From the NCBI GenBank assembly GCA_964187785.1, contig OZ076419.1, positions 36,394,001 to 36,458,000 of the forward strand: a DNA stretch of 64,000 bases. Reading direction: 5' to 3'. The notes under the pieces were generated by a model. That model made no database searches, was not told where the DNA came from, and was given only the letters and a program-made list of their open reading frames with translations. A program made the position numbers and the translations under genes. Shown here in pieces: positions 1-64,000 of the stretch (position 1 is the first letter of the stretch; each line of letters starts with the position of its first letter). The DNA comes from Amphiscolops sp. MND2022. Taxonomy: Eukaryota.

Positions 1-97
1 GAAAACGTAGACTCTGAATTGAACTCGGGACTCCCCTTTCGTAGCTGCAGATTGCGCTAAGCACAATGTCGCAGGCTGCCACTTGCGACGGGATTTA

Positions 98-907
98 CTA
101 CCAAATAATTCCTGATAACGACGAGTTAGTGCCTCCCTCTACCATAGTAGAGTTGATCGGACCCAAGGTCAGCCCGACTATGGCAAATTCCTTTCTGAAT
201 AATTGGAGAACATCTTGTAGTGTGGTTGTAGAGCTGATTCTGATTGTTTGCCAAAAGTCGATGGCTTCGTCACGGAGTAGGCTTTGGAAGAAGTGGATTT
301 TATCTTTTTCCGTGATTTTGTTGACAATTAGTCGGAAGTGTTTAAGTAACAGATGTTCGAATGCATTGTACTTGTCTTTGGTTCCACGGAAATTTGGAAC
401 ATGTGTTTGGAGTAATTTCGTGTTTCTTTTTTGTAATTTCCTGGGTAGATCTTTGATGGCGTTAAGTAGTGCAGATTCCGTGGTGTTGCTGGGTGCGTCT
501 TCGTAGTCTTCGTCATACTCGTCATCGTGGAACTGCTTTCGATTTTTGCTGTGAGTCCTGTTGACTCCTGTAACCATGTTGGAGGTCCCTACGGCGTAAG
601 ACGACGTCGTGGTGGAACCACCATTTTGTTTATCACGTTCTTCGTTCTGGTTTATGATCTTCTCCATCATAGCTTTTAACGTTGACGTTTCATCATGTAG
701 GCGATTATACCTTTCTTCATTTGCCATTTGGGCAGAATTTTCGTTAGTTGGCGAGTTTCTACCGGATCGATTTGTTTCATCTGCGGAAATACTAGAATAT
801 TCCATATTTATATTAGAACTGCAATTTGTATTTTCAATGGAGGAATGAGGTAGTGGACTGGTTAATACTTTGCCGTTTCTAAGTACTTTAGCGGACTCAA
901 TACTCAT
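98..907 (-). CDS. gag: Ty3/Gypsy Gag, N-terminal part; homology appears to stop near position 182 (truncated element)
   Basis: 269-aa ORF with a retrotransposon Gag capsid-like segment (VPNFRGTKDKYNAFEH...ITEKDKIHFFQSLLRDEAIDFWQ...FRKEFA), clearly paralogous to the Gag at 47230 (MPTFDGKTDKFEHFED...ITEEEKIHYFHSLLRGEALQTF). The sequence after FRKEFA no longer resembles Gag. Confidence 0.8.
   Translation of the reverse strand: MSIESAKVLRNGKVLTSPLPHSSIENTNCSSNINMEYSSISADETNRSGRNSPTNENSAQMANEERYNRLHDETSTLKAMMEKIINQNEERDKQNGGSTTTSSYAVGTSNMVTGVNRTHSKNRKQFHDDEYDEDYEDAPSNTTESALLNAIKDLPRKLQKRNTKLLQTHVPNFRGTKDKYNAFEHLLLKHFRLIVNKITEKDKIHFFQSLLRDEAIDFWQTIRISSTTTLQDVLQLFRKEFAIVGLTLGPINSTMVEGGTNSSLSGIIW
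564..576 (-). promoter_or_regulatory. Primer-binding site TGGTTACAGGAGT, probably tRNA-Leu type
   Basis: Directly follows ...CCAACA on the minus strand and has the same geometry as the PBS at 47573, whose LTR end is fixed by a second LTR copy. The tRNA identity is inferred from similarity to the TGGTGTCAGAAGT-type Leu PBS. Confidence 0.65.
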
Positions 908-2269
908 GTGCGAGGAGGAGTAGGAATGTTAGATAAGAGTAGAATTGTGAGAGATGTAGTTAAGGTTTAGCGATTGAATACGTTTGAAGGCAGGTAATTT
1001 AAGTACTTGTACAGTGTAGTTCAGCGGAGAGTATGGGTTGTCAGGTAGCCCTCTCACTAGTTCGATGGTAAGACTCAATTCTTACCATCGCTTCATCCTC
1101 ATTGGACGTTAGGTAAGGTGCTAATAAGCACTTGGTCATGTGACCGGTTATTCTGCATGTCGCAAGAGGGCTACCAATCAGAAAATGCGCACTAAACCAA
1201 TTCGAACTACTTATCATGAATTTATAATGAACTAATGGCAGCAGGCGCTCTCTGAGTCATGATAGTTGCTGCAAGCGCACTAAATTAATGTCTAAAATGG
1301 ACAGAATTCAAGTTCTGAAATATGGGGATGCGTAAATGATAGTTTGTTAGCACTGAATTGATTAGAAGGCAAAATATAACAAGTTCTGTCGTTTATCCAT
1401 TGTTTTCCATTAGTTGATCACGTTAGTATGGTAGTAGATGAAATATAGAAGCAAATGGTCTAGTCGGTGGTCTGTATGATCAACTAGATGTGAAAACGAT
1501 GAACCATGTGAGCAGGCGAGAGTAATTCAATTAATTGGAGAGGTTTCATCAGTCCATCATTGTTAGCAATTTACATCCTCTGTGATGTCTAAACAATGAA
1601 AGATTTTCATCGTTTCTTCATCGTCTGTACGTTTGCATTGAACAGGCAAATTATCAGCGATGTACAAATGATGGAACATTTTCATCGGTTTTACATCGTC
1701 AAGGAGTTAGCGCCAATTGAACCATTTACAAGTTCCATCGGTTTCACATCGCCATTCTAAATTCCCTTTTCTGGCTGTGCTATGTGGCCAGACGATGTAA
1801 TATAGATGAAACTTGTTTACTTTGCACTGAAATAAGAGATTCAGCACAAATTTTTTCGTTTTATCATCTTCAATCGATTATTGAATGAGATTAGACTTGT
1901 CACGTTAGTTTGCTCTGAGGCAGGAGCTTCCTAACAGTGTTAGTTCTATCTTCTCCACTTACTGGTCCAGTTTGACCGAGAAAACTACTTTCCTTTCCCG
2001 TGAGAAGCCATTAAATATGAAATAGCATCATTTGCTTATTAGCACGATCATTGATTGCGGACAAACGGAACTAGAATGCTCAGTAATTATTAAATAAAAT
2101 AGCTCAAATCTCAATGGGGGAATGGGGGAACAAGTACAAGTAACGTAGGGTTGCTCACAATCATAGATCTTATTATATGACATCATATTGCCCATATCTA
2201 AGTACATAAGACATATTATTTACGTTACAGATATTTAGTAGATTATATTTCCATCATGCTGGCATGACA
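577..2269 (-). mobile_element. 5' LTR (~1.7 kb) of a minus-strand Gypsy element
   Basis: The inner end is defined by ACA followed by the PBS. The outer end is inferred from TGTCATG at 2269, giving TGT...ACA termini. There is no second copy in the window to confirm it. Confidence 0.55.
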
Positions 2270-2639
2270 GGCGGTGAGTAATACTCAGGATGGTATGCCG
2301 CTTATCAACAGAGAACGACTACGAACGAAGTTTTCCTGGATTCTCAAACCTTCACTAGAAATTCTTCAGATTCTTTGCCTCAAAGTTGCAAACTTTGCAA
2401 ATTTTGTTGAAAAGGAACCAACACTTCGTCCGGATCGAGAAGCCTCAAGAAGTATTTGATCCTGATAAACAAGCGTTAGCTAATGCTACAGTTTTCACGG
2501 CGCCAATTGAAAGATATTTCGTGTAGTCGTCCTAACTGGACACAGATGGAAATGCAGTTGCAATCGTTGGAATACTGCTACAGAAGCAAGAGCCCATTGA
2601 TAACAATTTTACGACAGATCGTTAACAGCAGCTACTCAT

Positions 2640-4250
2640 TAACATGAACTCGACTCCACTATGGCACAACGATGTTGGAATAGTATGCCGGGTTCTATTG
2701 CATCAAAAATTATCCCTCATGGTGGCTTTAGCTAAACACTTGCATCAGGAGCAAGGCCATAATGGAAACGAAATTGCAACCCATTGTTTACAACATCAAA
2801 ATACTAATACGACCTCAATCAATCTACTGTGCACCGAAATTGGAAAGTTGTACCATTTTTCGTTTACTTGACAATTCAATTCATACCTTACAGATACGAA
2901 ACTCGCGCTTCACGTGGACAATTAATACTTTTCATGGCTGAAAACATACTCAGTGAACATAGCCATGATTGGTCACATGATAGTGCGACACAACGATTAT
3001 CCACCTACAACAGTCGAAGACCGCCAAATTGACATTGTTACTTTGGAAGGCGGATGGTATGAGCAAAAAGACAAAAGATTAGGTCCGTCGTGAATAAATC
3101 GTATCGACAGCTTGATCACTTGATGCCCCACAATTCAGAAAGCGGAGAACTGCAAGAAATTATTGATCGCTCAATCAATTTTGCTGAAGCAAATTCGTGC
3201 GCCTGTGACAAATTTGATGCACAGATAACAGCTAAAAGTCGTACAAACGAATGGTTTGCAAGAAAGAGCTCTCCAGTTAGATTAATCTAACATTGCAATT
3301 GGATAACGCACCAATCTGCACGGTCGAAATTGTATGATAACTTATAAAATTTTCACAAGTAGCAAGAGTGACAGAAACCACGTCTGACTCTGGAATGACA
3401 GAACAGGGCATCGCTATCATTGCTGCGAGTCTATCTTCCCAACCGGATGCAAGATACAGACGACTAGCACAATCATAGAGTTCTGGAGGCATATGAATTT
3501 ATTACACAATCAACGAATAGCTTCTCGCCCTATATGATATAATGGAGCAGAAAACTGCATACCACTTTCTTTTGTTCGTCCTCAGTTCGCAGCAAAAGGA
3601 TTTGAAACGAGAGACACCTGCTAAAAACACAGATGCTAAACACCTCCTGGCTAAACACCAAGAGATTCACGAATTTGTCCGCAGGAACACACGTCAAGCG
3701 CAAAAGAGGCAAAAACTGGTGTTCGACAGACTGTCATCTGAAAGCAGAAGCTCACACTGAGGGTGGCTAAGTGAGGGGTTTTCTGCCACACAACACTAAA
3801 GGGTGACACCTGTTATCTCATTCGCAATTTGCGTGAATCTCAAATAATGACAGATGTTCCGAAAATCGAAAAGACGTTTTGGACACTGGCCCGGAAGGTC
3901 GCTTTACACGCGTAAAAACATTTTCCAGACCTTGGATCAGGATAATACAACCACCGTTTGGGTTGCACCGGAACATGGCTGTTATTACAGACCCATTTCT
4001 TATTAAAAAAAAGTCCTCTCACGGAAATTAACTCAGAACTCGAAAAAATGTATTCCTTGCAGCAATCGAGGTAAACGTCTGCTTGAACTATACATCTCTA
4101 AAGCTAAATACCACTCCTAAACAATACAAGCCAAGATCTGACTCGAGCCGAAGCAACCGACGGCAAACAGACAAAACATCCGGAGGACAAAAGCAACGCA
4201 GCATCAGAAATAGACCAAAATGACACATCAATTGGAAAAAAGATCGAACT
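2640..4250 (+). pseudogene. Highly degraded Gypsy integrase remnant
   Basis: Fragments such as LAKHLHQEQGHNG (HHCC-like) and HLLAKHQEIHEFVRRNTRQAQKRQKLVFDR (typical post-core helix) lie in short, broken ORFs. Confidence 0.5.
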
Positions 4251-5421
4251 GAACACACGGTCTTAACAATTGAACAAATTAACTCTCTTGTTTAGCTGTT
4301 TCAATGCTTTGAGTTTCGTGTTGGTTTTGGTGCTACTCAATGTGCAGTTTTTTTGCCATACCAAACGACGCTTGTTTCCGAACAAAGCACCGTTGATTCA
4401 ATGTCATAGCTTTTTTGCAGCCTTCAAATGCTCTCGTTCGTTTCATAAATTTTTATCTACCAGGCAACCCTCAGTTTGGAGCCAAGCCAGTTGTGCAATT
4501 TAAAGAATTTCGTTGCAACTTGATGTGAACTTTTTCACAAAGTGTGAAATTTGAAATAATTAGCAAAAGGATGCTGATTGTGAAGTTTCTCAAGTGCTCC
4601 TTCCGAGCTATAAAGTTTATTTAGTGTGGTGAATGAGTCTTTCGAGCAGAGCTTTTTCAAATGCTAAGGTGACAAAACGGCAACCCTGGATGATGACAAC
4701 CAAGACATGAGAAGCTGCTGTCGTTTGTGTAGAAGCTATGTAATGTTCAACAGTCTGGTGACAAAACAACATCAGAAATTCAAAAAAAAACTATCGCAGA
4801 GAAATTTCCTATTTGGAAGGAATTCTCAGATATCCTCGATATACGTTTTTATGTGCTTGTGGACATGTTTGGACTTGGGGTAGTCCAGCATGTCACCACC
4901 GAGTTCTAAAGTGAGGAGTCTTTTCGGCGTAATAAAAGTGTCCTAGGAGAACCATTCTTCGAGTGAAAACTGGTGCTTAGGCTTGCTTAAAGCCTATGAT
5001 CTCCTGTGCTTGCAACCTAAGTTTAATCCCAGCTCTGGTATGTGCTCCTTTTGCTGGTCGTTAAATATATAAATTCTTTAATAACCTCTTTTTTTATTTT
5101 GCCAACTCTGGGAATTGAACTGTTGTGTTCTTAAGCAGTACACATAAACAAATTCCGGGTTCACGAAATTATTTGCCTTTTAGGGTGTTTGTTCACGCCG
5201 TGATGTAACCTATGCGCTTCAAAAATTTCAGATTTTGCCGGCGAAAAGTTAGTGGATGTTTCATCTTCAAGATCCTTTATACTACTCTGACAACAGAGAA
5301 GTCATGTAGCGAAATCCTTGCAAATATCGGAAGAAATAGTGTTGCTTCAGGAAAATCTTCAGCATTGATGATTCTCTAAGAAATTCGCAATTTTAGCAAT
5401 CGTTCATTTTTGGTGTTTCAG

Positions 5422-6723
5422 AGAGCACCGAAACCCCGACAGTTTTTGAGCGCCTGGCCAAAAGTTATCGGTAAGTGTACCCTTGTTACCCAATATTTTT
5501 GAAAAAATGTTTGCAAATTGAGCTCATGAAAATACAGGCGCTTTTTGTTTCACAGGTGGGAGAAAAGTATTGGGGATCAAATACCCATTTTTTGCCCGAG
5601 TCATTACCCATACTGACGACAAAAAAAGGTTATATCAAAACACCTTTGATCCGAAATCCTTCGTTGAATATTTTTTGGGAAGACGTAAGCAAATGTTACA
5701 GTTCAAAACATAGGAACAAAATTTTGAAAGATAGAGAATGATTGATTTCAAAACGAAGTAGTTTTGTTTGCTCCGCTGCACTGATTGAATCTCTTGAATT
5801 TTTACATTCAACATTGAAGCATACAGCCTTACAGAAATAAAGCATTTAAAATCATAGAAAATGTAGGTATTTGAAGGCATTGGAAAATAGTGTATCGTGA
5901 AGTTACGATATACTTCTCTGAACATAATGGCAATTAGCTATTTTAGGGGTTGTAAAATTGGGGTCAAAAGTTCTGTTCAAGAAACTACCAAGGACGGTTT
6001 GGAAGAAGAAAGCTTCTTTACCTGTCTTTCTTTCACTCTGTATTAGTATCTTATTCAGAATTTCAGTCGGACCAGTATGGGTGACCTTTAAGATGATTAA
6101 TTGCAGGTTTGTCAATTCCCATTCTGCACTACTTCGAAGTATTGATCAATTTGCTATTTAGTTTCTATCAAACTATGTTTTCAGATTTTGTGCCGGAACT
6201 ATCATCAGTAACATCGAAGTGCTGACAGCTGCCCATTGTCTCAATTACCTCCCAGATTTTATCGATGCTAAACAAATAGATGTTCGAACAGGTAGGCTAT
6301 CTAAAAGCTGATTGATATATCAAGCGTATTGAACCCACCTGATTTGAAGGTACTACTCCGTCGGAAAAATTCTCGTAAAATTCTAGGTTGTACAACATGG
6401 CTAATTTCATTGACCATCCCCGATTCTGCCACGACCTTACTTGGTAATACACTATGGTAACAAAACTGAGGGCAGCTAAAACTTCACGTGTTTTGATATA
6501 TACTCACTCAGTTGAACGAAAATTGCATTACTCTTTTATTACAGAACATATTTATACAATAATATATCTGGCAAACTGGGACTCCATACTCTGATCAAAA
6601 ACAATGTTTACAAATATAATCGCCAAAAATGAAAAATAGGCGCTAAGGTGGTTAGAGCAAGGCTTGTGAAGAACCCCCGTTTGCCACCAAATAACTTTAG
6701 GACATAAATTATCAGCATTGCAG
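5422..6723 (+). pseudogene. Trypsin-like (S1) serine protease gene, multi-exon, with premature stops
   Basis: GT-AG exons 5422-5470, 5556-5628, 6185-6291 and 6350-6443 join in phase to give ...WPK-VIGGRKVLGIKYPFFARVITHTDDKKRFCAGTIISNIEVLTAAHCL...VRTGTTPSEKFS*NSRLYNMANFIDHPRF. This contains the activation site, the CxG motif, the TAAHC catalytic-His motif and the HP motif. There is an in-frame TAA at 6376-6378. A later RLPP...IAG|gt fragment ends near 6723. No GDSGGP exon was recognised. Confidence 0.8.
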
Positions 6724-7439
6724 GTAGTCTCGAAGATAGACATCAGAAAAATTGATTGGAAAAACTCGTGTTTGGTCAATGAATAATTTTTGTCGAAAAA
6801 TGCACCGAGTAGCTTCTTCAGCGAGATGAAAGTAGTTCAACGCGAAGAAGTGAAAATATAGCCTCAACCTATCAACTCCTGCTGTGGTTCATCTTTCCCG
6901 CACTGGAACAGAGGCAAAAATAGGCATTTTCTAGTGTACAAAAACTTACTTCATCGGGAATAGCCTCGAAGATATCGGCCACAGCAAATGAAACGTGTGG
7001 CTGTCAAGGAGTTAAAAAATTTGGTCCATGTCACACAGAAAAAAAGTGATATTCGATTCTGAATATCAAATGGCAATAGTCTTCTTAGTTTTGCTCGGCG
7101 CAGAACAAATAATGTCTTCCTATGACCGATGTGTCTTCAATTCACTGTCTTTGTAGTGTTGAGTTCTTTTGTATGATCTTTGTATGACGGTCTTTGAAAA
7201 TTTCTAATCTTTTTATGACTTGAATATTTCCGTATTTCATCAGTGTATGACTTCTATGTTTCCTTATATGATTAAGGCATGAGTTCCATGTTGAGATAGG
7301 AGATCACCCAAATTTTAGCCTTGCCTATCGGAAACGGTACACATCGAAGTATTACACAAACGCAATCTTTATAGACGTGTCTACAAAATCATCCAACGAC
7401 TTTTGACCTTTCACACCACAAGCGACAATAAGATGGTCT

Positions 7440-10400
7440 TGATGTTGCGACAAGCGGAGGCTGTCCACATAGCGACACCTTTAACCGTCACATGTGGAAA
7501 GGTGTAAGCACAGACCAGCCACTTTCGATCCATCCGGACGAACGATAATGTCAATTCGCCTGCTGCTGACAACAGAACGCGAACAACGCCCTGACCTGAC
7601 TATTGATGCATTAATCGACGAAATTGATGATAACCCAAAATATCGACAATTGACGCTTCCCCAACCTGAGGACCTGAGGAATGGCAAGTAAAAGGTGTCA
7701 CGTCAACCTACCATGCGTATTCCCCAGTCCCAGTGAAAGTGAACATAGACGGGGTAGAAATGCGTTTTGAGCCTACCATTATTACCGATGCCTTTCGCCC
7801 TGGAATATGTCTTGGTCAACATGAATTGAGATGCTACAACATTGACCAGCAGAAACAAACAGGAGAAGCGAGAATCGATGATCGTTAGTCGCTCGTAGTC
7901 TCTTTTACTATCCCTGATACAGCACCTATACCGTTATGAGGGCTAATCAATACTGGCTCGGGTGTATCCATATTGACATCTCCGCCTACAACAAATTAGC
8001 TGTGCACACTGGTACTCTAATGCGACCATATGGTGTCGACCAGTACGCTGCCAACGGGAAAATCATCAGGACGTTTCGCCTTGCCGAACATGTGAAGTTC
8101 CAACTACGTGGCTTTGAACTCGAAACCAATGTAGTTGTTGACGATTCTATGGCTGTTGAGGATTTTCTGTTGAGACGAAATTTTCTGCGAACCTATCACG
8201 TCCTTGTTGACTTGACAGCAATGAAGGTGATCACTCACGCCCCCTCCCGACCAGTATGGTATCATGCGCATACACATTTAAGTAACGAATCACTTTTTGT
8301 TCTGTTGCACCAGCAAAAGACACCGTTTTACAATCGTTCGAGCGCGATTTTTCGCGTGCAAACCTTCTAGTCGACAATTTAGATTCTTACATATTCCGGA
8401 ATGTTCTAATTAGTTTTTTAACGTCAACTCGTGTTCTAAAACAAGCAATGGTTTTAAAAGACACCGTGGCCACAGTGTGAGAGACGGGTTTCCTTTACGT
8501 AAAGTTGGGCAACTTGACAAGCAACGTTCAACGAATCAAAGAGGGTTCGTTGACCCTTTTGGGGACGGCGGCATCCGTGAATCTAGTCCACAAGGCATCC
8601 CTCCCAAGCAACAACCTGAAAATTAATCTGCTGCAAAGTTTGTTATAAAGTTGATGAAGAAATGAACATAAAGAATATTTCTGAGTCAGTTCTTCGTCTG
8701 AATTTGAGTTATTGTCCTCCGCCGATCCGTCCGAACCCAACATGTCGGAACGCGATGTCAAAAAACGTACCGATCCGGCACTATTGGCCTCGATTCCCGG
8801 CCCCGAAGCGCAAATCGACGAAGTCCAAAACCTTTGGGGTTCGACCGCACGCGATACGCTTGAAAAATTTCATACCGAAGACGATGATTTTTTCATGAAA
8901 AATAAAGCTGACATCAGTAAGTGTAAAAGTGCAAAACAACCGGTGGAAGTAGAGCCAGGGGCTGTACCCCATCGCAAAGGTGCACGTAGAAAGTCCCCAG
9001 AGAAAGCAGAACGTGCTAACCAAAAAGTATGTGATCTCTTTGCACTTGGTTTGATCCAGCCTTCACTATCTCCATGGGCAAGTGGTATCGTCATGGTCAA
9101 GAAGAAAACTGTTGAGCTACCTTTCTGTTGTGACTTTCGCTCCTTGAATGAAGTCACAATCAAGGATGTATACCAACTACCTCGTATTGATGAAGGTCCT
9201 TCACGATTGGGCAAAGCGAAAATCGACACCAGCATTGATCTCACATGGGCGTTTTGGCAGATTCCAGTACGAAATGCCGACCTCTCCAGAAACAGAAAAC
9301 TGGCTTTGCATGCGAACTTGGACTGTTCGATTGGCGCCGCATGCCCTTTGGGATGTGCAATGTTCAGCAAATTTTCAACGTGCAATAGCGCGAGCGCTAC
9401 AAAAAATTGTCAATCTTGAAGGAAGCATGGTCATGGCTTACATCGATGATATAGTTATTGCTACGTAGACAATTGAAAACCATATGGAGCGACTACCCGG
9501 AGATATTTCAATGTCTACGTGACACGGGCCTCAAAATGCGCGTCTCCAAATGTGACTTCATGAAATCGGAAATCAAATATCTCGGCTGAATAGTGTCAGC
9601 GGAAGGCATCGAACCGGACCCCAAAGCTGTATCCAAACTCCGCCACTGGGACATCCCTCGCACCAAAACCGGTTTACAAAGTTTCCTGGGGTTTTCAAAT
9701 TACTAGCGTGATTTTGTTCCCGTTCACAAAATTGGTTGCCCTGCTACATGCGATCACCGGCACTGACACTCTTTTTTTGTGGAAGAGCAACAACTAGCTT
9801 TCAATGGAATCAAAGTGGCCATGATTGAAGCCACAGCCTTGGCACAACCTGACTCTGAAGGTGAATTTGTTCTCTCTTCAGATGCCAGCGGCGGGGCGAT
9901 ATCAGAAATTCTTCACCAGTGGCAAAGACTACCTGATAACAGAAAGCTGCGATCGATAGTTTTTGGCAGTAAAAAGTTAACACCAACCCAGGCCAAATAC
10001 GGGGCTCTGAAACTGGAAATGTATGCTGCGTACTACTCCATTCTGAAGAACCACAGCTACCTGTGCCCCTGAAATTCCACATTGAGACTGGACAATCAGG
10101 CCCTGGTCTGAGTGAAAACTTAATCAACAGATCAAGCCATCATTGGACGATGGATCATGGGCTTAGAAAAATATCACTCTGCTATCAATCATCGTCAAAG
10201 AACACAGCATCGAAATGCAGATGGACTTAGTGAACGAACGAAAGAGAAAAGCACTACAAAAAACATGAGCAACATCTGGGAGAAAAACCTCGAATTGCAA
10301 ATAAGTGGAACGTTCTGTCTCAAGAAGAATATGAGATACTTGCCCTCGTACCTTGGTACACTATTCGAGGACGAGTCATCCCAAAAAACCCAGAACTGCC

Positions 10401-13400
10401 TATTCTCTGCCGTGAGAAAGCGCTGAAACCTCTACTGCCTGCACTGCCACCAATTGATGAATCATCGCTCATGGAAGGTTATCCTGAATACCCAGAATAT
10501 TGAATCGAATTGACCGAGGAATGTAGAGTAGACGATCTTTTGCCAACCTACGTTGCCATGGTTCCATCCTGAACCACGTACTCTTTAATGGGCATGAAAA
10601 AGCAGGCACTCAGCGCTGCCTCCAAATACGTACGAGAAATAACTTTGGCCATCGATGAGTTGAACCTGGAACTTCATGAACACACCAACACAGTAAACGG
10701 TCTAAAAGATCTGCTATTGGCGCAAAATCGGGAAGTGGATATCTTAGCGATCAAAAAACTCGTGGCAAAGGAATGTATTGACAACGAAATAATCCCAGAA
10801 AACGTGCGCGTTTTCGTGAAAATCTACTACAAGCAAAAAAAGATCTACTGCTCATCAATACCAATGGGGTATTTGTGTCATGTATCCAAATTACCAATGA
10901 ACTTCATACACGCCCATGCATGATTGTAATGCCGCAGTTTATACCAACACGAGATTCTCTACAAAGCTCACGATGCGATGGGCCATTAAGGTATCGCCAA
11001 GGTGTTAGCCAGAATCCAAGAGCGTCAGACGTGGCCTGGTATCCGCAAGACAATCGGGCAGTGTGTGAATCAATGTCTGACCTGCCAACAGCTGAGTGAC
11101 AAGCCTTGCGATGTCAGATGTCATCTGAGAAACATCCGGAGTGAGGATTTTAAAGAAATGGTGTTCTATGATCACCTGAAGATCTGCCCGCCTGACAGCA
11201 GAAAGACGGGAATCTTAGTTATAATGATTAATTCTCAAAATTCGAGGAAGCAGTAATCACGAGATATACGATGCGGGAACAACTTTGAAACTCTTGTTAC
11301 AGGATTTCGTTGTCCAGGATGGTACACCAACGCGGATGCAATCGAAACAATGCTCCTAACCTGACCGTTGAGGTATCTAACGAAATTATGCGGAAATTGC
11401 AAGTTACTAAAATGACTTCGACCGCTGGGCATCTTAGGACCAAGAGACCAGTCGAGCGTCAGAATCACACCACATTGACCCTTCTTACAGTTGTTTGCTG
11501 TCGACGCATGAGAGACTGGGATATACAGTTGGACGAAGTGATGGGTGCATACATTTCAATGCGCTATGCAACCACTGGTTTTTACCATACATGCTGACCA
11601 GGAAACCTATATTCAGAATTCGCCACACAATCATTTGAATCCCACGAAGCTTATGTCAATCACATCATTGCTGGACAACAGGAGATCCATGACCTGGTGC
11701 GTTGCAACGCGCATCAAGCTCATCGACGTCAGAAACCGAAGTATGGCCAAAAGATCCGCGCAAAAACTTACTCAGTAGGCGAACCTGTATGAGTGTTCTG
11801 TCGTTACATTCCTTAAAAAGGAACGTCCAAGCTGATGCGGGCATGACGTGGTCCTCAAAAAATAGCACGGGTGCTACAAGAAGGGCGTGTGTATATCCTT
11901 AACTAAGGACAGAAAGTACATTTTGATCGATTGAAGCCGCATATTGGCGAATCAACCGAATTGGCCATTTTTCCTACGAGTAATGGTGACGTGGCTGTAG
12001 TAATGGACTCAGAGCCAGAACAATCCTCAGAGGAAATACCTGATGGAGTTTCACAGCCATCCGACCGTGAGGAAAAGCCAATTTCAGAAGCGAGTAACAC
12101 CTCCTCGCCACCTAGACCAAGACACTCGATGGATACCAGGCTCCACACGCGAATGCGTGCGCGAGGAACTCGTCGCTACTTTCAACAATTTGGTTGCTCA
12201 ACTGATACGGATGAAGAGTAATCAAATATACTCCTTTCAAGCAAACAAGCAGAAACAAACGAAGAACAGGAACTCGCAGTACCTCCTGAACCCCTTCCAA
12301 TCCCACCATCCGAAGTGCTATGACTCCACACAACGTAGCCGAAACCCTCTTTTCAGAGCATGAACTGGTAGAAGCACCTTCTGATGAACCAGAGACTCAA
12401 CCATTGGTCACTGAAACTGGAACTTCATTATTAGGCACTTCTGACCCACTGCTGGCCAATCCATCTCTAACGGATGTACTCAGCAACTTCCCGATATGGC
12501 CCCAAGTGGATGAATCCATTTCCCACAACTTACAAACCACAGCCTCAGCGGATCCACAGCACGCAGCATCAAGTTCCACGAAAGACCCCGGGCCTGCATC
12601 TCATGGAGCTGATCAACGGAAGAGAAAACCAGGGGACGCCCCGCAGCAAGTAAAGGTGGACCAAGACAAAGTCTTTGTAAGGGCATCCTTGAGACTGTAT
12701 ACGTAACAGACCGTTTCCACTCAACGGACTACACCATCAACATCTGACTCCGATGTCGCAGACCCTAGCCCACACGTGACAACTGATCGAGAATGATCTG
12801 CGCCACCTGTCAGTTTACGCTATTGCCCACGACGCGAAAGGGCCCCGCGTTATCGCTGTGGAACTTGTGAATTACGCGATTGCACATGTAACCAACTGAT
12901 CAAACCGAATGATCCGATAAAACTCGGGAGTCTTAGTGATCAATAGAACTACAAAACCTTCTCTAGTTGATCGATTAGTCATACGCGCCGAAAAGACCTC
13001 TACATGAGTTGAACGTTCTCAATCATTCTCTATAGAACATATCATGGCAAATTTAAATGAATCGGAAGTAGCAAGAGCCCCTTTTCCTAGGTTCAAGGAA
13101 TGAACTCATGGACATCATGGCCTTGAATTCACTCTACCATTTAGGATTCCACATGCGCCCATCAATATTGCACTCGGACCCTTCAATTACGAGAGAGAAC
13201 CAGTTCAAATGGTACGTTGTATCACTCCACGACAAAAATAGAATTGCGGCAGACGTCATACAGCCAGCACAACACCGAGGGCTGTTGATTATCGCTAATC
13301 ACGTTTCTGATTTAGTGCATCCTAACAGCTTGCGTAGCGGTCTTGAAATTCTCCGCACTGTCTCAACACCAGATTTTATCCTTTGCTTCCATATTATCGA

Positions 13401-14400
13401 TTTGTAACGTGGTAAAAAGAAGTTCCAATGGTTGGTCGAACTGATAGTATCTATCCTCCCCCACTTTCCTTATATTCGCTTCTTAGATGAGTGGACACAT
13501 ACCTTTTCTCCACCCAATTCTATTCAATCAGCATTGAGCTCTTTGAACGTATGGTCAGGTGCCAACATCGACAATCGTTCCCTACGACCATCAGTATGGC
13601 AGGATTTAGACGCTATCAAAAGCCGCTCTTAATCTGGCTCGAGCCTGTTGGACCACCAACCTGGGCGAGAAATCGTCTATTCCCGCGCGCTCCTCGCCAA
13701 CATTTGGCGGACTACATCAGTTATGACCAGACAGATTTCCTCCGGGCGCCACATCACATAGTTCTATGCTGCCCTGCCAACCTAGAAAAAACTTCGGCTG
13801 CGCTCCGCTACATTTTTCGCGAAAGTGATATTGACACAAAATTCCTATTGCGACCAGAAGTTGGGAACGTGCTAACACTACCGCAGTCACAAATTAATGG
13901 AACTCCCCCAACACACCACTTTCTCATAACTAGATAGACCCCACGCTGCCCCATGACGGCAGATATCCTCTTTTCCTTTCTCGAACGCCTAGAATATTAC
14001 CCACTGAGCATGCTGATTTCGAGGTTCACGTTTCTAATATCGACCCTGAACGCCTGAACGCCCTTTGCGTAACTTTTACGATTTTTACATGTGTCTCCTT
14101 GACGTTTTTGTCGATACTCCGCAGTCCGTAATAGTACGTACGTTTCGATTGCCAGCATTACGCAGTATCCAAACTCCCCCTTGAGCCCTTTACCCAATTT
14201 CGTTATTGTACAACCACGTAATTTCGCATTTATATTTGACCATATAAGAGTCACGAGCATCATACCTTTGGCTGCTTGATTCTTCCCTTCACATTTTCAG
14301 ACCAAGTTGTATGCCTGAGCATGAGTCCGCATGACAACAATCTCCCCCGCACACACCAACTGAATCGCCAAACATGGGCCAACGTATCTATGATACCTCG
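7440..14400 (+). mobile_element. Degraded Ty3/Gypsy retrotransposon (PR-RT-RNaseH-IN plus 3' accessory region); LTRs not resolved
   Basis: RT fragments IQPSLSPWASGIVMVKKK...FCCDFRSLNEVTIKDVYQLPRIDE and AYIDDIVIAT (~8940-9700), RNase H EFVLSSDASG...FGSKKLT...YGALKLEMYAAY (~9780-10230) and integrase fragments (~10900-11900). All have many frameshifts and stops. Outer limits are approximate. Confidence 0.85.
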
Positions 14401-14547
14401 AGTCTGCACCGCATTCCTCTGGCAGCTTTAGTCCGAGGCCGTCTCACAAACGGTGTCTCCCCGGCCACAGTAACAGGACTCGTAGCAATGATTGCAGCGA
14501 TGGAATCACAGCTTCCGGCTACTTTACTGTCCGTCACAATTACTTTA

Positions 14548-14618
14548 GCCTTTCCTGGTTTTCAGCAATCAATGACGTATCACTGATACGTCATTGATTG
14601 CTGAAAACCAGGAAAGGC
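14548..14618. repeat. Perfect 71-bp palindrome (35-bp arms, 1-nt spacer)
   Basis: GCCTTTCCTGGTTTTCAGCAATCAATGACGTATCA-C-TGATACGTCATTGATTGCTGAAAACCAGGAAAGGC; the arms are exact reverse complements. Confidence 0.98.
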
Positions 14619-15059
14619 AGAAGTTGCTACGCTAAACAGGGAGCTTTTGACTGCAACAGATCTGTTGCATTGTGGTGTGGATTCTTCACATCGATTACAT
14701 TACGTGGGTTTTCAAGAAATGAGGAAGTGGAGTGAACAATTTTCTGGATTCTTGCACTAATACCTGCGTAACCTGCGAAGAATCGCCGAAACAAAATTTT
14801 CACTGTTTTCCCGAATTCTTGAAATGTTGTGGATTCTTCGTTTTAGCAATTATTAGCAAATATTATTTTGCGGGGATTCTGTACTAATTGGGTCATTTAT
14901 TTGAGTTACAAATTTTTTGTAGATTCTTCGTTTCATAACTAAATTTTTGTAGATTCTTTGTTTCGTATGAATTCACAGAAACACCATAAACAAAATTTGT
15001 GGATTCTTCCTTTTGTATATGAACAATTTTGCTGAATATGTTGAAATGGTTGTCACAAT

Positions 15060-15900
15060 GAAAATCCCCGTTTGCCGAATTTTAAAAAATTCCTATTAAT
15101 TATAATGAAACAAATGATTTTGTAACAACTCGAGGAGCGTTTAAGTAGAATGTTTAAAATAGTTAAAACCCCCACCCGGTTTGTCAAATTTAAAAAATCC
15201 CTATTTCTAAATGTAATAAAGCATGAGCCCCAATTTCAGTTGTGGAAAAATAAATTATCGGTGGAAAGAAAGTTCAAAAATTCTCCTGTTTGAATATAAA
15301 TATCTCATATAACAAGAGGGTAAATTTGTTGGGGAGATGGTTTTCAAATTAGATTTTAATTCTTAAATTACGTTCCGGGGGGGACCGGGGAAGGTTCTAA
15401 ACGTATCATGGTTTTTTAAATAAATTTCTCACATGAAGAAACTTCATATCAACTGTAATGAAACAGTTAATTTTGAAACAACTCCAGGAGCGCTAAAATG
15501 AAAGGTATCAAACACCCCCCATGTTTGCCGTTTTTAACATGTAAAAATTTATCCCCAAACACCCCCCTTGTGGCCAATTTCAAAGAACTTCACATCACGT
15601 GTAGGAGAAGTCAATTTTAGAACGACTCCAGGAGCGTTCAAATAGAATGTATCTAATACCTCACCCCTGTTTGCCAAATTTAAAAAACATCATTTCAATT
15701 TTAATTGAAACTGTTAATTTTGGAATGACTCCAAGTCCGTTCAAATTTAATGTACCTCACCCAAACTTTATATCAATTGTATAGAAAAAGCTATTTTTCT
15801 AAAGACTCTAGGAGCGTTCAAATTATTTCAAATATCGCTTTGCACCCTGTTTGACAAAATTAAAAAAAGTGTCATAACAATTTTAATAAAACAGTTGAAC
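15060..15900 (+). repeat. Degenerate subterminal minisatellite carrying the AAC(G/A)ACTCCAGGAGCG motif
   Basis: Recurring block (cccc..gtttgcc(a)aatttaaaaaa...gaaac...ttttg.aac.actccaggagcgtt) with motif copies near 15126, 15477, 15621 and 15801. Confidence 0.7.
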
Positions 15901-16159
15901 TGGTTGTAAAGTTAACAAATGTTGAAAGACATACATTCGTTCCTCGAAATTCTTTCATCTACATGTAATGCCTCTTCAGTTAAGACGAGGAAATACATGT
16001 GTTTAGCATGACACGCAAGTTTATGTTTGTCAATGTGAATCATCTAGCGGCCTCGGCGAACGAAGTACATGTAATGAAGATATTAATCAACCAGTGTAGC
16101 TCCAAATCAGTTGCTTTACTTCGAACAGTTGAATCCTGTTAATTGAGTTGATAACTAAC

Positions 16160-16214
16160 GTTGATAACTCCAGTTGATAACTCCAGTTGATAACTCCAGT
16201 TGATAACTCCAGTT
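16160..16214 (+). repeat. 13-bp tandem repeat (GTTGATAACTCCA)x4
   Basis: Four exact copies plus a partial copy. Confidence 0.95.
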
Positions 16215-16539
16215 CCGAAGCCTGATCAAATTCATCCAGCCTGAGCATTCATCGAAGAAAGTAAGTTTTTATTTATATTAATGTCATTGGAAACTTTATC
16301 AATCAACAAAAACAAGAACTGGTACGAATTTTTCATCCAAATTGGTACAAATAATGAAGATATAGAGTATTGTTTTGTATATTGAAAATAATCGAAATTT
16401 TTAAAAGAAGTTGGTTTCCAATGTTGGGCAATTTTTAAAGAAGGTATACAGTATATGGCAATTTTCGAGGGGAGAGTAACATCACGAAGAGCCTTATATA
16501 TAAATATACATTTAGTGTTGAAAATCGTATAAAAATTCA

Positions 16540-16965
16540 GCGTCTTAACGCTCCTGGAGTCGTTAAAAGTTTTGATTTTATACAAAAACTTAGCTGTTTT
16601 AACGCTCCTGGAATCGTTAAAGTCTCTAAAATCATATATAATTTTTAAAACTTTAACGACTCCAGGAGCGTTGAGACAGCTAAAATTATAGATGATTTTA
16701 AAGACTTTAACGACTCCCGGAGCGTTAAGACAGCTAAATTTATATACAATATTCAAAACTTTAACAACTCCCGGACCTGGACCAGGAGCGTTAAGACAGC
16801 TAAGTTTATATATAAGTTTCAAAATTTTAACGACTCCAGGAGCGTTAAGACAGCTAATATTATATATGACTTTAAAGACTTTAACGACTCCCGGAGCGTT
16901 AAGACAGCTTAATTTATATAAAATATTCAAAATTGCAACTATTCCAGGAGCGTTCAGACAGCTTT
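16540..16965. repeat. 54-bp minisatellite: about 6 forward units preceded by 2 inverted partial units
   Basis: Unit approximately CTTTAACGACTCCAGGAGCGTTAAGACAGCTAAATTATATATAATTTTAAA(G)A. It explains the repetitive ORF 16232-17062. Confidence 0.9.
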
Positions 16966-17181
16966 GAGACCGTTTTTGAGACCAATTTTTTGAGACCGTA
17001 TTACACATTACTGAAGTCAGATGACTTAAAGCGTAGTCGCATGAAAATACTGCCAATATCAATGATAAAATATTGATCGTTTTTCGTTTGATGAGTTTTT
17101 ACTTCGAAACTATAACGACTCCAGGAGCGTTGAGAAAAATAAATATTCGAAATTATTAAACAATCTTTTAAAATCCAGGAA

Positions 17182-20100
17182 ATGCCGCTCAAGAAGTGCC
17201 CTAAATGCTCCTACAAGACAGAGAAACTCTTAAATTTCAACCGCCATGTTGGAAAAAGCCCAGGTGTTGAGACCGAACAGGTTGAAGCCAGAGGAAGTGG
17301 TCATTTTTCTTGTGACAAATGTCTGCTGCCAGTGTCAACTAAGGATGCCCTCGAAAGGCATCAACGGACTGAAAGCTGCGCTAAGAGGGCAGTGGAGCTG
17401 GCAGAAGGTCTTTCCCCGCCTCTGAGGAAATACAGGAAGTTATTCCTCACATAGAAAACGTATGCTGCGCAAAAGTATGCTCGGTACAGTAAAAAACTGC
17501 TCACATCAAACTTGTCTTTTTATCGTTTGATAATTGTGCTGGCGAAGTAGAAACGTACCGCCTATTATGAAAGTCGTCTTAAAAGGCGATGCTATAGGAC
17601 AAATTTTTTTATGTTTCAGAGACTGTAACACGGACGCTGAAAAGCAAAACGTGTGACTCGTGTGGTCAGGTGTTTTCTTTCCGCAGCAACTTGCTGAGGC
17701 ACCTTGATCGAGCTCCCCATCACCAATTTCAGCATAGGGCCTTCTCAAGAGTCCCCAGAAAGTCAGCCAAGGAAGGCAACTATAGGTAGGGAAAATCAGC
17801 CATTATCAAAGAGTTGTTTTTTCAGTTGAACATGTGCAAGGAAGTCAAAAAATTGTTTTCATGCCTAGAAGAGTTAATTCTGTTTTCCAGGTGAGGATAC
17901 TTGCCACGGATAAAAGGATCTGTCTTTTCACTAAATAAAACTTTTGGGTATTGTTTTTAAATGTTCTTAGGTATTACGAGCACATCGAGGGGACCAAACA
18001 GAGTGCCGTCCAAAAGTGCGTTGTGTGGAATGGGGCTGTGGAAAACCAGTCTAAGAAGGTGTTGAACTACCTGTTACATGGTTTTCCCCTCCGATGGAGA
18101 GATGCCAGGCAGAATGTTGAAAGCCTGGTGCTTCCGCATGTCCCCATTGAAGCAGCGACACAGTTTTTGCCCTTAGCAGAGCACATGCTTCGTTACATGG
18201 TTAACCCTGATGTCCCCATTGCAGCAAAGTCGGCAAAACTTAATAAGTTGAGACTAGAAACTTTAATTCAAGGATCACATACTTTTTTTGAAAGTGTAAA
18301 GATATATACAACTTTTGTTCTTTCCCGTATAAAAGTTTTATGACCAGTTATTGGCGTACGTCATTGAGAAACAAGGGAAACACTGGAATAAAGTTTTAAT
18401 AAAAGTGAAATGGGAGGTTCTAAATACATCTGGGGATTCAAAAAATTGACAAGTACACATGCAAGTCGCTTCAAGAAAAGATATTTTGTCTTTGATTTTC
18501 AGACGTTGTGCTTTTTCGAATAGAAAATAGAAATCTATTCCTGAATATATACACAAATATCGGAACGAAGAATCCACAAAATTTTACAATCATATTGAGC
18601 TTCAAAATCATGAACGATTACCTTCAAAGTAATTTTGCAATGGTATGTCATCCAGCGCTGGATTCTTCACAACATGTTAAATTATTGTTTTCTCAATTCT
18701 CCTTTGCTTATGCAGCCAATTTGAAATTGTTTCAGCAGCGACATTTGACCAGAGAAGAATATCTTGTAGAGCAGCGCGCGGGGCCAGAAGCAGCCGGAAA
18801 AGATTTGTTCCCGGTGAATGTCATCAACATCACTCTTGGCCATGAGGTAATTAAATTCATTTTAAACTTTTGTATATAATACTTTTATTCGTTTTTTAAC
18901 TGTTTTTGTTACTTTTGGTTTGAATGAACTACTATGTAGCATTAATTATACTACGGAAAGAATTAAGATATACTCGGTACTTAAATTTAGATCTTTTCAC
19001 CACCCAGTGGCGTGAAAAATGCCGGAGTAGACTCATTTGCGGAATCAAAGTTCGCAGTCGGGGCTGAAAACAGGTTCGTGACGCAGAGCACTTGGAATTA
19101 CCTGCTGCTTTCGAACGACCAGTGTGTGACTCCCTGGCACATAAATTTTGCAAGTACCTGCGTGATTTATGTGGTCCTCCTTGGAGAAAAAATCTTCTGG
19201 CTCGTCAAGCCACCGAGGAAGAATTTGAGGCTCTTCAAGCAGTATAGCGAGAAAAACCCAAGAAGCATGTAAGATATTTTTTCTTGTAAAAAAACATTTG
19301 CCTTCCACAGGAACATGATTTTGAAAAAAACAGCCAAATGAACCGTCGAGCCATTTTTCATCAAACCCCGTCTATTTAATAATGTGTGTCATTTAGATCA
19401 ACATTTTTCGGGGACCTGGTGCAGTTGGAGGGAGGAGGCTGCCACAGGATCCATGCAAAGGCAGGTGACGCCGTTATTTTACCGTCGAAATGGATTCACT
19501 GTGTCCTCACCCATGGCAACTCCGTGGCACTAGGTGCCAATTTCCTTTGCATTGGACACAGTGATTTAATTGTCGCTGCCCCTTTCGACGAAGACGAGGA
19601 TACACGAAAAATATCGTACCAAATACTACAAACACATATGCAAAAGTTGTAACCTGTAACGACTCCGGGAGCATTTTTGCGAATAAGCTGAGAAAAAGTT
19701 TATAACAGCCTTCCCATATTTCTGCGTAACATGAATTGTCTCCCGGAGCATTTTAAGGGAACAATATTCCAATTTGCATTCTTACAAATGTGTCGCCTCT
19801 GATCACGTACCATAACTTAACGATAATCCACCCTCTAATTACTTAATAACTTTATTATACAAAAGCTCCAATAAGCTGTGTTAACTATAGATATCCCTTA
19901 TTGGCGACAATCTTCAACTACCGCAAGATGCGAGTGCCCCACAATGACCGGTACAGGAGCCTGCTTCAAAAAATGGCTAACAAAGTCACGGACGAAGAAG
20001 CCTCTACTAAACGAGTTAGCACTATATACTATTGTTAACCTACTGAAAGCGATTCTTGGTAACTTGAAATAACTTTCATGTAATTAACTGAGAGTAATTT

Positions 20101-20752
20101 TATTGTGACCACTTTTGTAACCATGAATTTGTAACCACTTAATTAAAATCGTTTTGTTCTGGGTTCTCCATGCCTTCAGCATTGAAACACTGAACCTTGA
20201 AGCGAATCTACATATGTACAGCGGAGGCCGTTTTCGCAGAACGAGTCTGAAGGACTTTAGAAAAACCCCACTGCGCATCAATGTCAAGGTGGAGGTAAAG
20301 GTTGGGCTTGATCATCAAGCCACAGTCCCAGATGTCACTAACGAGCCATATGAAGCTTATGATCTCTCTGAGGCAGTTGATGACCTGACTCTGCTCACGC
20401 GGGAGATCATGGATTCACCCCGGCCAATCAGCGGTTACCAAAGAGGTAACCGTTGTTAACTAAATCGTTCAGCTAGAAACAATGTTATGTGCATTAACTT
20501 TTTGTTCCAATCTATACACTCGCTCCTGGAGTCGTTACAGCTAACTTCAGTCGTCCGAACGACCGCACTCTTGTGTTTTCTTTTGCTACCGGAGTCGTTA
20601 AATTGGATTACGTTTCAGATTGGGACCTCAAACGAAAGCAGTTCGTGTCCTCTTCTGTAACAGTGCAGCCTTGGAAGCAATCTGATTTTAGCAGATTCAA
20701 GCACATTGCTGCAATTGCTCCATCAGCACACGAGTTTAACTCTGCAAACTGA
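17182..20752 (+). pseudogene. Multi-exon zinc-finger + JmjC (KDM2/KDM7-like) + ELM2/SANT-like gene, copy A, with lesions
   Basis: Exons encode CPKC..RH, CDKC..RH..C and CDSCGQVFSFRSNLLRHLDRAPH fingers; JmjC TWNYLLLSNDQCVTPWHINFASTCVIYVVLLGEKIFWLVKP and AGDAVILPSKWIHCVLT..VALGANFL; a YPLL helix exon; ELM2 VKVGLDHQATVPD; and a SANT-like PWKQSDFSRF. An apparent +1 indel lies at the first exon end. Confidence 0.85.
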
Positions 20753-21546
20753 CAGGCTTATCATTGTTTTGATTAGAGATTTCTATTTATTAGAGAGATT
20801 AGAAAATTTAAAAAGGTTCGGGAAAAAAATTGTAACAGTTTTTTTAAATTCTGGAGTCGCAGCCTGTAGTTTTATCGTTGTGAAAAATCCATAAAAGGTA
20901 CAACTAAATTCAAGGACCACTACCTTCAAATTAAACTTCCACATGTTTTATCCAATGCGCAGCTACCAGAGAGGTAACCGCGATTTACTAAAGCTTTTAG
21001 CTAAAAACCATGTAATGTTCATTAAACTTTTGTTTAAACCTGTACACTCGCTCCCGTAGTTGTTACAGCTGAATTCAGTTGTCCAAACGAACACACTTTT
21101 TTGCATTCGCTCTGTTTAAAAGATCGTTTTTGAAAATACTATTCCTTCCTAATTTCAAAAAAATGTAAGTTTTTTTTAAATTCTGGAGTCGCACAGCATA
21201 TAGCTGTATTGTTTTAAAAAATATACAACTAAATTCTTGGACCACTACCTTCAATTCAAACTCACACATGCTTTATCATCTGATTGCAGATTCTGCAGAT
21301 TATGGGTAATTATTATTGCCTCAATTCTACTGTGCAATTCAATCTCCGAGCGATTAAAATTGTCCTCATGGACCACTACCTTATCACCTAATTATAGATT
21401 CTTCACATTATGTGTAATTATCAATGCCTCCATTCTACTGTAAAATCCAAACTAGACAATGATGGAGTTATTTGAAAAATGATAGGTGTCATCGTATTGA
21501 GTTTGTCACTTTCCATTTCTTTCAACATAAAAATATAGAACGACCC

Positions 21547-23945
21547 ATGTCAGAGAACTACCATTCAACCACATCAATCAGTTGCTTTCTTGCCAAGTCT
21601 AAAAACAAACTCGCTCTCAGAATGTGTGAACCTTTGGGAAGTATTTCAATTAACAACGGCGATTTGACCAAATAATCACAAAGCAGCCCTTTTCTAACTC
21701 CTATGCAGCCTCCATAACCACTTAACAATGATGCTAATCATCATTATCATAACACCCCTGCACCGCTTCAACATTGTAACTTCTCCTTCCACGAGTCCTA
21801 CTCAGGCCATTTAATCCCATGCCCGCCTAACTTCTCTCAAATTCTGGATCCAAAAACACACCAATGTTATACTCAAAACAGCAATTCATCCACGAACTCC
21901 AGTGATCAAGCGTTGCTAGAACAGTATGAGGCAAGTGCGCTTGCTACTAGCACCGGCCCAACGGGCACCTTGAAGCACAGTCTCAATTATACAGCCAGGA
22001 GTTTAACTGAACCAAGAACAAAATTGCCCCGACAGGAATGGTCGGAGAAAGTAGGACCCCGAATTTAGAAGACAGTTTGAGAAATTGTAGAAGCGTACGA
22101 CACTTGTGGAGCGCTGACGTTCCAACAACAGTTGACACTCTTCCACGGCATTGTCACCCATCTATACATGTATGCTGAGCCCGTCACTGTGATGGCGAAG
22201 AGCAATTTAGCTATGACAGTACATGCCGTCGCCCAAGTTGTGTCACAGCTTGACGAGCTAAGCCAGAACACCGCGTACGAATTGAGCCTTGAACCATCTT
22301 TGGGTAATTGTTTCGTTTTTTGTCAAGTTTGGAGACGAAGTAGAACATTGAATGAAGAGAAATCTTCATATTATTAGAAAAATCATTTTTGCAGAAACAT
22401 TTTTAAAAAGGATCTGTAATGTTACACATTTCTAGAACTGTAAACCTGTTGTTTTAGGAAACACCATTCGATGGCAGCATAAGATATGCTAATGGGCAGT
22501 GAATGCGATGCGGGTCTATCACCTTGGCTTGAGACATAATTTCCAGAGGCAAACACCACAAGTGGTCAAGAGGGCGTTCCCACGGGACGATGACACCGAA
22601 GAGGTGCATACGGAACTTTTTTTGTCACTTCCATGGGAAACACCAACTTTAACCCAAAAATAATTGCAGAAGAGTTTATGGACAAGGTACAGACTTTTCA
22701 ACAATAGTGATTGAACGGTCACTATGCGCAACAGTTATGATGTGATTGTATTTTGTTGTAGATGCAAAAGAATTCACGGGAGACAGTGGACGATGTGCTG
22801 CAGGGTTATGCCAACGAAGCACTTCCCCTGCCAACATCCTGCGACGCCGTCTTCAAAAAGAATGCGCACGCCACAGCAGAGATTCGGAAAACTGTCGACA
22901 TGATCTGGGCTGCCGCTAATGAGGTCACTGAACGACAACTGAGCACCTGTGTGACAAAACGCCTCAATGCACAGCGTTATGTCCGACAAGTGTTGCGAGC
23001 AAAAGAGTTAATTGCATTTTGCAGCAACAAACGAAATCAAGTCAACCCCGCCAGTCAGAGGCTCATTGAGTTCTACAGCAAGAACTGCTGGAACACAGAA
23101 GAAGATCTCGAAAAAGTTTGTAATTCTTAAACATCGGAAGTCAACCAGCAGTCACACTGCTTTAACAATAACTGCTTCAATACCTATAGGATGAAAAACA
23201 AGTATAGCATGTTATTTTTATTCATTGTGTCGTTCAACATTCGAGATTGTGACTGATCGCATTTCTCCGGAAAATAACCAGTAGTCACACTGCTTTGAAA
23301 ATAACTGCTTGAATACCTATAGGATGAAAAACATGTTATTTTTCTTCATTGTTTCTTTAGACATTCAAGATTGTGACTGATCGCCTGAATCCGGAAGCAC
23401 TACAGACTCCATCAGTTGCCCCCGCCACGATGTATTGTTCCTGCCAGACCAGCACAAACAGCCGGAGTCTTTCAAGAAGTCACTTGCCAAACTATGTAAG
23501 TCGCAGCATTGGCCAGCAATCTGCGACGTACAAGTAAAAGGTCTTGGTCGTGGGGTGATCACGATGGCGAAGATCGACAAAGGAGAGATTCTGGCGGATT
23601 ACCACGGAGAAGAGATAAAAGGAATGAAGTTGAACGAGTTCCTTGAAATACCTAGCAACCAAACTGAGTATCTCTTCCAACTAGGCCAGAAACTTTTCAT
23701 CGACGCTTCCAGTGAAGTCTGCAAGGAGCATCCGAACAACAGGTTCCTTGCCAGGTTATTCAACCACAAATCGGCCGAAAAAGCAAATGTGAAGCCAGTG
23801 CTAATAAATATAGCGCCCAACAAAGACGTCCTGGTGTTTGTAGCGAAAACTGAAATCGCTCCCTTCGAAGAGCTTCGCTGATTATGGCAATGAAGAAGCG
23901 AGGCGACTGTTTGACGAAAATTTTTTTGTCTTGAGATTAGTTTAG
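21547..23945 (+). pseudogene. Multi-exon gene ending in a KMT5A/SET8-like SET domain; stops and a 1-bp deletion
   Basis: SET motifs in 23435-23900: KGLGRGVIT, GEILADYHGE, YLFQL..FIDAS, ARLFNH, LVFVAKTEIAPFEELR; restoring one base gives ELRWDYG. Upstream coding-like exons lie at ~21550-22310 (in-frame stops), ~22460-22690 and ~22780-23115. Confidence 0.8.
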
Positions 23946-24114
23946 ATAACGCAGAAAGTGAATTTTAGGTAATTTTTATGTTTTCCAATTAAATTTTTTT
24001 AAATTAGATATGTTTCTGGAGTTGTTACGTTGCAGGAATGAATAAATTTTGAGGACTGAATGTGCTCGCGGAGTCGTTACTTTGTTTGTAAAGGAGTTGT
24101 TGCTTTAGAAAACA

Positions 24115-24478
24115 AGTGTACTTCTACCTTCGAAAAACAACTAGCAATGGTTTAAAATTGATCTCTAGATTCTTCGAACAATGCTTTATATTTGCTTTTT
24201 TAATTCTAGAGCGCTTTCTAAACGCGAGCTGAGCTAATGGTATTTGAAGAATCCACAAAAAAAGCCTAAACAACTGCTCAAAACTAGTGAACCTACGAAC
24301 AGTTACCAGCCATGATTTGAAATTCATTTCTAGATTCTTCAAACAATGCTTTAAAGTCACTTTCTCAATTCTTAGCGCTCATTTTAAACGCGAGCTGAGC
24401 TAATGCTATTTGAAGAATCCACAAAATTCACTGAACTACTTGCTCAATTTTTGTGTAGGGGAGAATTGGAAAGCTGTC
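24115..24478 (+). repeat. Dispersed ~360-bp direct repeat, copy 1 (internal ~130-bp tandem unit)
   Basis: Closely similar to 32423-32783 (GCAATGGTTTAAAATTGATCTCTAGATTCTTC...GAGCTGAGCTAATG...GAAGAATCCACAAA). Confidence 0.85.
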
Positions 24479-25147
24479 GAATACGGTCCCTAAATAATTG
24501 CTCCCGGAGTCGTTACAAATTAATGGGAAAGGTCTTTTTTGCATCGATTGGAAGGTATATTTGAAGATCCAATAAACTGCGCTACTGCATCCTTTTTTGA
24601 TGTGAAAAGGATAAATCAGTTCTTGATTGTTATTGTCCTTTAGAGCGATAGGAAGGCACAATTGAAGATCCACTGCATCCAGGGGTGTTCAATAAATAAT
24701 TATGAGTAGGAATAACTGAAATGCATAAAATAAAATAATTTACTTCTACACTCAAATGAAGAGAAATAATTATTTTTGAACCTGTCAAAAGAATAATAAT
24801 TATTCTTGAGGTGACTAAAACTAACTAAGGACGTTTAATTCAACATATCGTAAGCCATATTAATTCGAATATACAGAAATCTTGAGCTTTCCAGAAATAC
24901 CTTTGTTGAGTACCTTGGGGTACTGACTCAAAAGGTCGAAGAATCCAATAAAAAAACACTGTCTTTGCGTTTTGGCCTGATTATGGATGGCTAATTTAAG
25001 TTTTTGTTGATATCCGTTTTTCGCTGAGAATAAAAACATTTCGTTTAACAAAAAAATGATAAAATTGTTTATTTTCCACTACGAAAATAAATTAATTTAA
25101 TTTTAGGCAACAATAATATTCGAATAAAATATTGAACACCCCTGACT

Positions 25148-25505
25148 GCATCCCTTTTTGATGTAAAAAAAGATTAGTTGATCGTTGTTATTTTCCTTCA
25201 CAGCGATAGGAAGGCACTTTTGAAGATCCACCGCGTCTTTTGATGTGGAACAAAGATCAGACGATCCTTGTTGTTTTCCTTCACAGCAATAGGAAGGCAC
25301 TTATGAAGATCCACCGCGTCTTTTTTGATGTGGAAAAAGATCAGACGATCCTTGTTATTTTCCTTCACAGCGATAGGAAGGCACTTATGAAGATCCACTG
25401 TGTCTTTTTTGATGTGGAAAGGGATCAGACGATCCTTGTTTTTTTCTTTCACAGCGATAGGAAGGCACTTATGAAGATCCACTGCATCTCTCTTTGATCT
25501 GAAAA
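25148..25505. repeat. 83-84-bp tandem repeat, about 4 copies (a related single copy lies near 24590-24670)
   Basis: CTTCACAGCGATAGGAAGGCACTT recurs at 25196, 25279, 25363 and ~25447. Confidence 0.9.
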
Positions 25506-26135
25506 AAAGATCAGTTGATTGTTGGTAATGATGATTTTTGATGAAAACAGTAATGTCCACTTTTAGTCAAAATTAAAAAGAAATATAAACTATTAATTCA
25601 AAATAAACTAGCCGAATAATCTGTTTTCGGCACTGATGTACTTTTGTACGTTACATATTATTGTAAGTTATAAAACATCATTTATTTAAAATAAATGGAA
25701 ACTCTCCCCCTCAATCACGCACACACACTTTTAAAAAAATAGGAAAATAGTATGAACAAAGTTTGTATTCCAATTATAAACTGTCACTCTGGAAATACCA
25801 TTAAAATTGAAAAAATCTGGTCTGTAATCAAGTATTTTTGTTGTATCTCGAAACGTGTGTGCGTGGGGGTGGGGATAGTTCCTAAATGGACATCACTGGA
25901 TGAGAAAGAAGATAAATCTGTATACTGGGTATACTGAATTAATTACAATTCTTACGTCGAATTGCGCAGTAAAATCGAGGGACTAATTATTATACATGGT
26001 GTGAAGAATCTATAATTGGATGACAAAACATGAGAGAGTGTAAATTGAAAGTATTGGTCCACGAATTCAAACCAAATTTGTTCGTTTCTTTTTGTGGATT
26101 CTCCACAACAATAGGAATGCTATGAACATACCTAA

Positions 26136-26333
26136 ATTACGAATATAATTGCACTTTTGTAACTAATGAAAAATCCAAAGTATTTTTTCATAAGTTTGTT
26201 TTGCAATTGAATCAAAATTGCAAACCATTAGGTAACCTAATGGCTTGCAATTTTGATTCAATTGCAAAACAAATTTATGAAAAAATACTTTGTATTTTTT
26301 CATTAGTTACAAAATTGCAATTATATTCGTAAT
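26136..26333. repeat. ~200-bp fold-back (hairpin) element with ~98-bp arms
   Basis: ATTACGAATATAATTGCA...CCATTAGGT-A-ACCTAATGG...TGCAATTATATTCGTAAT, with few mismatches. Confidence 0.9.
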
Positions 26334-26407
26334 CGCGTTGTCTAAGCTCGTTAAAAAGTCTTTTCAAGTAGTAACTGTATCTTCGAATTACCTCGAACAA
26401 CATGGTA

Positions 26408-26870
26408 CAGTACTGTGATTAAGAAATCGCCCCCCTGTGACGTTCTCAGCCAATCAAAATTGTATATTTGGTCTCACTTTCAATTCTGATTGGCGCATGA
26501 AGCGAAACTCACGAAAAAATGGGAAATTTCACCTTTTGAGCCTGACATTTCGGAAACGGTTGATCATTTTTGAAATCAAAATATATCTATCAATTCAGTA
26601 AGTTTTTGGGAGTAAATGAGCATAAAATTTGTCAAAAAAACTGTGGATAAGACGGTCAAAAAATAGAAAAACGGCAAAAAGTCCCAATTTTTCTCAGAAT
26701 CAGCTATTTGTAACATTCTCGATTTCTGTCTCAGAAATTTCCAAAAATTACTAATGTAAACGAGAAGAAATTCTAAGAAACTTTTTTTTGACGTTTTTCA
26801 GAATTTCAAACCGATTTTGAGAAAATCGAGCCTAAAAACGCCCGGGGGCGTTTTCTTAATCAAAGTACTG
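26408..26870. mobile_element. 463-bp MITE, Tc1/mariner-pogo type
   Basis: 27-bp TIRs CAGTACT(G/T)TGATTAAGAAA(T/A)CGCCCCC with 2 mismatches, flanked by TA on both sides; no coding capacity. Confidence 0.85.
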
Positions 26871-27006
26871 TACTGTTCGATCTCTTAGTTGAACAATTCG
26901 TTCAATTAGGCAGATATCTTGTCAACACTTTTGTTGATCATTGTTCTTTTAACCGCTACCACAATCCCCCGCCGGCAGTTGACGGTTGGGAATTTTCATT
27001 AATATA

Positions 27007-30000
27007 CTAATGAAAACTTATTAGTAACAAGAACAAAAGTGAGTTATGCGCTGACGGAGCAATGGCAACGACGTCTCTGTACTTCATGAAATCAGACTGC
27101 AGCCAAGCTGCAGCCAAGGCCTGACTTCGAAAGAGCGGGTAGTGAATTTTTTTTTCTGTAAGGCTTCATTCTAAAACAGTAACATGCAGTCTTAACAAAT
27201 CTGGGAGTGAGTGTCTACGGGAGGGGGACCATTGAATGACTTGGAAATTAAGAAAAATAATAAAAAGATTTTTCAAATGCAGATTTTGAACAACCATAAC
27301 TTTGAAGGTGAAAGTTCTTTTGAATGCATAAGTACCATTTTTTTCGAATACAAATACCTCTTCGGTGGGTTTGTAGCGGCTGCGGAGTGGCTGCAATCTC
27401 TCGATTGACCAATGTGAGACTAACTACGGCCTCACACCGATCGTCTTCAGCATACGGTGGCTGGTTGCATGGAGGGATGGCTGGTTGGAAATTGGAACCG
27501 ACCATGATCATCGGTTTTCGTTTCGGAACGAGGGCCAAGTTCGTCTTCTTCAGGTTGATGGTCAAGAAACTTCCTCCTGAATAACGTTTCTTGTTTGGCT
27601 CCTCGTCGAACAGCCATGTTGAAGGCAGGGAACACCTGTAACAAACACAACGTTTATCTTAACAGTTTTATTGGGGACCATTTGGGGCCTAAGTACTATT
27701 GAGATACTGTTAGGATACATATCTACCCCTCGTAAATATTATCAATTTGAGGGTTGCTCACAACAACAAAACAACGAGCATGTTTGCTAGAAGACTTACT
27801 TCTGTAGTGGAGGCTTCTCAGTCCTTCTTGTGTTCTGCCACTTTTTGGAAGAGGTGCCTGTACTCATCACCCAAGTAGTTGGGGTGCAGCTTGCGGTAGT
27901 TGTACAGCAACACACTCCACACTGTCGTCAAACTGGGATATCTGGAATACATAAATACGATACTCAAGGTAACAATTTACAAGGGAACAATTGGTGGAGG
28001 TGTGTTACATGTGACACTTATATTGTTCTATTGAGAATGCAATAATTTTTCTCAAACTTACACTTATGTTCCCTGACAAATTGCTCCTGGAGTTGTTACA
28101 AAACTTTGTTGGGGGAGTGTTTTGAATTGGTCCCGAAAGATGCTCCCGTAGTCGTTACAAAATATTGGGAGGGGTTGTGTCTTTTATTACATTTTGAATT
28201 GATTGCCGAACATGCTCCCGGAGTTGTTACAAAATAAAAAAGGGGGGTGTTTCTGCTTTCTCTAATGTCCACAAAGGATTCCTACACTTTCTCGTTCCAG
28301 CTATATAGATGGTAAAGGAAGTATAGTGATGTTGTATATCTACTATATATAAAACTTTATCGTGTATCTTCTTCAAAGTCGAAGTGGGCATCCACAATTA
28401 GTCTACTGTGCCCGAAACTCAGGAAATTGGCACCAAGTGCCATAGAGTCGCCCTGGGTAAGGACACAGTGGACCCACTTTGAAGGCAGAATAATGGCATC
28501 AGCTGCCCTTGCGTGGATGCTGTGACAGCCCCCCTCTAACGTCTGCAGGTCTCCAAATGATGTTGTTCTAAATATCACACATAAGAAACACAAATTAGGG
28601 GTTTTGATAGAATTCAGTTGGGTGCTTAATTTTAGCATTACTCGAAGAATGACAATTTTTTCCTGAAGAGATTGTCTATTTCATGTACAATAAACGATCA
28701 TAGGTTTTAGCGAAATGACGTGAAGTACGATGTTTATACTTACAGGCTGCGAGGGTCTTTCTCACTGTACTGCTGGAAGAGTTGCAAGTTCTTCCTTGTT
28801 GGCTCAACAAGCCAGAAGATTTTCTCACCGAGCAGTACCACGTAGAAAATTGACATGCTTGCGAAATCTATGTGCAACGGGGTGACACATTTGTCGTTGG
28901 ATAGTAGCAGGTAGTTCCACGTGCTCTCCGTCAAGTACCCATCGCTCTGCCAGTTTTGACTCAACATAGCGGTCGATTGCGGCATTTCGTACCGCAGTAG
29001 GTGGTGAAAACATCTAAAAACGAATGTACTTGAACTACTTGAAATTCGAAAGTTGCTTTTTTGGGAAGAAAATTTCGCAGAGACGAGTTTGTATTGTTTA
29101 CATAAGGGAACTGGGCACCTATGAAATCTAATTTGTCAGTCACTTTCAAAGTTACTTTAAAAAATTTTTTCTTCACTTTACTTCTTAACTAGTTTAGATT
29201 TTATCTAAATATCTCATTACCGCATGTTGAAGGGTGGCATCTATCACGTTGACTGGAAAGAGTCCCTCACGGGCTGCTTCTGGACCTGAACGCTGTTCCG
29301 CCAGATACTCGTCTCTGGTCAAACTTCGTATCTGCAAATACATTTTGTCTTCTAGTTCAGATGAATTTTTGTTCAATGCACAACGCAGTAGAATTGAGAC
29401 AATAGTGACTAAACACGTTGCGAAGCATCTACCACTGGATAACAAACCATTGAAAATTAACTTTGAAGGTAGTAGTACATGATTTCAAAACTACACAAAA
29501 CAAACAATTTCGTGGATTCTTCGCAAATATGTGATTTGATCAATTTTGTTTTGGCTGCGTGAACGCAGTAGAAACGGGACAATAATGATAAAACACGTTG
29601 CGAAGAATCAACCACTGGATAATAAACCATTGAAAATTAATTTTGAAGGTAGTGGTTCAGGATTTTACAACGATACACTTAGAAAACTTCGTGGATTCTT
29701 CAGAGCAATAAATACACGCGTTTGCCTATATTGCGTGCGTGTAAATCCAGGAGAGTTTTTTTGTAAGTCAACAGCAATTTATAGTGTAAAATCTCACCTC
29801 GTTCACTTTTGCCGACTTTGCAGATATGGGGACATCTGGGTTGGCAACGTGCTGCAACAAATGTTCTGCCAGAGGCAGAAACTGAGTTGCCGTGTCTTCC
29901 GGAACATAGGGAATGACGAGACCTTCCGCGTTGTCCCTGGCTCTTTTCCACAGGATAGGGAAACCATGGGACAAATAGGAGAAGATCTTCTTCGTCTGGT

Positions 30001-30928
30001 ATTCCACGGGTCCATCAAAAACAACGCACTTTGGGATGGCACTTTCAATTGTCCCCTCAATGTGCTCGTAGTACCTAAGAACAAAAAATTAACTACCTTG
30101 TATTCAAGGTCTTTATTATCCTGGCAACAAAAACCAATTCGGAATAAACATTGATTTTAAACTACCTATAGGCAAAAAAGTTTGAATTTCGACATCTGTT
30201 GTATTGTGTTAAGGTCAGCTATAGTTTTAACTTAATACGTATTTTATATTTCCTTCATTTCGTTCAAATTTGCAATAACATATTTTGCCTAATATTACTT
30301 GATTACAATATGTATTCTGTAGCATTGTTTTCAGCTCCAATTTCCATTACCTGTAAGTGCCGTCCTTGGCCGACTTTCTGGGGAACCGTGAGAAGTTCAT
30401 GTCCTTGAACCTGTGATGCGGCGCTCGCTCCAGATGGCGCTGCAGATTGCTCCGGGAAGAAAACTGCTCTCCACACCCCGCACAGCTCGTTGACTTGAGT
30501 TTCCCTGTTACAGTCTCTGGAATAAAGCAAAAACCAACTTAAAACATGGGCGTTACATTTCAATACCGCAAGCTCAACTATCAAATTATCATTAATTTCT
30601 TTAAAGTATAAAAGATTCTTGTAACCATATGATTTGTATCAAAACAGTTTCTGTAGATAGGTTTAAAATGAGATCAGTAACTTCTGTATTTCTTCAGGGC
30701 TGGGGAGTCACCTTGAGCCAATTCACTTGCCTTCTTGGCACAGCTCTGCGTCTGCTGATGGCGTTTGAGAGCATCTTTTGTCGACACAGGTTGTAAACAC
30801 ACGTCGCAAGTGAAACCACCACTTCCGCTCGCCTCCTCCGGCACCGGCGTGGGCCTTTGGCATTTTTGGACGTGTCTGTTGTAGTTAAACAACCTGGTCG
30901 ACTCGTACGGGCACTTGGGACACTTCAT
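27007..30928 (-). pseudogene. Multi-exon zinc-finger + JmjC + ELM2/SANT-like gene, copy B, with lesions
   Basis: Exon-by-exon paralog of copy A: CPKC..RHVQKC, CDVC..RHQQTQSC, CAGCGEQFSSRSNLQRHLERAPH; TPLHIDFASMSIFYVVLLGEKIFWLVEP; AADAIILPSKWVHCVLT; IMVGSNFQPAIP. It has a small deletion before the JmjC core, a TGA in the post-JmjC exon and an 11-bp duplication in the last exon. Confidence 0.85.
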
Positions 30929-32422
30929 CTGGGCTTTTGGCGGCTCTTTCTGGTTTTTAAAAAGAAATCAATTTATTTGTTTATTTGGTTTTCTCAAGTT
31001 CTGTTTCCTAATTCCCTTATATTCATCACGCTCATGGAGCCGTTACAACCACCGCTCCTGGAGTCGTTACATCTAACTAAACATTTGTATTTAGTCCTGT
31101 TATGATTATGCTCATGGAGTCGTTACAGGAATTTCCCAAATAACATAAGAGCAAAAACCATAAAATTAGTTTCAAATAACAAAACTCTAATGGGTTTCAC
31201 TAAACACGATATTTGAAACTTATTTCAGTTTCATGTTATTTGACACTAATTTTGCTTCTATGCTATTTGCACTTGCTATTTGGTACGTAATTGTCGTTAA
31301 ATATTTCTAAACATTTGTGTTATATCTTCAAGATATCTTCAACTAATTTTATGCTATTGGCTCTTATGTTATTCGGGAAATCCCCGTAACGACTCCATGA
31401 GCATGATAATAACTGGACTAAATACAAACGTTTAGTCAGATGTAACAACTCCATGAGCGCGACGAAAATAAGTTATTTTCATCGCGCTCTTGGAGTCGTT
31501 ACATCTGGCTAAATGTTTGTTTTAACTGGAACAGCTGCAACTTTTTGGGACGGGAAAGCTTAAATTGTACCAAAAATAAAACACTTGATTTTCTTCACTG
31601 GAAGATTGAAATTGTTTGATTGTTCAAATTGGAGTCTTCGCTTGCAGTCTTCGTGAAATTCTTCAGGAGGTTGAGAAAACGACTGATTGTCAGCAGCACT
31701 GGTTGTTTAATAACGTTATTGGATAAAGCGCGGGATCTTGAAGTTTGTTTACATGACGCACCAAATTCTGCGAGTCATGGTCACGTGACAAAATGTTCAT
31801 CTAATTCCATGTACATGTAACGTTTTTGGATCAAGCGAGGTATTTTGTGTACATGACGCACTAAAGTCTGCGAGTCATGCTCACGTGACAAAACGTTCTT
31901 TAAAGATTTGTAGAGATTTTAAAGAATTGTAAAGAGCAAGGGAGGAAATGAGTGAAATAATGGAAGAATTCACGAAGAAATTCTATTTTCATAAATTCTT
32001 TTACGAACCATGCCGGGACTGAACGAAATTTTCACCGAACGGAACCGAAAGTATCGGAGATGATATGACGCCATAAAGAACTATATTGAATTTAATGTAG
32101 TTAACGAATGATTTCGCTCTTATCAATGCAATCTATTTGAACGCTCCTGGGAGTCGTTACAAAAATAACTGTTTCATTAAAATGATATAAAGTTTTCCGA
32201 GGTTAATAATTGGAAGGAGGAGGGTTTTTGATACATTTTCTTTGTTCCTGGAGTCGTTACAAAATTATCAATACAAACACAGGTTTTTTGATTATTTGAA
32301 TTATCAATACAAAAAACGTTAGGAAACTTAGGAAAAGAAGTTTGATCATTAGTAGTTTGCACAGTTGAAGTCTCAAGTTGAACAAATGTGGGCGATGGAA
32401 TGTTGGTGGGCGATAGAAAACC

Positions 32423-32783
32423 AATGTACTACTACCTTTGAATAACAAATAGCAATGGTTTAAAATTGATCTCTAGATTCTTCAAACAATGCTTTAAAGT
32501 GACGTTCTCAATTCTAGAGCGCTTTCTAAACGGGAGCTGAGCTGATGGTGTTCGAAGAATCCACAAAAAAGCCGAAGAACTTGCTCAAAACATGTGTAAT
32601 ACTACGTACATATAGTAACCAGTAAAGGGTCAAAATTGATCTCTAGATTCTTCAAACAATGCTTTAAAATTACTTTCTCAGTTCCAGAGCGCTTTCTAAG
32701 CGCGAGCTGAGATAATGTTTTTCGAAGAATCCACAAATTTCACCAAACTACTTGCTCAATTTTTGTGTGCTGGAGAATTGGAA
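32423..32783 (+). repeat. Dispersed ~360-bp direct repeat, copy 2
   Basis: Matches 24115-24478. Confidence 0.85.
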
Positions 32784-32981
32784 CTGACGAACGTGAATAG
32801 TTATTTGGAAACGTTTCAAATTTGAACATTTTAAAATATTACAGACGGACGTTACATATCTCATGCGGAGAAAAATGTCATAAACTGTTCCTTTTCTTAT
32901 TTTACTTGAAAAGAGCCACATATGTATCGTCTGGCTGCTCTTTTGTTCTTGTTCTTTTGCGAGAGAGTTTTAAGGAAGTAA

Positions 32982-35900
32982 TCAAAATCTGTAATCACCG
33001 TCTGATGCTCCGGCGTTTCTTTGTCTCTCAAATAATGGGCGTTGATCGTTGACACAAGCTCGCTTGATTGTATCATTACCTGACATCACGTATTCGGAAG
33101 GATCCAAAACACAGCCTATTTTCATCTTCAATGTATGTCACCTTTATAAATTTGAAATCAGTGGCGGCAAAATTCCCTGCATATTCTGGCTGTTCCTTGA
33201 GCTGCTGCTTTCTTCATTGTTTTCGATGCAGCCGGTTTCCGTTGAGTTGTCGACGTACATGTGTCGCTGTCCGATTCAGGAGCCGCGCATTGCTCACTCC
33301 GCGTTGCCCTGAGTAATTCAGTGTCGTTTTTTAACACAACAAAACAGTTTGGGGTTGAAGAATGACGCTTAGATAGACCAAGAGTTTTGTCCTTACTCAA
33401 CACCCCCCCAAACGGGTAATTGTATCCTCTAGTGCTTTTGCAGTATTCCAGAGAAGTGTCCAACCACGTGAAACCGAAGTGCACTCAACAACCTGCATGA
33501 ATCACGAGTGGCACCTATTTCTATAATGGCAGGCTTGACAACATTTTTGCAGATTTCAAAATAAGTTGTAGTTTGTTCGTATTCTTTTTGCAGTTGGGTA
33601 AACAAATCGCTCACTGCTATTTTTTTCTGTTTCGAAACTATGTCGAGATAATGGCAGTAAGAAAAACAACCTTCAAAAAATAAAGGATCAGGGTTGTACA
33701 GTTTCCCTCCGCCTCGCATCGTTTTTCTTTGGAACTCCTTGTGTGCGTGATGGTTTGATTTCTCCATCGTCTCACACATGTGGTGCCAGGGACTACGAAC
33801 AAATCCTGCCTGCATTATTTCAGGTACTAGCATCATTTCCAATTTATAGGGTGTCAGACCTTCTTTTCCGGAAAAAAGAAGCAGCGATGACTGGTAGTAT
33901 GTCTCTGACCAGAACTTGAATTGCTCCACGTCTAGTCCGTGTTTGGATGACCGGAAAATGATGGCACGTTTGTTAAGAATTCCTTGTAAAAGATTCGCGC
34001 AATCGTTTGTTGTGAACTGTTCAGATTTCTCTAGATTAGGTTGCATTTTTTTTAGAACTGCAAAAGCGTTGGTGGCAGCACGTGGAATTTCTTTGTCTGT
34101 GTTGTTTTTTACATTCTCAAAAAGGATTTCTTTTCCCCATTGTCTGTGTTGTTGTTTACATTCTCAAAAAGGATTTCTTTTCCCCATTTCGTTCTCGAAA
34201 AGGTTCGGAATATCTTGCCCAAGTTCATCTTTGTCAGCGATAGCAATTAGCGTTGAAGTTCCTGATAGCGATACAGGTCCAACAACTCCTTTTTTCAAAT
34301 CGGTGCCTTTCACTTGCAGGTCAAATTGGAATCTGGGTTTTTTCATCTCTCTTCGAGTGCAGTTATCTTCCAACTGTTGTAAGGCCACTTTGTAAAGCGG
34401 TTTCTCGTTTACTATTTTATGTGCTGCTTTGCGAAGGTCACTCTCTACACACCTTGTGATCATATGCGTAACGTCTAGCATGACACATCTTATATCCTCA
34501 AGGTACACTAGAGAATTTTGTGGAACTTCTTTTCTGAAAGGCGCTTCGAGATCGTGGCGTAATCCAGTGTTTTTATCCACATCTGTAGGAAAAAATTTTT
34601 CAGATCCCACATATAAAGCCAAATCAGACGGGTACAGGTTCGATGCATCGCTGTCTATCGCCAGTATGAGACGATACAGAAAAGGACTGTCGCAGGAACA
34701 TGTAACCACCGCCCCTTGTGTGCTTAACTCTTTTGTTTGCTTGTACAGCCACCCCGTCTCCTGTTTTCCATCTATATCTGGCCCCCAATTTTGCTCCAGT
34801 ACAAATCTGCTATCTTTTCCTCGGAAAGCTAAACAAAACGACTTTAAAAAATGCTTATTAGAAGAATTTGGATATTTTTATCTTACAAAATTTTCTAGAT
34901 TGTGTACATTGAATTGATTTCAAATCATACGGTAAATTAGGTAGTAAAATTGAGGAGCTAAGAAGTACACATAATATGAAAATTCTATGATTGGATGAGA
35001 AAACATGTGAAAATATAATTTGAAGGTAGTGGTCATGAATACATACTAATGTCATATTTTTTTTGGAATCTTCAAAACAAAAAAAATCTACTAGGTTAAT
35101 TGATAAAAGAAAGCAAATTGCTAACTTACCACTGAAGCAAGCAAAACGTTATGCTTGATGACTGTGCTGTGATTTCCTCCGAGAAATCCTGTAAAATTCG
35201 GAAACACATCCTTGTGTGATCAATACCACCAACTTCACAGCCGTCACCCCACAAATCAATGTTCAGCCCCGGTATCTTTTCTCTGCTCCGATGTTAAAAT
35301 GGAAAGTTTAGGTTTGTTTGTTTTTTTGAAGAAAGTGATTATTGGGTTTTCTTTCAGAAATCTACCGACGAAGTTCCGCTCATCTTGTTTCCATGTGTAA
35401 ATGGAATATTGCATGAAGGTGGCAGAGTCCTGGACCACTGTGGCCAATCAGCTAAAATTCGCAGCCTCAAGCTGATATGGAGGAAAGAACAACCTCTCGT
35501 TCTCGTTACAATGGCCTCGGAGCAATGCGAGGACGTTTTAATCACCATGCCCTCGACGAAAGTTGTGTTCCAGGAGGAGAACTTTATGAGCAACACAAAT
35601 CATGAAAAATTAACTGGAAGCGTTGAACACCCTGTTGGTAGGGTGTGCTCGGTGTTTGCAGCCGTGAAAAACGCCGTTGAAATCGCCTTGTTGTCGCGGA
35701 CTGGGTATGCAGGGATCTTACGTGTTGCGAATGATCTTTCCACAACAGCCCTTGGAAAACAATAAAGACGTGATATTCCAAAAATCAATTCCCGCAGACG
35801 AAAAAGGATGCCATGAGTCATGGGACACTGTGTTGGGCAAACAGTGGGACAGGAAGGCTGGCGGTTATAGCGAGACAGACAAATTCATCAAGTCGATGAG

Positions 35901-36086
35901 ATTCATGATAAAAAATCTTTTGCTGTATCGTTGATAAAATGCAGCGTTGTAGTGTTCGGTGGTGTTTACCCAGTCACGAAGTACATGGAGATCATTCAAC
36001 AAAATATGGCGGCAGATATGGAGGAAAACGTCCTGTAGTTCACGATGTATTGGAGTCAATTCTTTTTGAAACTTTTTAGATTTCAA
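32982..36086 (-). pseudogene. RAG1/Transib(Chapaev)-like DDE transposase with C-terminal BRCT-like domain, intron-containing, disrupted
   Basis: Ordered motifs: IDLWGDGCEVGG (D at 35243-5), LFRGKDS, TCSCDSPFLYRL (D at 34689-91), MLDVTHMITR, LTPYKLEMMLVPE, CETMEKSNHH..F.RKTMRGGG (E at 33762-4), then LSALRFHVVG..LEDTITRLGG..TPNCFVVL..FKFIKVTYI..LDPSEY (BRCT-like). An intron begins at 35129 (GTAAGT). There are frameshifts and a 47-bp tandem duplication near 34095-34190. Confidence 0.75.
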
Positions 36087-36542
36087 ACCTTTAAAAGGTT
36101 GTTTTTCTTTGTAATCAAATACTTTTGTGCTGCATGGAACATTTATAAAATAAATTATTCTCCTCGTTTGTTTATTCTCCTTACAAAGTTGAATGTAAGA
36201 AAAAGTTATTAAAAACCATATACGCTCCTGGAGTTGTTACATTGTCATTTTTGAAATGTTGTTTACAATATAAATATTTCATCAAAAAACTCTGAAAATG
36301 ACATTTCAATTTGAACCTACGTCTCATTCTGCCGATATCCTATTCTTTTCAACTCTTGCGTACAATGAGTCACAATATACAAAATTTAACAATTGAATCA
36401 AGTAGCAAAAACCAGTCACAATGAGAAAATAAAAGAATTCCGAAAGTCAACGTTTGTCTTGATCAAAATAGCTCTAGCTGAGACTATCAATTCGGGTGAT
36501 TCACCTAACGCGCCATCACACATCAGCTAACCCAAAAAATAT

Positions 36543-39500
36543 CAAGTTGACAGTCTCTGAAACAAAAACATATACCAATCAATATTATCTTTTTTCCAAA
36601 TCAAAACGTATCTTATCGAACAAAAATCAGTTCTCAAATTTAGAAAGGTCCTGAACTTGAAATCCTTGGCTTTCATTCAAGTTGTTCGGCCATAAATAAA
36701 GAAGGCCAAAAGGAAGCTTTGAAAAGAATTGTAGTACTGAAAGTATTACTATACTACTGAAAGTAATTCTACATTGTCAAAAAAAAGATTAATTTGAACA
36801 TTGTTTGTTGATAGACGGCAACCAGGTTATGGACCGCTGTTTGCCTTTGAAGAATCCAGAAAACGTTAAAGAATTTACGAATATACGAAGAATCTTCAGA
36901 ACAGTTGTTAGGCATGCTGCCATTTCTTATTATGATTGTGAAGATTCCACAAACATAATTGAAAATAAGGGCTTTTGTGAAGAATCCAGGAAAGCTTGTG
37001 AAGAATCCAGAAAACTTTGAAGAATTGACGAAAATCGAAGAATCTTCACACCCATTATTAAACATGGGAATCATATATTATTAATATTGTGAAGAATCCA
37101 CAAAACCATTTCCTCATTTCTTGAAAATTCCACTTTTACACTCTAATATTATTGTCTGAATTCTTCCGTCAAATCGGCGACACTTTGAAGTTCACTTTTT
37201 CCTCATTTCTAGAAAACACATTTTGGTAGTCGCAAAAGCCAATTTTCCTCAATTCTTGAAAACACAAAGTTCCCTGTTTTGCGTCGTCTGGCAGCTTTGT
37301 ACTTGGTCGGGAAATGACTTGACGCATCACTTTCATGATGACCGTGCCTCAAGCTCTTACAGCTTCGGGAGCGGAGGTGTTCAACAAAGCAGACCCTTGC
37401 AGTTGTTTGCTGTCCCTCCTTCAACTCAACAGTCTCTGCAACCTGCGCATCCTCAAGCTAGAGAGCCCGCGGGCTCTCAAGCACCCCCTCATCGCAGACC
37501 AACTCCTCCAGACATGTCAAGTCGCTTTTCCACAGAACAAGCAACCTTGTCTGCACTTCAAGCAATGGCAGCCAACCCAGACTATTCCATCTTCATGCGA
37601 AATACCGAGTATTCCCGCTAAACCTATTAACTCTATTCCAAATGCCAACCCTGCTGCAGACCAACCAGGCCACCCCAATACGGTGCCTCCGATCGCAGTC
37701 TTTCACCCTCCTGTGCCTCGACTTCCACTCAAAATGGTGGAGAACGCCGCCCAGCATCCAGGAAGCGCAATGAACGCTCCCCACCTCAATCTAAAGCTCC
37801 GAGGCACCAAAATGTGAGAAACAGCTCGTCAAGCAACCCACAACCTGTCAATAAGGCCTCAAATGAAAAAACACCAATTAGCAAGCTATGTCAATAGAAA
37901 TCAGTGGTGTCGGAAGCGTCCGTGCTTTCGCCACCTTCATCCCCTCTATTGCTTGAGTCAAACCCACCGCAACCGCCATCTTCCGCATACCAGATCCCCA
38001 GCGAACCATGAAAGACATAATGCACGAGTATCCAGACTCAAAGGTGAAAAACAGTGGACCCACTGGTACTCCCTTAAGGAAACAAGCGGTGCAGAATCCC
38101 GGCGGTAAGAGGACCTTCATGAAGCAACCCACCCACCTACCGCCAATGCCAAATGCCAAGGGAACGTTAGTGACATAGGGCGCCAGACGGACGCAGCAGT
38201 CATTGTCTCCCCTGGATGGCTGTACGAAAAGAATATGTGTCCCCCTAATGATGATGAACATGCTACTATGAAAAAAATGAATGACTCGGTATTCCTGGGA
38301 AGACCCCTACGAGCTGACTACACACAAACTTCTGAGTCTGCGTGGCTCAGTAGAGCAGTGAACATACTACCTAGCGTTGAGGACAATTACCTGGAATCGC
38401 TGAACCTCGGCCTACGGGACCAGTTCGAAGAGCGGTCATTACAGTGCCAAAAGTGTTTTGAATTTTGGCAGTGGATTTCGCTGGACGTCAGTTTTGGAAA
38501 GCGTACAGCGTAATCCACTAACAAATGCTGTTACGTTGCAGTCAATTCCACTTTTTTGAAAACTTCTTTGCTGTGATTTTCGCTGCAATGCATTGGATTC
38601 TACTATCAACTACTTTCAACAATCGAATCTTGCAGTGGATTCCACGTAACACTTCATGTGGGAGATTCAAATTATTCAGCTTTCACAAAATCAACACAAT
38701 TTCACAGAATTTGAGCGTTCAAAATAAGTTTGTCATGGATTAAGTTTTACATGATTTGAGTGGATTACGAACTTTTCTTAGCCGCGTATAGATTTGAGTG
38801 GATTACCGCGTTGTGGATTCCACTTTGGATTACAGTCAATTCCATTCGTTTTGCAAGTTGACAGTCTCTGAAACAAAAACATATACCAATCAATATTATC
38901 TTTTTTCCAAATCAAAACGTATCTTATCGAACAAAAATCAGTTCTCAAATTTAGAAAGGTCCTGAACTTGAAATCCTTGGCTTTCATTCAAGTTGTTCGG
39001 CCATAAATAAAGAAGGCCAAAAGGAAGCTTTGAAAAGAATTGTAGTACTGAAAGTATTACTATACTACTGAAAGTAATTCTACATTGTCAAAAAAAAGAT
39101 TAATTTGAACATTGTTTGTTGATAGACGGCAACGAGGTTATGGACCGCTGTTTGCCTTTGAAGAATCCAGAAAACGTTAAAGAATTTACGAATATACGAA
39201 GAATCTTCAGAACAGTTGTTAGGCATGCTGCCATTTCTTATTATGATTGTGAAGATTCCACAAACATAATTGAAAATAAGGGCTTTTGTGAAGAATCCAG
39301 GAAAGCTTGTGAAGAATCCAGAAAACTTTGAAGAATTGACGAAAATCGAAGAATCTTCACACCCATTATTAAACATGGGAATCATATATTATTAATATTG
39401 TGAAGAATCCACAAAACCATTTCCTCATTTCTTGAAAATTCCACTTTTACACTCTAATATTATTGTCTGAATTCTTCCGTCAAATCGGCGACACTTTGAA

Positions 39501-41164
39501 GTTCACTTTTTCCTCATTTCTAGAAAACACATTTTGGTAGTCGCAAAAGCCAATTTTCCTCAATTCTTGAAAACACAAAGTTCCCTGTTTTGCGTCGTCT
39601 GGCAGCTTTGTACTTGGTCGGGAAATGACTTGACGCATCACTTTCATGATGACCGTGCCTCAAGCTCTTACAGCTTCGGGAGCGGAGGTGTTCAACAAAG
39701 CAGACCCTTGCAGTTGTTTGCTGTCCCTCCTTCAACTCAACAGTCTCTGCAACCTGCGCATCCTCAAGCTAGAGAGCCCGCGGGCTCTCAAGCACCCCCT
39801 CATCGCAGACCAACTCCTCCAGACATGTCAAGTCGCTTTTCCACAGAACAAGCAACCTTGTCTGCACTTCAAGCAATGGCAGCCAACCCAGACTATTCCA
39901 TCTTCATGCGAAATACCGAGTATTCCCGCTAAACCTATTAACTCTATTCCAAATGCCAACCCTGCTGCAGACCAACCAGGCCACCCCAATACGGTGCCTC
40001 CGATCGCAGTCTTTCACCCTCCTGTGCCTCGACTTCCACTCAAAATGGTGGAGAACGCCGCCCAGCATCCAGGAAGCGCAATGAACGCTCCCCACCTCAA
40101 TCTAAAGCTCCGAGGCACCAAAATGTGAGAAACAGCTCGTCAAGCAACCCACAACCTGTCAATAAGGCCTCAAATGAAAAAACACCAATTAGCAAGCTAT
40201 GTCAATAGAAATCAGTGGTGTCGGAAGCGTCCGTGCTTTCGCCATCTTCATCCCCTCTATTGCTTGAGTCAAACCCACCGCAACCGCCATCTTCCGCATA
40301 CCAGATCCCCAGCGAACCATGAAAGACATAATGCACGAGTATCCAGACTCAAAGGTGAAAAACAGTGGACCCACTGGTACTCCCTTAAGGAAACAAGCGG
40401 TGCAGAATCCCGGCGGTAAGAGGACCTTCATGAAGCAACCCACCCACCTACCGCAAATGCCAAATGCCAAGGGAACGTTAGTGACATAGGGCGCCAGACG
40501 GACGCAGCAGTCATTGTCTCCCCTGGATGGCTGTACGAAAAGAATATGTGTCCCCCTAATGATGATGAACATGCTACTATGAAAAAAATGAATGACTCGG
40601 TATTCCTGGGAAGACCCCTACGAGCTGACTACACACAAACTTCTGAGTCTGCGTGGCTCAGTAGAGCAGTGAACATACTACCTAGCGTTGAGGACAATTA
40701 CTTGGAATCGCTGAACCTCGGCCTACGGGACCAGTTCGAAGAGCGGTCATTACAGTGCCAAAAGTGTTTTGAATTTTGGCAGTGGATTTCGCTGGACGTC
40801 AGTTTTGGAAAGCGTACAGCGTAATCCACTAACAAATGCTGTTACGTTGCAGTCAATTCCACTTTTTTGAAAACTTCTTTGCTGTGATTTTCGCTGCAAT
40901 GCATTGGATTCTACTATCAACTACTTTCAACAATCGAATCTTGCAGTGGATTCCACGTAACACTTCATGTGGGAGATTCAAATTATTCAGCTTTCACAAA
41001 ATCAACACAATTTCACAGAATTTGAGCGTTCAAAATAAGTTTGTCATGGATTAAGTTTTACATGATTTGAGTGGATTACGAACTTTTCTTAGCCGCGTAT
41101 AGATTTGAGTGGATTACCGCGTTGTGGATTCCACTTTGGATTACAGTCAATTCCATTCGTTTTG
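36543..41164 (+). repeat. Tandem duplication of a 2311-bp unit (36543-38853 and 38854-41164)
   Basis: Every ORF repeats at +2311. I saw only 4 substitutions (C/G at ~36821, C/T at ~37934, C/A at ~38146, C/T at ~38390). Confidence 0.97.
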
Positions 41165-41449
41165 CAGTCAATTCCACAAGTTGAATAGTGGAATCGACTG
41201 CATGCCAAAGTGGAATTGGCTCCAAGCCAAAGTGGAATCGACTGTAAGCCGAAGTGGAATCCACTGCACTTTTCAGCGAATTTCACTGAAATTGAAATAG
41301 GCTGAAGCGATTGGTTCAGTTCAGGTGGCAATGGAAAGCAGTGGGGTTTGGTGCACCCATTTTTGTACATTAGCAAGATATGTTGGTGGAATCCAAAACA
41401 AGCTACAGCGGAATCCATTGAAAACCAGTGAAAAACATGTTTAATAATA

Positions 41450-44200
41450 CGTCAGTGGTTTTCGGTGACTTGATAGCACAAAAGTGTGCTAACCCACTTT
41501 TGGCACTGTAATGGTATGCAAATAAACTCCAGATACCAAAGAGACCTGGAAGCGCAGCTATTAATGTCAAAAGAAAGGTCAGCGTGCCCTTATACGCCTT
41601 GTTGGTGGACTCAACCTTCCAGAAGAATACCCCTATTGATAACGTGTTCTTAGAAGTGATGGTGAGGACGATACCTCTCTCCCGGATCCCTGAAATGACT
41701 GAGGTCGTAGTGATTGTTCGACCCTCATCCAGAACCCCCCCCCCCTCAAAGAGAGTGATTTTCAGCAATGTATTTGATCACCTGGCTTGCGATTGGCCAG
41801 GTTCTCTGAAATCGAGCAAAAAAAAACACGACAACAGCGCAGTGAACAGTCGTCTTGAACGCAGCCATCAATCTGGCAAGGGTCTTGGAGAAGGCTTAGC
41901 ACATTTTGGAAGAGAAATTGATTACTGCTTCGTTGTTTGTAACTCCTCCTGGTTAAAATCAGTGGCATTCAGTTTCGCAGCGTTTCGTATATCTAGTAAC
42001 AGAGATATGCGAATGTAGAGAAGGATATATTTGCTTCGAACATGCGAGTGATTAGCAGAGATCTTCGTCCATCCTGGCGCTCCTACATGGGGTACATCGT
42101 CTCGGTATCAAAGATTTTGCAATAGGTCGAGACCACAGGAAATTCACAGCTGACTCTGGATGACGCGATTCATTTCGATCACGGCACAAGAATGGCACTA
42201 TTGATGCTCAATGCCGAATGAGAACGCAGACTCCCTGAACCGTCAACCGCAGAATGTGAAGCCATCAGATTGCACAACTGGATGGATCGTGCCCGCTCTT
42301 TTGGTGAGAAAAAGTCGATAAAAACTGATTTGGCTGAAGTAAGTGCACAAATGGGAAAAGTCTCCGAAATCCGCGAGGTAGAGCGGGCGATACCAAGAGT
42401 GCCATTTGCCACAGACATTTGTCTGACAAAGATGTCACTTGGAATGTAGTATATCGTTACCAAGCTTACCTGCTAAACTTATGCGGAAGTTCATGCTTGT
42501 AATACGACCTACGATGTTGGTATCAACGATTACGAGCGGTCAAGATTGCTGACCTGGCAAAAGAGTTGAGGCTGACCACGGACCAATTCGCCTCGTGTCT
42601 GGGTCTGGACTGGGACCCAGACATAATCCGTGTAGAATTCGGATCAGAAAAAAGCGTCGTCGTAGAATTGAGTCAGACGATTGGAGAGGTGACTCTCAAT
42701 GAAGTGTTGGCACTGATGTTGGCTTTCGTCCAACAACGATTCGCAGCCGGACCAGTGATGATCCTAGCTGAGTTGGTAGCAGAATGTAGCCTGAAAAGTT
42801 TCTTTTCATATCTCGTGATTGCAAGGGGAGGAATGAAAGGACTCGTTGCGTTTGACGAAATCCTGAAAAAAAAGATGCCCAAGAGCATCCAGAACAATTG
42901 GAGGCAATGAAGCTGTCTCTATGGCATTGGATGTATTGCAGTCTAGTATTTTCCTCTGGCGTGTTCGCGGCTATTGGCTCGTCTCAGCCCCTGTACCACA
43001 GCCGGCAACTAACCTCAGAAGTTGCAGGATTTTCAACGCCGAGTCAGCTGGCTGACTTTACCTTGTCCGAAATAGAGGACTTAGTGCCAGTGTTAGCACC
43101 CGTGCTAACCCTAATTTACGGTGCAATAGGAATTCTCAGAAATCCAACGAAAACCCTGCGCCTGACCTCGGAATCCAAGTTTGTTCTTTTCAACATTCCT
43201 CAAAAACAAGAAACCACACGATTACCAGCAAAAGTTACAACGAGGTCTATTTCTACTTATGCCTCGAATGTACACACCATAAAAGCGGAAATACAACAGG
43301 ACTAGAATTTGATGGGGATCTTTCGCACTCGGACGAAGAAAGCGTCTGCCCTACCACGCGAGGTATCGATCAGTGAACTGGTATGGATCGCCACTTGATG
43401 CCTCGGGAGGGCCCATCCGCTATAACTGGGGTGTGTGTAGTCTTCGGACATACCTGAATGAGAGCTTGCGAGATCTGGGTGGCCATATCAATAGGGATTA
43501 CAGCTTCGAGATGATCAAGATACCGGCATGGTACTGGCAAGCGGCAATCGGGCTTGCAAGGGATAAACCAATCAATCTGGACGAGCGGGGATTTAATGAA
43601 CAATTTTGTTATCGCGGACCACCACAAGCTGGGAGCTTGGATGTCGCGTACGTTGGGGGCAGAGTGATACCACCCTAGGTTGCACCAGTGTGGAACCCCC
43701 AAAAGCACGGATGGCTATAGGCAATGACATGCCTGCGGATACCTGCTATAACGTAATGGAGTTTCTGAGCGAGCCCCTGGGACCCGAATGGGAACCGACG
43801 CGCGAGATAGTCGAACAAAAGAACAAAGAATGCTGGTCTAGTGCCTGCGGGCTCTGGAACAGACCCGGTTTGCGTCCGAAGATTAATGCAGAAGAGAAGA
43901 AAAACATAAACCCACGAGCAACCCAGATGAATGCTCCCAGTGCAACTCCGGGACAATTAGATGTGGCAATTCCACCAACTGCCGGCAATGACGTCACCGA
44001 AACCACTGAATCATTACAAACAATGACCAGCCAAGAATTCAGAGGGGAGCACTCTCCTGAGCCACTAACCTTTACATCCGTTGTGAACCTCTTGGAAGCG
44101 GATGATGGCCTCCATACTCCAGAGGGTGCAGTAACCCAGAAACAGTTAGAATTGAGGAAAACGAACGGGGACATCGCGAGAAAAGGGCATACTTGATCGA
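41450..44200 (+). other. Cluster of broken, coding-like ORFs of unknown family, possibly the 3' accessory region of another LTR element
   Basis: Consecutive plus-strand ORFs of 100-196 aa in a higher-GC stretch; no domain recognised. Confidence 0.3.
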
Positions 44201-44780
44201 AAACAGAGAGGGTGGAAATAACCATCAGAAGGGGAGACTTAACTCGACAGCTCCATGATGCGACATGATTTAGTTTATCGTGATTAGTAATTTGATGTAC
44301 GCAGTGTGTACTGTTGTTAGAGGTGAAGCCCGAGGGCTTCGCTCTCAATCCTACTTAGAAGTTGATTGAACTACACGCATTCACTAGGGCATTACCCATA
44401 CTACATATGTTTTCGCAAGAAAATTTTTTTTTCAAATCGCATTGAAGTTCTAGTTAGAAGCTCAGTGCTAATTATTGGTGCTAACGGAACACTTTCAGTT
44501 GCATAGTTGTATTTAGCTGGTATTTTTTGTTATAAAAGAGAAACCAAGAAACAGTAAACAAAAACGAACAAGAAACCAACGAATATTGTGAAAGTAAACA
44601 ATCTCTTCCCTCGAGTTGTAGGCAGGGAATGAGAAGAAGTCTCACAAAAGATATTTTATCGGCAATAAACTGTTCATAAGGCAGCTGCTCTCAAAAACAG
44701 TTTTCTTCCTCAGACGAGCAGTGAGATTCTCCCGAGCTTCTGAAAAGATATTTGAATAGTGTCTTGTGTTAGTAAGCGAG

Positions 44781-44980
44781 NNNNNNNNNNNNNNNNNNNN
44801 NNNNNNNNNNNNNNNNNNNNNNNNNNNNNNNNNNNNNNNNNNNNNNNNNNNNNNNNNNNNNNNNNNNNNNNNNNNNNNNNNNNNNNNNNNNNNNNNNNNN
44901 NNNNNNNNNNNNNNNNNNNNNNNNNNNNNNNNNNNNNNNNNNNNNNNNNNNNNNNNNNNNNNNNNNNNNNNNNNNNNNNN
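44781..44980. other. Assembly gap (200 N)
   Basis: Run of N. Confidence 1.
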
Positions 44981-45334
44981 TTTCTTCTCATTTTTTTTTC
45001 ATGGTGATCATGGGGATGCAATCCAGGGTATTTTTTTATCGCAGTCATTTCAGCGTTTAAATGCAGAGTTACACCACATTTTTCAAAACATCTTAGATAC
45101 ACCGTATGTTGGGTTTTTTTATTGACAACAAAACGATAATTGTCATATAGAATGACTTTATTTTTTTGGAGTCTACAATTTCAAACTCTGGCTGAGTCGA
45201 CTGCATTTCTGAAAATTAGTTTGCTCAAAATGAACATTCATATAATAAATCAAGCTAAAGTTCCGGACCCCGGGTATTGTTTGTTTTGTCTGGAAATTTG
45301 ACTTAATTTATTAAATGAATGTTTATTTTGTGCA

Positions 45335-45430
45335 AAATTAATCTTCGGACTCATGGGAATTAAAATTAATTTTCGGACTCGTGGTAATTAAAATTAATTT
45401 TCGGACTCGTGATCTTTCGGACTCGTGGGA
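45335..45430 (+). repeat. Short tandem repeat (~28 bp, AAAATTAAT(C/T)TTCGGACTC(A/G)TGG) x3 plus partials
   Basis: Directly visible. Confidence 0.8.
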
Positions 45431-45510
45431 AGACACTGATCATTGCCAGGCCTGTCGTCCGTGTCCAAATTTTTCAAAATGCTTCAAACTTCTGTTGCCG
45501 AGAACGTGTC

Positions 45511-47572
45511 TGTCGCAGCCCTCTAGGAGCAGCGAAATAACGAATACAAGGAGAACGCCAGAGGAAGGAAATAGAGAAATCAACCAGAAAGGGACCGAAT
45601 AAGAACATCATTCACCCTGAAAGAAACAATTAACAAACAACCCATCTAAACTATCCAACAAACATTATTAACCCAGCGCAGTACCTAAAATACATAAATA
45701 TGTAAATACTTAAATAATATTAAAGTGCTATTAGTGTGATTTGTTTACAGTAAAGCGACCAGCATATTGACCGAAATTAACTCAGCCAACACGCTGATCA
45801 ATTTACCGCTACAATAACAATGGAGCTAAAGCAGATTAAATTTCATTCCAATTTCATCGGACCAATCAGCGATTAGCGCAAATTCACCGCGCTAGCTGAA
45901 CAGCAATACCAGGCAGCTCACCAGTCGACCGAGTGCTGGGTCGCACGCCTGGTCGCACGCTTGAAACAACTGAAGCAATAGTATTACTGTATAGTATGTT
46001 GTGCTATTCTATCGTAAACACAGAGCTTAAAAGAAGCTCAAACCACAAATAAATAACTGATGGAAATAATGAAGGGTCTAAATGATGAAAGTATTTGTTT
46101 TATTATTTAGGTCAACCGCCTGGTCACCCAACTCTACTTTCCAAATGGGACAACCACCGGGACAACCGATCAAATATAGTTGATATTACTGTGCATTAAT
46201 TATTAGTGTAACTTGGATAATATTGTTAATTTGTCCTGATCCCCCCACCAGAGCAATATTTCGTTCGTTTTGTAGTTTTTTTATTCAAATATTACTGTGT
46301 TGGTAGAGCCCCACCCCGGTTCGACCGCCGGGGCAACTGCTTAGTTGAGAACGAATGAAAGATTAACTACATTGTGACAAGTGCTGATTATTAATTTGTT
46401 ATGAACGTTTATTGATTGAATGGCATATAATACTCACTAAAGCCATTAAAGTTGCGTTAAACCCCCCCCCCACTGTGTTGATTAACGATGTTCAATATCC
46501 GGTCAAGTGTTCCGGAAAATTTCAGTTTAACACTCCGCCCTGGCATTCGACCAGAACTTTAACCAACGAATTAATCCACCCAAATTGATCATTTTGTGTT
46601 CAGTTGATGAGAATAATAATGCCCGAATTCATATTTTTCCTAATTTAGTGCAGTTTTATTTTATTTAGAGTTTCATTTTCTTCGATGTAAACTTCATTTC
46701 CTTTTCCCGCCTCAGTAGCTAGGTTCATGAATTTCAGTGCTAACTTCAGTTCGGCGTCTTGAATTGGCGGGAAATGAAGAGGAAAGGTACGCGGAATTGG
46801 GACTTCGGCAGGAAGTTGATTCCCACTTTTCCTTTGAAGTGAGATGAAGCCGAAAGCCGAGTCCCGAGGAAGCGTACCTGACTTGGATTTTCTTGCCTCG
46901 GAAGGACGCCGAGCTGAACGAAGTGTGAATTCGCGAGCGGGATTTATCCCGCGTGTCTAGCGCAATGTATAAATACCTGAAGTGGGAAAAGGAAAAGGAC
47001 ATTGTTATTTTGATTTCGCGAAAGCTCAACTTTGATTTGTAATTCCCGAAACTTTGAATTTTGAGTTTTCAATTATTGATTGTACTCTTTTATTTGCTTG
47101 CGAACGTTTTCTTTGGATTTGAGACTGTATCTTTGCATTGGAACAAGCTTGTTCTAGAAACTCTTGATTTGTTCAACCACCAGTTAAACCAGTCGAATTA
47201 ACCTGTTTGGTCAACTAAACTTTTCGACGATGCCCGAGAAATCTCAGAAAAGGAAACTTAGGAGTGACCCAAGTAGTAGTTTGGAAAATGTCGAGTCTAC
47301 AAGCCAGGCTTCTGATGAAAATACTTGCTTGACTGATCAAGACTTCTCAGATATTTCAAACAAGATTGAAAATCGACTGTCCAAAAGACTAAGAGACGCA
47401 GAATTTGGACAAAGAAAAATTTTGAAATTAATCGAAAATCTAGCCGCGAAAGTAGATGGTCTTTCAAATTCCGCCACTGAACCTCCAGGTTCAATTCTAC
47501 GACATGATATCGAGCCTGAATCGATAGGGAACTCCGAACCCATCGGCAATTTAGTGAACGTTAGTTCCAACA
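45511..47572 (+). mobile_element. 5' LTR (2062 bp)
   Basis: Matches 59133-61152 from TGTCGCAGCC to TTAGTTCCAACA; carries a ~40-bp insertion near 46536-46577 relative to the 3' LTR. Confidence 0.95.
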
Positions 47573-48624
47573 TGGTGACAGGAGTCTCTGCGAACCATCA
47601 AGAAAATCATCAACGATCATCAAGTCTGCCACCTCCAAACCAGAAGTATCCCGATGACATCATTGATAAACTGTTACAATCGCTGCAAACGGCAACAACA
47701 AACAACTCAGGCGTCCCCAGGCTACCAAAAGCCATGTCCACTACGATGCCGACTTTCGACGGGAAAACGGACAAGTTCGAGCACTTTGAGGACCTTTTCC
47801 AGACAAGCCTCAAAGTATACCCGAACATCACTGAAGAAGAAAAGATCCATTACTTTCACTCCCTCCTGAGAGGCGAAGCGTTACAAACATTCAGGAACAT
47901 GACGGAAGCAACACGTGAACACCTGAATGACATCCTGGCAGGCTTCCGCAGGAGATACGTCCGACAGCAGTCAGTGGCAACTGCACGGTGCAAATGGGAA
48001 AATCTGTCATTTAACCCAAGCCAACAAACCTTCCCAGACTTCTTGGAGCAATACCAAAAACTAGCACAAGAAGCCTATGGAGAGGACGCCCCCCGATTCA
48101 TAGAAACATCCTTCTATGCAAAAATGCCACCACACCTCAAGAAGGTCCTAAACCAGGCAAGACTAGAAACAGAATCGTACGAGACAATGGTACAGCACTT
48201 GGAACGAGAAATCGAACTCAATGGACTCGCTACCAACGACAGCCTTTCAATCACAGGAGTCCACAACATCGAACCCAGTTCACAACAACAGCAACAAAAC
48301 AACCCCCCCAGAACAACGGGACCATGCTTTGGGTGCGCCAACCCAGGTCACCTCCTACGAAACTGCAGGAAAACCAATCGGGACAAACGATCCCAAAAAA
48401 CAAACGCCCCAACTCAATCCACTCCCTGCGAGACATGTGGCAAAATGAGCCACGAAACGAAAGACTGCTTCTCTGGAGCGAATTGGGCAAACCGCCCCTC
48501 ATGGTGGAAAACACCTAAAACAACGCCCCCCAATAATATTCCCATCACACAAAACCCACAAACGATCCCGATGCAGCAGCCACAAACCATGGCACCACCA
48601 GAAATGGAGTCAAAAAACTCCTAA
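47230..48624 (+). CDS. gag: Gag (464 aa) with two CCHC zinc knuckles; ORF opens inside the 5' LTR
   Basis: Capsid-like region plus CFGCANPGHLLRNC and CETCGKMSHETKDC. Confidence 0.93.
   Translation: MPEKSQKRKLRSDPSSSLENVESTSQASDENTCLTDQDFSDISNKIENRLSKRLRDAEFGQRKILKLIENLAAKVDGLSNSATEPPGSILRHDIEPESIGNSEPIGNLVNVSSNMVTGVSANHQENHQRSSSLPPPNQKYPDDIIDKLLQSLQTATTNNSGVPRLPKAMSTTMPTFDGKTDKFEHFEDLFQTSLKVYPNITEEEKIHYFHSLLRGEALQTFRNMTEATREHLNDILAGFRRRYVRQQSVATARCKWENLSFNPSQQTFPDFLEQYQKLAQEAYGEDAPRFIETSFYAKMPPHLKKVLNQARLETESYETMVQHLEREIELNGLATNDSLSITGVHNIEPSSQQQQQNNPPRTTGPCFGCANPGHLLRNCRKTNRDKRSQKTNAPTQSTPCETCGKMSHETKDCFSGANWANRPSWWKTPKTTPPNNIPITQNPQTIPMQQPQTMAPPEMESKNS
47573..47585 (+). promoter_or_regulatory. 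Primer-binding site TGGTGACAGGAGT, probably tRNA-Leu
   Basis: Begins immediately after the LTR-terminal CA defined by the LTR pair. Confidence 0.8.
48612..48618 (+). promoter_or_regulatory. -1 ribosomal frameshift slippery heptamer A AAA AAC
   Basis: X XXY YYZ phasing is correct in the gag frame, two codons before the gag stop. The -1 frame is open from here into the pol ORF (KKLLKPRLRFGDY...DLEMF). Confidence 0.8.
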
Positions 48625-48704
48625 AGCCACGTCTTCGCTTCGGGGATTATATCGATTACCGATTTTACACAACATCCGAACCCCCGAAGGACCACGATTT
48701 AGAG

Positions 48705-51700
48705 ATGTTCGCAGAGTGTTCCGGTGAACCATCTACCGACTGGCAGCGGAGATGGCTCATACGGCGCCTCATCAAGTTCAACAAATCCACCGTTGACAAA
48801 TTGCAATATCCAGAATGGTACCAAGAAAACCCTCAACTCTACAATACAACCCGACGCCCTCTCCCTCCCAGTTCAACTCCTCTCACCTACATACTCGACC
48901 CAGACTACGACTGTGACCCCTACCACAACCCTGACCTATACGACCAAACTACCCTAACCTTCAAAGAGACGATCAATGTACCCTTCCACGCATTCGCCAA
49001 GAAAACAAACATGAATCTGGACACCACAAAGCGGAAAGATGATGGCAACCTCAGTCACTCACCCGTACAACACGCCGAAGAACAAAACGAGGAAATACAA
49101 GTTATCGTCACACCCCCTACGATCTCTCTGAGACCAATCCTCAAACCACAAATCACCAATTCGACCGAATACGGGTCACCCGCAAGAGTTCCGGCACACA
49201 CAAATGAAATCCGGGCTGCAATGACGTCATCGCCATCATCTCCCCAAAGCCCTGAATTCCCAATAAAGGATAGCTCCGTCCACCCAACAAACTCAACTAC
49301 AGGCACGACAACTACACACAAAGAAGGGGACCCTTCCGACAATCCTGCAAATACAACCAACGCTAATACAGCCCCAAAGACGAGGCGGATCAAACGAGCA
49401 CTGACATGCGAATTCAATCAAAATCCGCACCCAAACCCCAAACCGGTAGATACCCAACAAGATAACAAAAACCCACTGATACAACTGGATGAAGACCAGC
49501 TAGTCAACATCACCTCCACGAACAATCCAACGGGAGAACGATGCCTCCCAATATTCTCAGCAATTGCTCTCAAACAGAAAAGGCGCATGCTATTCGCACC
49601 GATGGATTTCCAACATTTTTCCATTGACGCCCTCATTGACTCCGGGGCCTTGGTCAATTGCATGCCCGAACAAGAGTACCAAAAACTCAAAACCATGAGC
49701 CCCAATAATCTCCTACAAGAATCTGACCCACCGCCGTTCAAACTACAAGTCGCAAATGGCGACATTGAAACCCCGATCAAGACTATCCAAGTGCAGTTTG
49801 AAATCGGCGACTGGACGTTCAAAGAGACATTCATAGTAGCCAGCAAAATCAATGGCCCCATTCTCGGCCTCACCTTTCTCAAAACCAACAGCGCCATCCT
49901 CGACGCAAGCCAGGGACTTCTCCACTTCCCTCATCTAACCTACGCAATAAACCCAGTGTCCGAAGAACAACCAGCGAAACCAAACAAGGTGTCCATCCCC
50001 AACCAAACGACACTGGCCCCTGACCAATGCATCACAATCGAAGCCCTAGTCAACATAAGGGCTATAGCAGACACTACTGGCGTCATCCACCCACTCCCAA
50101 ACTATTCTGAAGACAAACAAATAGTGATCGCCAGCTCACTATCCACAGTCCACGAAATGAAAATACCCATCCGGATCACGAACACCTCACCTACCCCATT
50201 TACCATCAAAAAGAACACAGTGGTAGCTGAATTTCACATTACAACGCCCAACGAAGCGAAGAACATCAAACCCATCCCCATCGCCGCGCTCAAAATCCTA
50301 ACAGAGGACGACTCAGAACAGGCGCTAGAGTACGTAAACGAACTCTTAAAAACCACAGAAAAACCTGAGACCACCCAACAGTTCTGGTTCCCAACTCCAG
50401 ACAATCCGGGGGACCCATCAACCGACACCCCCGTCCAGAGAAGGATCCTCCGAGAAATCGAAGAACTAGAGGAAATCCAAAAACTCGACCCAACAACAAG
50501 CCCTCAAAGCAGACAAAAATTCCTCGAGAATTTTAAATGGGAGGACTCCCAATTGAACAGCCAAGACCGAGCTGACATAGAGAACATTCTGGTTGAATAC
50601 CATGACGTCTTCGCCCGTCACCGCCTGGACATAGGCGTCAACCACGACTTCAAAATAAAACTGACCCCGAAAAACGATCAGCCGGCCTACACGCAAAGCC
50701 TACCCTGCCCAGTGAATCTCAAAGAAGATCTTACAAAAGAACTGGCATTGATGCACTACTACGGCATCATTACCACGCTACCGTTTAGCAAATATGCAAG
50801 TCCCATATTTGCCCAGAGAAAACCAAACGGACGCCTCAGACTGCTAGTCGACCTCCGAAAGATCAACAATTTGATAGCGGACGACTACACAAATAACAAC
50901 CACCCGGTCAGCACCCTCTCAGACGCTGCCCAACACCTCGCAGGGAAAAAGCTATTCTGCAAGCTAGACTGCTCCCAGGCTTATCACGTCTTGCAAATGG
51001 CAGACAAAAAGTCGGTCGAACTCCTAGCTTTCAATTTCGCCAGTCGAACATTCGCATACCTCCGACTCGCACAAGGGCTCAGCAGGTCCCTCTCCTCCTT
51101 CTCGAGCTTCATGAGAGAATATCTCGATCGAGTCATCAAGGCTGACAAATGCGCTCAGTACGTTGACGACATCGGGATTGCCACCCACAACGCCGAGGAG
51201 CTGAAGACCAACCTGCGTGAGGTCTTCCAGTGCGTACGCGAAGCAGGCCTGCGTTTGACAATGGCCAAATGCCAGTTCGGTGCCAAGGAAGTCCAATTCC
51301 TTGGACGAACAGTGTCACCAGAAGGAATTGCCCCCCAAGATCAGAAGATCCACAACTACCTACAAAAACTGACCTTCCCAAAAACCAAAAAGGGTCTCCA
51401 GCGCTACATTGGCTTCGTCAACTACTACCGGAATTACATTCCCAGGCTTTCCGAAAAGATAGCCCCTTTCCACGAGCTCATCAAGGCTGAAAAGCCCATC
51501 AAGATCACAAACGAGATCATGAACTCCTTCACCAACATCAACAAATCCTTGGACAATGCCTGTGGTTTGTGGCTCAAACAACCTATGCCTAACAGACAAT
51601 ACGTACTCATGACCGATGCCAACTTCAAAAATGCAGGTTATGCACTCATGATCGAAGAAAACCCCGAAGAAAAAATCAGCTCAGTCCGAAAAACCTACGC

Positions 51701-54030
51701 ACCAGTGGCATTCGGGTCAAAAATGTTTTCCCCGTCACAAATTAAAATGTCGATCTACGCGAAAGAATTTCTGGCAATATACTTCGCTTTCATGGAGTAT
51801 AGCCACATTCTTTGGGAATCAACCAAACCGGTTGTCGTCCTCACCGACAATAAATCAGTGACAGGTTTCTTTCAAACCAAAATCATACCCCCGGCCCTCT
51901 GGAATGCCTGCGATTTTGTTCTTCAGTTTCACTTCACCATTGCTCATGTGCCGGGCAAAATGAACACTGCCGCGGACTTCCTGTCCCGCCTCGACCTTCA
52001 TCCAAAAGACAAGGTCCACCTCACAATAAGAGATGACATACGAACAACACCGATCCAGGTCAACATCCAGTCATCCGATGTCGCGGAAGAAGAACAATTT
52101 TTCTTCATGCCTGATGATGACACGGAAACTGAAGAACAAATATGGGAGTGCAAGCTCCGTGCACGAAAGAAAATTGCCGATGACAACAATAAAGAACCTG
52201 GCCCCGACGAAACCAATCCCAAAACACCAAACAATGACCAAGAAGTTACCATATTTCAAACGGAAATACTCGTAACCCAAGGACCACCCAAAGCTACCGA
52301 CGAACACGACGGTCCGTCGAAGACCATGAGGCAACAACAGGACCAAGACAATGTCCTGCGAAATTACAAACTCCGCTTGCTCAAGGAACCTCACAATGAA
52401 CAACTCTTGGCAACCGACCCCCGAGCAGCCAAATACAGCGCACAAGCCAACCGAATAATCCTAAAGGACGGACTGTTATACCGACAGTATTACGACCACG
52501 CAGGAAAGGTCAAATTCCTGCAAATCCTGTTACCTGCACATTTGGTTGACTCCTTCATCCTAGCGCACCATGGCCAAGCCAATAAACACCCCGGAATAGC
52601 CAAGGTAATACAGCAATGCAGAGAGAAATATTACTACCCAGGCATGGCAGCCAGAATAGCACACCACATCTCCAGGTGTACCGACTGCATGCAGACCAAA
52701 CGAACGGACAAACGATCCATTACACCACCAATGATCGACACTTCCAAACTGGCCCTAGGCCCAGAAGATGCACTTCAAATGGACATCGTCCCGTTTGATG
52801 AGCCTTCCGGTGGCTATAACGCGATTGTCACTGCAATGGACGTCTACTCGCGCTACCTCTTCACCTACAATGTCGTCAAAACGGACGCCCCCACAGTAGC
52901 CCGAGTTTTGGTCGACATCATGACCCGTCACGCCTACCTCCCTACTACAGTCATCACCGACAAGGGCACTCAGTTTATGTCTGAGGTAATGGCAGACGCG
53001 ACGAGAACCCTGGGCATACAACTCCGTCATGCTACCACTAAACATGCCCAAACCATCGGAATTTTAGAAAGAAGCCACGCCTCTCTGAAAGAATCGCTGA
53101 AAATCTCGACAGGAGAGCGCCGGACGATGTGGCATCAATACGTAGCCATCGCCACGCTGAATTACAACACATCGTACCACTCCGCCTTAGGGTGTGAACC
53201 CAGCCGAGTGTTCCACGGGAGGATCCCATATAACGTGTTGGACCTCAAATTTGGCATACGAAACCAACAACCTACAACTACGACGACGAACATGGGAGAA
53301 GACATTCTACACAAAACACAGCAAATCAAGGAGGCGGTGAACAAAAACTTAATGCAGTCATACGTGCGATACAAACAGTATTACGACAAAAAAGCAAACG
53401 CCCACCCCCTCAATGTCAACGAATACTGTTACGCCTTACACCCAAAAGCGAATACCCAGGGAACCAAACTCCCATTCAAAGAATACCTCTGGACAGGGCC
53501 CTATATTATTGTGAAAGTGCTCCCCAACAACAATTACCTAATACGGAAACTACAGACAAACTATACACAAATCCTACACAGGATTCGCTTTGAAACCATG
53601 CCCTACCGACAAATCGCTCCCAGACAAACCTGTCTTGCCCAAAGATTACACCCCAGACAAGGAAGTAGACGTCTTCCACGACGATCTATATGCAGAGGCA
53701 TGGCAGTCCAATTTCGATGAGTACACCTCAACGACACCCCCATTTCAAACAGGACCCACAATAACAATTCCAGAGTCACACGACGATCTACCTACCCAAA
53801 CGGACAACCCAACGAATGACCCAGGAGATTTTCCCCTGGACCCTAACCCAAATGAACACCCAGGAAATGCCACGCTAAACGCCGATCCTGATGCCACTGA
53901 AAATGATACCCCAACCCCGAATTCTCCCCGAAAAAACAAATACAACTTAAGGGCAAACCCTCCATCAAATTGGAAGAAGGATTATGCTTATTATAATCCG
54001 ATAAATGCTGAACCCAACGCGACAGACTAA
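48705..54030 (+). CDS. pol: Pol polyprotein (protease, RT, RNase H, integrase); a 1-bp insertion near 53589 moves the last ~146 aa to another frame
   Basis: IDALIDSGA (protease); LLVDLRKIN, KLDCSQAY, YVDD (RT); MTDAN, EFLAI, TDNKS, AADFLSR (RNase H); HHCC, LQMDIVP, TDKGTQF, ILERSH, WTGPY (integrase). The tail ORF 53590-54030 continues RIRLKPCP...KYNLRANP. Confidence 0.96.
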
Positions 54031-54370
54031 AACTCCCAACTAACTGGAAGGATCATCGTCTCATTTACCCTATTACAAACTACTTAATCACCCCTACGAC
54101 TCACCCTAAACTCACGAGAAAACAAATTCGAAGGGCAAAGAAATAAATTCAAGAACTCCCTGTACTGTTTTACTTGCCGGGTTTGTTAACAAACCCCCTT
54201 TTTTTCCACAAAGTGGCGATTCAATTTTCAGACAATTTAGTCTGTGTTTGCTTACTATGGTAAATCAACATACTGATGGACCTTTCGGACCAATAACAAC
54301 AGAAATACAACATATAGCAGTACAAATACAACTAAATCTAAAGTTTGATCCAAAGCCGCTACAATGTATT

Positions 54371-57300
54371 TCATCGCCCGGATCCACGTTTCACTGACCC
54401 ACTAGAACTGCCTTTACCAGACGACGACCCAGACACACCACTTTGCCGAAGATCTTTCTTCATCTTGACGATCTCCGCAATACTGCCAGAACCACCCGCC
54501 TGCTTGACCGTTTTGCCGACAGATTTCACTGAAGGGGGAGTATTAACGGCGGAAGAAGTCCCAACATTCTCCTCAACAACAGATGCAGCATGCGAGAATT
54601 GCAACTCGGGTAACAATTTATCAGGAGACGCGGTCGCGGCATACAAGCCCAATCCAGCTCGTCGACGCCATTCCGATACTTGGTCCAGATAGTATGCATC
54701 GAAAGCATCTCGCAATCTTCGATACATATCACAGCGGGCATGAGCATACAACGGTCTCCATGGTGCAAACGAAGCGTCCTCCATGAAACCCTTCCCGTTC
54801 GGCAAATTGGTTTTCAGTTCTTCTAGACAGTCCCTGGTCAACAACTCTCCGGAGGCAAACTTCCTGAATGTCACATATGACTGACAAGCAAATATCGAAG
54901 ACAGCAGGATCTTTTTCGGCACCGAAGCTCCACTCAAGGACATATCCACGACAGGATAATTGACACACCGCGGAACCATCGCCAGTGCAGCAATTTGTAC
55001 CACCTTATCCAAATTCAGCCGGCAGTCTAGAAGTCCAGAATCCCGCAAGAATACAAAACTGTCCTTGATCGACGACACAACACGCCGATTCCGACGCCGT
55101 AACTCCACAAGAAGAGATTTGAACTCATTACTGGCCGCCTCACAATCCAACGATGCCAACCGCCCACAGTCAAGAAGACAAGTCGTCAAATCTTTGAACA
55201 ATTGAACTGCGTAAGACTCATCGCCCAACAACATCATATCAGGCGAAAAGCAGCTCAGATTTGAGGACAGGACAGACTTTGCATATGCCGACTGATTTAA
55301 CACCTTCAAGAATTCCGAAAGAAACCCATGGCACTCACGGAGGAAAGGCCGCCGAACAGCATCTCCACAAGCTGATAAGGCCACGGTCACAAGGGGCTCA
55401 CCACGAAGACACTCGACGAAAGGGATATTAGCCCACGTAGTCAAGGGACGACCGATGTACTGGCTCCACGCCTCGATCTCAGGCAGACTACTCAGCTTCT
55501 TGACTTTGCCCAGCAAACTCCAATAAAAATAGCAGAAATCGGCATAATTACGACAGGTGTAGTCAGTCACTGATTCATCAAACTGCTTCACAAAGTTGGC
55601 CTCAAAGCACGCAACAAGAACATGCAAGACACTCAATCGGGGCAACACTAGGGTATCCGACACAATGAGCTGACCAACGTCAAGAGGAGCCTTGCCCTTT
55701 GAAGGAAGAACAGTCCCCGTCTCTTTCAAGAATAGTGTCACATCGGCCCAATGATGTATCAACTCTGAGATAGCAGCACGCAAAGAAGGAAACGGCACCT
55801 GGCGCTGGCTTATACACACACGAAAAGTCGGCAGAGACTCTAACCAAGGCTGGTGGATGGCTCTAACCAAGCGCAATAGCAAATAGTCCAAAATAGCAAA
55901 TGGATCCAACAAGTTTGCACCAACTAAGCCAGCTTCACGAACGTGCTCTCTAAAGTCATCAGGGGTATACTCCAGCACAGGCAGTGGCACCGGTCGACCT
56001 TCGTCCTTGCACCACGAAGAAAACACATTGAAGAGCGTCGAAGGACAGCCCCGGACAGCAACTGGAGACTGATCAATTGGGAGAATCGCGAGGACGCGGG
56101 TCAGGCACTTGATCTCAGCATCGCACAGCCCAGGAGAGACTTCTTCCCACAGCACACAAACCTCGCGGACGACATCGCTAGCAAAGAAGTGGACATAACA
56201 CTGCACCCCAGTATCGTCACGTCGGAAAGAAATACTGAAGTCAGACAGCTTACAACCAGATTGCACCCGACGCAAAATTCGGGGATACAATGTCTGACAC
56301 AAAATAACAAATGACTCAGTTTTACTCCAGGTGGCCTGGGCATAGCTGGTCTCCACGGGGATGGTCGTCCTGAACTGACTCCACAAACGTCTAAGGAAGC
56401 TATGGGACCCGCCACTCCGCAACAATTCAAACAAACCCCCAACCAAGGTTGAGCAAGGCACATTAGAAACTACGCCCACAAGAGCGTCCACCTCATCCTC
56501 CTCGAACGCATTCTTTGGTCCAAGAACAACAGGGGGCGTCAGCTCAATTTCAGCACGCAACTCTGGTGATATGGTGGCAACAGCAATCTCATCAAACTTC
56601 TCTGTGTAGATGAAATCTTCATGGTCAAGCCGATATCGTCGGTCCTTTGCGAAATGAGTTTTGCGACCGAAATGCCTCCAGATTTCCAGCTCCCCACGCG
56701 ACAGAAACGAAACATCTTTACGGCAAATCGCACAATTGAACCCGTTTGGGTTCTTATCAGTCCTTCGGCTAACAAAGAGCCGAGGAATCGCATGTGTAGC
56801 CATCTCTCTGCGAAGAACATGACGCTCACTTTGCCGTTTTTTCCTTCTTTCGTACTTCGCAAACAACTGCTCTTGGTCTCCTCCTCAGCGTTCAGATGCC
56901 CACGGACTCGATGCAGTTGGATCCCTTTTTGCTTGAGCAGGCGCATGATTTCGTCCAGACCTACAAACAAAAATACAAACACTCATAACCAAGTCACCCC
57001 GAAACCTACTATCCCGCCCCTCTCCAATCAACTATCACTGAATCAAGAAATACACGGAGTATAAAGATGATAACTACTGATACTGGAAATGAGTCATAAG
57101 AGTGCAATACTAACGGCGCGACAATGAACGATCCTCCACACGACTCTGGGTCCGCTCCAACCGAACAGCTGCCTGGCCGAAAGCCAAAACCTGTGATGCC
57201 GACATACACACAGCACCTTCTGGCACATCCTTCAACCCAGCTAAAAAGAAGACCATGGGTGAACACAGTTCAGACAGACTGCATACACTAAAAAAAAAAA

Positions 57301-58307
57301 CGAAGGACAGACCAAATTAACAACCACTAATAACCCAACAACAAAACTATAATCACCTTTAACCCATTCATTGTGGATCACAGAGCGCTCCAGGCCTTCG
57401 GCAGGACGAGCATGCTGGGTCCGCCCCCGCTTAGGCTGATCACTGCACCCAGGCTCCTCGTTGGAAGCAAAGCCCCCCGTCACTGGCAAAACACCTTCAG
57501 AGTCCGTCGAATGAACCCCCGCAGACGTATGCATCCCAAATGGTGAGGAAACGACTATAATCAAAAATATATAAAGTATGGACAAATGACATGTGATAAC
57601 AAAGGAGAAGATTTACCCACCACTAGTCTCTACATTAGGTGCAGCTGACGCAGTAGCAGTTTTCCTGGCAGGTGTCCCAGAACAGGACCAACGACCACGC
57701 TTCACGGGACTGCGTTCAACGAAGGACACTTCGCGACGGACACGTTCCACAGTAGCTGGCACGCGAACAGAAGACCCAGGAACATAATCCTCATCATCAG
57801 AATCGTCAGACAAGCCTAAAACACAGACAAGGTGGATGAAACGACGCGTCTGTATACTAGCATGAAAAGTTAGCTGGCCACTAACAATTCGCTAAGGAAC
57901 TCACCCTTTAAATCATGCAAATAGTCCAATTCATGGCGGGCGTCACTAGCTGCTGAATGCACAGAATTTCCTCCATCATCATCATCATCATAGTCATCGG
58001 TATCCCCGCGGGGAACAACAACTTCACTCAGACTAGACCCAGATTTATCAGAGTCGCTGTCATCATCTTTTTCTCCAAATCCACGCCCACCACTAGACAC
58101 CGGAACTTCCAACTCAGCAGGAGAATCTCCAGCGACAGCCTCATCAGTTGTCTCAGCAATAATCAATTGCGATTCCTCCCCATTCCCTTCATCCAGACCA
58201 CTCGCGACTTCTCCTCCTCCTAACACTGCTTCACCCTCGCTCTCCATAACTCCAATCTTTCCTGCCTGTAACAGTCGTTGATCATCTTCGTCAGTCGAAT
58301 TTGACAT
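54371..58307 (-). CDS. Five-exon antisense accessory gene (~1170 aa), BED-like zinc finger plus hAT-transposase-like body
   Basis: Exons 58307-57905, 57815-57621, 57554-57357, 57240-57115 and 56960-54371. All four introns are GT-AG and phase 1, and exons 1-4 are open in the joined frame. One missing base near 56880 separates the start of exon 5 from the 831-aa ORF. Confidence 0.85.
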
Positions 58308-58588
58308 CGTTTGCAAGCAAATCAATCTAAGAATGTCAACACAGTGTTACCAATACGAAGACGTGGCGTAAAACCAACGAGATTACTACTATACAATATT
58401 ATTAGTATGACGTAATGGAAGTCATTCAGTCTGCCAGCTGAAAACTTTCCCATTCATGCAAGCGGCGTGAACAAAAGAAAAGAACGGAATTATCATTCAA
58501 TTACTCGACCATTCCGCAGAACAGCCGCTCAGCATTACTTACAAGTATTACTATTTATTGCATCCAATTTATTTACTCATCAGATCAA

Positions 58589-59224
58589 ATGAATTCATCG
58601 ACACTCAATTCCTCAACCGACTATTTCATTTTGGACCGCGACCAAGACGCTGCCCCAGTAAACCCCTGTGCACAATCAACACCTAAGGTGCATGGTGATA
58701 ATTGCGAAAATACTCAAACACCAATAATTGAGGATATTTACGAGATTATTAACACTGGGACGGAACATATTGTCCTTTATCATGAGTCGGCACCAATGTC
58801 CATATTAGCAACGGCCCAATCGGACACATTACCATACAGGAAATTTGTCAACTCCAACCCGATCATCCCGGATGACGAATTCACGAGCCCCCCTAGAAAT
58901 TACGAGAACATGGACAATTGGCTATACGGGCCGCACGATGGGACAATCAGCCCCGTCTCCAGTAATTCTAGTTCGATAGGTTACTTCTCAGGAAGTGACT
59001 GGTCAACCGATTCGTCCTGGCTATCTTACGATTCAATGGTACAATCTGTATTTCTTCCGCCAATATCGTCCCCTTTCAGGCCAATTTCTCCATTACCTCT
59101 CATAGTGGACGTCCCTCACCAAAGCAGGGGACTGTCGCAGCCCTCTAGGAGCAGCGAAATAACGAATACAAGGAGAACGCCAGAGGAAGGAAATAGAGAA
59201 ATCAACCAGAAAGGGACCGAATAA
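58589..59224 (+). CDS. Hypothetical 211-aa Ser/Pro-rich ORF running through the PPT into the 3' LTR
   Basis: Open frame only; no recognisable domain. Confidence 0.25.
   Translation: MNSSTLNSSTDYFILDRDQDAAPVNPCAQSTPKVHGDNCENTQTPIIEDIYEIINTGTEHIVLYHESAPMSILATAQSDTLPYRKFVNSNPIIPDDEFTSPPRNYENMDNWLYGPHDGTISPVSSNSSSIGYFSGSDWSTDSSWLSYDSMVQSVFLPPISSPFRPISPLPLIVDVPHQSRGLSQPSRSSEITNTRRTPEEGNREINQKGTE
59121..59132 (+). promoter_or_regulatory. Polypurine tract AAAGCAGGGGAC
   Basis: Immediately precedes the 3' LTR TGT at 59133. Confidence 0.85.
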
Positions 59225-61152
59225 GAACATCATTCACCCTGAAAGAAACAATTAACAAACAACCCATCTAAACTATCCAACAAACATTATTAACCCAGCG
59301 CAGTACCTAAAATACATAAATATGTAAATACTTAAATAATATTAAAGTGCTATTAGTGTGATTTGTTTACAGTAAAGCGACCAGCATATTGACCGAAATT
59401 AACTCAGCCAACACGCTGATCAATTTACCGCTACAATAGCAATGGAGCTAAAGCAGATTAAATTTCGTTCCAATTTCATCGGACCCATCAGCGATTAGCG
59501 CAAATTCACCGCGCTAGCTGAACAGCAATACCAGGCAGCTCACCAGTCGACCGAGTGCTGGGTCGCACGCCTGGTCGCACGCTTGAAAAAACTGAAGCAA
59601 TAGTATTACTGTATAATATGTTGTGCTATTCTATCGTGAACACAGAGCTTAAAAGAAGCTCAAACCACAAATAAATAACTGATAATAATAATGAAGGGTC
59701 CAAATGATGAAAGTATTTGTTTTATTATTTAGGTCAACCGCCTGGTCACCCAACTCTACTTTCCAAATGGGGCAACCACCGGGACAACCGATCAAATATA
59801 GTTGATATTATTGTGCATTAATTATTAGTGTAACTTGGATAATATTGTTAATGTGCCCTGATTCCCCCACCAGAGCAATATTTCGCTCGTTTTGTAGTAT
59901 TTTTGTTCAAATATTACTGTGTTGGTAGAGCCCTACCTCGGGTCGACCGCCGGGGCAACTGCTTAGTTGAGAATGAATGAAAGATTAACTACATTGTGAC
60001 AAGTGCTGATTATTAATTTGTTATGAACGTTTATTGATTGAATGGCATGTAATACTCACTAAAGCCATTAAAGTTGCGTTAAAACCCCCCCCCACTGTGT
60101 TGATTAATGATGTTCAATATCCGGTCAAGTGTTCCGGAAAATTTCAGTTTAACACTCAGTCCAAATTGATCATTTTGTGTTCAGTTGACGAGAATAATAA
60201 TGCCCGAATTCCCATTTTTCCTAATTTAGTGCAGTTTTATTTTGTTTAGAGTTTCATTTCTTCGGTGTAAACTTCATTTCCTTTTCCCGCTTCAGTAGCT
60301 AGGTTCATGAATTTCAGTGCTAACTTCGGTTCGGCGTCTTGAATTGGCGGGAAATGAAGAAGAAAGGTACGCGGAACTGGGACTTCGGCAGGAAGTTGAT
60401 TCCCACTTTTCCTTTGAAGTGAGATGAAGCCGAAAGCCGAGTCCCGAGGAAGCGTACCTGACTTGGATTTTCTTGCCTCGGAGGGACGCCGAGCTGAACG
60501 AAGTGTGAATTCACGCGCGGGATTTATCCCGCGTGTCTAGCGCAAAGTATAAATACCTGAAGTGGGAAAAGGAAAAGGACATTGATATTTTGATTTCGCG
60601 AAAGCTCAACCTTGATTTGTGATTTCCAAAACTTTGAATTTTGAGTTCTCAATTATTGATTGCACTCTTTTATTTGCTTGCGAACAATTTCCGTGGATTT
60701 GGAACTGTATCTCTGCATTGAAACAAGCTTGTTCTAGAACTTCTTGATTTGTTCAACCACCAGTTAAACCAGTCGAATTAACCTATTTGATCAACTAAAC
60801 TTTTCGACGATGCCCGAGAAATCTCAGAAAAGGAAACTTAGAAGTGATCCAAGTAGTAGTTTGGAAAATGTCGAGTCTACAAGCCAGGCTTCTGATGAAA
60901 ATACTTGCTTGACTGAACAAGACTTCTCAGATATCTCAAACAAGATTGAAAATCGACTATCCAAAAGACTAAGAGACGCAGAATTTGGACAAAGAGAAAT
61001 TTTGAAATTAATCGAAAATCTAGCCGCAAAGGTAGATGGCCTTTCAAATTCCGCCACTGAACCTTCAGGTTCACTTCTACGGCATGATATCGGGCCTGAA
61101 TCAATAGGGAATTCCGAACCTATCGGCAACTTAGTGAATGTTAGTTCCAACA
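59133..61152 (+). mobile_element. 3' LTR (2020 bp)
   Basis: Copy of 45511-47572. It includes the duplicated gag N-terminal ORF start at 60810. Confidence 0.95.
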
Positions 61153-61170
61153 ACTTTGATCACACCGCTC

Positions 61171-64000
61171 TGTTGCCAATGAAAACTTTCTATCTGCCGT
61201 GCACATTTTTAGGCAAAATCAACGTATAGATTAAAGCTTAGTGGAAGAACTAGTAGATTAAAGCTCAGATGAAAACTGTCTGTGTCTTTAGAGTAAATTG
61301 GTATGTATAGAGGCGTTTTTTCTTCTGATTGATTAAACAGCACGCAAACTTCAAACCGCTATACGTCTAGAAATGTAGAGGTTAGTAAGAAGGTCGTATC
61401 AAGATCCTAGAAAGGTGGAATTGAAAATGTTAAAAACAATTAGAAACCTTTTTTGTATGACAATCGATAGGGAAGATTATACCACGTTCAGTGCGGACAT
61501 TTGCAGTAAAAGTGTTTTCGAATTACCAAAATGTTCAAAGTGGTCAAGCTAAAACTGATCGAGTGGTAATTACAGAAAACACAGCAATCAGAAGGTGCAA
61601 TATTACATCTGTTGTAATGTCTAATTACAAGAATTTAGTTTGTGACAAAACTGTATTTTCTATCTATATCAAGCGCACTGAGCTGCAAATAAAATATAAA
61701 CTAGAATGAGATGTTAACAGGTACTTGAGACTAATTATATAGATTAAATAGCGTCTCATAGTTTGTCCTCTATATTCTTCTCATTCTTCATTCCCCTCTA
61801 TATGATTGGATAGTTGTTGTCCAATTGGGGGTCCGAGTTTTGTTTGTGGGCGGTAGGCAGACCCAAGCTTTGTGTTGCCATGGTTTCTCCGGTCGCGTCA
61901 TATGGTATGGTCCAGTCGTTTTGAAATTCTTCCGGACAGGCTTGTTGTTTGGATGTCTTCACTCGTTGGTTGGGCTCGCTTCTTGGTTGAGCCTTTTGAC
62001 GGTATTTCCTGTAATCAGAAGGTACTGGATTATTTAGTCTAAATAATTTTGTTAAACGTTTTGATCTACGTAGATTGTGTTCTTTTGTTTCTTGTTCTAT
62101 TTCAGTACTCGAACTAAGATTGCTCAACAGTTCTAGTTCGGAATTTTTTAGTTCATCTTCTTCTTCCTCGCCTCTTTTGGGGGTTTTTGTAACATAATGT
62201 GAGACCTTACCAATAGGGTCTTTGAGATGTATTTTTGTATCCGCTTCCCAAGCGTCTTCAATAGCGCAGTCGACAGTTTCGGTGGTCATGTTTTCCGTCA
62301 CTGTTGTCATTGGATCAAACGTGGTTTATGGTTGGACCGTTTGTGGTGATCCCCCGAGTGAGGCCGAACCTAATCGGTTTCTGATTAGTTTAAAGGGGCG
62401 TCCTCTTCCCAGAATACCGCTTTTCTTGGGGGTGACTGCTACCGGTGATTCCGGTTCCGTGTCTTCGGATTCGCTGTCCGAGTCGTGTATGGTGAAGGTC
62501 CGGGGTGATTCTGTGAATCGGCCAACCGGTCTACGGGGCCCAGTTCCTGTTGTTGGGTTTCTGTGCAATTTCAGAGATTGGTTTACTTTTAATTTTTCTA
62601 TGTAAAATTCTATTATCGGCCTTTGTGACGGTATGATTTGTACCCGATAGAGCTAATTGGGTTTTTCCGAATAAGCGCTACCAAATTTCGGTTTTGTTAC
62701 TTTTTTTCGTGAAAAAGGAAGGGGTAGTTACTAACTCTTTTCGCTCCTTTCTTCTGTTTCATCGGTAGCTGGTCAGAGACACCGCCAGCTCCGTTGAATG
62801 AGTACACCTGTAAAGTGTCTGGTTTAGCTGAAATACACGTTTGTGTTAGTTTTTTCAACGCGTCAATGTTTATTAAGTTGCTGATCCCTGTGTTTGGTTC
62901 ACGACCGTGGTGTAATTCAAATGCGGATTTATTTAGTCTTGTGTGGGGTGTTTCTCGCATTACATCTCAGGCCATGTCTAAAGCTTTTCCGCTTTTATGT
63001 TGGTTAACAGAATTTCTTTCAATGTTCGTACGCCCCGTTCCACCAGTCCGGCGGGAGTATGTATGTACGGTGTTCCGTATATCAATTTTATTCGGTGTTC
63101 TTCACAGAATTCTCTAAATGATCAGCTTGTGAAAGCGGTTGTCTTATCCGTTCTGATTTATTTCGGTATGCCGTATAAAATTATGTATTGTTCTAAAAAA
63201 TTTACTGTTGTTTGGCTTTCCGTTGATTTACAGAAGCTAGCCGCGGGCCATTTACAGAACCGGTCCAAAGAAAGTGAAATGCAAAATCTACGGTTCTTTT
63301 CGGTAAATGGACCGATGAAGTCCAATTGTATTTCTTCGTTTGGTTTGTTTAGCGGTGGTAATTGATTTTTTTCTCGTACTAGGTATGTTAGGTTTGATGT
63401 TCTTACCGGCCATTTTGCAGGGGGACATAGTTGCCACATTTCTTTTGAATGGCTCCGGTAATCCGGGGCCACCAGAAATGTCTTGCTGCCATTGACATTT
63501 TGTTTATTGCTGGGTGTCCCTTGTGTAGGAGGCTGATGACCGTCGTTCTTAGATTTTTCGGAACGTTAATTTTGTCTTCGTAAAAGACCAGTCCATATCT
63601 TGAAGATGGTTTCTTCTTGTATTTGGAGTAATCTTCATGGATGTAATCAGGTTGTTGTCGTTCAAGACATACCAGTGTTTTGAGCAGGCTCGGATTGTTA
63701 GTGGTTTCCGTCATCAGTAAATGTAGATCGGTTGCGATTTGTTGTTCAGTTTCCCTGACGGCATTTCCCAAGTCCCAGTTGTTTTGTTCGATGGCGTCTA
63801 CTTTGGGTGTGTGTCCCATTTTTATATACTGGACACGTTTTACGCCCACGTATTTGGCCCAGTTGATTGCCGGGACGTCTAGTACCGACGGGTTTTGTTC
63901 TGATTCCGATCCAATTTCGCCTTCCTCTATCGGTGTACATTGTTGTTGTCTCGGTGGCGGTGTGTTGTCGTTTTCTGTCAGAGTCTGTTGGCGTCGTGGA
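61171..64000 (-). mobile_element. 3' part of another degraded Gypsy element: integrase fragments, PPT (61791-61800) and probable 3' LTR (~61171-61790)
   Basis: LLHKGHPAINKM..RHFWWPRI..KC (HHCC) and PNEEIQLDFIGP..DRFCKWP (core) lie in broken frames. On the minus strand TAGAGGGGAA is followed by TGAAGAATG. The distal LTR end (TGTTGCC at 61171) is a guess. Confidence 0.8.

What the first reader, a model, noticed from the sequence alone, without database searches (positions are those of the whole stretch)
15113..36240. A 17-bp motif (TAACGACTCCAGGAGCG) is scattered about 30 times through the element and sits co-oriented upstream of three start codons
Seen: forward copies near 15126, 15477, 15621, 15801, 16655-16940 (array), 17113, 19658, 31388, 31444; reverse copies near 16547, 16601, 20521, 20587, 21051, 24015, 24064, 24501, 28083, 28141, 28211, 31029, 31053, 31109, 31483, 32141, 32247, 36223. 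All are non-coding, and I noticed none outside 15.1-36.3 kb. A sense-oriented copy lies 52 nt before the JmjC-A ATG, ~100-140 nt before the JmjC-B ATG and ~140 nt before the putative transposase ATG. Known: VANC proteins bind short motifs amplified in tandem arrays across their cognate VANDAL elements. Inference: this is the self-recognition site for the element's zinc-finger JmjC proteins or transposase.
Basis: partly seen in the sequence, partly recalled or inferred. Interest (0 to 1): 0.75.

Follow-up and report, generated by a model that had tools for sequence, protein, structure and literature searches.

The report
Transposon's own 19-bp recognition motif
A short, nearly palindromic DNA word is repeated about 30 times in the non-coding parts of a 23-kb animal jumping gene that carries its own histone-modifying genes, which makes it a good candidate for the address label by which the element's own proteins find it, though no binding has been shown.

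Summary
TAACGACTCCAGGAGCG occurs 29 times (up to 3 mismatches; 32 with weaker copies), all at 15123-36239; chance predicts 0.03. The genome has 649 near-exact copies against 1 for a reversed control, and all 30 sampled lie in copies of this transposon group.

- **Core.** It is a discrete 19-bp imperfect dyad, TGTAACGACTCCAGGAGCG. Flanking information is near zero, so it is not debris of a larger repeat.
- **Element.** It runs from about 14622 to 37291. It has 26-bp terminal inverted repeats, a 2-bp target duplication, a RAG1-fold transposase with a BRCT domain, two zinc-finger/JmjC/ELM2 genes and a SET gene.
- **Placement.** The motif fills promoter-proximal, intronic and intergenic spacers but avoids the tips.
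- **Conservation.** Between the two JmjC paralogues, and in a relative about 70% identical, these motifs are essentially the only conserved non-coding words.

Most likely the motif is a cis-element read by an element-encoded protein. The zinc-finger JmjC proteins are the best candidate and the transposase is the rival. Binding is untested. The claimed transposase ATG 140 nt downstream could not be verified.

Earlier notes of this scan describe the same transposon family elsewhere in this genome. The notes retrieved do not mention the motif.

The parts
14622..37291 (.). The transposon copy, about 22.7 kb. Homology to other copies runs 14629-37287. The family TIR consensus is CATTACGACGCCAAACAGGGAACTTT, and the outermost 4-7 bp of both tips are mutated in this copy.
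   Evidence: homology boundaries in more than 40 copies; TIR; 2-bp target duplication in 6 independent paired ends.
15123..15816 (+). Motif M1, left-arm dispersed copies at 15123, 15476, 15620 and 15800, plus a degenerate one near 15723. They begin about 0.5 kb inside the left tip.
   Evidence: The same positions hold in 12 other left arms.
16549..16952 (+). M1 54-bp tandem array: 2 inverted copies (16549, 16603) then 7 direct copies. It lies 230-630 bp upstream of the JmjC-A ATG.
17113..17129 (+). Perfect M1 copy 52 nt before the JmjC-A ATG (17182), followed by an A/T-rich TATA-like stretch.
   Evidence: It is one of the few non-coding stretches conserved with the JmjC-B upstream region.
17182..20730 (+). 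JmjC-A gene: three zinc fingers (two in exon 1, one near 17640-17720), a KDM7/PHF8/KDM2-like JmjC domain, and tail exons. The iron-binding HxD motif reads H-I-N in this copy.
19657..19673 (+). M1 copy in the intron after the JmjC exon of gene A. The equivalent intron of gene B holds three copies.
20521..21065 (-). M1 copies at 20521, 20584 and 21049, spanning the last intron of gene A and the spacer before the SET gene.
   Evidence: (repeat family D8).
21689..23900 (+). SET-domain gene. Its closest solved relatives are KMT5A/SET8.
24011..24515 (-). M1 copies at 24011, 24063 and 24499, interleaved with M2 copies at 24245, 24328 and 24411.
27047..30928 (-). JmjC-B gene: three zinc fingers, a JmjC domain with H-I-D...H intact, and an ELM2 domain.
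28082..28229 (-). Three M1 copies (28082, 28141, 28213) in the intron after the JmjC exon of gene B.
   Evidence: Conserved in the divergent relative L074.
31029..31501 (-). M1 cluster upstream of the JmjC-B ATG: 31029, 31053, 31109 (-), 31387, 31443 (+) and 31485 (-). It includes a 126-nt inverted repeat.
   Evidence: (inverted repeat I4).
32142..32259 (-). Two M1 copies downstream of the transposase gene: a 1-nt-insertion variant at about 32142 and a copy at 32243.
33021..35284 (-). Transposase-like gene. Recognisable exons are 35284-35138, 34838-33402 and 33409-33021, with one in-frame stop. It has a RAG1-like core fold plus a BRCT domain. The 5' end is unresolved.
36223..36239 (-). The only right-arm M1 copy, 1.05 kb inside the right tip and about 940 nt upstream of the first recognisable transposase exon, in sense orientation.
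   Evidence: same position in 16 other right arms.
14675..15010 (-). Second motif M2 (TGAAGAATCCACAA), left subterminal cluster at 14675, 14827, 14917 and 14997.
   Evidence: Other copies have it at fixed distances of 54, 208, 298 and 348 from the tip.
36848..37103 (+). M2 right subterminal cluster at 36848, 36939, 36978, 36999 and 37090, inverted relative to the left cluster.
   Evidence: distances of 191, 282, 342/352 and 432/443 from the tip in other copies.
38854..41166 (+). Tandem duplicate (99.8%) of 36543-38855, that is, the last 745 bp of the element plus 1.57 kb of flank. It is not a second element end in its own right.

Best explanation
The motif (M1, core TGTAACGACTCCAGGAGCG, an imperfect dyad) is a conserved, family-specific cis-element of a large cut-and-paste DNA transposon. 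It lies in the non-coding spacers of the element: an inner left-arm array, promoter-proximal copies before both JmjC genes, the same intron of both JmjC genes, the spacers around the SET gene, and upstream of the transposase. The element tips carry a different repeated motif (M2).

My best reading is that M1 is the docking site of an element-encoded sequence-specific protein. The prime candidates are the two proteins that join three zinc fingers to a KDM7/PHF8-like JmjC demethylase domain and an ELM2 tail. Docking would bring the demethylase, and any partners recruited through ELM2, to the element's own promoters and to its non-autonomous derivatives. That would remove repressive histone methylation and keep the family transcribable and mobile. 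This would work like plant VANC or Spm TnpA, but by a histone route.

Shown here:
- the motif is real, enriched, family-restricted and discrete;
- its placement and its conservation;
- the gene content of the element.

Inferred:
- that a protein binds it;
- that the protein is the zinc-finger JmjC protein;
- that the outcome is anti-silencing.

Layered odds:
- functional protein-binding element, about 0.8;
- bound by an element-encoded protein, about 0.6;
- bound specifically by the zinc-finger JmjC proteins, about 0.4.
For: - **Count and restriction.** 29 copies fall only within the element against 0.03 expected. The genome has 649 copies against 1 for the reversed control; I expect about 3 from base composition. 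All 30 sampled loci are copies of this element group.
- **Discreteness.** Information content is high only at positions -1 to 17 and near zero in the flanks. The core therefore sits in several unrelated contexts.
- **Dyad symmetry.** This suits a dimeric binder.
- **Paralogue comparison.** JmjC-A and JmjC-B are about 72% identical in their exons. Outside the exons, the main conserved stretches are M1 copies upstream of the ATG and in the same intron.
- **Divergent relative.** In an element about 70% identical from another assembly, every 12-mer repeated at least 3 times in both elements belongs to M1 (11 words) or M2 (1 word). M1 also sits in the equivalent places there.
- **Ancestral state.** Site consensuses across copies are closer to the canonical motif than the window copy is. 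Ancestral elements therefore had even cleaner sites.
- **Tips.** They are occupied by M2 at fixed distances in inverted orientation. M1 never comes closer than about 385-475 bp to the left tip or about 980 bp to the right tip in full-length arms.
- **Candidate binders.** The element encodes proteins with three C2H2/C2HC fingers fused to a JmjC domain, and B keeps H-x-D...H.
- **Precedent.** VANC21 binds a motif that is enriched in the non-coding regions and tandem repeats of its own family (PMC5735166).
Against: - No binding or chromatin data exist, and no RNA runs were found.
- Within the family, motif columns are no less variable than background (0.073 against 0.066). Inserted copies therefore decay neutrally, and constraint is visible only between lineages.
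- The three fingers are separated by long linkers. By my own reading of the canonical recognition code, they do not predict the motif. This is a weak test.
- M1 points inward from both tips and is kept in all short derivatives seen. That fits a transposition role equally well.
- No covariation between zinc-finger sequence and motif could be tested, because the motif is the same in every relative I could read.
- The JmjC-A copy in this window reads H-I-N at the iron site, and this whole copy is old and probably immobile.
Confidence: 0.4

Rival explanations
1. M1 is an accessory binding site of the transposase, or of its unresolved N-terminal DNA-binding part. It would help end pairing or transposition, or it would let the transposase act as a sequence-specific transcriptional activator of cognate copies.
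For: - Read inward from either tip, M1 has the same orientation in both arms in 12 left and about 16 right arms.
- Every short derivative seen keeps some M1 copies (L036, L038, L041).
- A sense copy lies 0.75-0.95 kb upstream of the first recognisable transposase exon in the window and in relatives L074 and L075.
- Longer homologues have about 300 more N-terminal residues of unknown function.
- Precedents: Spm TnpA, and AtMu1 transposase as an activator of cognate copies (bioRxiv 10.64898/2026.08.24.746577).
Against: - M1 is absent from the terminal 385-475 bp (left) and about 980 bp (right). A different motif, M2, sits there at fixed distances in inverted orientation, the classical position of transposase or accessory sites.
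- Many M1 copies lie deep inside the element, in introns and between genes, more than 5 kb from either tip.
- From general knowledge, RAG1 and Transib enzymes recognise only their terminal heptamer/nonamer signals.
- The inward orientation is also what promoters of the two inward-transcribed outer genes would give.
Confidence: 0.25
2. M1 is a promoter or enhancer module read by a host transcription factor, for example a dimeric factor active in the germ line. The element would have multiplied it to drive its genes.
For: - The motif has dyad symmetry.
- Copies sit 52 nt and 100-180 nt before two start codons, each followed by an A/T-rich TATA-like stretch.
- The 54-bp spacing in the array is about five helical turns.
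Against: Near-exact copies are essentially confined to this transposon group: 649 against about 1-3 expected, with 30 of 30 sampled loci inside elements. A host factor should also have sites at host genes. The 17-mer search at up to 1 mismatch would, however, miss degenerate host sites. I recognised no known factor consensus, from memory only.
Confidence: 0.17
3. M1 has no function. It would be a piece of sequence spread by local duplications, by nested insertions of a small element, or by recombination scars.
For: Several copies did arise by local duplication: the 54-bp array, the 157-nt repeat at 20424/20952, and the inverted repeat at 31053/31334. The segment from about 24.5 to 32.4 kb looks like an inverted partial relative inserted into the element, and that doubled several clusters. 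Copies decay at the neutral rate after insertion.
Against: - Only 19 nt are shared between the different contexts, so no larger unit was spread.
- The motif survives where surrounding non-coding DNA has diverged beyond alignment, both between the JmjC paralogues and between families about 70% identical.
- Deletion breakpoints of derivatives do not fall inside motif copies.
Confidence: 0.07

Closest known systems
VANC anti-silencing proteins and their target motifs in Arabidopsis VANDAL (Mutator-like) transposons (Hosaka et al. 2017, PMC5735166; Sasaki et al. 2023, PMC10398659)
   Same: A short motif is highly enriched in one transposon family and rare elsewhere. It lies in non-coding regions (upstream regions and introns), at high density, and partly as tandem repeats. 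The element encodes a non-transposase protein that could read it and counteract silencing.
   Different: - The host here is an animal, not a plant.
- The transposase has a RAG1-like fold and is not a MULE transposase.
- No VANC homologue was recognised.
- The candidate reader is a zinc-finger protein with its own JmjC histone-demethylase domain, so the proposed route is histone demethylation and not DNA hypomethylation.
- The motif is a 19-bp dyad, not a 9-mer.
- Binding and the effect on chromatin are untested here, whereas they were shown for VANC21.
- No motif divergence between related families was seen here, whereas VANC targets differ between families.
En/Spm (CACTA) TnpA and its 12-bp subterminal binding motifs (own knowledge; TnpA as regulator: bioRxiv 10.64898/2026.08.24.746577)
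   Same: The element carries many copies of a short motif in direct and inverted orientation. These are read by an element-encoded protein that is not the cutting enzyme and that can reactivate silent copies. Both are large elements with many internal-deletion derivatives.
   Different: TnpA motifs sit in the terminal 200-300 bp of both ends. Here that position is taken by M2, while M1 is internal. The termini read CATTACG... with a 2-bp target duplication, not CACTA with 3 bp. No TnpA-like protein was recognised.
Transib / Chapaev / RAG1 group of DDE transposases (Kapitonov & Koonin 2015, PMC4411706)
   Same: The transposase-like protein's core aligns with the RAG1 catalytic core: Z 12.6, rmsd 4.0 over 257 residues, using the model of homologue P0020.
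   Different: - The target duplication is 2 bp, where Transib gives 5 bp.
- The termini are not CACAATG.
- There is a C-terminal BRCT domain.
- No Pfam RAG1 or Transib domain is detected by sequence.
- The element carries passenger chromatin genes and dispersed internal motifs, which that paper does not describe for Transib or Chapaev.
Fungal DNA transposons (KDZ and others) carrying TET/JBP dioxygenase genes (PMC12730594, abstract only)
   Same: These are cut-and-paste transposons that carry a 2-oxoglutarate/iron dioxygenase able to erase a repressive epigenetic mark.
   Different: - The enzyme acts on DNA methylation, not histone methylation.
- The hosts are fungi.
- I know of no cognate dispersed DNA motif or fused zinc-finger reader in those elements.

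Membership tests
VANDAL/VANC-type sequence-specific anti-silencing system | Motif strongly enriched in the cognate transposon family and rare elsewhere in the genome | tested here: met
   649 genome hits against 1 for the reversed control. 30 of 30 sampled loci lie in copies of the element group. None occurs outside the element in the window.
VANDAL/VANC-type sequence-specific anti-silencing system | Motifs lie in non-coding regions at high density, partly as tandem repeats | tested here: met
   All copies lie outside recognisable exons. There is a 54-bp tandem array of 9 copies, and clusters occupy every intergenic spacer.
VANDAL/VANC-type sequence-specific anti-silencing system | Element is a Mutator-like element encoding a VANC protein | tested here: not met
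   The transposase has a RAG1-like fold. Pfam scans of the exons show zf-C2H2, JmjC, ELM2 and SET only. The target duplication is 2 bp, not the 9-10 bp of MULEs. VANC itself was not searched for directly.
VANDAL/VANC-type sequence-specific anti-silencing system | The element-encoded protein binds the motif and causes loss of silencing marks on cognate copies | not testable with these tools
   This needs EMSA, DAP-seq or ChIP and chromatin profiling. No RNA runs were found for this stretch.
En/Spm (CACTA) TnpA-binding subterminal repeats | Motif copies concentrated in the terminal few hundred bp of both ends, in direct and inverted orientation | tested here: not met
   M1 starts 385-475 bp (left) or about 980 bp (right) from the tips. 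M2, not M1, fills the terminal 50-450 bp.
En/Spm (CACTA) TnpA-binding subterminal repeats | CACTA termini and 3-bp target duplication | tested here: not met
   The termini read CATTACGACGCC... and the target duplication is 2 bp in 6 of 6 independent paired ends.
Transib superfamily (RAG1-like transposons) | Transposase with a RAG1-like catalytic core | tested here: met
   The model of homologue P0020 (43% identical to the window ORF, mean pLDDT 81) aligns with the RAG1 core at Z 12.6, rmsd 4.0, 257 residues. Sequence methods find nothing, and plain Foldseek is only weak.
Transib superfamily (RAG1-like transposons) | 5-bp target duplication and CACAATG-type termini | tested here: not met
   2-bp duplication and CATTACG... 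termini.
MITE or nested small-element remnant | Copies share sequence beyond the core (arms, TIRs, target duplications) | tested here: not met
   Information content falls to about 0 outside the 19-nt core.

The most novel reading that the evidence does not exclude
This would be the first sequence-specific, transposon-encoded anti-silencing system described in an animal. A zinc-finger-guided JmjC histone demethylase, possibly working with the element's SET enzyme, would home to a private 19-bp dyad motif spread through the non-coding DNA of its own RAG1-fold transposon family and its non-autonomous derivatives. It would erase repressive histone marks only there.
Probability: 0.3. Interest if true: 0.85.

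Novelty: new variant of a known kind. Interest (0 to 1): 0.66.

Why it matters
How transposons escape host silencing is well worked out in only a few plant cases, notably VANC and Spm TnpA. Here an animal DNA transposon with a RAG1-like transposase carries a chromatin toolkit of two zinc-finger JmjC demethylase genes and a SET methyltransferase gene. It also carries a private, conserved DNA word placed where a self-targeting factor would need it.

The motif turns a general idea, that the element edits its own chromatin, into specific experiments:
- a defined 19-bp probe;
- defined zinc-finger domains;
- a natural 9-copy array for reporter assays;
- a second motif (M2) as a built-in contrast for the transposition machinery.

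If binding is confirmed, it would also provide a compact pair of DNA word and reader domain for targeted chromatin editing.

Tried and rejected
- **Selection within the family.** Motif columns are as variable as the rest (0.073 against 0.066; local flanks 0.088). This gives no evidence of constraint on inserted copies. That is expected for dead copies and does not count against function.
- **Transposase by sequence.** phmmer of the two transposase ORF pieces against the PDB found nothing. Pfam on the pieces and on ten full-length homologues found only BRCT. The word-based protein search returned only fragments from one ENA assembly. The language-model atlas gave only a weak RAG1 lead. Plain Foldseek against the PDB gave no hit at E up to 0.001. 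Only the VIA re-alignment gave a clear RAG1-core match.
- **Other full-length copies.** I therefore could not read full-length copies such as C5:24359894-24384238 or C13:40278093-40302172 end to end.
- **Distant homologues.** Contigs for P0020, P0022 and P0030 were only 2-5 kb and gave no context. Zinc-finger/motif covariation across distant families could not be tested.
- **Expression.** No RNA runs were found.
- **Bacterial promoter/terminator scan.** It is irrelevant to a eukaryotic element and was disregarded.
- **Zinc-finger recognition code.** I applied the canonical code by hand. Fingers 1 and 3 would favour GA-containing triplets, but the fingers are far apart and no contiguous 9-mer in the motif fits. 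I give this no weight.
- **Recombination-site idea.** Deletion breakpoints of derivatives lie near motif copies but not inside them (for example 16529 against 16549, and 36200 against 36223). I rejected the idea for lack of support.

Full report
**1. The observation**

A search for TAACGACTCCAGGAGCG with up to 3 mismatches finds 29 copies, all between 15123 and 36239. Shuffled sequence gives 0.03. Relaxing to 4 mismatches adds 16762 and 24011. A copy with a one-base insertion lies at about 32142; I inferred it from the overlapping 11-mers.

It is not.
- The 1.07-Gb genome has 649 copies with up to 1 mismatch, against 1 for the reversed pattern.
- I expect about 3 from base composition.
- The hits fall in clusters of 6-25 kb.
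- All 30 loci fetched around perfect hits carry homology to this element within 1.5 kb.
- With 12 such sites in the window copy, this corresponds to roughly 50 element equivalents.

**2. What the motif is**

Aligning the 30 window copies shows high information only at positions -1 to 17, giving TGTAACGACTCCAGGAGCG. The flanks are close to zero. The shared unit is therefore a discrete 19-mer and not part of a larger dispersed repeat.

At least seven flanking contexts exist:
- a left-arm set at 15123-15816;
- a 54-bp tandem array at 16549-16952;
- the promoter-proximal copy at 17113;
- an intronic type at 19657 and 28082-28213, also seen at 24499 and 32243;
- a pair at 20521 and 21049;
- the cluster at 31029-31501;
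- the copy at 36223.

Three sequence variants recur: CCAGGAGCG, CCGGGAGCA and CCATGAGCG. The half GTAACGACTCC and the block GAGC are almost invariant. The motif is an imperfect dyad, TTAACG(A)CTC-CAG-GAGCGTTAA. It folds at -5.2 kcal/mol as single-stranded DNA, z = -2.9. Most deviations in this copy are CG-to-CA changes, and the consensus of other copies restores the canonical motif at several sites.

**3. The element**

- **Ends.** Other copies end in a 26-bp terminal inverted repeat, CATTACGACGCCAAACAGGGAACTTT, flanked by a 2-bp target duplication in all six independent copies for which I hold both ends. In the window copy the outermost 4-7 bases of both tips are mutated.
- **Duplication.** The last 745 bp plus 1.57 kb of flank are tandemly duplicated at 99.8% identity: 36543-38855 matches 38854-41166.
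- **Family.** It has many internal-deletion derivatives of 1.3-9 kb and a few copies of 18-25 kb.
- **JmjC-A (+, ATG 17182).** It has three zinc fingers and a JmjC domain nearest to KDM7/PHF8/KDM2.
- **SET gene (+, about 21.7-23.9 kb).** It is nearest to KMT5A.
- **JmjC-B (-, ATG 30928).** It has the same fingers, a JmjC domain with an intact H-x-D...H, and an ELM2 domain.
- **Transposase-like gene (-, 35284-33021).** Sequence methods leave it unclassified. A profile search found full-length relatives. The model of one of them (P0020, 43% identical to the window ORF, mean pLDDT 81) aligns with the RAG1 catalytic core at Z 12.6, rmsd 4.0, 257 residues, and with BRCT domains at Z about 11. This agrees with earlier scan notes. 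The 2-bp duplication and the termini do not fit Transib proper (PMC4411706).
- **Inserted segment.** The stretch from about 24.5 to 32.4 kb carries JmjC-B and its upstream motif cluster. It looks like an inverted, partial copy of a sister family, bounded by direct repeats at 24106-24471 and 32414-32783. This explains why the right half of the element carries mostly reverse-strand copies.

**4. A second motif, and where each one sits**

An unbiased count of 11-mers repeated in the element turned up a second word, TGAAGAATCCACAA (M2).
- It has 27 copies at up to 2 mismatches, all inside the element or its duplicated end, against 1.2 expected.
- The genome has 530 exact 15-mers against 5 for the control.
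- In 12 left arms and about 16 right arms of other copies, M2 sits at fixed distances from the tip: 54, 208, 298 and 348 on the left; 191, 282, 342/352 and 432/443 on the right. It is inverted between the two ends. This is the classical layout of subterminal sites for the transposition machinery.

M1 behaves differently. It never comes closer than about 385-475 bp to the left tip or about 980 bp to the right tip of full-length arms. Instead it fills the spacers before, inside (in introns) and between the genes. Read inward from either tip, M1 has the same orientation in both arms.

**5. Conservation**

After insertion, copies decay neutrally. Motif columns are as variable as the rest of the element. 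Constraint shows between lineages.
- The two JmjC paralogues are only about 72% identical in their exons. A sensitive alignment of the two loci recovers the exons and little else. The clearest non-coding matches are M1 copies, upstream of the ATG (17113 with 31053) and in the same intron (19655 with 28231 and 28159).
- A relative about 70% identical from another public assembly (L074, ENA ERZ25074608) has M1 in the equivalent places. These are the left-arm array, upstream of its JmjC gene, in the JmjC intron, and upstream of its transposase.
- Every 12-mer repeated at least three times in both elements belongs to M1 (11 words) or M2 (1 word).

**6. How it most likely works**

Shown:
- M1 is a private, discrete, dyad-symmetric word.
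- It is conserved over the divergence of this transposon group.
- It is placed in regulatory-type positions, and it is distinct from the tip motif.

Inferred: a sequence-specific protein reads it.

The element's own zinc-finger JmjC proteins are the most economical candidates. They join a DNA-reading module to a histone demethylase. Both genes are preceded by M1 and carry it in an intron, and the element also carries a SET enzyme. The model is self-targeted removal of repressive histone methylation, acting in trans on all family members that keep M1.

This works like VANC in VANDAL elements. VANC motifs are likewise family-specific, non-coding, dense and often tandem (PMC5735166). It also resembles Spm TnpA. 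It is not a member of either system (see the membership table).

The main rival is that the transposase reads M1, either for transposition or as an activator of cognate copies, as recently proposed for plant transposases. The inward orientation of M1 in both arms and its retention in short derivatives fit that rival. The occupation of the tips by M2 and the deep internal copies argue against it. A host factor and a non-functional repeat are less likely, for the reasons given under the rival explanations.

**7. What is not confirmed**

The sense copy '~140 nt before the transposase ATG' could not be verified. The first recognisable exon lies about 940 nt from the motif at 36223, and I could not find upstream exons. 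Longer homologues do have about 300 more N-terminal residues, so a start near the motif remains possible.

**8. Limits**

- No binding, chromatin or expression data were available.
- Exons were searched one by one by reference. The joined spliced models were not built or searched.
- The statement that the host is an animal comes from earlier scan notes and from the domain repertoire (ELM2, KMT5A-like SET). I did not test it.

**9. Novelty**

Full-text searches found no description of a transposon-borne zinc-finger JmjC gene with a cognate motif. Fusions of transposons with chromatin readers and writers are known (bioRxiv 10.1101/2021.11.30.470311), and so are fungal transposons with TET/JBP genes (PMC12730594). 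Earlier notes of this scan describe the same transposon family on other DNA of this genome. The summaries retrieved do not mention the motifs.

I rate this a new variant of a known kind, namely transposon self-recognition motif arrays. It carries a testable and potentially important mechanism.

Noticed in passing
window 14675-15010, 36848-37103, and internal sites (18566, 20881, 21392, 24245-24411, 26002, 26092, 29510, 29689, 32553, 32723, 35061): A second family-specific motif, TGAAGAATCCACAA, forms inverted subterminal clusters at fixed distances from both tips and also occurs internally. It is probably the site used by the transposition machinery. On the first contigs listed it also occurs alone, away from M1, so it may mark further related families or solo ends.
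   Followed up: partly
window 36543-38855 and 38854-41166: A 2.3-kb tandem duplication at 99.8% identity spans the right terminal 745 bp of the element plus 1.57 kb of flank. It is either a very recent duplication or an assembly artefact.
   Followed up: partly
window 14622-14628 and 37288-37291: The outermost 4-7 bases of both terminal inverted repeats differ from the family consensus, which is otherwise invariant in about 40 copies (AGTTGCT for CATTACG on the left, CTGG for AATG on the right). Both tips being altered in the same copy is odd.
   Followed up: no
window 19130-19140 (JmjC-A exon 18991-19269): The iron-binding HxD motif reads H-I-N in JmjC-A of this copy and in one other copy (L021). 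JmjC-B and most other copies read H-I-D.
   Followed up: partly
window 16146-16214: A 13-bp tandem repeat, AGTTGATAACTCC, of 5.3 copies lies just upstream of the M1 array. Its TAACTCCAG part resembles M1 lacking three bases, so it may be a half-site array.
   Followed up: no
window 25155-25514: An 84-bp tandem repeat of 4.3 copies at 88% identity has an open frame on the minus strand (25201-25566) and lies between the SET gene and the tail of JmjC-B. It could be a repetitive peptide-coding exon or a non-coding array.
   Followed up: no
window 14542-14624 and 26136-26333: There are two near-perfect palindromes. One has 41-nt arms at 95% and directly abuts the left end of the element. The other is a nested palindrome of about 200 bp inside the element (arms of 65 nt at 95% and 38 nt at 97%), which looks like a small foldback insertion.
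   Followed up: no
window 24106-24471 and 32414-32783: Direct repeats at 78-89% identity bound the segment from about 24.5 to 32.4 kb. That segment carries JmjC-B in inverted orientation and resembles the left part of a sister family, so the copy appears to be a chimera of two related elements.
   Followed up: partly
L075 (ENA ERZ25074608, ctg181144) 11.3-20.9 kb: In a relative from another assembly, the SET gene region is tandemly amplified five times with a period of about 2.08 kb. Each unit carries a pair of M1-like copies 54 bp apart and one M2 copy.
   Followed up: no
window 44781-44980: A 200-N assembly gap. It was left untouched.
   Followed up: no

Follow-up and report, generated by a model that had tools for sequence, protein, structure and literature searches.

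Gypsy-type LTR retrotransposons of Amphiscolops sp. carry an antisense gene whose product has the predicted fold of a hAT transposase but lacks its catalytic triad

A 64,000-nucleotide stretch of contig OZ076419.1 of Amphiscolops sp. MND2022 (assembly GCA_964187785.1), referred to here as the window, contains a 15.6-kb LTR element of the Gypsy type that carries an antisense open reading frame (ORF) between pol and the 3' LTR (Table 1). The carrier has TG...CA LTRs, a primer binding site, a polypurine tract, and a gag gene followed by PR-RT-RH-IN. A 5-bp target-site duplication flanks 13 of 14 complete elements, and the two LTRs within most complete elements are 98-99.9% identical. The window copy is decayed: it has no target-site duplication, its LTRs are 94-97% identical, and its frames are broken near 56867 in the antisense gene and near 53588 in pol.

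On the minus strand, the antisense ORF (54371-56803) encodes 810 aa from an ATG at 56803 to a stop at 54371, within an 837-codon frame that reaches 56884; an 870-codon frame is present in 17 sister copies. A preliminary description of this sequence had set the 5' limit of the gene at 56866, which turned out to be only the point where the frame of the window copy breaks relative to a sister copy. The seven peptides quoted in that description do occur in the order it gave (residues 24-50, 188-207, 247-257, 337-352, 516-521, 560-563, and 596-611).

Table 1. Features of the LTR element and its accessory genes, in window coordinates
Feature	Position	Strand	Remarks
5' LTR (TG...CA), ~2.06 kb	45511..47572	+	94-97% identity to 3' LTR
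Doublet, 12-bp period, candidate binding site	45939..45960	+	LTR position 429
Doublet, 12-bp period, candidate binding site, also in 77%-identity subfamily	46147..46167	+	LTR position 637; L103 position 635
gag, 464 aa, ATG within 5' LTR	47230..48624	+	DUF1759 E 9e-7; Retrotrans_gag and zf-CCHC weak
Primer binding site	47573..47584	+	12-mer identical in 19/20 assembled elements
pol, PR-RT-RH-IN (Pfam), -1 frame relative to gag	48537..53720	+	Frame of window copy broken near 53588
Main exon of hAT-fold gene	54371..56960	-	Long frame 54371-56884, broken near 56867 in window copy
hATC / catalytic-Glu region; Asp620 aligned to Glu, modelled as extended strand, not helix	54854..55033	-	
Large helical insertion domain; CxxH and RW replaced	55034..55933	-	
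N-terminal part of RNase H-like core; first Asp site occupied by Arg194, Asp not conserved at 251/252	55934..56245	-	
Helical region equivalent to Hermes dimerisation domain, residues ~111-186	56246..56473	-	Alignments begin at model 126-158 / Hermes 113-141
C2H2 zinc finger C24-x2-C27-x16-H44-x5-H50	56654..56734	-	Ligands kept in 67-70/71 rows
Predicted exon 4	57115..57240	-	Splice-chain search
Predicted exon 3	57357..57554	-	Splice-chain search
Predicted exon 2	57621..57815	-	Splice-chain search
Predicted exon 1, acidic, holds start ATG	57905..58307	-	dN/dS 0.10-0.31
Intergenic block separating two divergent genes	58308..58588	.	91-98% identity vs 40-70% in flanks
Second accessory ORF, sense, 211 aa, Ser/Pro/acid-rich, runs across polypurine tract into 3' LTR	58589..59224	+	dN/dS 0.11-0.28
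Polypurine tract	59118..59132	+	Read straight from sequence
3' LTR	59133..61152	+	Pairs with 5' LTR

The start of the antisense gene is predicted to lie ~1.4 kb further upstream, with four additional exons. Starting at the ATG at 58307, five exons can be joined in frame, which leaves introns of 89, 66, 116, and 154 nt; five exons also make up the top-scoring chain in elements L107, L103, and L155, where the last intron measures 153-155 nt. An 8-nt indel between sister copies lies inside a predicted intron. Because the splice-chain search found no chain in two of six elements (L151 and L154) and 32-84 possible chains in each of the other four, the exon borders are to be taken as predictions. 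The block beyond the first exon (58308-58588) is, judging from its sequence, likely to be a bidirectional promoter and the junction at which cassettes are swapped, and it contains words that we take to be CRE-like and CCAAT-like. The sense accessory ORF on its other side was found in 17/17 elements, as well as in 19 of the 20 loci picked by their integrase. Its disordered product contains, in one of the two main clades, what is presumably a SUMO-interacting-type motif (SIM). The upstream exons, the promoter-like block, and the second ORF go beyond the preliminary description, as do the clade-specific LTR doublets considered below.

Searches of the same genome returned 54-135 scored matches per query, all of these numbers being lower bounds. 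At least 56 matches to the antisense ORF were scored, 41 of 56 have no internal stop, and substitutions between copies fall mostly at third codon positions; the ORF is thus not due to chance. Its copies are spread over all 13 large contigs. Among 71 loci picked by this gene, at identities from 99% down to ~26%, 69 have it in antisense downstream of integrase or RT (L123 is arranged otherwise, and the sequence range of L128 is misplaced). All 20 loci picked by integrase carry the hAT-fold gene, some with deletions. Capture and retention of the gene by a retrotransposon clade, as originally proposed, therefore holds in both directions, from gene to integrase and from integrase to gene. Between subfamilies, dN/dS is 0.03-0.22 for the hAT-fold gene and mostly 0.01-0.10 for integrase and RT, with many distant pairs saturated, and frames are preserved down to ~26% identity. 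Very close pairs (L163/L169 and L095/L112) have dN/dS values near or above 1 that are based on few changes and recur in RT, and we read these values as drift after insertion.

Tree distances of integrase and the hAT-fold gene are correlated (Spearman 0.90, 0/999 permutations) over the 56 of 71 loci with long segments, the other 15 being L123 or loci with short or missing segments; since kin share labels, this correlation shows co-descent only. Four deep clades are congruent in the two trees, and the hAT-fold gene tree is four times longer than the integrase tree. Elements L151 and L154 are near-identical in pol, LTR, and sense ORF, yet dS is saturated over their hAT-fold genes. Within clades, the hAT-fold gene is exchanged between backbones as a cassette. 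Because this swapping occurs between elements whose LTRs remain 87-98% identical, the gene does not co-evolve with the LTR in a tight one-to-one fashion.

The class of host-domesticated hAT genes, defined by a fixed single-copy host locus, does not fit this gene, which is multi-copy and located within LTR elements at 69/71 loci. Two relatives (P0012 and P0186) match the Amphiscolops genome at only 52% and 39%, so the gene family is probably present in other genomes too. Homolog searches yielded family members only, all unnamed, among the best 120 of 160 and the best 150 of 383 matches, and a metagenome scan gave 485 pattern matches with none confirmed. No catalytically intact, TIR-flanked relative was present among the best-scoring candidates. 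Inverted repeats bracketing the gene were absent from the window and from 10 loci, in a search that old TIRs would escape.

The relationship of the antisense protein to hAT transposases emerges from its predicted structure. An AlphaFold2 model built from 35 family members with no templates (mean pLDDT 75.9) was compared with known structures by several routes. Hermes chains alone occupy Foldseek ranks 1-12 among the matches listed, with a best E of 2e-4 and the next protein at 6e-2. With VIA, Hermes scores Z 12.3-13.1 over ~397 residues, with the next entry at 6.2; the alignments span model residues 126/152-651 on Hermes 113/135-609, at an identity of 10-12% and an rmsd of 5.1-6.0 Å. A Foldseek-free search of 48,161 chains likewise placed Hermes alone at Z≥8 (12.3), followed by the ISCth4 transposase at 6.4. 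The single match under E 0.001 in a viral structure library is a hAT-family protein (E 8e-5), and all ESM Atlas neighbours with a family assignment belong to the hAT clan (score 0.92; recognition 2279, just below the 2300 mark). Relative to Hermes, the predicted model has an RNase H-like core with a large helical insertion domain. A comparison with Hermes had been named as the check on the hAT assignment, and the match extends well beyond the finger, to the dimerisation region, the RNase H-like core, the insertion domain, and the C-terminal region. The preliminary description had further called the protein ZBED/ZNF862-like; membership of the hAT clan stood up, while a closer kinship with ZBED/ZNF862 than with other hAT subgroups comes solely from the ESM Atlas neighbours.

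Sequence comparisons tell less. Pfam hAT families gave no match in the protein, in 35 aligned relatives, or in 50 distant relatives, and the Dimer_Tnp_hAT cut-off was passed by 5/5 host hATs and not by the antisense protein. PDB sequence searches with the protein and with its profile were empty. Against a profile of 61 Tip100/ZMYM1-type hATs, Tip100-type being the sole subgroup used, hhalign gave E values of 0.07-0.11; split into pieces, the core reached E 0.098 (reversed control 0.13) and the C-terminus E 0.006 (reversed control 0.47). HMM searches in both directions against 61/120 Tip100-type hATs scored no better than reversed decoys. A DUF4371 search of the same genome gave no match anywhere and carries no weight either way. 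Sequence homology to hATs is not significant, and the case for homology thus stands on the predicted structure and the features of the model.

The residues required for cutting are missing throughout the family. In a register that derives from weak hhalign alignments and is uncertain by a few residues, the first catalytic Asp falls on Arg194 and the catalytic Glu on Asp620. Asp occupies position 194 in 0/71 rows; one subclade (21 rows) has an Asp at 195, a neighbouring non-catalytic position. At the site of the second catalytic Asp, 5/71 rows have Asp at 252 and 20 rows have Glu at 251, and D/E is found at 620 in 47/70 rows. CxxH and RW are replaced in all subfamilies, and no subfamily has a complete DDE triad, whereas among 61 true hATs D, D, E, C, H, and R are each kept in 58-61 rows. 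The preliminary claim that the protein is catalytically dead holds family-wide for the triad, CxxH, and RW. Its statement that ERxFS is missing was literally correct, but the acidic residue at aligned position 620 persists in the rows counted above. Lacking the triad, CxxH, RW, and TIRs, the antisense protein is not an active hAT transposase. Taken together, we consider it very probable that the protein is hAT-derived, non-cutting, and functional.

Parts of the protein that could contact DNA are better conserved than the dead core: conservation is 0.64 for the finger and 0.65 for the dimerisation region versus 0.52 for the RNase H part. Residues directly before the first His of the finger vary by clade. 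The finger had been described as BED-like, and its ligand pattern does fit BED (CX2CXnHX3-5H/C) and is conserved; BED structures, by comparison, match the N-terminal model at a Foldseek E of 3-5 only, alongside RNA-binding fingers that we take to be of the U1 type. The finger has no match in Pfam, and the separately folded N-terminus has no significant structural match. For the dimerisation domain, whole-model alignments extend into the region (from model 126-158 / Hermes 113-141), and the N-terminal model alone is without a clear match.

Direct-repeat doublets in the LTRs provide candidate binding sites. With periods of 10-13, 45 doublets were counted in 15 LTRs, which are related sequences, as against 7 and 9 doublets at the control periods and ~0.6 per resampled LTR. 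Of the two main clades, one has a period of 12 and the other a period of 11, and the doublet word is distinct in each of the four clades. Seven of the 15 LTRs, that of the window among them, have 0-2 doublets. A top-repeat test was significant in only 6/13 LTRs at 5/100, and no k-mer common to all LTR families was found. Because the doublet word tracks the deep clade of pol and the hAT-fold gene alike, host factors could account for the doublets. The swapping of the gene within clades is compatible with LTR binding, since the doublet word is common to a clade, but does not show a tight lock-and-key relation. The LTR start resembles the ZBED1 site quoted by PMC7471704, a likeness that was rejected because it reflects the common LTR end.

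These features can be combined into a model in which a clade ancestor would have acquired the gene of a hAT transposase in the antisense direction, which lets its introns survive reverse transcription. Transcription would start in the 58308-58588 block, divergently from the second accessory ORF. The zinc finger and dimerisation region would, in multimeric form, recognise the clade-specific 11-12-bp LTR doublets, on the model of Hermes BED domains on short subterminal repeats, and the acidic, low-complexity N-terminus would recruit transcription machinery or displace host silencing, like Spm TnpA, VANC, and ZBED1. Acidic composition is typical of activation domains. For the proteins that serve as models, the sources describe binding of subterminal repeats by Hermes BED (PMC10368747), maintenance of active ZBED1 targets through SUMOylation of Mi2a (PMC7471704), and a Spm TnpA of transposase origin that switches on cognate Spm copies (bioRxiv 10.64898/2026.08.24.746577). 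We infer a DNA-binding regulator that, by analogy, would work like TnpA, VANC, and ZBED1. Binding to its own LTR is the part of this reading that we hold to be probable; whether such binding would activate rather than repress could go either way, and the full proposal, in which the protein binds the LTR of its own element and acts as a transcriptional activator or anti-silencer, has an even chance.

The acidic first exon, which is under selection and has a composition that we take to be activation-domain-like, and the abundance of young copies (most complete elements have LTRs that are 98-99.9% identical) speak against a repressor. Such a protein would share the hAT origin and the LTR binding but limit element expression and copy number, in the manner of HTLV antisense proteins, which are described as modulators of sense transcription; we regard it as unlikely, even with an antisense location and a promoter-like block of its own, an antisense-regulator analogy made in PMC11963269 and PMC7264820, and a hAT-derived protein, ZBED6, that is reported to be a repressor. 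It is unlikely, too, that the protein is directed at host proteins or at RNA, where it would export or protect unspliced genomic transcripts, with the fold merely a scaffold. Free swapping among same-LTR elements and evolution at four times the integrase rate would fit a host-facing factor, the H-x5-H finger scores equally against U1/TUT-type fingers and BED, and an RNA-export function is reported for CERV, an accessory protein of Cer1, but the helical-period doublets in the LTR are clade-specific and the whole hAT architecture is retained, dimerisation region included.

A role in targeting, with the protein holding the integration complex at selected sites in chromatin or DNA, would account for the conserved DNA-binding parts, and one of 14 complete elements does lie within a tandem array resembling its LTR start. 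Against this, the 13 target-site duplications differ and have no common word (a small sample), the flanks of the 14 elements share only short repeats, in three cases, and copies occur on all 13 large contigs, which makes targeting improbable. A functionless passenger left by an old, nested hAT insertion, or a helical/RNase H-like protein that reached its shape by convergence and has no relation to hAT, might be argued for on the basis of the 10-12% identity and ~5 Å rmsd to Hermes and the absence of sequence-level homology, but is very improbable given a dN/dS far below 1, frames kept to ~26% identity, presence in 20/20 integrase-picked copies, and a Hermes Z twice that of the next chain, the selection on the gene having largely refuted the passenger reading already.

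Extending the activator or anti-silencer reading to both accessory genes leads to a more tentative proposal, which we think less likely than its simpler form: a two-gene divergent counter-silencing cassette in a Gypsy element, in which a dead hAT multimer might read the clade-specific LTR doublets while the disordered partner might oppose SUMO-dependent host silencing. The exchange between backbones would then reflect an arms race, and the whole would possibly amount to Tax/TnpA-like autoregulation built from the other transposon class.

A comparison with known systems reveals likenesses to several of them. The hAT transposases (Hermes, and the Tip100/ZMYM1- and Buster-type ESM Atlas neighbours) have the same predicted order of C2H2 finger, helical dimerisation region, RNase H-like core, large helical insertion, and hATC-like helices. 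Unlike these, the antisense protein has lost Asp-Asp, CxxH, and RW, shows no TIRs or 8-bp target-site duplication, is encoded within an LTR element, has an extra acidic N-terminus and extra helices (651-715), and falls below HMM detection. Host-domesticated hAT proteins (ZBED1/DREF, ZBED6, and DAYSLEEPER) are likewise hAT-derived DNA-binding regulators (for ZBED1, PMC7471704), but they are fixed host genes, whereas the gene described here is multi-copy and moves with a retrotransposon. Spm TnpA and VANDAL VANC are accessory regulators within mobile elements and act as sequence-specific activators or anti-silencers. Both are confined to DNA transposons, and TnpA retains the DNA-binding domain alone, while the present case combines a class II donor with a class I carrier and preserves the dead core; the TnpA report (bioRxiv 10.64898/2026.08.24.746577) does not mention retrotransposon, LTR, or gypsy.

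The hAT-fold gene qualifies as an antisense additional ORF (aORF-3R). In most copies, the aORF-3Rs of plant Ty3/Gypsy elements (Retand TRP28, Grande gene23, and RIRE2; PMD of Ogre) also occupy the antisense strand of the interval from pol to the 3' LTR; the Grande aORF is reported to have its own promoter, and plant aORFs are proposed as nuclear regulators (PMC7264820, PMC11963269, PMC6317226). The plant proteins are small domains of unknown origin, as opposed to the near-whole transposase fold, predicted introns, and divergent partner gene found here. Plant aORFs lack similarity to other TEs (PMC7264820), and TRP28 merely carries the Pfam name Transposase_28. The searched supplement files of PMC6317226 list Transposase_28 in 506 Retand elements and contain no hAT or BED term, and PMD is reported to have moved, by inference, from host genes to MULEs (PMC5418596). 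The ORF3s of bdelloid LTR elements (GDSL, DEDDy, and env-like) provide an animal example of a captured, family-specific third gene that is shared between element types (PMC5408684). Unlike the antisense gene, these ORF3s have intact catalytic residues, and none is a transposase; the word 'transposase' occurs 0 times in PMC5408684. An LTR element with a hAT-derived gene was not found in the literature covered, which consisted mostly of titles and abstract openings with few subscription papers, Repbase being outside its scope.

Transposases were previously known to be domesticated by hosts or split into regulators inside DNA transposons; in the present case it is a retrotransposon that has kept the gene, under selection, through the radiation of a whole clade. 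What is new is an antisense accessory gene of an LTR element that is a near-whole, disarmed class II transposase within a two-gene cassette. PMC7264820 and PMC11963269 describe as open where the antisense accessory ORFs of LTR elements come from and what they do. For one such ORF, the structural ancestry is now definite, and with candidate sites and a natural sequence variant for each of four clades, its specificity is directly testable by cross-clade binding. Since ORFs of this type can escape HMM detection, further orphan accessory ORFs of LTR elements may be dead transposases as well.

Comparison of the element copies that carry the antisense hAT-fold gene shows that this gene is exchanged between elements as a cassette. 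Four pairs of copies exemplify this dynamic: L151 and L154, L109 and L163, L101 and L103, and L095 and L097. Between L151 and L154, gag-pol and the sense ORF are 94-100% identical, whereas the antisense genes are only 35-77% identical, and the breakpoints of the exchange lie immediately 3' of pol and at the intergenic block that separates the two divergent genes. The antisense gene also differs in its intron content among elements. Copies of the L091/L109 type, which belong to a distant clade, contain two extra introns within the hAT-fold region (near residue 167 and near residues 365-390) that are absent from the clade of the window's element.

The second accessory ORF of the element, on the sense strand, is present in 17 of 17 elements and exhibits dN/dS values of 0.11-0.28; a Pfam search with it returned no match. 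A SIM-like word, [VL]IDISS[DE], distinguishes the two main clades: it is absent from all six elements of the window's clade, but nine of nine elements in the other one contain it (shuffle control, 2-12 per 1000). At the other end of the element, gag starts inside the 5' LTR (position 47230) and its frame continues through the PBS. The gag/pol overlap includes an A-AAA-AAC heptamer (near position 48612) that resembles a -1 frameshift site.

The window's copy of the element lacks a target-site duplication (flanks 45506-45510 and 61153-61157 compared); the two LTRs of this copy share 94-97% identity and differ by an indel. This copy is possibly a recombinant or misassembled. Elsewhere in the window, a 2.3-kb head-to-tail duplication (36543-41166; 99.8% identical) represents either a recent event or an assembly artefact. 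A tandem repeat with a 54-bp unit and internal inverted copies (16232-17098, minus strand) forms an open frame of 288 codons, and a separate open frame of 166 codons (23381-23881, plus strand) is, on visual inspection, reminiscent of a SET-domain fragment.

Coordinates of the second accessory ORF and of other features in the window
Feature	Position	Strand	Remarks
Second accessory ORF	58589-59224	+	Crosses PPT into 3' LTR; conserved
Other-retroelement fragment	98-928	-	
Other-retroelement fragment	7918-10048	+	32% match to pol in 9500-10048
Other-retroelement fragment	61798-64000	-	
Assembly gap	44781-44980		

The same genome encodes hAT transposase ORFs (L051-L055) of 597-697 aa that possess the usual motifs and fall into several subgroups. 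In the sequence comparisons made, the genome's hAT transposase ORFs have no detectable similarity to the antisense gene, with profile comparison covering the L058 type only. Two members of the antisense-gene family, P0012 and P0186, have best matches in the genome studied here of only 52% and 39%, respectively, and these low identities make it likely that one or more further genomes carry the family.
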